Part shown: positions 1-25,922 of the stretch, piece by piece | Layout: each line of letters begins with the position of its first letter | Position numbering within the stretch: the stretch's first letter is position 1 | From: Spirochaetia bacterium | GTDB lineage: Bacteria; Bacillota; Desulfotomaculia; Desulfotomaculales; JAJYZD01 | NCBI GenBank assembly: GCA_035530395.1 | Contig: DATKUX010000180.1 | Coordinates: forward strand, 1-25,922 | Length of the DNA: 25,922 bases | Reading direction: 5' to 3' | Made by a program: the position numbers and the translations under genes | The notes under the pieces: generated by a model | The model's input: only the letters and a program-made list of their open reading frames with translations | Databases searched by the model: none | What the model was told of the DNA's origin: nothing

Positions 1-762
1 CGAAGGCACCACTTGCGTTACGGTAACCTTTTCTCTCTGAATGGTTTCCAGGACCTCCCGTGGATCAAATTCCCGCATAATCACAATCGTACATCCCCGG
101 AAAAAATGGGACAGGGTAGAACTTTTCCCCCCGGAATGAAAAAGAGGCAGCACCGCCAGGTGAACCGAGTACTCACCGGACCGCATTTCCGCCAACTGAT
201 GGACAGCGCAATCAAGTTGTCCACCGTGGGTTAACATGATCCCTTTCGGTAACCCGGTTGTTCCGCTGGAATAGATGATGTATGCCACATCATCGGAGTC
301 AATCGCGACGTCCGGCTCATCCGGTACACCCTGGTTCAAGACATCCTCATAGAATTCATACCCTGGAACGCGGCTGTGCAGGCTGATATAAATCCCCACA
401 TCCGACAGGTCTTCGCGAATAGTATCGATCACCGGCGTATACTCCGGCGCGACAATCAGAGCCTTGGCTCCGGCATCAGCCAACATGAATTTGAGCTCCC
501 GGGCCACCAAACGCCAGTTGAGGGGCACCAGCACGATACCGCCTTTTTCAGCCAGGCCGTACGCTTCCATATATTCGTTGCAATTCTTGCTTAAAACAGC
601 CACCCCGTCGCCTTTGCCGATACCTCTAGCGGCCATGGCGCTAACCAACCGGTTAACCCGTAAATTCAAATCCCGGTAAGCAAGTTTTTGCCCATCAAAA
701 ATTAAGCCTTTATCGGGATAGAGTTTGGCATTACGGGTAAATATCTCGCCCAATGTCCACAT
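1..762 (-). CDS. AMP-forming acyl-CoA synthetase/ligase, N-terminal 254 codons; 3' end lies beyond the window
   Basis: Absent from the ORF track because it has no stop in the window. Reverse translation from the ATG at 762-760 (GGAGGGGAG RBS upstream) gives MWTLGEIFTRNAKLYPDKGLIFDGQKLAYRDLNLRVNRLV... and stays open to base 1. The AMP-binding signature YSSGTTGLPKGIMLTH is encoded around 241-264. Confidence 0.85.
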   Translation of the reverse strand, partial: MWTLGEIFTRNAKLYPDKGLIFDGQKLAYRDLNLRVNRLVSAMAARGIGKGDGVAVLSKNCNEYMEAYGLAEKGGIVLVPLNWRLVARELKFMLADAGAKALIVAPEYTPVIDTIREDLSDVGIYISLHSRVPGYEFYEDVLNQGVPDEPDVAIDSDDVAYIIYSSGTTGLPKGIMLTHGGQLDCAVHQLAEMRSGEYSVHLAVLPLFHSGGKSSTLSHFFRGCTIVIMREFDPREVLETIQREKVTVTQVVPS

Positions 763-826
763 TCCGGCTCCCCTCCCTCTTCCAGCGAGTACTGATAAAT
801 CCAAACAACCCGGCCCTTATGCTCTT

Positions 827-1825
827 CTATTCAACCCCGTTGACTACCGCCAACGGACGCTCTCCCCTAATAACCCGGATACAATTGTGCAAAGCGGCGT
901 CCAGCATGCGGTTTAAAGCCTGAACCGTAACCCCGCCCAAATGAGGGGTAAGGAAAAGCCGGTCCTTGACCTCCTCGGGCAAGGTCAAAAGAGGGTGATC
1001 AGCCGGTAAGGGCTCAATTTCAAAGGTATCAAGTCCCGCCCCGCCCAAATGTCCGGCGGCCAGCGCCGCCGCCACGGCCGTATCGTCGACGATCCCACCC
1101 CGGGCCGCATTGATTAAAATAGCTCCCGGTTTCATCATTTGTATTTCCCGCGCCCCGATCAGCCGCCGGGTTTCCCCGGTCAACGGCACACAGATGATAA
1201 TAACGTCGCTGGTAATCAACAGTTCCTCAAAACTTCGGTAATTAACTCCTAGCTGCTTTTCTTCCGCTTCCGGTTTGCGCAGCGGCTTATAGTAATTTAT
1301 CTCCGCCCCCAGAGCTTGGCCGGCTTCAGCCAATTTGGACCCGATCCGTCCCAAACCGATGATTCCCCATCGGCTGCCGTTTACTTCCGACATCCCGCTT
1401 TGAAACAGCCTTTCCCGGCCCGGTTGGTAATTACCGCGTTTAATTTCCCGGTCGGCATAGATGAACCGCCGTTGCAGGACTATGATGGCGGCCAAAACAA
1501 GTTCCGCCACCGCCAGCGTATTTATGCCAGGTGTATTCGCAACCGGAATTCCGGCCCTTGCCGCCGCTTCGATGTTAATCTTGTCGTAGCCGGCACCCGC
1601 GGTTTGGATTAATTTCAAATTGGGCAAGGCGTTTATAACTTCCGCGGAAATGACCGGGTAAGGCGCCGGGCATAACAAACATGTCGCATCCTTGGCGGCG
1701 GCAATAATATGATTGGGTTCGTAGTCCGTGGAAAAATCCAGATCATCCTTGAAAGCTTCCAAAGTCGCCAGAGTGCCGGGGTCCTTAAAGTAAATTTTCG
1801 GCATCAAACTCAGTATTTTTGCCAT
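827..1825 (-). CDS. D-isomer-specific 2-hydroxyacid dehydrogenase, NAD-binding (aryl-lactate/glycerate dehydrogenase type)
   Basis: 332-aa ORF with ATG start and a GGAGGA RBS 8 nt upstream. Rossmann motif GIIGLGRIGSKLAE, and the C-terminal catalytic region (ARGGIVD ... TPHLGG) is typical of the family. Confidence 0.9.
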   Translation of the reverse strand: MAKILSLMPKIYFKDPGTLATLEAFKDDLDFSTDYEPNHIIAAAKDATCLLCPAPYPVISAEVINALPNLKLIQTAGAGYDKINIEAAARAGIPVANTPGINTLAVAELVLAAIIVLQRRFIYADREIKRGNYQPGRERLFQSGMSEVNGSRWGIIGLGRIGSKLAEAGQALGAEINYYKPLRKPEAEEKQLGVNYRSFEELLITSDVIIICVPLTGETRRLIGAREIQMMKPGAILINAARGGIVDDTAVAAALAAGHLGGAGLDTFEIEPLPADHPLLTLPEEVKDRLFLTPHLGGVTVQALNRMLDAALHNCIRVIRGERPLAVVNGVE

Positions 1826-1885
1826 TTCCGAATTCCTCCATGCGCATTTTTTCCGATGGGTAACCGCCGCTAAGACTCCCTCTTT

Positions 1886-2482
1886 TTAAGCAGGAAAAGC
1901 TTCCTTTAGTTCCCGGCCGGCCGCAAAAGCCTGTTTATTCAATTCCGTAAATTTCGCCGGAACCAGATCCACGATTACCTCCAGCCAGGTTTCCACGGCA
2001 ACCTCCAGGTCCCTGGAGAGCCTCCCAAGCACCACCACACCCGCTAAGGCCTGGTTGCCAAGTTCCATAGCCTTGCCGGTGGCGTTAACCCATTCAAAAA
2101 ATCCGGCCCGCCCGGTCAAAAGTTGTTCAATATTTTTCGCTTCCGGATATCTTGCCTGCCCGATATTTACGGAGGGTGGATAAATTTTGTGGGTGTTAAT
2201 ATAAACTTTAGACCGGGGATTGAGATAGGTGGCCCAACGCGCGCCTTCCAGCATTTCAAACCCGAGCAGGTAATCAACCCGGCCCTGTTCCACCACCGGC
2301 GAATAGACTTTCCGGCCCCAGCGCACATGGCTTTCCACCGCGCCGCCACGCTGGGACATCCCGTGAACCTCCGATTTTTTGACATCGTACCCCGCTTTTA
2401 AACCAACCTCGACCAGAATATCACTGGCCAGGATCGTACCTTGGCCACCCACTCCGGCGAGGATAAAATCATATTTTGGCAT
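1886..2482 (-). CDS. iorB: indolepyruvate (arylpyruvate):ferredoxin oxidoreductase, beta subunit
   Basis: 198 aa with AAGGAGGTG RBS. N-terminus MPKYDFILAGVGGQGTILASDIL...HGMSQRGGAV is the 2-oxoacid:ferredoxin oxidoreductase gamma-domain signature. It sits 14 nt downstream of iorA. Confidence 0.9.
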   Translation of the reverse strand: MPKYDFILAGVGGQGTILASDILVEVGLKAGYDVKKSEVHGMSQRGGAVESHVRWGRKVYSPVVEQGRVDYLLGFEMLEGARWATYLNPRSKVYINTHKIYPPSVNIGQARYPEAKNIEQLLTGRAGFFEWVNATGKAMELGNQALAGVVVLGRLSRDLEVAVETWLEVIVDLVPAKFTELNKQAFAAGRELKEAFPA

Positions 2483-2496
2483 TTAATCCCACCTCC

Positions 2497-4250
2497 TTAT
2501 TGCTTCTCCGCAGTTACCTGAATCGCCTTGAATGCGCAAACTTTGGCGCAGAAACCGCACCCGTTGCACAATAAAGTATCGATGGCAACACCCTCTTCAG
2601 TTTTGGTCAGCGCCGGGCAGCCTGTTTTCAGGCAGTTTCCGCAATTGGTACAGGCTTCGGGATCAACTTCCGGAGTAGGATGTTTTTCCTTTACATTAAG
2701 CACACAAGGGTAACGGGCGATGATTACCGACGGCTCCGCGGACGCCATAAATTCCTTGAGGGTCTGGAGCATCTGGTTAAGTTCATAGGGATTGACAACG
2801 GCAACTTTCTTAGCGCCCAGGCTCCGCACCAATTGCTCGATGTCGATCCGCTCCGTCGCCTCCCCTAACAGCGTCTTGCCGGAGCCAGGATTATCCTGGT
2901 GCCCGGTCATCGCCGTAATCCGGTTATCGGCAATGATGACTGTACTGACGCCCTTGTTGTAAAGGACATTGATTAGCGGGTGAATACCGCTGTGGAAGAA
3001 GGTAGAATCGCCGATCACCGCCACGGTCCGGTCTTTGACTCCAACTTTGTCGACTCCGTGTACCACGCCGATACTGGCACCCATACATCCGCTGGTATGC
3101 ATGGCACCCAACGGGGACGATCCACCCAAGGCATAACAGCCTATATCACCGTGTACCACCGCATTTAAGCGTTTCAAAGCATAGAAAACACCCCGGTGGC
3201 CACACCCGGGGCAAAGCATCGGCGGCCGGACCGGCAATTCCAGGCTAACCGGCTCCACTGGTGCCGGGGCATCCACCAACCCTGCTTTGGCAGCCATTTC
3301 CCGGATTAAATACGGGCTGAACTCACCCTCGGCCGGAAAAACTTCCTTACCTATAACTTCAATACCCAGCGTCCTGAAGTACTCTTCGAAAAAAGGGTCC
3401 AGTTCTTCGATGATCACTACTTCCTTGACCTGTTTGGCAAAATCAAGGATTAACCGCTTTGGAAGGGGATAAATCATGCCCAGCCTCAAGAAAGTGGCAC
3501 TGGGGAATACCTCCCGGGCGTACTGGTAAACCACGCCACTGGTGACGATGCCGATTTCACCATCTCCTGGCTCAATAACGTTGCAAGGGAAAGTTTCGGC
3601 ATATTCGGCTAGTTTACGTATTCTTTCTTCCACAACCGGATGACGTCGACGGGCATTGACCGGCACCATCACGTATTTGACCGGATTACGTTCAAATTCT
3701 AATTTTTCTGCGCTGGGTACTACCCGTAAGTCATCATCCATCGCCACGACTGTCCGGGAGTGGGACAATCGGGTGGTGGTACGGATTATAACAGGAGTAT
3801 CAAACTGTTCGCTAATCTCCATCGCCAGCGGAACGAATCTTTTGGCTTCTCGCTATCCGCCGGCTCCAGCATGGGGATTTTAGCGAACTTCGCGTAATTG
3901 CGATTATCCTGTTCATTTTGGGAGCTGTGCATGCCTGGGTCATCGGCGTTTACCACCACCAAACCGGCTTTTTGGCCGGTGTATGAGGCATAAAAGAGGG
4001 AATCGGCCGCCACATTTAGACCTACGTGTTTCATGGCGCACAATGCCCGCCCACCGGCATAAGCAGCTCCCACGGCCACATCAAAGGCCACTTTTTCATT
4101 GGGAGACCATTCGGCGTAAATTGTGTCGTATTTCGCACAATTGAGAACAACTTCGGTACTAGGGGTACCCGGATAAGCTGCCGCCACTTTAACTCCCGCC
4201 AGGTACGCCCCGTAGGCCAAGGCCTCATTTCCGGTCAGCAACTTCTTCAT
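2497..4250 (-). pseudogene. iorA: indolepyruvate:ferredoxin oxidoreductase alpha subunit, split by a 1-nt frameshift into 154-aa (3786-4250) and 441-aa (2497-3822) ORFs
   Basis: The two ORFs together make a collinear ~595-aa IorA. It has the N-terminal pyrimidine-binding domain (GMHSSQNEQDNRNYAKFAKIPMLEP), the TPP domain (GDSTFFHSG) and C-terminal 4Fe-4S cysteine motifs (CTNCGNC, CNGCGFC). The frames join if one A is added at the A4 run (T-run 3840-3843 on the plus strand). It could also be an assembly error or a tolerated split. Confidence 0.75.
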
Positions 4251-4386
4251 CCCATAACCCTCCCATATCAGTCAACCCCAAACTTCCAAAGAGAACTCTC
4301 TTGGTCTGGCATGCCCTTCTGGCAAATTGTGTATTTTTGCTAAGAATTTTCTCCTCGCCTTCCGCTGTTAGACAGAATTAGTAAAC

Positions 4387-4401
4387 GCAAATAGCGTGCC
4401 A
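4387..4401 (-). promoter_or_regulatory. sigma-54 (-24/-12) promoter of the iorA operon
   Basis: The minus strand reads TGGCAC-GCTAT-TTGC, an exact match to the TGGCAC-N5-TTGC core. It lies ~135 nt upstream of the iorA ATG and directly downstream of a sigma-54 activator gene. Confidence 0.75.
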
Positions 4402-4436
4402 ACCTGCGACACGCTGCTATTTCTCAATTATCCAAA

Positions 4437-4467
4437 TTATCTGATAACTAAAGTGTCAGTTTTGACA
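4437..4467. promoter_or_regulatory. candidate enhancer (UAS) palindromes for the sigma-54 activator
   Basis: Perfect palindromes TTATCTGATAA (4437-4447) and TGTCA-GTTT-TGACA (4454-4467), plus an AATTATC direct repeat (4426-4432, 4435-4441). All lie 35-65 nt upstream of the -24 element. Confidence 0.35.
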
Positions 4468-4533
4468 TGCTAAGGTTGGGGCTCGACCTGTGAAGAGCTT
4501 TAATAAAGGTTTTTTACCAGGTCACTTTTTAAT

Positions 4534-5973
4534 TCATTTTTGACTCTTCAGACTTCTCATCCTTCTTGACAGGCTGGAAAGGCTGATCCCCAATTTACCG
4601 GCAGCTTCTTCCCGGCTCTTACAAAGTTTTACAGTGTTTTTAACGAGTTGCAATTCAAACTTTTCGACGGCATCGCGGAGAGACTCAAAACCGAATTCGT
4701 GTTGCGCTGGATTCCTGGCCCTAACCAGGTATTTCTCTTGCAGATGGTCAGGCGTGATAATTAATTCCTGGCTGGTTACGACCAGTCTTTCCACTAGATT
4801 GGCAAGTTCCCGCACATTACCCGGCCAGTCATACCTGTATAATACTTCAATCGCCTCTTGGCTGAACTTAACCTCCCTGTGGTATTTTTTTTGAAATAGT
4901 TCCGTGTAATGAACGATCAGAAATGGTATATCTTCTTTACGCTCCCGTAGCGCTGGAATTACGATCGGGACTACATTCAGCCGGTAGAAAAGGTCTTCGC
5001 GGAAATCTCCGATCTTGACCATACCCTCCAAGTCACGATTGGTGGCCGCAATGATACGGACATTTATGGCTTTTTCTTTTACCCCTCCCAACCGCGTTAT
5101 TTTTTGGTCCTGAATAACCGCTAACAGTTTAACCTGCAGCTTTTTGGGCAGCTCTCCTATTTCGTCCAAGAATATGGTTCCTTTATCCGCCAACTCAAAG
5201 TAACCGGCTTTCCCCTCCTTGTTGGCCCCAGTAAAGGCACCACCTTCATAACCGAAAAGTTCCGATTCCAGTAAATCGGCCGGGATGGCACCGCAATTAA
5301 TTTTTATAAACGAGCCTAAATCCTTACGCGGACTGGCCTCATGAATGATCCGAACTACCATGTCCTTGCCAACTCCGGATTCACCGAGTATTAGAACTGT
5401 ACTATCCACAATAGCAATGCGATAAGCCATTTCCAGCACTTGCTTGATTTGTTTGCTATGGGCAACAACCTCCACCGACTTTGGCTTCTTCAGTTCTAAC
5501 AGTTCCAAAAAGTATTTCGAAGCCAGTGTCTGGGTTTGCTGATATTTTTGCCTTAGACGGTTTAATTCAGTTACATCTCGTAAGTTGCAACATACTCGCT
5601 GAATTTTACCATTACTATCATAGACCGGAACACCGGTACTCAAAACCTGCCTTCCCGTGCTGGTGTTGATAATCACAGTTTCTTCCTTGCCCGTCTCAAA
5701 TACTCTTAAGGCCGCGCTATCGTCAGTACTCCCTTCATTGAGCATATCATGAATTTTGCGGCCAAGGGTTTCCGCCTTCTTGAGGCCCATGACCCGCTCA
5801 AAGGCGGGATTGGCCAAAATAATTCTGCCCTCGGAATCTGCGATGGTCATGGCATCATATGATTTTTCAATCATCAGCAAATAGTCCCGGTTTATTTCCG
5901 CCAATTCACTCACTCTGTCGCGCAAATACTGAAATTCTTCCGCTATTTTGTCGGCATTTTGACTGCTAGCCAT
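4534..5973 (-). CDS. sigma-54-dependent transcriptional activator (PAS sensor, AAA+ domain, Fis-type HTH)
   Basis: Walker A GESGVGKD, sigma-54 contact loop GAFTGA, and C-terminal HTH (EAAGKLGISLSSLSRRM). I prefer the ATG at 5973 (GAAGGAAGGTG RBS 5 nt upstream) over the GTG at 5979 used by the ORF track. Confidence 0.9.
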   Translation of the reverse strand: MASSQNADKIAEEFQYLRDRVSELAEINRDYLLMIEKSYDAMTIADSEGRIILANPAFERVMGLKKAETLGRKIHDMLNEGSTDDSAALRVFETGKEETVIINTSTGRQVLSTGVPVYDSNGKIQRVCCNLRDVTELNRLRQKYQQTQTLASKYFLELLELKKPKSVEVVAHSKQIKQVLEMAYRIAIVDSTVLILGESGVGKDMVVRIIHEASPRKDLGSFIKINCGAIPADLLESELFGYEGGAFTGANKEGKAGYFELADKGTIFLDEIGELPKKLQVKLLAVIQDQKITRLGGVKEKAINVRIIAATNRDLEGMVKIGDFREDLFYRLNVVPIVIPALRERKEDIPFLIVHYTELFQKKYHREVKFSQEAIEVLYRYDWPGNVRELANLVERLVVTSQELIITPDHLQEKYLVRARNPAQHEFGFESLRDAVEKFELQLVKNTVKLCKSREEAAGKLGISLSSLSRRMRSLKSQK

Positions 5974-6074
5974 CGCCACACCTTCCTTCTAGGGCCATAC
6001 TCTATTCTGGTACACCAATTCGATTTTCATCGATGAACCGAGTAGGAGGGAGTAATCAACTCCCGTCTCCCGGC

Positions 6075-6101
6075 GGCTGAGCCACCTTCGGTGGCTCAGC
6101 C
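6075..6101 (-). terminator. perfect 12-bp GC-rich hairpin overlapping the stop codon of the upstream activator gene
   Basis: GGCTGAGCCACC-TTC-GGTGGCTCAGCC. The TGA of the 6096-7820 gene lies inside the right arm. There is no U-tract after it on the minus strand, so terminator function is uncertain. Confidence 0.4.
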
Positions 6102-7820
6102 CATAATGGCATACTGCTTCATCTTTTTGTAGAGCCATGCCCGGGATATGCCCAGGACGCCGGCCGCCTTGACCTTATTGCCGCCGCAGGCGGCCAGGGC
6201 TTCCACCAGCGCCTCCCGCTCAACCTGCTCCAGGAGCCGGGGCAGGGTCGACCCGCCGGCCTGCCGCTTATTCCCGTACTGCCTGAGGTACAGCGGCAGG
6301 TCCTCCACCTCGATCACCTGGCCGTCCAAAAGGTTGAAGGCCCGTTCGATGACGTTCTCCATTTCGCGGATGTTGCCGGGCCAGTGGTAGTTCTTAAGCA
6401 GGGACCATACTTCGGGGGCGAGGTCCAGGACCTGGACGCCGAATTCCCGGTTGAAGCGGGCGATGAAGTGCCGGGCCAGCGGGTGTACGTCCTCGATGCG
6501 CTCCCGCAGGGGCGGAATAAAGATGGTCACCACGTTGAGGCGGTAGTAGAGATCCTCGCGGAAGCGTCCCTCCCGCAGGAGGGCCTCCAGGTCCTGGTTG
6601 GTTGCGGCCAGCACCCGCACGTCCACCCGGCGTGACCGTCCCTCGCCCAGGCGCTCGATCTCCCTCTCCTGCAATACCCGCAGCAGCTTGGCCTGCATCA
6701 CGAGGGGCATGTCCCCGACCTCGTCCAGAAAAATGGTCCCGCCGTCGGCCAGTTCGAACTTGCCGGCCTGGCCCCCCTTGCGGGCCCCGGTAAAGGCCCC
6801 CTGATTATAGCCGAACAGCTCTGATTCCAGAAGGTTTTCCGGCACAGCCGCGCAGTTGACCCGGACGAAGGGACCATGGCGGCGGGGCGACGCGGCGTGA
6901 ATGGCGTGGGCCACGAGTTCCTTGCCGGTGCCGCTCTCACCATGGATAAGAACCGTCGAGGGTCCTCTGGCCACGCGCCGGGCGGTATCTTTCAACTCCT
7001 GCATGGCCGGGCTCTGGCCGATAATGCTGTCGATGGTATAACGAGCCCCCTGGGCCAGTTCCAGTTCCTTGCGGTAGTAACCGACTTCCCGGGACAGGGA
7101 CTTGACCCGGTCGGCCAGCCGCAGGAGGTCGCCGACATCCTTGAACATCACCCGGCTGACCGCTCCCACGATGCGCCCGTCTCTCTCGATCGGATAGCGC
7201 ATCACCACCGCCTCCCGGCCCTTGAAGCGGACCACCTCGCCCGGAAAGAACCGGCCCGAGAGCGGCACGAGGTAAAGTTCGCCGTCCTCGATGACCTCGC
7301 GGACATGGCGGCCGATCGTCCCCTCCAGGCTCACCCCGGCCAGTTCGGCAAAGGTCCGGTTCATGTGCGTAACCCGGCCCCCGGTGTCGATGACCAGATA
7401 GCCATCCGGCCCGGCGTCCAGGATGGTTTCCATGGTAACCTTGAGCTGCTTGACCGATTCCAGCTCCTGGGCTACGTGCGCCAATTCGGTGATCTCCTGG
7501 GCCACGCCGACAGCCCCCGCTATGCGGCCGTTGGCCAAAATGGGAGTGCGGTTGACCACGAACAGCGCGTTACCCGAGGCAAATTTTCGACCGATGTGGC
7601 TTTGTCCGGTCTTTAAAACCTTCATAAGACCGCTGTACGGCATGACCTCATCCACCGGCCGGCCCATGGCTTCCCGGGCCGGCACCCCGAAGAGACGCTC
7701 GCACGCCTCGTTGTAAACGACGATGCGGCCCTGACAGTCAACCGCCACCACCACGTTGTGGATGGCGTTCAGGATGTCCTTGTCACCGGTGTGATTTTTG
7801 GCGGCCGCGTTTTTCGTCAT
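6096..7820 (-). CDS. sigma-54-dependent transcriptional activator (two PAS-like sensor modules, AAA+ domain, Fis-type HTH)
   Basis: Motifs GESGTGKE and GAFTGA, with [19 protein letters not shown]. The track start at 7853 is a TTG that overlaps trmL. The ATG at 7820 has a GAAGGGG RBS 5 nt upstream and leaves a 25-nt gap after trmL. Confidence 0.9.
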
Positions 7821-7845
7821 CGAAACCCCTTCGTGCTCATTTTCG

Positions 7846-8307
7846 TTACGCAAATCCGGGAAAGTCCTGCTGGCGCAGGGCCTCGTACAGCACCACCGCC
7901 ACCGAATTGGCCAGGTTCAGGGAACGTACATCACCGGCCATGGGGATGCGCAGGCACTCATTCGGATGATCGGCCAACACCTGGGGCGGCAATCCGGCCG
8001 TTTCCCGGCCGAAAACCAGGAAATCGCCCGGCCGGTACACCACCCCGTGGTAGGGCCGGTCGCCCCGGGTGGTGATAAAGAAAAAACGGCTCCCGGTGAA
8101 GGCCCCAAAGACCTCTTCCAGGCTGTCATGATAACTTAGCTTAACCAGCGGCCAGTAGTCCAGTCCGGCCCTCTTCAGGTAGCGGTCGGACGTGGAAAAA
8201 CCGAGAGGCCTGACCAGGTGCAGAAAGGCCCCGGTCACCGCGCAGGTGCGGGCGATGTTGCCCGTGTTGGCCGGGATCTCCGGCTGATACAAGACCACGT
8301 GCATCAT
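7846..8307 (-). CDS. trmL: tRNA (cytidine/uridine-2'-O)-methyltransferase TrmL (SpoU/TrmH family)
   Basis: MMHVVLYQPEIPANTGNIARTCAVTGAFLHLVRPLGF...RSLNLANSVAVVLYEALRQ is collinear with E. coli TrmL/YibK. The start at 8307 overlaps the nth stop (ATGA). The 29-aa N-terminal extension in the ORF track is not family-like. Confidence 0.85.
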   Translation of the reverse strand: MMHVVLYQPEIPANTGNIARTCAVTGAFLHLVRPLGFSTSDRYLKRAGLDYWPLVKLSYHDSLEEVFGAFTGSRFFFITTRGDRPYHGVVYRPGDFLVFGRETAGLPPQVLADHPNECLRIPMAGDVRSLNLANSVAVVLYEALRQQDFPGFA

Positions 8308-8963
8308 CCGCCGGCCCCCTCCCGGTTCTCCGCCGGATAGACACACAGGGAAACGAGCGGACAACTGCCGCAGCGCGGCGAGCGGGCCGGGCACACCGTC
8401 CGCCCGTGGGCAATCAGGCGGTGATGGACGGCCAGACGGCTTTCCGGCGGCACGAGCAGGCAGAGTTCCTCCTCAACCCTGACCGGGTCGGCAGCATGGG
8501 CCAGGCCCAGCCGGTGCGTCACCCGGAAAACGTGGGTATCTACGGGCAGGGTGGGTTGGCCGAACAAAACGCCCAAAACCACGCTGGCCGTCTTGTGTCC
8601 CACCCCCGGCAGTTGTTCCAGGGCGGCCCGCTCACCCGGTACATCGCCCCCGTGTTCGCGATCCAGGGCCGCGCTCAGGTCAATCAGGTGGCGAGCCTTG
8701 GCCCGGAAAAGGCCCACGTGGGCTATCAGTTTCTCCAGATCGGCCCCCCCGGCCAGGGCCATGGTCTGCGCCGTGGGATAGCGCCGAAAAAGGGCAGGCG
8801 TGACCTTGTTCACCTGAACGTCGGTGGTGCGGGCGGAGAGCACGACTGCCACCAGCAACTGGAAGGCATCCTGGTAGACCAGGGCCGTTTCGGCCCGGGG
8901 ATAGGTACGTGCCAACACCGCCAGGATCCGGGCCGCCTGCTCCCGCGCTTTGTCAGAGACCAA
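8304..8963 (-). CDS. nth: endonuclease III (DNA glycosylase/AP lyase)
   Basis: 219 aa with an HhH-GPD region (LPGVGHKTASVVL) and a C-terminal 4Fe-4S loop C-X6-C-X2-C-X5-C (CPARSPRCGSCPLVSLC). It has a TTG start and an AGAGGGAG RBS. Confidence 0.9.
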   Translation of the reverse strand: MVSDKAREQAARILAVLARTYPRAETALVYQDAFQLLVAVVLSARTTDVQVNKVTPALFRRYPTAQTMALAGGADLEKLIAHVGLFRAKARHLIDLSAALDREHGGDVPGERAALEQLPGVGHKTASVVLGVLFGQPTLPVDTHVFRVTHRLGLAHAADPVRVEEELCLLVPPESRLAVHHRLIAHGRTVCPARSPRCGSCPLVSLCVYPAENREGAGG

Positions 8964-9363
8964 GCCTGGTATGCTCCCTCTTCAGGCAATGGTCCATGAC
9001 CACAGGGACGCCGGCGGCTTCAGCCAGGTCCGCCGCCTCGTGGTTGACTACTCCCAGCTGCATCCAGATAGCCCTGGGTTTTAGGATCAGGGCCTCTGCC
9101 ACAATGGCCGGTACCTCCTCCGGCCGGCGGAAGATGTCCACGATGTCCACGGGTTCCGGTATGTCCTTCAGGGAGGGATAGGCCTTTTCCCCCAGCACTT
9201 CGGTCAGTGTGGGGTTGACCGGAACGATACGGTAGCCATGCTCCTTCAGATAGCTGGCCACCTTAAAGCTGTCCCGCTCCGGGTTGGCGGAAACACCCAC
9301 CATGGCCACGGTATGCGACCCGGTGAGCAGTTCGCGCAAAAATTGGTCCTCCATATTCCTCAT
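8953..9363 (-). CDS. CoA-binding domain protein (YccU/YneT-like)
   Basis: 136 aa. VAMVGVSANPERDSFKVASYLKEHGYRIVPVNP...VDIVDIFR is the classic small CoA-binding Rossmann protein. The true start may be the second ATG at 9354, which has better spacing to the GGGGG RBS. Confidence 0.85.
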   Translation of the reverse strand: MRNMEDQFLRELLTGSHTVAMVGVSANPERDSFKVASYLKEHGYRIVPVNPTLTEVLGEKAYPSLKDIPEPVDIVDIFRRPEEVPAIVAEALILKPRAIWMQLGVVNHEAADLAEAAGVPVVMDHCLKREHTRLGL

Positions 9364-9471
9364 CCCCCGCTGTTTTTATGCTGATTTCGCGATCTTTACC
9401 GCCCATCCCTGCCGGAGCCGACATTTTTTTGCCCTCTGGGCCGCTCGTCCGGCACCATCCGCCGCTAAATA

Positions 9472-9480
9472 TGTCATAAT
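9472..9480 (+). promoter_or_regulatory. possible extended -10 promoter (TGtCATAAT) for the deacetylase genes
   Basis: TG-n-CATAAT lies ~90 nt upstream of the 9571 ATG in the divergent intergenic region. There is no convincing -35. Confidence 0.25.
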
Positions 9481-9570
9481 CTACCTCGTGGATAAGGACA
9501 GGAAAAGGGGAACTATTGCCGAATTTCTCTCTTCAAGAGCCGGCACAAAAAGAGAGGCACACGTAAACAC

Positions 9571-10380
9571 ATGGCTGCAATATCCTGGCAAGAACGCCGG
9601 GTCCGCTACCTGCTGCTGACTCTTTTTCTCCTCGCCGCCGGCCTGGGTCTGGGCGGGCCTGGTTGCGCGCCCCTGCCGGGGCGGACGGAGTCCCTGACCC
9701 AGCTCAAGCCACCCTCCGACACGGATGCCGGTCCGGTCAAGGTGGTTTTCCACCTGCCCGTATCGCAACCGGCCGTCTTCCTGACCATCGACGACGGCTG
9801 GTACCCCGATTCCACCGTTCTCGGCCTCATGCAGACATATCATCTGCCGCTTACCGCCTTTTTAATTGAGAAGGCCATGCAGGATCACCCCGCCTACTGG
9901 CGGCAATTCGTGCAGGCCGGAGGCCACATCGAGGACCACACTTACGACCACCCCTTCCTGACCCGCATAGCCGCCCAAAAGCAGTACCAGGAAATCGCCT
10001 GGCCCCTGGACTATTTCAGCCGCTACGTTCCCCGGCCCGATGAGTTGCGCCCCCCTTACGGGGATTACAACGCCGCCGTGGGGATGGCCGCCCAAAAAGC
10101 CGGCATAAAATACGTCGTGATGTGGGATGCCGAAATAAGCCACGATCACCTGTACACCCTGCATAACCGCCCGCTTCAGCCGGGAGACATCGTCCTCCTG
10201 CACTGGGTGCCGGGCCTGGGACGGGAAATTAGTGACCTTTTGCCCATCCTGCAACGGGAAAAACTGGGCGTGGCCGATCTGACCCAGGCCCTGGCCGGCG
10301 GACCGCTGACCGTAACCTACTTGCCACCGCCACCCGGCCAGTCGACAGCCACCCAGGTCTATAAAAAGAGCGTTAAATAG
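9571..10380 (+). CDS. secreted polysaccharide deacetylase (NodB homology domain), paralog 1
   Basis: N-terminal signal-like segment (LLLTLFLLAAGLGLGGPGC) and NodB motifs TIDDGW, HTYDHP, LRPPYG, IVLLHW. Confidence 0.85.
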   Translation: MAAISWQERRVRYLLLTLFLLAAGLGLGGPGCAPLPGRTESLTQLKPPSDTDAGPVKVVFHLPVSQPAVFLTIDDGWYPDSTVLGLMQTYHLPLTAFLIEKAMQDHPAYWRQFVQAGGHIEDHTYDHPFLTRIAAQKQYQEIAWPLDYFSRYVPRPDELRPPYGDYNAAVGMAAQKAGIKYVVMWDAEISHDHLYTLHNRPLQPGDIVLLHWVPGLGREISDLLPILQREKLGVADLTQALAGGPLTVTYLPPPPGQSTATQVYKKSVK

Positions 10381-10487
10381 CGGGCGCCTGACCGGGCAGG
10401 AAAAGCGACAGCGACCGCGAATCTATGTAGGATCATCTTACCGGACGCCATAGGCGGCCGGAACCCGGCATGAAGGGATAAGTTCTT

Positions 10488-11459
10488 GTGGCAGAGGAGA
10501 AAAAACCCCGGTCCGGTTTGGCCAGGGTGTTTGGTAACTGGTTCGTCAGATATACGGTGTTGCTCGTAGCCATTCTCTTTTCCGGCTACGCCCTGGCCCA
10601 GGCCTATAACTGGGGTAAACCGCCGGCCGGAGAGCCACCGGACATATCGCCCGCAGTCGTGGGAACGGTTTACCAGTCCACGCCTGCGGTCACAGAGACC
10701 GAGACGGATCCCAACCCCGTCGCGGCCAAACCACCGCAGAGACCGGTGCCCCCCGGACCGGCGGCGCCCGTGGTGTGGAGTGTACCCCTAAACCAACGGG
10801 CGGTGTTCATCACCATCGACGACGGCTGGTTCCCCAGCCAGGGAGTTCTGGCCCTGATGCAGCAATACCACCTGCCCGTCACGGCTTTTCTCATTCAGAA
10901 GGCGGCGGCGGAACATGCGGCCTACTGGCAGGAATTTCTTAAAGCGGGGGGGCAGATCGAGGACCACACCTATTCACACCCGTTCCTCACTCGCATTCCC
11001 GAAAGCCAGGACCTGACCCAGATTGCCGACCCGGTCAACTACTTTAAAACTTTGGGAGCATCCCCGGACGAACTGCGTCCGCCCTACGGCGACTACGACG
11101 CGGTTGTGCAGAAGGTAGCGGCCCAAGCCGGTATCAAGTATGTGGTGATGTGGGACGCGGTCATGACCGGCGGCAAACTCACCACTGCAAACGGCCGGCC
11201 CCTGGCCCCCGGCGACATCATCCTCCTGCACTGGGTCCCCGGTCTGGACGGCAACCTGGTCACCCTGCTCCATATGCTGCAGCAGCAGAATCTGGGCGTG
11301 GCCAGCCTGGGCGACGCTCTGGACGGCCGGCCGGTACGGATAACCTGGCTGCACGAAAAAGGGGCGGTGAAGACTCAGTCCCCACCCGCCGCAACGTCGA
11401 CCTCGGTTTATAGTAACGTGTACACCCGGCCACAGCCGGCACCCAAGCCCAAGCCCTGA
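10488..11459 (+). CDS. membrane-anchored polysaccharide deacetylase (NodB homology domain), paralog 2
   Basis: GTG start with a GAAGGGA RBS. It has an N-terminal TM helix (YTVLLVAILFSGYALAQAY), a Pro-rich linker, and NodB motifs TIDDGW, HTYSHP, LRPPYG, IILLHW. The catalytic domain is collinear with paralog 1. Confidence 0.85.
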   Translation: MAEEKKPRSGLARVFGNWFVRYTVLLVAILFSGYALAQAYNWGKPPAGEPPDISPAVVGTVYQSTPAVTETETDPNPVAAKPPQRPVPPGPAAPVVWSVPLNQRAVFITIDDGWFPSQGVLALMQQYHLPVTAFLIQKAAAEHAAYWQEFLKAGGQIEDHTYSHPFLTRIPESQDLTQIADPVNYFKTLGASPDELRPPYGDYDAVVQKVAAQAGIKYVVMWDAVMTGGKLTTANGRPLAPGDIILLHWVPGLDGNLVTLLHMLQQQNLGVASLGDALDGRPVRITWLHEKGAVKTQSPPAATSTSVYSNVYTRPQPAPKPKP

Positions 11460-12035
11460 ACGGCCGTAACCGGTACCTTTTAACGCCGTCAGATATTCCC
11501 CGGCCAGGCGGCGGCCGATTGCAGTGAGCATCCATTCTTCCACCGAGGCGTTCAATCTCTGCCAGTACTCTTTCGGATCCAACCGGAAGCGGATGCTGTC
11601 GACCATGAAACCCTCCGCAGTGAAGCGCCACAGTTTATCGGCGTCCTTGACCAGGGCATCGTTTAGGGATACGGCCGTGAGCCCCGAATCATGGTTCCCG
11701 ACGATAGCCAGGATCTCCTGCCACCAGCGCCCTGGATAGCCGCTCGCGCACAGGATTTCCCTGGCCAAACGCACTCCCTCGACTTCATGAACCCTGTTCA
11801 GCCCTTTGTCCGATCCAGGCCCAAAGGCCTTCAACTGGAGATCCTCGGGCACGCACGACCATCCCACGTCATGCAGGATAACGGCAGGGATGACCACTTC
11901 CGCCTGGCCTCCTTCCTCCGCCAGCAGGGCGCGGGCGAAGTCCAGGGCTATCCCGGTATGCAGGCGGTTGGCCCGGGTGGCGAGGTAGGGCAGGGCCAGC
12001 TCCATAATGCGCGGCCAGAGACTTTCCGCAACCAT
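10974..12035 (-). CDS. HD-domain metal-dependent phosphohydrolase, paralog 1; conserved 192-aa core (11460-12035) plus a 162-codon read-through tail antisense to the deacetylase gene
   Basis: The core is collinear with the 191-aa paralog (H...HD...HD...D: LHT, LHDVGW, NHDSG, KDADKL). At the position of the paralog's TAA stop this copy has TCA (11457-11459), and the frame stays open to 10974. Confidence 0.75.
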   Translation of the reverse strand: MVAESLWPRIMELALPYLATRANRLHTGIALDFARALLAEEGGQAEVVIPAVILHDVGWSCVPEDLQLKAFGPGSDKGLNRVHEVEGVRLAREILCASGYPGRWWQEILAIVGNHDSGLTAVSLNDALVKDADKLWRFTAEGFMVDSIRFRLDPKEYWQRLNASVEEWMLTAIGRRLAGEYLTALKGTGYGRSGLGLGCRLWPGVHVTINRGRRCGGWGLSLHRPFFVQPGYPYRPAVQSVAQAGHAQILLLQHMEQGDQVAVQTGDPVQEDDVAGGQGPAVCSGEFAAGHDRVPHHHILDTGLGRYLLHNRVVVAVGRTQFVRGCSQSFKVVDRVGNLGQVLAFGNASEERV

Positions 12036-12628
12036 TTTAGCCTACCTTCCTGTTACCGGCCGTCACCGGTTTGCTGCAACCGGGCCAGGCACTCGCCGGC
12101 CAGGCGCCGGCCGCTTGGCGTCAGCAGCCACTTTTCCACCCGGGAGTTCAAAGCCCGCCAGTTGCTGGCGGGATCCAACCGGAGGCGGGTGGCGGCAAAG
12201 GCAAAACCATCCTCCGAAAAGCGCCACAGTTTGTCGGCGTCCTTGACCAGGGCATCATTGAGGGACAACGCCGTCCGCCCCGAGTCATGCTGGTCGATGA
12301 TGGCCAGGATGTCCGGCCACCAGGCTTCCGGATAACCGCTTCGGGTCAGGATTTCCCGGGCCAAACGCACGCCCTCCACTTCGTGGATGCGGTTGAGGCC
12401 GCGGTCGGCCTGCGGTCCGAAGGCCTTCAACTGCAGTTCCTCGGGCATGCACGACCAGCCCACGTCATGCAGGGTGACGGCGGGTATGACCACTTCCGGC
12501 CGACCTCCTTCCTCCGCCAGCAGGGTGCGGGCGAAGTCCAGGGCTATCTCGGTATGCCGTTGGTTGCCCCGGGTAGCGAGGTAGGGGAGGGCCAGTTCCA
12601 TAATTCGCGGCCACAGAGTTTCTTCCAT
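11460..12628. repeat. tandem direct duplication of the HD phosphohydrolase gene (two ~576-bp units, 17-bp spacer)
   Basis: The two proteins align without internal gaps, with one extra residue at the paralog-1 N-terminus. By eye the majority of residues are identical. The DNA also shows long identical runs (e.g. GACGCCGACAAACTGTGGCGCTT region). Confidence 0.8.
12053..12628 (-). CDS. HD-domain metal-dependent phosphohydrolase, paralog 2
   Basis: 191 aa with motifs RHTEIAL, LHDVGW, QHDSG, KDADKL. The ATG is 4 nt after the HAD stop. Confidence 0.85.
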   Translation of the reverse strand: MEETLWPRIMELALPYLATRGNQRHTEIALDFARTLLAEEGGRPEVVIPAVTLHDVGWSCMPEELQLKAFGPQADRGLNRIHEVEGVRLAREILTRSGYPEAWWPDILAIIDQHDSGRTALSLNDALVKDADKLWRFSEDGFAFAATRLRLDPASNWRALNSRVEKWLLTPSGRRLAGECLARLQQTGDGR

Positions 12629-12632
12629 CGTC

Positions 12633-13283
12633 TCAGCTCCCAGGCAGGAAATCCTTGAGTTCCAACAGGGAGGACAGCCAATAATCCGGATGGGCGGCCA
12701 GGAGTTCTCCCGTTCCCGTCTCCCCTCCCGCCACTATGGCCACCCTTACCCCGGCGGAGCGGGAGGCCAGGATGTCGGTAATGCTGTCGCCGACGAACAG
12801 CGCTTCGTTTGTACCGGCCTTCAAGCCGGCAAGACATTTCGTTATGCCCTCGCCTTCGGGTTTCATGAGGGTCACATCGTTGCGCGTCAGGAGGAGGGAG
12901 AAATAAGCGCGCAGTCCGAACCGGTCCATGACTTGGGAGACGGCTGCCCGGCCCACGTTGGTCACCAGTCCCGCCGGCACGGCTGTTTCCCGGAGAAACG
13001 TCAGCAATTCACGGGCTCCCGGCCGGGGCGACCAGCGGGTAAGGGCATCGAGATCGTAGCGGTCATAGATGGCCGTCAGACGTTCCCGCCAACCCGGCCG
13101 TATGCCGGGCGACGCCATGGTAACGGCTGTGTTCCACATCCGGGCGTAATTGGCGGCCGGGAAAAGGGAAGCCGGGAAGCCCCACTCCTCCAGGGCTGTT
13201 CTCAGCTCCCTTTCTCCTGCCTGCAAGTTCCACTGAAAGTCGACGAGCGTACCTTCCAGGTCGAATAAGACCGCCTTAATCAT
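12633..13283 (-). CDS. HAD-superfamily hydrolase (subfamily IA-like phosphatase)
   Basis: 216 aa with GGAGGGAAG RBS. Motif I is FDLEGTLVDF (D-x-E variant), with motif II VTN and motif IV GDSITD. Confidence 0.85.
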   Translation of the reverse strand: MIKAVLFDLEGTLVDFQWNLQAGERELRTALEEWGFPASLFPAANYARMWNTAVTMASPGIRPGWRERLTAIYDRYDLDALTRWSPRPGARELLTFLRETAVPAGLVTNVGRAAVSQVMDRFGLRAYFSLLLTRNDVTLMKPEGEGITKCLAGLKAGTNEALFVGDSITDILASRSAGVRVAIVAGGETGTGELLAAHPDYWLSSLLELKDFLPGS

Positions 13284-13318
13284 CGGTGCTTCCCTCCGGA
13301 TTGAACCATGGCCCGTAG

Positions 13319-14983
13319 TTAAAGCGACGGGATGCTACTTTCGGCCCGGTCGATCTCTGTTTCCAATTGTTCTCTGAGAACCTTTTTGTTCACCTTGCCG
13401 GAATCACCCACCACCGGCAGGCCGTCGACGACTTCCAGGCGCTCCGGCAGCTTGAAGGAAGCCAGCTTTTTCTCCTGCAGAAACTCCTTTGCTTCGGCAA
13501 GGGTGAAGGTTTGGCCGGGCCTGGGTACGACAAAGGCACAGGCCCGCTCCCCGAGTTCGCGGTCCGGGAAACCGACTACCACCACCAGCTTTATCTTCGG
13601 GTGCTCCTGCAACAGGCCCTCGATCTCCGCCGGGTAAATATTCTGGCCGCCCCGGATGATCATGTCCTTGGTCCGGCCCATGATCCAGAGACATCCCTCA
13701 TCCCATTTCACGGTGTCACCGGTGGTCGTCCAACCTTCGGGGTTGAAAACAGCGGCCGTGCTTTCCGGCTCCCGGTAGTAGCCGGCCGGCGAATGCGGAC
13801 CCCGGAACCAGAGCTGGCCGGGATCGCTTTCCGTAACCTCGTTTCCGTGTTCATCCAGCAGCCGGACGGCATTGCCCGGCAGGGGCCGTCCCACGGTCCT
13901 CCTTCGCAGGTCGGCCGGGTCATCCACCCGGCAGCCGGAGACGGAGCCCACATCCTGGGTGCCGAGGTCACTCGTTATTACGCCGCCCAGGCGCCTTTCC
14001 GCCTCCTGCGCCACATCCGGGGGCAGGTAACCGCCGGCCGAACGGATGAAACGCAACGAGAGGTCGTATTCCTCCACCGGTTGCTCCAGCATGCGGACCA
14101 GATGGGTGGGAACCACCCCGATGCAGGTGGCTTTCTCTTTGGTGATCAGATTGAGCGCTCTTACGGCTGTAAATTCCTCCAGGAGAACGGTCCTGGCCCC
14201 GACCAAAGGGGCCGCGAAGTAGGTGAGCGTGCCGGCGGCCCCGCCGGCGAAAGGGGCGATGGCCGCCGCGGTATCCCCCGGTCCCAGGTTCCAGATATCC
14301 ACCCGGGCCTTGGCCGTGCACAGACGCGGGGCGATGTTCCACTCCACCAGCTTGGGCAGACCGGTCGTGCCGCTGGTGCTGGTCAGAAAGGCCACTTCCC
14401 GGAAGGGATCGAAGCGGCGCTCTTCCAGGATCCGCAGTTTCTCCGCCGCCACCGGATCCCGGGTGAGCTTCATCAGGGAGTAGGTATCCCCGGGGCCTCC
14501 GGACGGCACGTCCTCGCTGAGCAGGAAGGTGTAGCGGAAGTTGGGGGAGAACTTCCTCAGACTCCCGTACATCGCCAGGTAATCGAAATCACGGTAGGTA
14601 TGGGGAATGACGACCGCCGAGACGGCCATCTTCTCCACCATGTAGGATAGTTCTTTCTCCCGCATGTAGGCGTAGACCAACAGGGAGATCAGGCCGGCCC
14701 GTTCGGCGGCCATGCGCGCCAGAAAGGCATACACCTCGTTGGGAGCCTGGATGAGGATGCGGTCGCTCTTCTTTAGACCCATCTCCACCCAGCGGTAGGC
14801 CAGGCGGTCCACCAGATCCCTGGCCTGGGCCCAGGTCAGCCGGTACCGGGAGTCCACCACGGCTTCCTTGTCCGGCATTTCCCGGGCGTTTTGGGCCCAG
14901 AAATCGTAGAACGTTTCGGACGTCCAGTAACCCTTATCCCTGAACTCGTCGATTACTTCGTCTGTGTACCGGATAACTCGCAT
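13319..14983 (-). CDS. aryl-acid--CoA ligase (AMP-forming; EntE/DhbE- and aromatic/alicyclic acid-CoA ligase-like)
   Basis: AMP-binding motif TSTSGTTGLPKL. The N-terminus YTDEVIDEFRDKGYWTSETF resembles aryl-acid adenylating enzymes. C-terminal motifs GDT...RTKDMIIRGGQNIYP and FKLPERLEVVDGLPVVGDSGKVNKK. The ATG at 14983 (GGGGTGGTG RBS, 21 nt after the UbiD stop) is preferred over the TTG at 15001. Confidence 0.85.
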   Translation of the reverse strand: MRVIRYTDEVIDEFRDKGYWTSETFYDFWAQNAREMPDKEAVVDSRYRLTWAQARDLVDRLAYRWVEMGLKKSDRILIQAPNEVYAFLARMAAERAGLISLLVYAYMREKELSYMVEKMAVSAVVIPHTYRDFDYLAMYGSLRKFSPNFRYTFLLSEDVPSGGPGDTYSLMKLTRDPVAAEKLRILEERRFDPFREVAFLTSTSGTTGLPKLVEWNIAPRLCTAKARVDIWNLGPGDTAAAIAPFAGGAAGTLTYFAAPLVGARTVLLEEFTAVRALNLITKEKATCIGVVPTHLVRMLEQPVEEYDLSLRFIRSAGGYLPPDVAQEAERRLGGVITSDLGTQDVGSVSGCRVDDPADLRRRTVGRPLPGNAVRLLDEHGNEVTESDPGQLWFRGPHSPAGYYREPESTAAVFNPEGWTTTGDTVKWDEGCLWIMGRTKDMIIRGGQNIYPAEIEGLLQEHPKIKLVVVVGFPDRELGERACAFVVPRPGQTFTLAEAKEFLQEKKLASFKLPERLEVVDGLPVVGDSGKVNKKVLREQLETEIDRAESSIPSL

Positions 14984-15004
14984 CTGTCCGCACCACCCCA
15001 ACCC

Positions 15005-16423
15005 TTAATCAAGTCCCAACTCACTCCAGCGGGCCCGCACCTTCTTGACTATTTCCTCATCCAGGAAGATTTCGTCCGGTTTGCGGTCCCACTCGTAAGG
15101 AATGGTCGCGTCCATGATGATCTTGGAACCGATGTCCCGCGCCGTGATGGGCAGGGCGGGATCAAGGGGCGTCGAACGGGCCCGCTTGATGATCTCCGTG
15201 CTCCGGTTCGGGTCGTAGCGCACGGCCAGGGCCCACAACACTTTGTCCAGGTCGTCGGCCGGAATGTCCTCGTCGACGATGATGGTACCCTTCATCCCGT
15301 AGTGGCCCGTCGTGGACCCGTGCACCGCCATGCCGACATGCATGGAATGGCCGGGATACATCGTCTTCACGGAGACGATGCTCCAGAACCGGCCGCCCAT
15401 CTGGGGCGGCAGGTAGACCGACTTGATCCCCGGCACGCCCGCCGCCAGCAGGTCGGTCCAGAGAGTGGCCGTCCTGTTCAGGGACTGGATCATGTGGGTA
15501 TCGGTGATCGGCTTGCCCACCGTGGTCGACCAGAAAACGGGCTTCTCACGCCGCCATACCCGCTGCACGTGCAGGACTTGTTTGGGCCATTCCTCGCCGG
15601 TCTTGCCGGAATAGTAGCCGGTGTACTCGCCGAAGGGCCCCTCTTCCCGCAGGTCGTTGGGGTCGATATAACCATCCAGGATGATTTCGGCATGGGCGGG
15701 CAGGGGCAGGCCGCTCACGTCGCTGGTGAAGACCTCCACGGGCTCTCCCCTTAGGGCACCGATGACGTCGTACTCATCGACCTGCTGCTGGATGAAGGTG
15801 CTGGACACCAGGAAGTGCAAGGGATCGCAGCCGATCACGGCCGCGGCGGGCATCAGCTTCCCCGCCTTCTGGTACTGTTTGAAATGGAAGTCGGCATGCT
15901 TGCCCTTGATGATCTGAACTCCCACATGGTTCCTGTCGTGGACCATCATCCGGTACGTTCCCAGGTTGACCCATCCCGTTTCCAAATCGCGGCTGACCAG
16001 GTAGACCGCCGTGCCGATGAACCGGCCGCCATCCTGGGGATAGAAAAAGGGCACGGGAAAATCCCTCAGGACGTCGACGTCGCCTTCGTCGACCACCTTT
16101 TCGCAGACCGGACCGGAATCCACCCGGACGGGTTTGATCAACCCTTTCCGCGTGGTCTCGACCCAGGTTCTGGCCATTTCGCACATGGAATAGTCCGTGG
16201 GCATGCCCAGAGTGATGGCCAGCCTTTTGTCCGTGGTCATGGAGGACGTCAGCACCGGTATGTCATAGCCCTTGACGTTCTCGAAAAGGAGGGCCGGGCC
16301 TTTTTTTTCCTCGTTGAGCTTGGCGATATGCGCGAGTTCAAGGTTCCAGTCCACTTCGGCGGAGATCCTTTTGAGCTCCCCTTCCTGTTCGCACTTATCG
16401 ATCCATTCCCGCATACTTTTCAT
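15005..16423 (-). CDS. UbiD-family (prFMN-dependent) aromatic (de)carboxylase; candidate phenylphosphate/phenol-type carboxylase catalytic subunit
   Basis: ~472 aa. UbiD hallmarks: N-terminus MKSMREWIDKCEQEGELKRI, then WVNLGTYRMMV and GPFGEYTGYYSG. The ATG at 16423 is preceded by an AAGGGGG RBS. The 6-codon extension in the track contains that RBS. Confidence 0.9.
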   Translation of the reverse strand: MKSMREWIDKCEQEGELKRISAEVDWNLELAHIAKLNEEKKGPALLFENVKGYDIPVLTSSMTTDKRLAITLGMPTDYSMCEMARTWVETTRKGLIKPVRVDSGPVCEKVVDEGDVDVLRDFPVPFFYPQDGGRFIGTAVYLVSRDLETGWVNLGTYRMMVHDRNHVGVQIIKGKHADFHFKQYQKAGKLMPAAAVIGCDPLHFLVSSTFIQQQVDEYDVIGALRGEPVEVFTSDVSGLPLPAHAEIILDGYIDPNDLREEGPFGEYTGYYSGKTGEEWPKQVLHVQRVWRREKPVFWSTTVGKPITDTHMIQSLNRTATLWTDLLAAGVPGIKSVYLPPQMGGRFWSIVSVKTMYPGHSMHVGMAVHGSTTGHYGMKGTIIVDEDIPADDLDKVLWALAVRYDPNRSTEIIKRARSTPLDPALPITARDIGSKIIMDATIPYEWDRKPDEIFLDEEIVKKVRARWSELGLD

Positions 16424-16483
16424 GGTTATCCCCCTTACCATTTTGGTTTCATGACTGACGAGCGAAGATTGTTGCAGTGGGAG

Positions 16484-17557
16484 TCAACTCGTAAACAGTT
16501 TTTTCCCTGTCAGCAGGTTGCCGGCGATGAGATCGAGGGCGCTTGCTTTCGGTTGGGATAAAGGGACGTTCGGCTTCTGCGTCCAAACGGTTTCCGGCCG
16601 GGTCTGCACCAGGATGATGTTTTCCGGAAAAGCCAGGTCGGCATCAATGGCCCATTCCATGTCCTGGGGAATACCCCAATGCTTTTCCACCATCTTGCCC
16701 AGTCTGGCCAGGTGGATTATCTCTCCATCGGAGAGACAGGGCGCGTCCCGCCTCTCGGGGGGCACCTCCAGTGACTTCACGTTGCCACCCTCATCGTAGA
16801 CCAGTTCGATGGTCTTGTTACAGATTATCCGTTTGGAGATCTCCAGGGTGACCTTGTCCAGGACATACTTGTCCGGGGTAACCTGCCCGCTGACCAGGCT
16901 CTCTCCCAGGCCCCAACTGCCCTCGATAAAGATCCTGGACCGGTCGCCGTTTACCGGATCGAGGGTGAACATAACGCCGGAGGACTTTGACTTGACCATC
17001 TTGAGCACGGCCACACCGATGGGGGAACTCTCCACACGCATGCCGCGCTGCAAACGGTAGGCCATGGCCCGCCCGGTGAAGGAACTTGCCCATACCTTGA
17101 CCACATGGTCTATTACCTCCCTTTCACCCTTCACATTGAGGAAGGTATCGAACTGTCCGGGCATGCTGACGGGCCCGCTGGAGCGCACGGCGACGTCGGC
17201 CTCGGCCAGGTTGCATTTCTTGGACAGTTCGCGGTAATAGGTGAGAATGGGTTCCTTTATTCCCTCCGGCATGGGGCTTCCTTCAACCAGGTTCCGGATG
17301 TACCGGCTGGCTTCCTCGAAGAGGTTGATATCCTCTTTCAGGCGCTCCACCATAGGATCAAGGTATTCGATGATCATCCGGCCCAAACCGGTTTCCTCGA
17401 CGAACTGCTCGTACGCGTCCAGGGTGACGGCATAACCGGGAGGAACAGGCATACCGGCCCGGATCATCTCGCCCAGGTTGTAGCACTTTTTGCCGGCTGT
17501 TCTATAGTTGTCATTGGCCAGCTGTTCCAGCCAACATACATACGGCTTACCGCTCAT
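16484..17557 (-). CDS. ppsB: phenylphosphate synthase beta-like subunit (PEP synthase/PPDK N-terminal ATP-grasp domain only)
   Basis: 357 aa from the ATG at 17557 (GGGGAGGGG RBS 8 nt upstream). It has nucleotide-binding ATP-grasp motifs (GKKCYNLGEMIRAGMPVPPGYAVT, VAVRSSG) and no swivel-His or PEP-binding domains. Confidence 0.8.
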   Translation of the reverse strand: MSGKPYVCWLEQLANDNYRTAGKKCYNLGEMIRAGMPVPPGYAVTLDAYEQFVEETGLGRMIIEYLDPMVERLKEDINLFEEASRYIRNLVEGSPMPEGIKEPILTYYRELSKKCNLAEADVAVRSSGPVSMPGQFDTFLNVKGEREVIDHVVKVWASSFTGRAMAYRLQRGMRVESSPIGVAVLKMVKSKSSGVMFTLDPVNGDRSRIFIEGSWGLGESLVSGQVTPDKYVLDKVTLEISKRIICNKTIELVYDEGGNVKSLEVPPERRDAPCLSDGEIIHLARLGKMVEKHWGIPQDMEWAIDADLAFPENIILVQTRPETVWTQKPNVPLSQPKASALDLIAGNLLTGKKLFTS

Positions 17558-17706
17558 CCGAAAAACCCCTCCCCAATCTTTTTCTCCAGAGCGAACCGGG
17601 TACCAACCGAGGCGCCAAACCACTGCCCCCTGGAAGAGTGTTGAATTCTTCCGCAGTCTTGATCACTTTGACGGGCCCCCGAACCGCCTTCGGCGGACCG
17701 GCAAAC

Positions 17707-17751
17707 CCCCTTTGTTTATGGAAGCGATGTAGGGGTTGTAAAACAAAGGGG
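17707..17751. other. 11-bp perfect inverted repeat (CCCCTTTGTTT ... AAACAAAGGGG, 23-nt loop) in the 234-nt gap between the channel gene and ppsB
   Basis: Read directly from the sequence. A smaller GC hairpin, CCGCC-TTC-GGCGG, lies just downstream on the minus strand (~17682-17694). Confidence 0.3.
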
Positions 17752-17791
17752 TGCCGGTATGTTTCAACTTGAGGAACCGACGGCCTTTTAG

Positions 17792-18379
17792 CTATTTAAA
17801 AACCGGACGACCAAGTGGCAATATGGGTCTTTCGAAGTGTTCCGCCCACAGTACCGCTGTTGAAGAGTAGATGCAGAACGCAGCGAATAGCAAAAGCAGG
17901 TACCCGGCTATAACGCCTGCGTTGGCTGAGCCACCTAAGATAGAAACCCCTAGTAACAGGAAGGCCACACCAACTTCTGCTATGCCTGCCATAAGCAACC
18001 AGCTTATGCGTCCGAACCCGACCGCATATGTCTCTGTGATAACAAACAACGTAACCCAGAAAACACCCATTACCTCGGGAGTGAACGCCCCTGGCTTCGG
18101 CGCCTGAATCACTTGTTGCCATAATGTAATGGCTGCGCCAAGGGTGATTACCGTGCCGAATACCCCGGATATGGTGCCCAGCAGTAATTCTCCTCTTTTG
18201 AAGAAGATGATACCGGCTAGCAGTTGTGGCAAAGAACATGCCAACAAGATCCCTATCAAGAGGGGGATCGTTGTGGGAGGCACCCATCCCGCGTAAACAG
18301 CCCCTACCGACGCGGTGAGCACAGCCACCGCATTAATAGCCCAGGGAATCTGATTGGCCCACTCTTGTTGTTGAGGCAC
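17792..18379 (-). CDS. GPR1/FUN34/YaaH (AceTr, SatP-like) family membrane channel, divergent member
   Basis: 195 aa with about six hydrophobic helices. GTG start with an AAAGGAGTG RBS. It is collinear with E. coli YaaH/SatP in the core (LPQLLAGIIFFKRGELLLGTISGVFG vs IAQIFAGLLEYKKGNTFGLTAFTSYG) and the C-terminus (FERPILPLG vs FGRTVLPIG). The N-terminal NPAPLGL signature is not conserved. Confidence 0.75.
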   Translation of the reverse strand: MPQQQEWANQIPWAINAVAVLTASVGAVYAGWVPPTTIPLLIGILLACSLPQLLAGIIFFKRGELLLGTISGVFGTVITLGAAITLWQQVIQAPKPGAFTPEVMGVFWVTLFVITETYAVGFGRISWLLMAGIAEVGVAFLLLGVSILGGSANAGVIAGYLLLLFAAFCIYSSTAVLWAEHFERPILPLGRPVFK

Positions 18380-18421
18380 TGTTTATTCACTCCTTTCTAG
18401 TGGCGGACAGTCCGTGCGCCG

Positions 18422-20257
18422 CTAGAGTAACGTGATAACCCCCTGGTTGCCGTCCACCCGGATCAACTGTCCGGTTTTAATGGTCGATGTGGCGAAACCG
18501 GTACCTACTACGGCCGGCAAGCCATACTCCCGGCACACGATGGCCGCATGGGACATGATTCCGCCGACATCCGTGACGCAGGCCCTGATTCTGGTAAAGA
18601 TCGGTGCCCAACTGGGGGAGGTGGTGGCCGCGACCAGAATCTCGCCCTCCTGCAGGGTATTGAGCTCTTCCAAGGTCCGGATCACCTTGGCTTTGCCTTC
18701 CACAACTCCCGCCGACCCGGCGAAGCCGCTTAATTCCTTGACATCCGCGAGGTTCACCTTACCCGCGGAGAGCCACGCGTCCATCGATTTGCTGGTTATC
18801 CCCCACAACATGATCGTGAAGGGTTCGCTTATGGTCTCCGGCGCAACCCCCAGGGCCGGTGGAGGCATGAATTCCCTGAACTTGTTGATGACATCCTTGC
18901 GCCAGGCGATTTCCGGCGGCCAGTAGGACGGCCCGCGGCCTTTGACCCCGGTGGCCCAGGCCGTCAGGAGATCATACAGCGCTTCCTGGATCTCGTAGCG
19001 GTTAAGGTACCAGATGTCCTCCCCATCGGCAAAGAAACCATGATTGACAAAAATCCGGGACAATTCACGGATTTTGTTCCAAAACACACCATGGAACCAG
19101 TGCTCCACGTAGAAATTATGGTTTTCGACATAGGGGAAAACCCTTTGGGCCACGGCAATCAACTGCCGGAAAGTATTCCGGTCATCTTCCGCAGCCAAAA
19201 GGTCCGTATATTCGGCGATGATCCGGTCCCGCTCCAGGCGCACCTGTTCCAACGGGCGGGCCAGGCTTTGCCCTTTTTCCAGTTTCCCGATATAGCTCTG
19301 GATGGCCATGAAAGGTATTTCCAACCGGTCCAGCCAGGAATAGTGGTCATGGTACCACCCGGTCCCCGAAGACAGGTAGAACCACGGGTATTTAGCCTTC
19401 TCCAGTCGGTCCAGCCACTGGCGCCCCGGTTCGGTGGTACCCAGCCGGTCGATGATTTCCTGGGGCCGGGAAGACGACTTGACGATTTCAGCCACGCCGA
19501 GATCGACGGCCGCCTGGGCCAGTTCTTTCAACCTCTCGTCCGGCTGGAACAATATCACGTCGATGCCGGCCACCATCTGGGTAATCGTCCGGTCCTCGAT
19601 GCCGGGGAAAGCCTTGTGGCAGAACTCGGTCAAGGGAAGGTAGGCGGCGTAGCCCAGGTTCAAGAATTCGAAGTGGTACTGCCAGGCCCGCAGCGCACAA
19701 TCGATCAAATGGGTGTAGGTTTTGGTCAACTGGTAACCACTGCTTAAGCCAATGCCCTCAAAAACCAGGGAGCTATCCTCCATCTCGGGAAGGTCTTTGA
19801 TCTCGATATCTTCCAGTTCCTTGATAAGGGCCTCCATTTTCTTCTGCCACTTGGCGTACAACTCATCCCAGTTCTCATAGTAAAAGCCGGCGCGCTCCAA
19901 AAAGTGGGGCAACCTTTCCTGAATCTTCGCCGGATCGGTTACCGGTACCGGGCTGATATAGATATATCCGTTAACGATGCGATGATCTATACCCAAAGCC
20001 GGTGGGATCATGAAAATCCTGCTGTTATACTGTGATAGGGCCATAAACCAGGCTTCATCCCAGATCAGGTCGAAAGGGTACATGGGCTCGGGGTAGTGAA
20101 GCCCGTCGTAATACCAGAGGACACTTTCCTCATAGGCTTTTCTCTCCGGATCATCCTTGCTGACCCGGTAAAAGTACGGATACATCCTTTCCCAGCCCTC
20201 GGTACCGGGAATCGTCTTTACCTCGCTGGGCATGGTGAATGCCCTCTGCTCGGCCAT
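18422..20257 (-). CDS. ppsA: phenylphosphate synthase alpha-like subunit (large N-terminal substrate domain plus C-terminal PEP-utilising mobile His domain)
   Basis: ~611 aa from the ATG at 20257 (AAAGGAGGT RBS 8 nt upstream). The C-terminus GGIMSHAAIVCREYGLPAVVG is the phospho-histidine swivel domain. The N-terminal ~500 aa (GWERMYPYFY...HYPEPMYPFD) matches the PpsA-type architecture rather than full-length PEP synthase. Confidence 0.8.
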   Translation of the reverse strand: MAEQRAFTMPSEVKTIPGTEGWERMYPYFYRVSKDDPERKAYEESVLWYYDGLHYPEPMYPFDLIWDEAWFMALSQYNSRIFMIPPALGIDHRIVNGYIYISPVPVTDPAKIQERLPHFLERAGFYYENWDELYAKWQKKMEALIKELEDIEIKDLPEMEDSSLVFEGIGLSSGYQLTKTYTHLIDCALRAWQYHFEFLNLGYAAYLPLTEFCHKAFPGIEDRTITQMVAGIDVILFQPDERLKELAQAAVDLGVAEIVKSSSRPQEIIDRLGTTEPGRQWLDRLEKAKYPWFYLSSGTGWYHDHYSWLDRLEIPFMAIQSYIGKLEKGQSLARPLEQVRLERDRIIAEYTDLLAAEDDRNTFRQLIAVAQRVFPYVENHNFYVEHWFHGVFWNKIRELSRIFVNHGFFADGEDIWYLNRYEIQEALYDLLTAWATGVKGRGPSYWPPEIAWRKDVINKFREFMPPPALGVAPETISEPFTIMLWGITSKSMDAWLSAGKVNLADVKELSGFAGSAGVVEGKAKVIRTLEELNTLQEGEILVAATTSPSWAPIFTRIRACVTDVGGIMSHAAIVCREYGLPAVVGTGFATSTIKTGQLIRVDGNQGVITLL

Positions 20258-20342
20258 AATCACTTACCTCCTTTGCGTTCAATTTGGGAATCTCCACCGA
20301 ACATGCTAGCCGCCTGCGAAAGGCAGTTCGCTGATTCCTGAT

Positions 20343-22292
20343 CTATTCACCTCCTAAACTGGTTATCAACTTTAAAGCCAACTGTACCTGCAGGTTCGTC
20401 TCCGGATCGTCTAAATCGATGTGGGCGATTTCCCTGATTCTTTTCAGCCGGTATCTCAGGGTGCCCGGGCTCAGGAAGCCTTTCCGCGCCGCTTTGAGGA
20501 TATTGCAATTGTTTTGGTAGTAAAGGTCCAGGGTGGACAGCAGGTGGGATCCGTGTTTTTCCTCGTAGGCCAGCAGCGGGCCGATAACCCGGCCGGCAAA
20601 CTCCTTGAAGGCCTCCCGGTTGATAGAAAGCAGGCTGAAGACACCGAGTTGCTCGTAGGCGAAAGAGCAGTTCCGGCGCCCCAGGGACCGGGCGATTTCC
20701 AGGCAGGCCCGGGCTTCGCGGTAGGAACGGGCGAAATCGGTGACCGTAAAACAGGGCGCGCCTATGCCCAGCCACCAGGTTTCATGAGCCATCTGGACGG
20801 AGAGTTGGTTGGCCAGGTTGTGGAGGACGGTCAAAGACTGGTTGTTTATCTTGTTTGGTTCGGCAGCAGGATCCGGTATCAACATGATGAGATTATTATT
20901 GTATTCAGCGAGAAGGGCGAAGATATGGGCGGATCTTATCGTCCGGTCCACTATTTGCAGCAGGTTCCTGCGGCCGCCCGAAACAGGCGGGGCAGGTCTG
21001 GTGCCCGGATACCTCGCATTGGTCTCCAGAACCACCACGCGGTGAACCTGGGACAAATCCAGTCCAAGCTGCCTTGCCTTCCAAATCACCCCTTCTTCAA
21101 ATTCGTAGCTGCCTTCCATCAATTCCTTCAAAAAGTTTTTCCTGAGTCTAAGTTCGGTTTCAAATGCGGCCTTTTGTTTCAACAAGTCAAGAGCGACTAC
21201 CGTGCTGGTGTGTTCCAGGGCGATATAATCGAGTTCGTTCAATTTGCGCTTACCTTCCAGCGTGGCCACAAAGCCCAGATGATCCTGTCCGGCGATGACC
21301 GGAAGGACTATCAGCTGGTCCTCGTTCCCTTCCGGTGTGGTCCCGTTCAACCGGATGAGACGTTTACCCTGAAAGAGGGACAATATCTCTTCCTTGCGGG
21401 CCGGGTCCGCGCTGGCGTTTTGCCAGGTTGCCCGCAGGTCGGAACCACCGGCGGCCGGCCTTAGGCAGACTGCCAGGGGAAAAAGAGACTGGTCCGTGAC
21501 GATAACGGAATTATCAATTATTTCGGCCAGGCTCCTGGTAATGGCATCGAGACCGTGTCCTTCGAGGACCAGGTTGGTAAGCAGGTTATGGATGGTCATT
21601 GATTTTTGCAGGGCCGCATGCTGGGAAGACAGCACGTTGTTCAGTTTGCGCAATTGGGTCAGGTTATCCTGTAATTTAAGATTGCTCTGCGCGCAAATTC
21701 TGGCGTTGCCGAGGACTGTGGATACCTGGCAACCCAGGAGGTACAGGAAATCCTGGTCGTACCTGGTGAACGGCCTGCCGCCCAGTTTGTCGACGGCCAA
21801 AAGGGCGCCGATATTCCGGCCGGCGAAGGAGAGCGGGACTCCGCAAAGGTTCCGGGCTCTGACGGCCGGGGCTTCGTTCAGTTGGAGCAGCGATGTCTCG
21901 TTCAGGAGGAGCGGGCTGCTCAGTTGCAAAATGTCGGCCAGGGGCCCCCGGGTGACGGCGGCGGAATGCCTTTGCACTTCGTCGTCCCGGCTGTGGTCGT
22001 AGAGAGATAATTCCCGCCCCTCCTCCATCGCCAGAACCAGGTAAGCCTTCTCGGCCTGGAGCAAGGCGCGGGCGTGGCGGACCAACCGATCCGGCAAGTC
22101 CGTGGAATCGACATGGCGGTGGAGATCCATAACGGCCTTATATACGGAGCGCCAGCGAGTCAGCAAATGTCTTTCGGCCACGTCCAGTTTAACCGTTCGG
22201 GCCACCGGTAGATTCTCGGTAATGTGGATCACCCCCCTGTTCCAGTCTTCCGGGGGACCGGTTGACGGCGGCCAAAAAGGACGCCTGCTCAA
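20343..22292 (-). CDS. PucR/CdaR-family transcriptional regulator with N-terminal GAF-like sensor domain
   Basis: C-terminal PucR HTH (LSTLDLYYQNNCNILKAARKGFLSPGTLRYRLKRIREI) and a GAF-like segment (GVPLSFAGRNIGALLAVDK). The start is uncertain: TTG 22292 has no RBS, and the alternatives are GTG 22232 and ATG 22130 (AAGG RBS). Confidence 0.85.
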   Translation of the reverse strand: MSRRPFWPPSTGPPEDWNRGVIHITENLPVARTVKLDVAERHLLTRWRSVYKAVMDLHRHVDSTDLPDRLVRHARALLQAEKAYLVLAMEEGRELSLYDHSRDDEVQRHSAAVTRGPLADILQLSSPLLLNETSLLQLNEAPAVRARNLCGVPLSFAGRNIGALLAVDKLGGRPFTRYDQDFLYLLGCQVSTVLGNARICAQSNLKLQDNLTQLRKLNNVLSSQHAALQKSMTIHNLLTNLVLEGHGLDAITRSLAEIIDNSVIVTDQSLFPLAVCLRPAAGGSDLRATWQNASADPARKEEILSLFQGKRLIRLNGTTPEGNEDQLIVLPVIAGQDHLGFVATLEGKRKLNELDYIALEHTSTVVALDLLKQKAAFETELRLRKNFLKELMEGSYEFEEGVIWKARQLGLDLSQVHRVVVLETNARYPGTRPAPPVSGGRRNLLQIVDRTIRSAHIFALLAEYNNNLIMLIPDPAAEPNKINNQSLTVLHNLANQLSVQMAHETWWLGIGAPCFTVTDFARSYREARACLEIARSLGRRNCSFAYEQLGVFSLLSINREAFKEFAGRVIGPLLAYEEKHGSHLLSTLDLYYQNNCNILKAARKGFLSPGTLRYRLKRIREIAHIDLDDPETNLQVQLALKLITSLGGE

Positions 22293-22546
22293 GCGGTACC
22301 CGGTTTTGCGAAGAGACCACCCTATGACCTGCCAAGCCTGTATCTGGACCGGGAGGGGACCGGATCACCCCGCGGGGTCGGGGGCCGGAGGATCTGCAAT
22401 TCGGAAATGGTTCGGATCATCCCGGGCGAAGTTGGCTTGACCCGGGCACTGTGCGTGTTAGTGCCAATTGACGACGGGAGTAGGACGATGACTGTTCGCT
22501 GAAAGAGAGACGGAGCAGATGTTCCGGATAGTAGGGTAAGAATTAC

Positions 22547-22590
22547 GTCTATAGATATTTTAGTCAATAGTTGACCAACCTGTCTATAGC
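22547..22590. promoter_or_regulatory. AT-rich operator-like module: GTCTATAG direct repeat flanking the 13-bp palindrome GTCAATAGTTGAC
   Basis: GTCTATAG occurs at 22547-22554 and 22582-22589. The first copy is part of the palindrome TCTATAGA (22548-22555). GTCAA-TAG-TTGAC is at 22563-22575, with a further GTCAAC half-site at 22610-22615. The module lies upstream of the PucR-family gene on the minus strand. Confidence 0.35.
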
Positions 22591-22662
22591 ACAATATTGC
22601 AAAAATTCAGTCAACTCCTTTGTCCAATTCGGTTAAAACCTTGTACTGACGTCGGCCCGGGC

Positions 22663-22694
22663 CGGTCATCGGCCTAATAATTTCCGAATGACCG
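22663..22694 (-). terminator. possible stem-loop downstream of ubiX (CGGTCATCGG ... CCGAATGACCG, one bulge)
   Basis: An imperfect 10-bp stem with an 11-nt loop, ~100 nt after the ubiX stop. There is no U-tract. Confidence 0.2.
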
Positions 22695-22795
22695 CGCAAT
22701 GTCCTCCTGCCGGGCGGCCAAAATCATCCGACCGGTTGTGAGGGTGTCTTACAAGATCCACCGACCGGACCCGCGTTACCACGGCAGACGAAACC

Positions 22796-23365
22796 CTAAC
22801 GGCTGTGGTCGCCCCAGCGCCGGAATAGATCATGTTCGATGGCGAATTGATCCAGTATTTTGCCCACCGTCTGATTGACGATGTCGTCAAGGGTGACGGG
22901 CAGGTGATAGAAGGCCGGCATGGGGGGAAGGACGACGGCGCCCAGTTCGGCCACTGCAACCAACAACTTCAAGTGGCCCGCATGCAGGGGGGTCTCCCGG
23001 GGAACAACCACCAGTTTTCTTCTTTCCTTGAGGGTGACATCGGCCGCGCGGACCAGGAGATTGTCGTTGTAAGAGTTGGCAATGGCCGAAACTGTCTTCA
23101 TCGAACAGGGTACAACGACCATTCCGTCCGTCCTGAACGAACCGCTGGCCACCGCAGCCCCGATATCGGAGTTGTCGTAGACGCGGTGGGCCAATCTCCC
23201 TACCTGCTCGACGGAATAGGCGGTTTCCAGCCTGATTGTCCTCCCGGCCGCCTCCGAGACAACCAGGTGAGTCTCGATTTCCGGACAGGCAGAAAGGGTC
23301 TCCAAAAGCCTGATCCCGTATATGGCCCCCGAGGCACCCGATATCCCCACCACAATCCTGGTCAT
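22796..23365 (-). CDS. ubiX: flavin prenyltransferase UbiX (prFMN synthase)
   Basis: 189 aa from the ATG at 23365 (GGGGGTGG RBS). MTRIVVGISGASGAIYGIRLLETL...MVVVPCSMKTVSAIANSY...VVVPRETPLH is the canonical UbiX/Pad1 fold signature. The 98-codon upstream extension in the track is not family-like. Confidence 0.9.
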   Translation of the reverse strand: MTRIVVGISGASGAIYGIRLLETLSACPEIETHLVVSEAAGRTIRLETAYSVEQVGRLAHRVYDNSDIGAAVASGSFRTDGMVVVPCSMKTVSAIANSYNDNLLVRAADVTLKERRKLVVVPRETPLHAGHLKLLVAVAELGAVVLPPMPAFYHLPVTLDDIVNQTVGKILDQFAIEHDLFRRWGDHSR

Positions 23366-23614
23366 GTCGCCACCCCCGCTGATATTGTCCATTGTTCCTG
23401 CCGGGCAAACGCCTAGGTGCTTGGAGAGTCCAACGGGTCGTCCGCTTTGCTTAGGCCCATTGTACAACAGACCCCGGGGGAAAACCATATCCATATGTAG
23501 CAAAAAATGTGAAGAAAAATTGGCTAAATTCGGCCATCCATGGCCGCGGCACATGGCCGGGGGGAAAGGACCAGACATTGCCGGGTGGCAAAGCCGGCCC
23601 GCCTGGTGGGTAGC

Positions 23615-23653
23615 GGGCAAAAAGAAAATCGTCCCGGCGACCGGGACGATTTT
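23615..23653 (-). terminator. Rho-independent terminator after the molybdopterin hydroxylase gene
   Basis: Perfect 13-bp stem AAAATCGTCCCGG-CGA-CCGGGACGATTTT (23625-23653). On the minus strand it is followed by a CTTTTTG U-rich tail. It sits ~100 nt after the stop at 23751. Confidence 0.75.
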
Positions 23654-23750
23654 GGACAAAGTGCCGATGTCGGGATCCGTCAGGCAAGAGGGCTGGCTGG
23701 CAGCGCGGCGGAAAGGTCCCTTTAACGGCGCGGACCTCCTATCCGGATCC

Positions 23751-25922
23751 TCATCCCTCCTGGGCCCGCTTCTCCTTCAGGGCCCGCCAGACCTTCTCAT
23801 AAGACAGCGGCAGGCTGTCCAGCCGGATACCCATGGCGTCGTAAATAGCGTTGGCGTAGCAGCCCATGGTGGGTATGGTGGCACCCTCCCCCACCTCTTT
23901 GACGCCCCACGGACCGGCCGGCTCCGGTTCCTCGCTATAGACCAGGGCCGAGGTTATCCGGGGCATATCCAAAGCCGTCGGCAGACGGTACTCACCCAGG
24001 TTCCCGTTGAGGATTTTGCCCTTATCGTCAAAGATAACCTGTTCCCAAATCGACTCGCCCATACCCATGAAGAGGGCCCCGTGCACCTGGGCGTGCAACA
24101 GCGACGGGTTGATCACCATGCCGCAGTCGTGCACGTCCCAGACTTCGGCCACCTTGATCTCCCCCGTCTCGGCGTCGATCTCCACTTCGCTGATCTGGGT
24201 GGCGAAGCTATAGGCAGGCGAAGTTCCCACCGCCGCTCCCTTGAACTTCCCGCCCAGCTTGGGCGGCGCATAGGAGCCCTTCCCCACCAGCGGACCCCGT
24301 TTGACGAAAAAGGTGCGGGCTACCTCGGCGAAAGTGAACTTGGCCTCGCCGGTCTCCCGGTCGAAAATTACGCCTAAACGGCAGTCGAGACTGGCCGCAT
24401 CCACCGCCAGTAGTTCGGCCGCCATTCCCATCAGCTGGGTCTTCACCTCTTCACCAGCCCGCTTGACGGCCCAGCCGGACATCAGGGTCTGGCGGCTGGC
24501 GTAGGCGCCGAAATCGTGGGGGGCGGTTTCGGTGTCCGCGGACACGATCTTCATGTTGTCATAGGTAAAGCCCATGGCCTCGGCCGCCATCTGACAGAGG
24601 ACGGTGTCACTCCCCTGGCCGATGTCCACCGCCCCGGTATACAGGGTGGCCGAGGTGCCGTCCTCGTTGACCCGGACGACGGCGGAGGCATGAGGTAGAT
24701 CGGTGCGGTAGATGGGATAACCCGCCCCGGAAACGAAGCTGCCCACGGCGACGCCGATGCCGCGGCCCGGCGGCAGGTGGCCCTTCTTTTCGTCCCAGCC
24801 GGACAGTTCGCGCGCCTTTTCTATGCAGGCCGCCATCTCACAGGAATTAACCTGAAAGTCGTTCGGGGTAACGGTATTGGGCCGCCGGGCGTTGACCAGC
24901 CGCAATTGCAGCGGGTCCATCCCCAGGTCCTTCGCTACCATGTCCAGGTGGCACTCCAGGGCGTAGCGGGGTTGCGGAGCCCCGTGGCCGCGCTGGGCGC
25001 CGCAGGCCGGCAGGTTGGTGTAAACACGGTACATATCGAACTTGAAGTTGTCAAACTCATAGGTTAGGGGCAGCATGGCCCCGGCATAGTAGGCGCTGGC
25101 CACGCCCAGACTGGTGTAAGCGCCCCCGTCCATGATGAAGTTGGCGTGCAGGCCCAGGATACGGCCGTCCTTATCCACCCCGGTGGTGACCTCCATGTAC
25201 TGGCGGTGCCGGCCCCGGTTGTGGGCAAACATCTCGTGGCGGTCGTAGAACATGCGGACCGGTCGCCCGGTCAGACGGGCCAGAACCGCCCCGGCAAACT
25301 CCAGGCCGGTTGGTTCCAGCTTGCCGCCGAATCCCCCGCCCACGAAAGGCTTGATTACCCGGACGTCGCCCATCGGCAGTCCGAACTCCCGGGCCAGGTA
25401 ATACTGGAAATAGTGGGGCGACTGGGTGCTGGAGTAGACCGTGAGCTTGCCGTCCTGCCACATGGATATGGCCGAATGGGGTTCGATCGGGCACTGGTAC
25501 GTCCTCTGGCCCACAAAACGGTCGGTGCGTACGTGGTAGGCCCCGGCAAAGGCCTGGTCCACATCGCCGAAGTGCTGGTGGATCTCGGTGTTGATATTCC
25601 TGGGGAACTCGTCGTGGATCTGGGCCGTCTCCTCATTCATGGCCTTTAACGGGTCCAGGACGGTCGGTAGCTCCTCGTATTCCACCTTGATCAACTTAAG
25701 GGCTTTGTAAACGGTCTCCTCGTCCAGGGCGGCCACAGCCGCCACCTTGTCGCCGACGAAGCGAACCTTATCGATGCAAAAGATGTTCTCGTCCCAGCGG
25801 GCCGGACTGATCCCGTATTTCATCTCCGGCACGTCGCGATGGGTAATCACCGCTTTGACCCCGGGCAGCTTCTCGGCCTCGCTGGTGTCGATGCTCAGGA
25901 TACGGGCGTGGGCATGCGGGCT
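23751..25922 (-). CDS. xanthine dehydrogenase/aldehyde oxidase-family molybdopterin-binding large subunit, 5' end beyond the window; candidate 4-hydroxybenzoyl-CoA reductase alpha subunit
   Basis: The frame stays open upstream of the track's GTG start to base 25922 (SPHAHARILSIDTSEAEKLPGVKAVITHRDVP...), which is the normal family N-domain. Other family motifs are VIKPFVGGGFGGK, GAQRGHG, DIGQGSDT and WGVKEVGEG. The Hcr assignment rests on context only. Confidence 0.85.
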   Translation of the reverse strand, partial: SPHAHARILSIDTSEAEKLPGVKAVITHRDVPEMKYGISPARWDENIFCIDKVRFVGDKVAAVAALDEETVYKALKLIKVEYEELPTVLDPLKAMNEETAQIHDEFPRNINTEIHQHFGDVDQAFAGAYHVRTDRFVGQRTYQCPIEPHSAISMWQDGKLTVYSSTQSPHYFQYYLAREFGLPMGDVRVIKPFVGGGFGGKLEPTGLEFAGAVLARLTGRPVRMFYDRHEMFAHNRGRHRQYMEVTTGVDKDGRILGLHANFIMDGGAYTSLGVASAYYAGAMLPLTYEFDNFKFDMYRVYTNLPACGAQRGHGAPQPRYALECHLDMVAKDLGMDPLQLRLVNARRPNTVTPNDFQVNSCEMAACIEKARELSGWDEKKGHLPPGRGIGVAVGSFVSGAGYPIYRTDLPHASAVVRVNEDGTSATLYTGAVDIGQGSDTVLCQMAAEAMGFTYDNMKIVSADTETAPHDFGAYASRQTLMSGWAVKRAGEEVKTQLMGMAAELLAVDAASLDCRLGVIFDRETGEAKFTFAEVARTFFVKRGPLVGKGSYAPPKLGGKFKGAAVGTSPAYSFATQISEVEIDAETGEIKVAEVWDVHDCGMVINPSLLHAQVHGALFMGMGESIWEQVIFDDKGKILNGNLGEYRLPTALDMPRITSALVYSEEPEPAGPWGVKEVGEGATIPTMGCYANAIYDAMGIRLDSLPLSYEKVWRALKEKRAQEG

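Follow-up and report, generated by a model that had tools for sequence, protein, structure and literature searches.

A probable anaerobic phenol gene cluster with a single carboxylase subunit gene, ppcB

The phenylphosphate carboxylase of Thauera needs its alpha, beta and gamma subunits for CO2 exchange and its delta subunit for the use of phenylphosphate, and UbiX makes the prenylated FMN (prFMN) for the UbiD enzyme. A layout with ppcB only has been described in strict anaerobes. The phe cluster of Desulfatiglans anilini comprises pps-alpha, pps-beta, ppc-beta, ligase and reductase genes; such ppcB-only clusters are induced by phenol in this organism, where phenylphosphate synthase activity was also measured (PMC6114531). 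In vitro, the phenylphosphate carboxylase assay failed in D. anilini extracts (PMC6114531). The same layout has been described for Geobacter metallireducens (PMC6114531) and was named the strict-anaerobe type in Desulfotomaculum gibsoniae (PMC4148979), and Ju et al. give PpsAB, PpcB and UbiX as the shared core (PMC5946492).

The locus described here is very probably a single-carboxylase-subunit phenol cluster, a type already known from strictly anaerobic bacteria. The window, that is, the whole 25.9-kb stretch of DNA that was analysed, carries a nine-gene string on the minus strand, which runs from a PucR/GAF regulator through PpsA, an AceTr-like membrane protein, PpsB, a UbiD protein and an aryl-acid CoA ligase to one HAD and two HD proteins. 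Upstream of the string, also on the minus strand, lie ubiX and the large-subunit gene of a Mo-hydroxylase. The initial annotation had located all of these genes correctly, and every label is backed by Pfam or NCBIfam. The features are as follows.

11366..11386, minus strand: terminator-like hairpin at the 3' end of the string, 9-bp stem and T-rich tail, about 80 nt past the end of HD2 homology
11466..12035, minus strand: HD-domain phosphohydrolase 2, tandem paralogue with 72% amino-acid and 78% nucleotide identity to HD1
12053..12628, minus strand: HD-domain phosphohydrolase 1 (Pfam HD, 33.5 bits)
12633..13283, minus strand: HAD-IA phosphatase, motif I FDLEGTL (D-x-E; Pfam HAD_2 and Hydrolase)
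13319..14983, minus strand: aryl-acid CoA ligase of the ANL superfamily, putative 4-hydroxybenzoate-CoA ligase (AMP-binding and AMP-binding_C)
15005..16423, minus strand: PpcB, sole UbiD-family carboxylase subunit in the window (Pfam UbiD_N, UbiD, UbiD_C)
16484..17557, minus strand: PpsB, phenylphosphate synthase beta, ATP-binding subunit (PPDK_N, 312.7 bits)
17707..17751, minus strand: perfect 11-nt inverted repeat just 3' of the AceTr-like gene, CCCCTTTGTTT / AAACAAAGGGG, 23 nt between the arms
17792..18379, minus strand: AceTr-like (GPR1/FUN34/YaaH) six-helix membrane protein between ppsA and ppsB
18422..20257, minus strand: PpsA, phenylphosphate synthase alpha, substrate and phospho-histidine subunit (Pfam PEP-utilizers domain)
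20343..22232, minus strand: PucR-family regulator with N-terminal GAF (Pfam GAF_2, GGDEF_2, HTH_30 (PucR))
22549..22589, minus strand: imperfect 19-nt inverted repeat with overlapping promoter-like hexamers, ahead of the regulator gene
22796..23365, minus strand: UbiX flavin prenyltransferase (NF004685, 272 bits, cut-off 188; Pfam Flavoprotein/UbiX)
23625..23653, minus strand: terminator-like hairpin between hcrA and ubiX, 13-bp stem with 7 G-C pairs and T-rich tail, individually strong
[quoted passage not shown]

Genes called independently on L001, a Logan assembly of the window's own sequence, show the same gaps of 42, 234, 60, 21, 35, 4 and 17 nt as were first reported. The 79-nt gap between regulator and PpsA holds with a 613-aa GTG start only; with the 611-aa start, whose ATG follows an AAGGAGG ribosome-binding site, it becomes 85 nt. 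The ATG of PpsB is preceded by the ribosome-binding site GGGGAGGGG. The second HD gene is present as annotated, but its frame has no stop at the end of HD1 homology (about 11466) and stays open for 160 further codons, to 10974, with identical sequence in L001. This extension crosses the terminator-like hairpin and runs antisense to a deacetylase gene in convergent orientation. Counted over the whole region, terminator-like sites are no more numerous than expected from shuffling.

Comparison with the Thauera aromatica cluster (proteins taken from L081) supports the proposed Pps-type kinase pair. PpsA is assigned to the PRK08296/PpsA model family (NF006152, 914.5 bits against a cut-off of 723; 1324 bits for Thauera PpsA) and PpsB carries PPDK_N, with 58.6% and 42% identity, respectively, to their Thauera counterparts. 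The phospho-histidine is kept in a conserved block, where His570 aligns with Thauera His569. This places PpsA outside the PEP synthases and rifampicin phosphotransferases. PpcB scores 582.4 bits with TIGR02724 (phenyl_P_beta; cut-off 468.95) and just 186.7 bits with phenyl_P_alpha, and it shares 55% identity with Thauera PpcB and 30% with PpcA; as a PpcB equivalog it is not a quinone-biosynthetic UbiD. It is 100% identical to NCBI HUW65954.1, and a protein sharing at least 90% identity with it bears a Peptococcaceae label. Whereas the Thauera type has PpcB-D-A-C, PpcB stands alone here: tblastn with the Thauera proteins found no PpcA, PpcC (gamma-like), PpcD (delta-like), PpsC or second UbiD in the 25.9-kb window. 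The initial annotation was therefore right in its single UbiD carboxylase, in the lack of a PpsC-like or gamma-like gene and in the difference from the four-subunit Thauera enzyme.

The ligase reaches the cut-off of no NCBIfam model (174 bits vs 375 for the benzoate-CoA-ligase family), and its closest solved relatives are the hydroxybenzoate-activating 2,3-dihydroxybenzoate-AMP and salicylate-AMP ligases. In related loci, orthologues of the window ligase (44-83% identity) sit downstream of PpcB, and in 18 of 67 single-PpcB loci they are the very next gene. UbiX (63% identical to the Thauera-cluster UbiX; 189 aa in the L001 gene call) and the linked 4-hydroxybenzoyl-CoA-reductase-type Mo enzyme both pass their models, as had been expected. 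HcrA does so at 1010.7 bits (TIGR03194, cut-off 994.55), with MoCoBD_1 and MoCoBD_2; its frame is open up to the window end, which truncates the gene, and matches residues 46-352 of L002 HcrA at 91%. Homologues of the regulator adjoin ppsA in L002 (70%), L086 (50%) and L012 (42%). Upstream of the regulator gene, a 10/12 promoter match (22586-22557) overlaps inverted-repeat arms (22549-22567 / 22571-22589) of 79% complementarity, which hint at a possible operator.

Relatives of PpcB are encoded in 80 genomic loci, the majority of which (about 67) have a single PpcB, with PpsA-PpsB directly upstream in nearly all that extend far enough. PpcA and PpcC occur within 10 kb in none of these. The remaining 13 are of the Thauera type; PpcA, PpcC and PpcD adjoin PpcB in 11, as PpcB-D-A-C clusters, and two cut-off contigs were assigned by the tree. 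In this neighbor-joining tree, which carries no support values, the Thauera-type PpcBs form one monophyletic group, and PpcB of the window sits in the single-PpcB clade beside L002. Since single-PpcB loci account for about 67 of 80 and form their own clade, and the ligase follows PpcB in 18, the locus is a standard variant rather than a phenol/benzene hybrid. The mixed layout and unusual assembly first suggested are thus not upheld: the UbiD protein is a PpcB orthologue, the ligase lies outside the benzoate-CoA-ligase family, and the layout had already been described in strict anaerobes.

The closest relatives by PpcB identity are L002, L090 and L091 (92%), L086 (82%) and L012 (65%). The arrangement is not due to chance, because the same gene set recurs in these five loci, in varying order and with some accessory genes absent. 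PucR, PpsAB, PpcB, ligase and UbiX are found in all five; HAD, HD and Hcr are each absent from one, and AceTr occurs in L086 only. Of about 68 single-type loci, 55 have UPF0261 after PpcB or after PpcB and the ligase, L086 and L012 among them, whereas the 25.9-kb window has no homologue. UPF0261 and PpsC are also absent across more than 20 kb in the nearest relatives, L002, L090 and L091.

Beyond the window, the scan shows orthologues that share the D-x-E motif of this HAD in 12 loci; L086 and L089 have one too, and the Thauera-type loci lack it. The protein is unrelated to the KdsC-type PpcD; a KdsC/PpcD-like HAD is found in one single-type cluster, L011. HD1 (AlphaFold pLDDT 93.5) most resembles stand-alone HD hydrolases, including Bacillus subtilis YpgQ (TM about 0.66), and H25, H54-D55, H82, H114-D115 and D130 are invariant in 33 homologues. 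HD and HAD are fused in a single 426-aa ORF in three independent assemblies of the closest relatives. In related loci HAD often adjoins UbiX, and HD often adjoins a PpsC-like CBS gene or sits directly upstream of Mo-hydroxylase genes. The roles given here to the HAD, HD and AceTr-like proteins are proposals drawn from gene neighbourhood, which points several ways. The HAD and the two HDs appear to be accessory phosphohydrolases recurring in such clusters; we favor a role in handling the phosphoryl group, like PpcD in Thauera, although it is about equally likely that they help to supply cofactor, by making the dimethylallyl phosphate that UbiX uses.

The AceTr-like protein matches PF01184 (Gpr1_Fun34_YaaH) weakly (30.6 bits, cut-off 25) and falls under the NCBIfam AceTr_1 cut-off (24.8 bits vs 50). 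Its gene has a GC3 of 0.55 vs 0.73-0.82 in neighbouring genes and may be a recent insertion. In L086, L015, L014, L088 and L089, pps or Mo-hydroxylase clusters have a homologue inside them or close by, a neighbourhood hinting that the channel probably lets the aromatic substrate, or else a small acid, cross the membrane. Features specific to the lineage are the lack of UPF0261 and PpsC, the recurrent D-x-E HAD, two YpgQ-like HDs and the compositionally foreign AceTr-like gene.

On sequence grounds, the genes very probably outline a route in which phenol is phosphorylated, CO2 is added, CoA is attached and the hydroxyl is removed. By orthology to the characterised Thauera enzyme, PpsB would bind ATP and load a diphosphoryl group onto PpsA (at His570), which would phosphorylate phenol to give phenylphosphate, AMP and phosphate. 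PpcB, for which orthology is shown, would use UbiX-made prFMN to add CO2 at the para position as phosphate leaves, yielding 4-hydroxybenzoate. The DhbE-like ligase, given its conserved position and similarity to hydroxybenzoate-adenylating enzymes, would form 4-hydroxybenzoyl-CoA, and the Hcr Mo enzyme, whose alpha subunit passes its equivalog model, would strip the hydroxyl to give benzoyl-CoA. The GAF-PucR protein is a likely activator.

The most serious alternative, possible though not favored, is that PpcB is part of a heteromeric carboxylase and depends on genes elsewhere in the genome for another UbiD-like subunit and/or a phosphatase, UPF0261 or PpsC. The subunit demands of the Thauera enzyme fit this view. 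The same has been proposed for D. anilini, where ppc-alpha-like and ppc-delta-like genes elsewhere in the genome are transcribed on phenol (PMC6114531) and two UbiD-like subunits were required to carboxylate aniline (PMC7500099). The cluster may also be incomplete, since it lacks the UPF0261 of most single-type loci, and as only one contig is at hand, a second UbiD, PpcD, PpsC or UPF0261 could sit elsewhere in the genome. However, PpcA and PpcC are missing within 10 kb of every single-type PpcB, these PpcBs form their own clade, and the nearest relatives share the lack of UPF0261 and PpsC across more than 20 kb. Another phenolic or anilinic natural substrate (cresol, catechol, hydroquinone or aniline), which the initial annotation had left open, is unlikely. 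Pps/Ppc-type specificity is relaxed, D. anilini PasAB phosphorylating aniline as well as phenol (PMC7500099), the ligase passes no curated model, and the PpsAs of related loci form several subfamilies (27-47% identity) that presumably differ in substrate. Phenol is nevertheless the likelier substrate: the window PpsA shares the equivalog model of Thauera PpsA at 58.6% identity, against 28% for the aniline kinase PasA (PMC7500099), and the linked Mo enzyme fits a para-hydroxybenzoate product.

It is improbable that PpcB acts as a reversible 4-hydroxybenzoate decarboxylase or carboxylates phenol directly, with Pps serving otherwise. UbiD enzymes are reversible decarboxylases, and the next-best specific-enzyme NCBIfam match of PpcB is VdcC (291 bits); that score is far under the 650-bit cut-off, the called genes include nothing like the small subunit VdcD, and the near-constant PpsA-PpsB pair upstream of PpcB argues against it. 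Least credible of all is a hybrid with the benzene-carboxylase system of Peptococcaceae (AbcDA-BzlA-UbiX), in which benzoate or a non-phenolic arene would be the substrate of the UbiD-ligase pair. The ligase directly after the UbiD gene, the nearby UbiX and the Peptococcaceae label of the close PpcB match recall that system, but the UbiD protein is, by family model, a PpcB equivalog, and the window has no homologue of the small PpcC-like subunit, in whose family AbcD has been placed (PMC5852087). Furthermore, the ligase stays under the benzoate-CoA-ligase cut-off, and the 18 single-type phenol clusters in which its orthologue follows PpcB span several phyla.

Phenylphosphate formation followed by carboxylation through PpcB is the reading retained here. 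The host is probably a strictly anaerobic, Peptococcaceae-like member of Bacillota, in which the locus would, in all likelihood, encode the upper pathway of anaerobic phenol use in its single-PpcB form.

The cluster in the window is of the single-PpcB type known from strict anaerobes, which has already been described, with a set of lineage-specific accessory genes added. All of the genes initially described for the minus-strand string were found in place, with their labels backed by Pfam and NCBIfam, and a separate gene call on L001, a Logan assembly of the identical sequence, gave the same genes with the same gaps of 42, 234, 60, 21, 35, 4, and 17 nt. The remaining gap, between the regulator gene and ppsA, is 85 nt when counted from the start of the 611-aa PpsA, which has an AAGGAGG site.

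Genes of the string and its upstream neighbors
20343-22232, minus strand, PucR/GAF regulator gene
18422-20257, minus strand, PpsA-like gene
17792-18379, minus strand, AceTr-like gene
16484-17557, minus strand, PpsB-like gene
15005-16423, minus strand, UbiD (ppcB) gene
13319-14983, minus strand, CoA ligase gene
12633-13283, minus strand, HAD gene
12053-12628, minus strand, HD1 gene
11466-12035 (end of homology), minus strand, HD2 gene
22796-23365, minus strand, ubiX, upstream of the string
23751 to the window end, minus strand, Mo-hydroxylase large subunit (hcrA), incomplete, upstream of the string

Orthology with the phenol cluster of Thauera aromatica, whose reference proteins were taken from its genome locus (L081), carries most of the functional assignment. 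On NF006152 (cut-off 723), PpsA reaches 914.5 bits and Thauera PpsA 1324; the two are 58.6% identical over 608 residues, with His570 aligning to the phosphorylated His569 of the Thauera protein in the nearly identical block GG(I/V)MSHAAIVCREYG. Models of PEP synthase and rifampicin phosphotransferase, the families to which the Pps-like proteins might have belonged instead, match only the last 100 residues. PpsB, whose ATP-binding PPDK_N domain scores 312.7 bits, is 42% identical to its Thauera counterpart, and its gene is parted from ppsA by the AceTr-like gene. The UbiD protein reaches 582.4 bits on the PpcB equivalog model TIGR02724 (cut-off 468.95), and its scores on the PpcA (187 bits), VdcC (291 bits), and quinone UbiD (231 bits) models are all far below their cut-offs, so that a grouping with quinone-biosynthetic UbiD is not seen. 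It shares 55% identity with Thauera PpcB and 30% with PpcA, and its UbiD_N, UbiD, and UbiD_C domains all pass their cut-offs. The motif EGPFGEYTGYY together with N153, H176, and E217, which by the Fdc1/UbiD structures we take to be the catalytic and metal-binding residues, is invariant in 16 homologues. UbiX is 63% identical to the UbiX of the Thauera cluster.

The truncated HcrA still scores 1010.7 bits on the 4-hydroxybenzoyl-CoA reductase alpha model TIGR03194 (cut-off 994.55). The genes for the other two Hcr subunits, beta (FAD) and gamma (2Fe-2S), stand ahead of hcrA in L002 and L090, two of the closest relatives of the window cluster, and are expected beyond the window end here. Orthology thus identifies PpsAB as the putative ATP-dependent phenol-phosphorylating enzyme, PpcB with UbiX as the predicted prFMN-dependent carboxylase, and Hcr as the predicted dehydroxylating enzyme. 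Sequence searches of the PDB brought up generic relatives of UbiD and PEP synthase but no structure of Pps or Ppc itself. The ligase is an ANL enzyme, related most closely among solved structures to 2,3-dihydroxybenzoate-AMP and salicylate-AMP ligases; it stays below every curated NCBIfam cut-off, including that of the benzoate-CoA ligase model benz_CoA_lig (174 vs. 375 bits). Given its context, it would act as a 4-hydroxybenzoate-CoA ligase, and the PucR/GAF protein would be the regulator of the cluster. Aniline was considered as an alternative substrate. Phenol is favored, as identity to Thauera PpsA is 58.6% for the window protein but just 28% for the aniline kinase PasA (PMC7500099).

Several subunits of the Thauera system are missing. 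When the window was searched by tblastn with Thauera PpcA, PpcC, PpcD, PpsC, and ORF7, the only match was PpcB itself, found by the PpcA query at 29% identity. PpcC (gamma, ~10 kDa) gave no significant match, the best (E = 0.025) lying inside the regulator gene. No window match was found for PpcD (delta, a KdsC-type HAD), and the HAD that is present belongs to type IA and does not match TIGR02726. Deltaproteobacterial queries for PpsC, the UPF0261 protein, and the PNPOx-like protein likewise found nothing in the window; for PpsC, the CBS-domain stimulatory subunit, this held for both sets of queries at E up to 10. The initial annotation was correct in seeing neither a PpsC nor a gamma-like ORF in these 25.9 kb. 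Two small ORFs (90 and 97 aa) in the 563-nt gap between ubiX and the regulator gene show no similarity to PpcC, PpsC, or PpcD and look like noise. Phenol phosphorylation is reported to work without PpsC (PMC6114531). Partner proteins may also be encoded elsewhere, as the cluster is known from one contig.

The same economy of subunits characterizes several known systems. A putative operon of pps and ppcB homologues is present in Geobacter metallireducens (Gmet_2100-2102; PMC1924859). The phe cluster of Desulfatiglans anilini, which is phenol-induced, encodes pps-alpha, pps-beta, ppc-beta, a ligase, and a reductase alpha subunit; phenylphosphate synthase activity was measured in this organism, while phenylphosphate carboxylase activity could not be demonstrated (PMC6114531). 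According to the literature, the single-PpcB clusters of D. anilini and G. metallireducens are phenol-induced and needed for growth on phenol (PMC6114531). Ju et al. recognized PpsAB, PpcB, and a UbiX-like PpcY as a core common to syntrophs and to nitrate, sulfate, and iron reducers (PMC5946492). Like the clusters of G. metallireducens, D. anilini, Desulfotomaculum gibsoniae, and Syntrophorhabdus, that of the window lacks PpcA, PpcC, and PpcD (PMC6114531, PMC1924859, PMC4148979, PMC5946492). It differs from most single-PpcB clusters in having neither a UPF0261 gene nor a PpsC-like CBS gene, and from the described clusters just named in its PucR/GAF regulator, its extra HAD (D-x-E) and two HD genes, and the AceTr-like gene inside the pps pair. 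Its ligase is DhbE/FadD-like, as opposed to the PaaK-like ligase of D. anilini. Compared with Thauera, the two share orthologous PpsA, PpsB, PpcB, and UbiX with the phospho-histidine retained, but the window lacks PpsC, PpcA, PpcC, PpcD, the ORF7-type extra UbiD, and the PaaK-like ligase, and its PpcB belongs to a different clade.

That placement comes from a scan in which an alignment of PpcB was run against species-representative genomes. It yielded 80 loci, each with flanks of at most 10 kb per side, which were ordered by their similarity to the query and annotated by tblastn with window and Thauera proteins. In this similarity-ranked set, the single-PpcB carboxylase is by far commoner than the Thauera type, and PpcA and PpcC were found in no single-PpcB locus within those flanks. 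The Thauera type (PpsA-PpsB-PpsC-PpcB-PpcD-PpcA-PpcC-(UbiD)-UbiX) comprises 11 loci and 2 truncated ones, including a Thermincola MAG. The majority type (PpsA-PpsB-PpcB-(ligase)-UPF0261-PpsC-UbiX) occurs in Geobacter/Geotalea, Burkholderiales, Desulfomonilaceae, Syntrophaceae, and others, and a Bacillota type (PucR-PpsA-PpsB-PpcB-ligase with HD, HAD, UbiX, and Hcr) in the window, L002/L090/L091, L012, and L086. As in the single-PpcB type generally, ppsA and ppsB lie directly upstream of ppcB in the window and ubiX is within the cluster. With PpcA as the outgroup, a neighbor-joining tree of 78 PpcB sequences, built without support values, has the Thauera-type sequences monophyletic and the window PpcB in the other clade, beside L002 and together with the Geobacter/Geotalea-type loci. 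A second regulator in the nearest relatives (L090:15990-18356) joins XylR_N and V4R, of the phenol-sensing type, to a PucR-type GGDEF_2 and HTH_30 output. Another locus, L084:3014-10253, lacks a UbiD gene but has ABM, HD, a fused Fer2-Mo-hydroxylase, and a pair of divergent Pps-like proteins (27% and 44% identity), and may represent a different aryl-phosphate pathway.

The survey also bears on the proposal of the initial annotation that the locus is a hybrid of phenol and benzene layouts. The window does resemble the putative AbcD-AbcA-BzlA-UbiX benzene carboxylase cluster of Peptococcaceae enrichments in having a UbiD gene directly followed by an aryl-CoA ligase, a UbiX nearby, and a Peptococcaceae-like host (PMC5852087). 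However, its UbiD is a PpcB equivalog, it has no AbcD/PpcC-like small subunit, its ligase falls below the benz_CoA_lig cut-off, and it features a Pps kinase pair and Hcr, which the benzene cluster does not; the two are set apart indirectly, by family models and tblastn searches. Moreover, the gene immediately 3′ of PpcB is a window-type ligase in 18 of 67 single-type loci (UPF0261 in 39), which makes the adjacency a standard variant of phenol clusters and no sign of a benzene-type hybrid. Thus, the recognition of a Pps, single-UbiD, and ligase system unlike that of Thauera stands, but the hybrid reading gains no support and the novelty attached to it does not hold. The aniline system of D. anilini is likewise similar in its Pps-type two-subunit kinase PasAB, its UbiD-type carboxylase, and the absence of gamma and delta subunits, but needed two UbiD-like (PpcB-like) subunits from two clusters (PMC7500099), where the window has one.

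A gene found with PpcB in most single-type clusters is missing from the window. In 55 of the 70 loci counted as single-type, a number that includes two Thauera-type contigs that are cut off, UPF0261 follows PpcB, or PpcB and the ligase; it does so in no complete Thauera-type locus (0 of 11). Examples include L008:13237-14463 and L038:11565-12863, with others across L003-L061 and beyond; it is absent from the window, L002, L090, L091, L023, L026, and L049. A PpsC-like CBS gene accompanies 43 of the same 70 loci and is also absent from the window. MarK, which belongs to UPF0261, was recently shown to phosphorylate phenolic compounds at the expense of ATP, in a paper that makes no mention of anaerobic phenol clusters (PMC12624787). 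In single-type clusters, the UPF0261 protein might act as an additional phenol kinase, or it might serve PpcB as a partner in phosphoryl transfer.

What remains to be accounted for in the window are the HAD and HD genes. Orthologues of the HAD were recovered from 12 further scan loci as well as from L086 and L089, and from no Thauera-type locus (named members of this group are L002, L005, L018, L034, L035, L050, L052, L055, L060, L067, L086, and L089). All members share the motif I FD(L/F)EGTLV, a D-x-E in which Glu replaces the usual second Asp of D-x-D. The protein is unrelated to the KdsC-type PpcD, and a PpcD-like HAD is carried by one single-type cluster, L011. HD1 and HD2 are tandem paralogues (72% identity) of a family with invariant H, HD, H, HD, and D positions. 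HD1 found no sequence match in a PDB search; in its predicted structure (pLDDT 93.5), the fold is close to that of free-standing HD hydrolases, B. subtilis YpgQ among them. The closest relatives, represented by three independent assemblies, have HD and HAD fused into one 426-aa ORF (L002:13247-14527, L090, L091), followed by ubiX and then a second HD gene, which argues that HD and HAD act together.

Among the proteins encoded locally, HAD and HD are the strongest candidates for the role of PpcD. A phosphatase of its own, as the window HAD or HD may be, has a precedent in the aerobic acetovanillone pathway, where a kinase (AcvAB/HpeHI or MarK), a carboxylase, and a separate phosphatase (AcvF/HpeD) operate (PMC12624787). 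As the window system may, this pathway phosphorylates the phenolic OH, carboxylates, and removes the phosphate with a dedicated phosphatase (PMC12624787), although its carboxylase is non-UbiD and acts on the acetyl side chain, and its proteins are not orthologous except for the Pps-like kinase family. The neighborhood equally allows a role in UbiX cofactor supply (dimethylallyl phosphate) or one linked to Pps or Hcr. The HAD often adjoins UbiX (L002, L005, L018, L052, L055, L067), but in L089 its neighbors are Pps-like genes, and the stretch covered there showed neither UbiD nor UbiX. HD homologues come after the gene of the PpsC-like CBS protein in complete phenol clusters (L083, L007), form a CBS-HD pair alone (L085), lie directly upstream of Mo-hydroxylase genes (L083, L084, L012), and sometimes occur in an unrelated context (L082). 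With the HAD found apart from UbiD and UbiX, and HD beside CBS or upstream of Mo-hydroxylase genes, the neighborhood is compatible with several of these roles. A HAD acting as a pyrophosphatase to pull the ligase reaction was considered and rejected, as the best NCBIfam match (PpaX, 84 bits) is far below the cut-off of 218.

The AceTr-like gene has the look of a recent insertion that split ppsA from ppsB, from a small subfamily tied to aromatic catabolic clusters. Its GC3 is 0.55, compared with 0.73-0.82 in its neighbors, and a perfect 11-nt inverted repeat (17707-17751) lies just after it. It is missing from L002 and lies before ppsA in L086 and L015; other homologues are beside Mo-hydroxylase genes or near Pps-like genes. 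The protein scores 30.6 bits on the Pfam model of the AceTr (GPR1/FUN34/YaaH) channels, just above the cut-off of 25, but 24.8 on NCBIfam AceTr_1 (cut-off 50) and 29.9 vs. 297 on the SatP model, and represents a divergent small subfamily of ~98 clusters.

At the upstream end of the cluster, a strong terminator-like hairpin (23653-23625) between hcrA and ubiX probably terminates the hcrA transcript before ubiX. Ahead of the PucR gene, an imperfect 19-nt inverted repeat (22549-22589) coincides in part with the best promoter-like site and may be an operator. Promoter and terminator scans showed no enrichment over shuffles (4 vs. 5.2 expected; 16 vs. 16.9 expected), and the terminator-like sites reported are individually strong hairpins only. 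An Rfam scan of the whole window gave no match at gathering thresholds. At the other end, HD2 has no stop where its homology ends (~11466), and the frame stays open for 160 more codons to 10974, crossing a terminator-like hairpin and running antisense to a convergent deacetylase gene (10488-11459). The region is identical in L001, the second assembly, where the gene caller left HD2 uncalled. That deacetylase-like gene (PF01522 Polysacc_deac_1 in L001) is the second of two tandem paralogous polysaccharide-deacetylase-like genes on the plus strand (9571-10380 and 10488-11459), convergent to the phenol operon.

The remainder of the window has features of its own. Two adjacent PrdR-like PAS-domain sigma-54 activators (4534-5979 and 6096-7853) lie between indolepyruvate oxidoreductase genes and trmL/nth. 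The alpha gene of the indolepyruvate:ferredoxin oxidoreductase (2497-4250) is split by a frameshift or assembly error into overlapping ORFs (3786-4250 and 2497-3822), each matching one part of TIGR03336. The window begins within a second AMP-binding acyl-CoA ligase gene (1-826, minus strand), whose product shares 24% identity with the operon ligase. Composition breaks sharply near position 6000, with GC3 of 0.49-0.60 in the genes of 1-5979 (46% GC in the sigma-54 regulator gene 4534-5979) and 0.70-0.82 in those of 6096-25922, which may be the edge of horizontally transferred DNA or the joint of a chimeric contig. The window record HUW65954.1 is labeled Spirochaetia, but a PpcB at least 90% identical, MDA8335068.1, is labeled Peptococcaceae. 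The loci closest to the window are Bacillota MAGs, and the PucR and PrdR-like regulators fit a Bacillota host. The Spirochaetia label is probably a binning error.

Phenol matters both as a major pollutant and as a central intermediate when aromatic compounds are degraded anaerobically. It seems unlikely that a homomeric PpcB and the HD-HAD pair, with its D-x-E HAD, replace Thauera PpcA, PpcC, and PpcD as well as UPF0261 of the MarK-like kinase family; if they did, this would be a third, minimal coupling of phosphate release to the para-carboxylation of phenol, in a Peptococcaceae-like lineage. The window locus itself brings little conceptual gain, and offers a compact Gram-positive version of the system with a short list of candidate partners (HAD, two HD, and UbiX). 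Ultimately, the survey provides leads on single-PpcB systems in the form of the UPF0261 link and the HD-HAD fusion.

Follow-up and report, generated by a model that had tools for sequence, protein, structure and literature searches.

HD- and HAD-family phosphohydrolase genes behind a phenylphosphate carboxylase operon of a Spirochaetia bacterium: probable helper enzymes of anaerobic phenol degradation

Introduction

In Thauera aromatica, phosphate release from phenylphosphate by the delta subunit (PpcD) lets the UbiD core of phenylphosphate carboxylase act (PMC6114531). Strict anaerobes carboxylate phenol with no more than PpsA, PpsB and one UbiD protein, which raises the question of how they dispense with the Thauera alpha, gamma and delta subunits (PMC6114531). 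A further question is where UbiX obtains its DMAP in such strict anaerobes. In Escherichia coli, DMAP for UbiX arises by Nudix hydrolysis of DMAPP and through a promiscuous prenol kinase, the same metabolite as that considered below for HAD and HD enzymes, made by other protein families; we know of no HD or HAD enzyme for the conversion of DMAPP to DMAP. Both questions are raised by a Spirochaetia locus in which one HAD and two HD phosphohydrolase genes follow a carboxylase–ligase operon. The initial annotation of this locus proposed two non-exclusive roles for their products, as substitutes for the missing delta subunit and as suppliers of DMAP to UbiX.

Results

Organization of the gene cluster

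The window, the whole 25,922-nt stretch of DNA that was analyzed (DATKUX010000180.1, assembly GCA_035530395.1), contained an anaerobic phenol island comprising PpsAB, a single UbiD carboxylase (PpcB), a CoA ligase and UbiX (Table 1). On the minus strand the order was ppsA-ppsB-ppcB-CoA ligase, followed by HAD, HD2 and HD1. The ORF list reproduced the common strand of the ligase, HAD, HD2 and HD1 and the gaps of 35 nt (ligase–HAD), 4 nt (HAD–HD2) and 17 nt (HD2–HD1) given in the initial annotation, and its claim that each gene has its own RBS was borne out by purine-rich RBS-like sequences (GGAGGG, GGGAG and AGGAAGG/GGTAGG) 8–14 nt 5' of each ATG. All three phosphohydrolase genes were real, with homology of the last one confined to part of its ORF. 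The terminator and promoter scan returned no terminator-like or sigma-70-like site between the ligase and the three genes. A hairpin followed by a T-run, about 75 nt past the end of HD1 homology on the minus strand (11386–11366), possibly marks the end of the operon transcript, in a scan that overall did not exceed chance (7 such sites vs 6.8 expected in shuffles).

The CoA ligase, which probably starts at the ATG at 14983, was 83% identical to the ligase of the sister-species cluster. The ppcB gene and the split ppsB gene were each the only one in the genome, and a second UbiX copy was found on another contig (C148). The window held no candidates for the alpha and gamma subunits, and delta-like and UPF0261 genes were absent from the genome. 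The best score to the PpcD model TIGR02726 in the whole genome was 27 bits (cut-off 282), and none of 401 genomes of a strictly anaerobic phylum reached that cut-off. The region had a distinct G+C content of ~62%.

Table 1. Features of the phenol island and its flank in the window
Feature	Position	Strand	Evidence
Polysaccharide deacetylase gene, convergent	10488-11459	+	Polysacc_deac_1 78 bits
HD1 read-through tail, 162 codons, antisense to deacetylase gene	10974-11459	-	no homology to HD relatives
Terminator-like hairpin, 9 pairs, then TTTTT	11356-11386	-	terminator scan, weak
HD1, HD2 paralog, homologous part of 353-aa ORF (10974-12035)	11460-12035	-	PF01966 27.9 bits
HD2, stand-alone HD-domain phosphohydrolase, 191 aa, normal TAA stop	12053-12628	-	PF01966 33.5 bits
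HAD-IA phosphohydrolase, 216 aa	12633-13283	-	Pfam HAD_2 83 bits; 30-sequence alignment; single genome copy
Aryl-acid CoA ligase, directly upstream of HAD	13319-15001	-	AMP-binding 183 bits
PpcB, UbiD-family phenylphosphate carboxylase beta	15005-16441	-	TIGR02724 582 bits, cut-off 469
PpsB, ATP-binding half of phenylphosphate synthase	16484-17623	-	PPDK_N 313 bits
PpsA, His-carrier half of phenylphosphate synthase	18422-20263	-	NF006152 914 bits + PEP-utilizers domain
UbiX flavin prenyltransferase, cluster's own copy	22796-23359	-	Flavoprotein domain 153 bits

HD2 ended with ...GGC CGG TAA, while HD1 at the same point read ...GGC CGT TCA, where TCA is the TGA stop codon of the convergent deacetylase gene read on the opposite strand. 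Because this stop is missing, the HD1 ORF runs on, its frame staying open to 10974. All 29 relatives in alignment A1 ended within ~25 residues of the HD2 stop point, and the tail probably plays no part in the function of the protein.

The HD family

Both HD proteins scored above the PF01966 cut-off of 22 bits, placing them in the HD superfamily. They were 72% identical to each other, with no further copies in the genome. Alignment of 30 sequences, including both window copies, revealed the invariant residues H25, H54-D55, H82-E83, H114-D115 and D130, a complete H...HD...H...HD...D metal site, all of which were retained in HD1 and HD2; the extra His residues would fit a binuclear metal site. 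The family also had invariant motifs of its own (LHDVGW, LQLKAFGP, NRxHEVEG and KDADKLWR). The dN/dS ratio was 0.34 between HD1 and HD2 and 0.22–0.31 against the sister-species copies, and both copies are therefore under purifying selection.

The AF2 model of HD2 (pLDDT 93, 11 helices) had an all-helical HD fold, and its top 30 Foldseek matches were all HD proteins. The nearest folds were YpgQ, 3djb and 2pq7 (TM ~0.68, 15–20% identity). Together with YedJ, these proteins of ~190 aa share the all-helical HD fold, gave the best Foldseek matches (TM 0.62–0.69) and were the only, weak, PDB sequence matches; they differ in their remote similarity (E > 1e-3) and in genomic context, and the window HD family has the invariant motifs of its own given above. 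YpgQ of Bacillus subtilis is a nucleotide pyrophosphohydrolase. The HD proteins matched no NCBIfam family and could not be placed among YpgQ/YqeK/YfbR-type proteins, the best PDB profile match having an E of 1e-3 over 40 residues. None of the listed HD matches that carried a source name was actinobacterial.

The HAD protein

The HAD protein also matched the Pfam Hydrolase model (82 bits) and exceeded the cut-offs of TIGR01549 and TIGR01509, with the profile and motifs I–IV of subfamily IA. Alignment A2 (30 sequences) had D8, E10, T12, K141, D166 and D170 invariant. Motif I of the clade was invariant as F-D-[LF]-E-G-T-L-V-D-F-Q-W, with D-x-E and not D-x-D in 30/30 sequences. PpaX (NF009804), the best NCBIfam match, was rejected at 84.1 bits against a cut-off of 218, as was phosphoglycolate phosphatase (TIGR01449) at 73.8 bits against 180; TIGR02726, with its curated cut-off of 282 bits, was not among the models matched by the HAD protein. 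PpaX and bacterial phosphoglycolate phosphatase (PGP), which ranked first among the NCBIfam and PDB sequence matches, have the same capped IA architecture and differ from the window HAD in its scores far under their cut-offs, in D-x-E for D-x-D and in genomic context. The window HAD resembles PpcD as a HAD-superfamily phosphatase in a phenol cluster, but PpcD is a KdsC-like HAD-IIIA protein, whereas the window HAD is capped, PGP-like and D-x-E; the fold of the HD proteins is a different, unrelated one.

Linkage to the phenol pathway

The distribution of the HD family was surveyed in 401 genomes of one phylum, 61 same-order relatives and 80 species-level loci. It occurred in 27 of the 401 genomes, in 26 of them alongside a split PpsB-like gene and a PpcB that passed its curated cut-off. 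Co-occurrence of HAD and HD genes with UbiD–ligase clusters, which the initial annotation had suggested looking for, was found, with HD in 26/71 PpcB-positive vs 1/330 PpcB-negative genomes and the D-x-E HAD clade in 10/58 PpcB-centred loci. The Fisher P of ~1e-20 treats genomes as independent and overstates the linkage, because related genomes are not. Three of the 61 same-order relatives had HD, all of them within the only four that carry a split PpsA-type gene, and the HAD clade was restricted to the two cluster-bearing genomes of this set. Both families are conserved, uncharacterized and almost confined to where the phenol pathway occurs. Many members of the HAD clade were, however, found in unrelated contexts.

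At the locus level, a gene for a Pps-type kinase (Pps-like) lay within 10 kb in 39/80 HD loci, compared with a chance rate of ~1–5%, and in 24/39 HD loci with at least 8 kb on each side; it was on the same strand in 33/39 cases and upstream of HD in 33/39. UbiX was found within 10 kb in 12/80 loci, and 24/80 loci had a Pps-type kinase with UbiD absent. The link was seen in every branch of the HD tree and in four phyla, and unsupervised clustering of the neighbors ranked PpsB-like and PpsA-like genes first. A PpsC-like CBS+ACT gene was immediately upstream of HD in seven loci. The closest relatives of the window HDs (64–70% identity) were all behind Pps-like pairs accompanied by oxidoreductases (AFOR, SDR and FAD enzymes) in the absence of UbiD, and the same setting was seen for an HD-HD fusion from an Anaerolineae genome. 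HD is in this way co-encoded, and co-occurs, with the split PpsA/PpsB-type kinase, as a pathway-dedicated phosphatase would be. Some HD clades adjoined ARMT1 damage-control phosphatases or LysR regulators and not pps genes.

Since Pps and PpcB were present together in 67 genomes (PpsB-like alone in 8 and PpcB alone in 4, with HD in none of those 12), the genome-level data cannot tell which of the two is the partner of HD. HD was present in 17/24 genomes with at least two PpsB-like genes vs 9/51 with one. In PpcB-centred loci, seven of nine HD genes were within two genes downstream of ubiX. Across the 61 relatives there was no general co-occurrence with UbiX, which was present in 51, while HAD or HD was present in only 2–3.

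Of 84 HAD loci, most of them short, ~28 had the HAD gene next to ppsA/B, ppcB, UPF0261 or ubiX. Fusions of a riboflavin-kinase-like (RFK-like) PF01982 domain with HAD were found in at least 10 database proteins. In 14/18 delta-type clusters, ubiX was followed by a stand-alone PF01982 gene, which had a flavin-reductase-like neighbor. In the sister species, where the cluster was conserved with rearrangement, HD and HAD formed one 426-aa ORF adjoining ubiX, found on three contigs from several sources. A UbiX-HD fusion was seen once, on a 2.6-kb contig. Gene strings included ubiX-RFK-HD, HAD-ubiX-HD, HD-ubiX-HAD and, in the sister species, HD.HAD-ubiX-HD.

Relation to the delta subunit and UPF0261

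The 58 PpcB loci comprised 18 with a KdsC-like, delta-like gene and 40 without. The proposal that HAD or HD substitutes for delta did not hold as a rule, one or the other being present in 7/18 clusters with the delta-like gene and 11/40 without it. Separately, HAD occurred in 5/18 vs 5/40 and HD in 2/18 vs 7/40, and since the presence of a delta-like gene made no difference to the occurrence of the two, the substitute role is unsupported. All five HADs of delta-type clusters (5/5) adjoined or overlapped a PF01982 gene, coexisting with the delta-like gene. UPF0261, in contrast, alternated with the delta-like gene, being present in 39/40 clusters without it and 3/18 with it, which redirects the question of the missing delta toward UPF0261.

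Parallels in other kinase-initiated pathways

The PpsAB homologs HpeHI and AcvAB are paired with the dedicated phosphatases HpeD and AcvF (PMC9618137; bioRxiv 10.1101/2022.04.28.489975). As in the window, HpeD (Rhodococcus) and AcvF (Sphingobium) are phosphohydrolases encoded with a Pps-type kinase, the phosphate being removed later in the pathway. They differ in serving aerobic pathways with biotin carboxylases and in being NagD-like phosphatases, that is HAD-IIA, neither IA/D-x-E nor HD; HpeD, moreover, works downstream of the carboxylation step and has no stimulating effect on the carboxylase. In the 4-cresol pathway of Corynebacterium glutamicum, CreHI is encoded beside the phosphohydrolase CreD, according to the gene table in PMC7764795. 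Compared by layout, this grouping of kinase, oxidoreductases and phosphohydrolase is that of the Pps-like/SDR/AFOR/FAD-enzyme/HD modules, and if CreD is an HD protein, the window HD family would be distantly related to an enzyme already known. A literature search found no match joining phenylphosphate with an HD-domain or metal-dependent phosphohydrolase, in agreement with the earlier remark that HD proteins had been described in neither proposed role.

Discussion

The three genes probably encode missing helper enzymes and are not chance neighbors, because both families turn up almost solely beside the phenol pathway, to which the HD-HAD, UbiX-HD and RFK-HAD fusions further tie them. As to their roles, we tentatively favor co-transcribed accessory phosphohydrolases of the phenol island, divided between two branches, a proposal to which we give slightly less than an even chance. 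The HD enzyme, probably active as an HD2–HD1 dimer, would be paired with Pps-type kinases (split, PEP-synthase-like) as their phosphohydrolase, removing phosphate from an aryl phosphate formed by the kinase or else from an aryl diphosphate that the kinase makes on the side. CreD, HpeD and AcvF offer the analogy, serving other aromatic pathways that begin with a kinase, and the role would hold whether UbiD is present or not. The D-x-E HAD would belong, along with UbiX, the RFK-like protein and the flavin reductase, to a set of enzymes that supplies prFMN; in that set DMAPP to DMAP appears to be the sole reaction lacking a candidate enzyme, and DMAP supply fits HAD better than HD. Neither would replace the delta subunit. 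Several observations sit less easily with this division: the ubiX-proximal HD genes (7/9) and the UbiX-HD fusion point HD to the cofactor branch too, the HD-HAD fusion is less expected of enzymes serving separate branches, and, unless specific or complex-bound, an enzyme freely hydrolyzing phenylphosphate would set up a futile cycle. The unrelated contexts of many HAD-clade members also count against it, as do the best families of HAD (PpaX, PGP) and the nearest folds of HD (YpgQ, YqeK, YedJ), which are not aryl- or prenyl-phosphate enzymes, their substrates being pyrophosphate, sugar phosphates or nucleotides. The two families nevertheless provide concrete, cheap candidates for the in-vitro reconstitution of phenylphosphate carboxylation and prFMN synthesis, both reactions being relevant to biocatalytic CO2 fixation and the prediction of phenol degradation from metagenomes.

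HD, the D-x-E HAD, the RFK-like protein and a flavin reductase may instead form a dedicated module supplying UbiX of anaerobic aromatic degraders with prFMN precursor, HAD or HD being the DMAPP-to-DMAP enzyme. The fusion network (RFK-HAD in at least 10 proteins, HD-HAD, UbiX-HD) joins UbiX, the RFK-like protein, HAD and HD, and the gene strings around ubiX also speak for the module; the HD metal site shows a binuclear pattern of the kind usual in HD enzymes that cleave pyrophosphate or diesters, the top family match of HAD is the pyrophosphatase PpaX, and no other DMAP-forming enzyme is evident in the cluster. We nonetheless consider this module rather doubtful, as UbiX is near HD in 12/80 loci vs 39/80 for Pps-like genes, 24 loci combine Pps-like genes with the absence of UbiD, the closest HD relatives belong to modules without UbiD or UbiX, and 48–49 of the 51 UbiX-bearing relatives (n = 61) lack both families; the UbiX-HD fusion rests on one 2.6-kb contig, and fusions indicate a common pathway, not a common reaction. 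A true replacement of delta, in which HAD and/or HD would bind the single UbiD, hydrolyze phenylphosphate and pass phenolate to the carboxylase, seems unlikely. It would account for a genome devoid of PpcD, delta-like and UPF0261 genes and a window with no alpha or gamma candidates, and the three genes occupy the place that UPF0261 has in the nearest clusters, L097 and L101, where the order is ligase-UPF0261-HAD; delta, HpeD and AcvF are all HAD-superfamily phosphatases, and the Glu at the HAD acid/base position could keep phenolate unprotonated. Against this, HAD and HD showed no anticorrelation with delta-like genes, all five HADs found in delta-type clusters sit by a PF01982 gene, HD occurs in many UbiD-less modules, and HAD or HD lies within ~9 kb in only 31% of PpcB clusters, so that single-UbiD carboxylases generally manage without either.

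It is also improbable, to a degree similar to the replacement of delta or slightly more so, that HD assists or regulates the kinase together with the PpsC-type CBS protein. As such a factor, HD could reset phospho- or pyrophosphoryl-histidine on PpsA or clear nucleotides arising as product or by-product, for instance AMP or an Ap4A-like compound. The CBS+ACT (AcuB/PpsC-like) gene directly 5' of HD in seven loci and the generally 5' position of Pps-like pairs are consistent with such a factor, as are the nucleotide-directed enzymes YpgQ, YqeK and YedJ among the nearest solved folds and the higher frequency of HD in genomes with more than one PpsB-like gene; PMC6114531 assigns PpsC no role as yet. 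The window cluster, however, has no CBS+ACT gene, the fold similarity is remote, Thauera PpsAB turns over without such a factor according to the literature summarized in PMC6114531, and the HD-HAD and UbiX-HD fusions would be left unexplained. Generic nucleotidases or sugar phosphatases, adjacent by chance or hitch-hiking on a mobile island, are disfavored and very improbable. They would agree with the lack of any name from curated families, the distinct regional G+C, the part of the HAD clade in unrelated contexts and the HD clades beside ARMT1 or LysR genes, but co-occurrence is strong at both genome and locus levels, 58–59 of 61 relatives lack both families, both HD copies are under purifying selection, and the 4–35 nt gaps belong to a cluster that is conserved, with rearrangement, in the sister species.

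Organization of the Phenol Island

The HAD hydrolase gene and the two HD-domain genes of the phenol island, carried by a Bacillota MAG (3.4 Mb, 89% complete), very probably encode phosphohydrolases dedicated to the pathway. The coordinates, strand, intergenic gaps (35, 4, and 17 nt) and RBS-like stretches reported in the initial annotation were all reproduced from the ORF list and the sequence. The HD1 ORF was likewise recovered, but homology to its relatives spans positions 11460-12035 only. The expected stop position of HD1 reads TCA, complementary to the TGA that ends the convergent deacetylase gene, so that the ORF extends for 162 more codons antisense to that gene. A genuine C-terminal domain in the 353-aa ORF was therefore rejected, the tail being antisense to a conserved gene and without homologs. 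At 11457-11459, the plus-strand TGA ends the deacetylase, and TCA stands where HD2 has TAA; a T as the middle plus-strand base would give HD1 a normal stop and let the deacetylase frame continue.

HD1 and HD2, the sole copies of the family in this genome, retain all family-invariant residues, and dN/dS values of 0.22-0.34 show both to be under purifying selection. The transcript may terminate at a hairpin with a T-run behind it, ~75 nt past the end of HD1 homology; a promoter and terminator scan of the sequence gave signal no higher than chance.

The G+C content was ~62% across 6-16 kb of the window, compared to 46-57% on both flanks, with the boundary inside the island, close to ppcB/ppsB. 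The AceTr/YaaH-like channel gene was also found in pps clusters from unrelated lineages (L097, L073, L229, L230, L237, L262, and L263; 54-81% identity), and its position between ppsA and ppsB is thus no one-off.

Coordinates of the genes of the phenol island and of related loci (L-numbers) in other genomes
Feature	Position	Strand	Remarks
4-Hydroxybenzoyl-CoA-reductase-like Mo subunit	23751-25850	-	First in island order
ubiX	about 22796-23359	-	After Mo subunit
GAF/PucR regulator		-	Between ubiX and ppsA
ppsA	18422-20263	-	
AceTr/YaaH-like channel gene	17792-18379	-	Between ppsA and ppsB
ppsB	16484-17623	-	
ppcB	15005-16441	-	TIGR02724, 582 bits (cut-off 469)
Aryl-CoA ligase	13319-15001	-	Directly before HAD and the two HD genes
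HAD (HAD-IA hydrolase)	12633-13283	-	First of three phosphohydrolase genes
HD2	12053-12628	-	Second of three; HD-domain, 72% identical to HD1
HD1	10974-12035	-	Third of three; HD-domain
Two tandem polysaccharide-deacetylase paralogs	9571-11459	+	Tail-to-tail with the two tandem HD paralogs
HD-HAD fusion, sister species	L014:10736-12016	-	426 aa
UbiX-HD fusion	L273:866-2050		394 aa
Second conserved module	L009:6069-13381		Desulfomonilaceae/Syntrophaceae
Stand-alone PF01982 gene (example)	L214:1804-2208	-	

The HD Family and Its Genomic Partners

HD proteins are well-conserved, stand-alone proteins of ~190 aa, and no curated family names them in an NCBIfam profile search. Invariant residues are H25, H54-D55, H82-E83, H114-D115, and D130/D132/K133, plus several Arg, Lys, and Trp. 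The AlphaFold model was confident (pLDDT 93), and both the predicted fold and the metal site correspond to a phosphohydrolase. The nearest solved folds were YpgQ, 3djb, 2pq7, YedJ, and YqeK (15-20% identity, E > 1e-3), and a PDB sequence search returned marginal matches only, too remote for the substrate to be read off.

The closest HD relatives, at 80 loci from 80 species-level genomes searched with the window's proteins, revealed a PpsA- or PpsB-like gene (the two halves of phenylphosphate synthase, Pps) within 10 kb of HD at 39 loci, on the same strand in 33/39 and upstream of HD in 33/39. Where the sequence extended 8 kb or more in both directions from HD, a Pps-like gene was present in 24/39 loci. 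In five HD-bearing genomes of 3-10 Mb, each with 2-7 PPDK_N-type genes, a random gene had a ~1-5% chance of such proximity to one of them. A PpcB-like UbiD was found at 17 of the 80 loci, a ligase at 17 and UbiX at 12; a Pps-like pair occurred without UbiD at 24, and UbiD without Pps at only 2. The link between HD and Pps was scattered across all major branches of the HD tree and across four phyla. Unsupervised clustering of the five neighbours flanking HD in either direction also placed PpsB-like (20 loci) and PpsA-like (19) genes at the top, followed by UPF0261, UbiD, ligase, SDR, LysR, a 106-aa ABM protein, AFOR, and a CBS+ACT protein. The latter (213 aa, PpsC/AcuB type) lies immediately upstream of HD in seven loci, and HD as a replacement for PpsC was rejected on that ground. 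The HD genes nearest to those of the window (64-70% identity) stand behind Pps-like pairs with oxidoreductases and without UbiD, an arrangement shared by a fused HD-HD protein from an Anaerolineae genome. A Pps-type kinase, often accompanied by oxidoreductases, is the dominant and most widespread partner of HD.

Whole-genome counts in 401 genomes of one phylum (HD family at E ≤ 1e-35) identified HD in 27 genomes, 26 of which also encoded a split PpsB-like protein and a PpcB scoring higher than the curated cut-off. The co-occurrence with the carboxylase raised by the initial annotation was borne out for HD, which was present in 26/71 PpcB-positive vs. 1/330 PpcB-negative genomes, with a nominal P of 1e-20 that is overstated because the genomes are related. 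HD was commoner in genomes with at least two PpsB-like genes (17/24) than in those with one (9/51), and Pps and PpcB co-occur too tightly in the 401 genomes to tell the partner of HD apart. Among 61 same-order relatives, HD was found in three and a split PpsA-type gene in four, including those three.

In Desulfomonilaceae/Syntrophaceae, a second conserved module was observed at a distance of a few kb from the phenol cluster (L009; similar in L023, L024, L060, and L080). It comprised PpsA-like (560 aa), PpsB-like, NIPSNAP-like (219 aa), ABM, HD, and Mo-hydroxylase genes, with genes for two FAD enzymes and an SDR in front.

The HAD Protein and Gene Fusions

The HAD protein resembles PGP/PpaX but scores far under the cut-offs of both families, and its identity as PpcD, the carboxylase delta subunit, was ruled out by family profile search. 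Motif I, F-D-[LF]-E-G-T-L-V-D-F-Q-W, was uniform in 30/30 sampled clade members, so that D-x-E (Glu at +2) is a family trait rather than a local oddity. The clade occurred in only 2/61 relatives, namely in the window's own genome and that of the sister species, and at 10/58 PpcB-centred loci. About 28 of 84 HAD-centred contigs, mostly short, also held ppsA/B, ppcB, UPF0261 or ubiX, the commonest neighbour being PpsB-like. Other members, e.g., in Rhodocyclaceae, were found in unrelated contexts, suggesting that the clade chemistry is probably general and was recruited to the phenol pathway.

In the sister species, the order hcrA-PucR-ppsA-ppsB-ppcB-ligase is followed by an ORF joining an HD domain to a D-x-E HAD through a 24-residue linker, then ubiX and a second HD gene. 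This HD-HAD fusion was recorded from three contigs of several sources and is a warning that both enzymes may share one task. The ubiX gene has moved, being at the operon tail in the sister species and upstream of the regulator in the window. At least 10 database proteins fuse a PF01982 (CTP-dependent riboflavin-kinase-like) domain to a D-x-E HAD, and one such gene directly follows ppsA-ppsB and a flavin-reductase-like gene. A UbiX-HD fusion comes from one 2.6-kb metagenome contig only, where a PpsB-like gene immediately precedes it.

Possible Roles of the Phosphohydrolases

The 58 PpcB loci fell into two types, 18 delta-like and 40 delta-less clusters, using as query a KdsC-like gene adjoining ppcB in one genome. 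TIGR02726 was discarded as a delta detector in anaerobes, since no match reached the cut-off and housekeeping KdsC dominated the matches; no PpcD exceeded it in the 401 genomes of the sampled phylum.

Gene content of the two types of PpcB-centred clusters
Gene	Delta-like	Delta-less
UbiD genes	Several	One
PF01982 gene after ubiX	14/18	0/40
UPF0261 (PF06792/PF23189)	3/18	39/40
CoA ligase	3/18	32/40
HAD-DxE	5/18	5/40
HD	2/18	7/40

The initial annotation had proposed that HAD and HD proteins substitute for the missing delta subunit. As a general rule this was not supported: HAD or HD was present in 7/18 delta-like and 11/40 delta-less clusters, with no alternation between these and the delta-like gene among the 58 loci. 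Such a replacement may nonetheless apply to the window's own lineage, whose genome has no delta-like, UPF0261, or CBS+ACT gene at all, and where HAD and HD occupy the same place as UPF0261-HAD in the nearest clusters (81-88% PpcB identity). The gene that does alternate with the delta-like one is UPF0261; it is the strongest candidate for a stand-in for the alpha/gamma/delta subunits where a cluster has a single UbiD. The other proposed role, hydrolysis of DMAPP to DMAP for UbiX, would fill the sole step of prFMN supply for which these clusters offer no other candidate, and the fusions and the gene strings ubiX-RFK-HD and HAD-ubiX-HD (RFK, PF01982) tie both hydrolases to flavin-cofactor genes. 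However, UbiX is present in 51/61 relatives vs. two or three for HAD and HD, it lies near only 12/80 HD genes, and the closest HD relatives belong to modules without any UbiD or UbiX.

For HD, hydrolysis of an aryl phosphate, or aryl diphosphate, made in the Pps-kinase pathway is favoured, based on its partnership with Pps-type kinases and the logic of CreD/HpeD/AcvF. In HpeHI/HpeD and AcvAB/AcvF, a dedicated phosphatase takes off the phosphate added by the kinase (PMC9618137; bioRxiv 10.1101/2022.04.28.489975), and the gene table of the cre cluster includes a "phosphohydrolase" (PMC7764795). The HD module, with kinase, oxidoreductases, and phosphohydrolase, is arranged like the CreHI...CreD cluster. 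Its repeated occurrence as tandem copies, together with the HD-HD fusions, suggests a dimer as the active form of HD. For HAD, a role in prFMN precursor supply is favoured, given the RFK-like fusion and the company of UbiX and flavin reductase, and conversion of DMAPP to DMAP would be the leading guess.

Accessory phosphatases in kinase-initiated aromatic pathways are already known as a kind; novelty appears to lie in the two families, in a distribution nearly confined to this pathway, and in the fusions. The published analyses of phenol clusters that were consulted name only pps-alpha/beta and ppc-beta and leave the neighbours unexplained (PMC6114531, PMC1924859). The initial view that a role for HD-domain proteins was undescribed agrees with the literature searched, in which no paper linked HD-domain/metal-dependent phosphohydrolases to phenylphosphate metabolism.

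A stand-alone PF01982 gene directly follows ubiX in delta-type clusters (L213, L214, L215, L216, L218, L220, L230, L237, and L238), often with a PF01613 flavin-reductase-like gene nearby, and the three genes together look like a prFMN supply set.

Follow-up and report, generated by a model that had tools for sequence, protein, structure and literature searches.

The window, the whole stretch of 25,922 nucleotides analysed here, carries on its minus strand a putative phenol/4-hydroxybenzoate gene cluster. In the direction of transcription, it begins with a gene for the large subunit of a xanthine-dehydrogenase-family Mo-enzyme resembling the alpha subunit found in 4-hydroxybenzoyl-CoA reductase (Hcr; 23751..25850), upstream of which Fer2 and FAD subunit genes continue in a genome of the same genus (G001). 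There follow a gene for a UbiX flavin prenyltransferase, which supplies the UbiD cofactor (22796..23659), and one for a PucR-family regulator with GAF domains (20343..22292), directly 5' of ppsA; a PucR/GAF-type regulator also heads the cluster in G001, in the nearest relative (G069) and in a species of the sister genus (G078). The product of the ppsA-like gene (18422..20263), 613 aa long, bears a PEP-utilizers mobile domain at its C-terminus and scored 914 bits against NCBIfam NF006152 (cut-off 723). Next come the channel gene that is the subject of this study (17792..18379; 195 aa, GTG start), the ppsB-like gene (16484..17557; 357 aa) with a PPDK_N ATP-binding domain (313 bits), a UbiD-family carboxylase gene (15005..16441) matching phenylphosphate carboxylase beta (TIGR02724, 582 bits, cut-off 469), and a gene for an AMP-forming aryl-acid CoA ligase (13319..15001). 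Both subunits of phenylphosphate synthase, the His-carrier PpsA and the ATP-binding PpsB, have a gene here, but the two are not adjacent and followed by ppsC as in the ppsABC operon of Thauera aromatica, the channel gene lying between them. A Pfam scan covering six further genes of the string detected no ppsC-like gene following ppsB, and ubiD comes directly.

Between the stop codon of ppsA and the start of the channel gene lie 42 nt (18380..18421), which hold the Shine-Dalgarno sequence GAAAGGAG about 9 nt 5' of the GTG start codon. We placed the start of ppsB at the ATG at 17557 rather than at the mechanically assigned GTG at 17623, because this ATG and its ribosome-binding site (GGGGAGG) line up with L019, a metagenome contig whose channel copy is the closest from outside the window's own cluster, and because the PpsB proteins of relatives have 357 aa. 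The gap between channel and ppsB therefore measures 234 nt (17558..17791), and both spacer lengths agree with those in an earlier note on this DNA. The longer spacer contains an 11-bp inverted repeat and a GC hairpin, and parts of it are kept in G001 and L019; its predicted folding as a whole is no stronger than in shuffled controls (z = 0.62). A scan of positions 16300-20500 for promoters and terminators returned nothing exceeding shuffle expectation, with no terminator in either spacer and no T-tract in the 234-nt spacer, and an Rfam scan of positions 16000-21000 (E <= 1) gave a single chance-level sRNA match, on the opposite strand within ubiD.

An intact AceTr channel gene

The reading frame at 17792..18379 is intact and encodes a six-helix protein of SatP fold, as the earlier note had described. 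Its membership of Pfam PF01184 (Gpr1_Fun34_YaaH; TC 2.A.96) is weak, with 30.6 bits (E = 3.3e-7, residues 3-180) against a gathering threshold of 25 bits and 32.9 bits in the whole-genome search, and it falls far below the equivalog cut-offs of two NCBIfam models for acetate uptake transporters (NF007941, 29.9 vs 297 bits; NF038013, 24.8 vs 50 bits). The AlphaFold2 monomer model (mean pLDDT 88) has six helices, and the SatP structures 5ys3, 5zug and 5ys8 were its only PDB matches in Foldseek at E <= 0.001, with TM-scores of 0.83-0.91, an rmsd of about 2.3 A and 20% identity to the SatP chains.

The N-terminal signature of the AceTr family is NPAPLGL(M/S) (PMC8379382), and the earlier note had reported it as lacking. 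The canonical form is indeed absent, the protein reading N-Q-I-P-W-A-I with 2/7 residues identical; the motif is nonetheless degenerate rather than missing, because its relatives read W-A-N-P-x-P-W-A. At this site the consensus of the clade described below is N-P-x-P-W-A, with N9 in 80 and P12 in 62 of the 81 sequences. The motifs of the window protein are W7-A-N9-Q-I-P12-W-A, P51-Q52, R62-G-E64 and F74-G-T76, together with E116, E135-V136, C169-x-Y171 and L187-P-L-G190. It departs from the clade at three of the 74 near-invariant columns, each time conservatively (clade median 2), and dN/dS relative to the G069 copy is 0.15. By these measures the window copy is an intact channel gene.

Clade T1 and its constriction

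Phylogenetic and profile comparisons place the protein in a tight, separate AceTr clade, here named T1, which is monophyletic with a support of 1.0. A T1 profile gave 282 bits inside the clade, while all other full-length clusters, among 1.84 billion representatives, stayed at or below 100 bits. The window protein scored 332.8 bits and carries all T1 motifs (V18, Q52, R62, F74-G-T, E116, E135-V136, C169 and the LPLG-x-P-x-F-K end). Four canonical AceTr paralogs are encoded in the same genome, scoring 138-171 bits for the family compared with 33 bits for the T1 gene. T1 was found in the window's genome only among 400 sampled genomes of the phylum, and in G069 only in a separate search of 100 relatives. 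A second non-canonical clade, T2, shares 28% identity with T1 and is not its sister; at 6/8 loci T2 genes were placed in clusters of the pps, ppcBDAC(gamma), UbiD-LpdD or Hcr-ligase kind. A Desulfallas isolate in culture is among the T2 carriers (P0100). Two glutamates, E116 and E135 in helices 4 and 5, are near-invariant in T1, and T2 has neither.

Three alignments agreed that the constriction residues F17, Y72 and L131 of SatP correspond to V18, F74 and V136 in T1, with V18 and V136 each present in 79/81 sequences and F74 in all 81, while SatP Q50 corresponds to Q52, which is invariant. The canonical paralogs of the window's genome have F and L at the columns of SatP F17 and L131 and Y/F at that of Y72. 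The comparison with acetate-type SatP that the earlier note had proposed thus revealed different residues, and in Ato1 and SatP smaller residues at the equivalents of F17 and L131 admit larger substrates (PMC8379382; PMC13515852).

Linkage to phenol and 4-hydroxybenzoate genes

Genes for phenylphosphate synthase adjoin the channel gene at 24 of the 28 informative T1 loci, on 24 distinct contigs, in several phyla and in four gene orders. The T1 loci are not all independent, many having been recovered from a small number of related sediment metagenomes. By label, the carriers belong to Bacillota, Dehalococcoidaceae, Thermodesulfobacteriota and Deferrisomatales/'Deltaproteobacteria', and the linked pps genes fall into two distinct NCBIfam PpsA subfamilies. 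In most cases the genes run channel-ppsA-ppsB-ubiD-ligase, with T1 typically 21-45 nt upstream of ppsA. Most of the four loci without pps adjoin Hcr-like or other aromatic-acid genes: T1 lies by Hcr-like Fer2/Mo/FAD genes and a ligase gene at one (L018), by Hcr-like genes and an alcohol dehydrogenase gene at another (L007), and 4 kb from a BenE gene at a third (L006). A downstream ORF at a further locus (L023), considered as a hidden ppsA, was rejected as a RecB-like nuclease. At one Gram-negative locus (L064), a gene for a Phenol_MetA_deg outer-membrane protein directly precedes T1-ppsA, and a search of the other T1 loci for such a partner found it at L064 only. The link between channel and pathway is thus genuine, and our literature search returned no paper tying the AceTr family to aromatic uptake or phenylphosphate genes, in keeping with the remark in the earlier note that a role in aromatic uptake would be new for the family. 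Judged from gene context and sequence together, T1 is probably a channel for the aromatic substrate of the cluster.

Other transport roles would suit parts of this evidence. T1 might be a small-anion channel of SatP-like chemistry, exporting acetate from benzoyl-CoA breakdown or admitting bicarbonate or formate for carboxylation or redox reactions; the family fold, the invariant Q52, the conserved R62, the C-terminal LPLG and the requirement of the carboxylase for CO2 are consistent with this, and all characterised AceTr members conduct small aliphatic carboxylates (PMC8379382; PMC13515852). We nevertheless consider this role unlikely, since the genome already holds four canonical paralogs of the F/L/Y type for acetate, the clade as a whole has exchanged two constriction residues out of three, bicarbonate supply does not explain the Hcr-ligase loci that have no carboxylase, CO2 requires no channel, and the Phenol_MetA_deg partner points to uptake of external aromatics.

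An export valve for aromatic acids (4-hydroxybenzoate or benzoate), giving relief when carboxylation outruns CoA ligation or releasing benzoate where phenol is turned into it, would share the gene context of an aromatic-substrate channel, and aromatic monocarboxylates do occur in the pathway. SatP-type channels pass anions down their gradient (PMC8379382), and some Desulfotomaculales relatives turn phenol or 4-hydroxybenzoate into benzoate (PMC5946492). Substrate entry fits better than product exit, however, because the channel gene is usually the first of its operon, directly before ppsA, and has an outer-membrane partner of uptake type at one locus; the loss of an ATP-costly intermediate would, moreover, be wasteful. 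Export therefore appears distinctly unlikely to us.

Relocation, decay and loss of the channel gene

The order ppsA-channel-ppsB, whose conservation in related genomes the earlier note had put forward for checking, proved not to be conserved: only the window, L019 and, with a mere relic, G001 showed it, whereas elsewhere the channel gene precedes ppsA. The relic in G001 spans about 70-110 nt at the same site, the L019 copy has a TAG at codon 108, the site of the near-invariant W108 (this stop depends on one base of a lone 1.8-kb metagenome contig and may be an error), and G078 has lost the gene. Because L019 and the G001 relic have the position in common, the arrangement predates the split of the genus; and because the gene is lost or decayed in G001, L019 and G078 with the enzymes intact, the channel is accessory and not essential to the pathway.

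Total GC is 0.524 for the channel gene, 0.558 for ppsA, 0.567 for the PucR gene, 0.570 for ppsB, 0.601 for ubiD and 0.623 for the ligase gene. The channel gene is thus the more AT-rich, as the earlier note had claimed, but the asserted separation of ppsB from ppsA and the PucR gene does not stand, since ppsB groups with ppsA. At third positions the channel gene (GC3 0.55) lies well under all its neighbours (0.69-0.82), and the same holds at three other T1 loci (L010, L012 and L019), which makes AT-rich third positions a trait of the channel gene itself in all lineages checked. Relative to its G069 homologue the channel is 77% identical, compared with 73-81% for the flanking genes. Of the suggestion that the gene is a later insertion, the derived position survives and the foreign origin does not, given this identity and the gene-intrinsic GC3; the ppsA-channel-ppsB order is, on these comparisons, a genus-level relocation from the widespread channel-ppsA-ppsB order.

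The relic, the premature TAG in L019, the absence of the gene from G078 and its low third-position GC could also mark a passenger gene under fading selection in this genus, or one with a function other than transport, for instance anchoring the enzymes to the membrane. We find this very unlikely, as the window copy is full length with all invariant residues, deviates about as little as the clade median and shows a dN/dS of 0.15, intact copies in other lineages are also low in GC3, and the L019 stop may be an error. A recent foreign insertion splitting a once-adjacent ppsA-ppsB pair, for which one might cite the lowest GC and GC3 in the gene string, the departure from the usual gene order and the IS200-type transposase genes adjoining channel genes in L010, L060 and L062, is already largely refuted and barely credible in view of the matching identity to the G069 homologue, the site shared with L019 and the G001 relic, the low GC3 relative to neighbours also in L010, L012 and L019, and a search around the window gene that found no flanking repeat or transposase scar.

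A putative channel for phenolic substrates

Our preferred reading, to which we give about an even chance, is that T1 channels are dedicated to anaerobic phenol/4-hydroxybenzoate clusters, as accessory inner-membrane channels for phenol, 4-hydroxybenzoate or both. Each monomer of a presumed hexamer would form one pore, whose central hydrophobic constriction would be widened and devoid of the tyrosine hydroxyl (V18/F74/V136), and through it the phenolic substrate would cross the cytoplasmic membrane by facilitated diffusion. Uptake would be made irreversible by PpsAB phosphorylating phenol or by the CoA ligase thioesterifying 4-hydroxybenzoate, a trapping logic like that of the glycerol facilitator and glycerol kinase. 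Against an aromatic substrate stand the small aliphatic carboxylates carried by all characterised AceTr members and the near-invariant E116 and E135, for which it offers no explanation. Phenol, furthermore, carries no charge at neutral pH and passes through bilayers by itself, so that the need for a phenol channel is not obvious.

A more specific proposal, which we advance only tentatively and consider somewhat unlikely, is that T1 comprises the first AceTr channels specialised for an aromatic solute, in which the V/F/V pore passes phenol, phenylphosphate synthase traps it, and T2 has converged independently. Were this so, anaerobes would take up phenol by a facilitator-plus-kinase system analogous to GlpF-GlpK, and the substrate range of AceTr would widen from C1-C4 aliphatic acids to aromatics. 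Descriptions of anaerobic phenol degradation start with cytoplasmic enzymes and take substrate entry to be passive; a channel that is dedicated and conserved, yet dispensable, would supply the missing first step. It could explain differences among strains in affinity at low phenol and would serve as a marker gene for phenol clusters in metagenomes, and T1 would offer a natural test of whether the size of the constriction sets specificity.

Comparison with known systems

SatP/YaaH of E. coli and Citrobacter koseri (5ZUG, 5YS3, 5YS8) resembles T1 in its six-helix fold and length of about 190 aa, and its N8, Q50, G73, Y166, C-terminal LP(I/L)G and basic residue of the loop that follows helix 2 are kept in the channel. 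The channel differs in its low identity (about 20%), degenerate NPAPLGL, V/F/V constriction, replacement of SatP A164 by C and additional near-invariant E116 and E135, and in belonging to a phenol-pathway operon, whereas SatP is encoded alone. The variants F98A and L219A/V/S/G of yeast Ato1 (Ady2) and L131A/V of SatP affect the same two positions as the natural V18 and V136 of T1, and such shrunken variants let larger molecules, among them lactate and succinate, through a widened pore (PMC8379382; PMC13515852); unlike T1, they are laboratory-made and were assayed on aliphatic acids only. Since the Ato1 double mutant F98A/L219A lost activity, the doubly reduced constriction of T1 must be compensated elsewhere in the protein.

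In GlpF-GlpK, the kinase that retains a small, partly membrane-permeant solute by converting it to a phosphate ester is the genetic neighbour of the channel that admits this solute, and GlpF is dispensable at high substrate concentration. GlpF has the unrelated aquaporin fold, and the likeness we draw to T1 would be a functional analogy only.

The pps-ppc clusters of Thauera aromatica/Aromatoleum, Geobacter metallireducens and Desulfatiglans anilini share with the window ppsA/ppsB-like genes, a PpcB-type UbiD, UbiX, a CoA ligase of the 4-hydroxybenzoate type and Hcr-like genes. With one PpcB homologue and no PpcC, the window is like G. metallireducens and D. anilini (PMC6114531); it differs from the pps-ppc clusters in its PucR/GAF regulator and in the HAD and two HD hydrolase genes that close the operon. 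The literature examined on pps-ppc clusters names no channel or transporter gene, and the papers on benzene and on phenol in D. anilini mention no channel of this kind. PcaK, of the MFS, and BenE have the same proposed role as T1, the delivery of 4-hydroxybenzoate or benzoate to a CoA ligase, but are unrelated to it in fold and mechanism, being secondary carriers of at least 400 aa, whereas T1 is a channel subunit of 195 aa.

Fold and clade of the channel protein

The 195-aa channel ORF (17792-18379, minus strand) narrowly passed the Pfam GPR1/FUN34/YaaH threshold (30.6 vs 25 bits) and stayed below the cut-offs of both NCBIfam acetate-transporter equivalogs against which it was scored (29.9 vs 297 and 24.8 vs 50 bits). 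A whole-genome search gave it 33 bits and the four canonical AceTr paralogs of the same genome 138-171 bits; these paralogs (C124:1144-3460 and C23:16037-16573, L001-L004) include three in tandem on one contig. An AlphaFold2 model built from 81 relatives (mean pLDDT 88, six helices) had only SatP structures as significant PDB matches (5ys3, 5zug and 5ys8; TM-score 0.83-0.91, rmsd ~2.3 Å, 20% identity). Together, the exclusively SatP structural matches, the weak Pfam score and the failed equivalogs indicate a predicted SatP-fold protein that is not a SatP orthologue.

Of 5.8 billion proteins searched, 98 were recognised as relatives (49-99% identity), almost all of them metagenomic. Run against 1.84 billion cluster representatives, a profile of this clade (T1) made from 81 of them gave 282 bits for the clade's one full-length representative, at most 100 bits for every other full-length protein and about 40-50 bits for canonical AceTr members. 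A 142-member family tree showed T1 as monophyletic (support 1.0), in a non-canonical region of the family apart from the canonical paralogs of the window's genome. Its clade-wide motifs are W-A-N-P-x-P-W-A (a degenerate NPAPLGL), P-Q52, R62-G-E, F74-G-T, E116, E135-V136, C169-x-Y and a C-terminal LPLG-x-P-x-F-K. Five aligned members (P0064, P0065, P0072, P0076 and P0097; alignment A1) have nine inserted residues (consensus PxGxxGFxT) in the helix 5-6 loop and also share E at positions 143 and 162; of the five, three are labelled Deltaproteobacteria or Deferrisomatales or come from a Gram-negative-type locus.

Gene string and spacers

All genes of interest in the window lie on the minus strand, in the order molybdenum hydroxylase large subunit (23751-25850), UbiX (22796-23659), a PucR-family regulator with GAF domains (20343-22292), a ppsA-like gene (18422-20263; NCBIfam NF006152, 914 bits vs a cut-off of 723), the channel, a ppsB-like gene (PPDK_N domain, 313 bits), a UbiD enzyme matching phenylphosphate carboxylase beta (TIGR02724, 582 vs 469 bits), an AMP-forming CoA ligase and, at the end, a HAD hydrolase and two HD hydrolases. 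The tail is the most variable part of the operon: HAD and HD hydrolases in the window's genus (10974-13283), and low-molecular-weight phosphatase plus UPF0261, or UPF0261 plus HAD, in most other lineages (L010, L012, L014, L024, L028, L032 and L037 compared).

The channel starts at a GTG, with GAAAGGAG upstream of it, and 42 nt separate this start from the ppsA stop. For ppsB, the ATG at 17557 with its GGGGAGG ribosome-binding site is the true start: both align with a relative, and PpsB measures 357 aa in relatives; the mechanical ORF (16484-17623, from a GTG at 17623) is 22 codons longer, an N-terminal extension that is probably not translated. Because ppsB starts at ATG 17557, the channel-ppsB gap is indeed the 234 nt of the earlier note. 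Scans of both spacers found no terminator-like site and the 234-nt spacer folded no better than shuffled sequence, which makes co-transcription of the channel with ppsA and ppsB plausible. Within that spacer (17672-17767), the 3' arm of an 11-bp inverted repeat, together with the GCCGGTC next to it, is kept in G001, a same-genus genome, and in L019, a metagenome contig with the closest channel copy outside the window's own cluster; in G001 the segment persists despite deletion of the channel gene. A short conserved element may lie in this spacer, e.g. a site at which ppsB is processed or regulated. A sigma-54-like TGGCAT-N5-TTGC noted earlier at 18229-18243 (minus) coincides with codons of a conserved L-A-C-S-L-P-Q stretch and reads TGGCCT-N5-CTGC in L019; coding constraint alone could explain it.

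Gene neighbourhoods of T1

T1 loci were drawn from reference genomes, metagenome contigs and exact-protein look-ups and scored by tblastn with the window's proteins. Phenylphosphate synthase (pps) genes lie beside T1 on 24 distinct contigs, the window's included, a descriptive count rather than a statistical test, as the sampled loci are partly interrelated and come from few projects; eight contigs too short to judge were kept outside the informative set. The dominant order is LysR (divergent), UbiX, LpdD-type chaperone, T1, PpsA, PpsB, UbiD, ligase, low-molecular-weight phosphatase and UPF0261, with 21-45 nt from the T1 end to ppsA; the UbiD of one such locus is PpcB-like (616 bits). Other arrangements are a Thermodesulfobacteriota-type T1-PpsA-PpsB-ligase-LysR-UbiD, PpsA-PpsB-T1 (two contigs) and T1 convergent with PpsA-PpsB (one contig). 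The PpsA partners belong to two NCBIfam subfamilies, NF006152 and NF006153. In L064, a Gram-negative MAG, a Phenol_MetA_deg outer-membrane protein gene (7882-8829; PF13557, 147 bits) directly precedes T1-ppsA; no such partner was found in the other fetched T1 loci.

The remaining four informative loci are without pps: L018 has a Fer2/Mo/FAD operon, divergent and like 4-hydroxybenzoyl-CoA reductase (Hcr), plus a CoA ligase, L007 Hcr-like genes and an alcohol dehydrogenase, L006 a TetR gene and a BenE gene 4 kb from T1, and L023 unrelated neighbours. The channel is linked strongly and repeatedly to pps/ppc, UbiD-LpdD and Hcr-ligase genes.

Relocation and loss of the channel gene

The earlier note had the channel between ppsA and ppsB; this order was seen only in the window, in L019 and as a relic in G001, the dominant order elsewhere being T1-PpsA-PpsB. 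The nearest relative with long context, G069 (L010), shares 77% identity in T1 and 73-81% in PpsA, PpsB, UbiD and ligase, and reads PucR, a broken IS200-type transposase gene (frameshifted; L010:7160-7598, minus), T1, PpsA, PpsB. The 1.8-kb L019 has the window's order and an 86% identical T1 with a TAG where the near-invariant W108 stands. G001 (PpsA 87% identical) reads PucR-PpsA-PpsB with no channel gene; remnants between its ppsA and ppsB are collinear with the window, namely the ppsA end, 70 nt that match channel codons 50-73 (blastn E = 5e-10; tblastn E = 1e-4), 100 nt that match the 234-nt spacer, and the ppsB start. These remnants, with the L019 order, indicate that the ppsA-channel-ppsB order predates the split of the three lineages, with later deletion in G001.

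G078, of the sister genus of G069, retains the leader found ahead of T1 in G069 and lacks both T1 and the insertion sequence. In a set of 100 same-order relatives, close PpsA homologues occur in G001, G069, G078 and G070, and T1 in G069 only; 400 genomes sampled across the phylum had T1 in the window's genome only. The window's channel position is therefore derived, the gene having been relocated within the operon in this genus, and the channel is dispensable, as close relatives have lost it and retain the enzymes.

A second clade with the same linkage

In G070, a genome of the same order, the cluster UPF0261, UbiD, PpsA, PpsB, Hcr-like, UbiX ends with an AceTr-like gene (198 aa) that shares only 28% identity with T1 and whose protein one source attributes to a Desulfallas isolate. 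With 47 relatives it forms clade T2 (support 0.996), which is not the sister of T1 in the 142-member tree and has L, F, L and M at the four pore columns. T2 genes occur in a full ppcB-D-A-gamma + UbiX operon with a PucR gene and ppsA, in LpdD-FMN_dh-UbiD-HAD modules (one adjoining ppsB), in a ligase-Hcr cluster and between two ppsA-like genes; two loci have no recognisable neighbours, one of them between two IS200-type transposase genes. T1 and T2 are non-sister clades that show this linkage alike, a pattern that argues for function rather than shared history.

IS200/IS605-type Y1 transposase genes adjoin channel genes at three loci: L010, L060 (two identical copies, 1946-2803 and 10021-10878, around a T2 gene) and L062 (7757-8557, just upstream of T2). 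Such elements may help to move channel genes between and within clusters.

Pore constriction and candidate substrates

The narrowest point of SatP is formed by F17, Y72 and L131, and a smaller residue at the F17 or L131 equivalent in Ato1 or SatP lets larger substrates pass (PMC8379382; PMC13515852). Three agreeing alignments (HMMER profile vs SatP chains, hhalign vs own-genome canonical paralogs, and 142-sequence MAFFT) equate channel V18 with F17, F74 with Y72, V136 with L131, Q52 with Q50 and C169 with A164. V18 and V136 are each present in 79/81 T1 members and F74 in 81/81. The F17/Y72/L131/A164 columns hold F, Y/F, L and A in canonical paralogs, and all four of those in the window's genome show an F/L/(Y,F) constriction.

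We regard it as about evenly balanced whether the channel conducts the pathway's phenolic substrate, phenol and/or 4-hydroxybenzoate taken as one joint hypothesis. Phenol would suit a gene that usually stands just ahead of ppsA, and also the outer-membrane partner seen in L064; 4-hydroxybenzoate would suit the family's carboxylate chemistry and is the one solute shared by all three types of context. That the channel is dispensable agrees with a facilitator whose solute also passes membranes without help. A small-anion channel appears unlikely to us, and an export valve for aromatic acids decidedly so. That the gene is a fading passenger or encodes a non-transport protein is very doubtful: the window's copy looks functional, with dN/dS of 0.15 against the G069 copy and conservative deviations at 3/74 near-invariant columns (clade median 2). 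Recent foreign insertion is scarcely credible: the channel has the lowest GC (0.524) and GC3 (0.55 vs 0.69-0.82 in neighbours) of the gene string, but the same GC3 offset in L010 (0.53 vs 0.66-0.71), L012 (0.49 vs 0.51-0.59) and L019 (0.66 vs 0.77) makes it a property of the gene wherever it is found.

Our literature searches found no paper tying the AceTr family to phenylphosphate genes, and the phenol-cluster papers examined name no channel gene. Set against SatP, the channel is a SatP-fold protein of a separate clade with an altered constriction. The pore residues, which the earlier note had proposed comparing, do differ: V18, F74 and V136 in place of F17, Y72 and L131 mean smaller side chains at two of three positions and loss of the hydroxyl, and the near-invariant T1 glutamates E116 and E135 (helices 4 and 5) have no counterpart in SatP.
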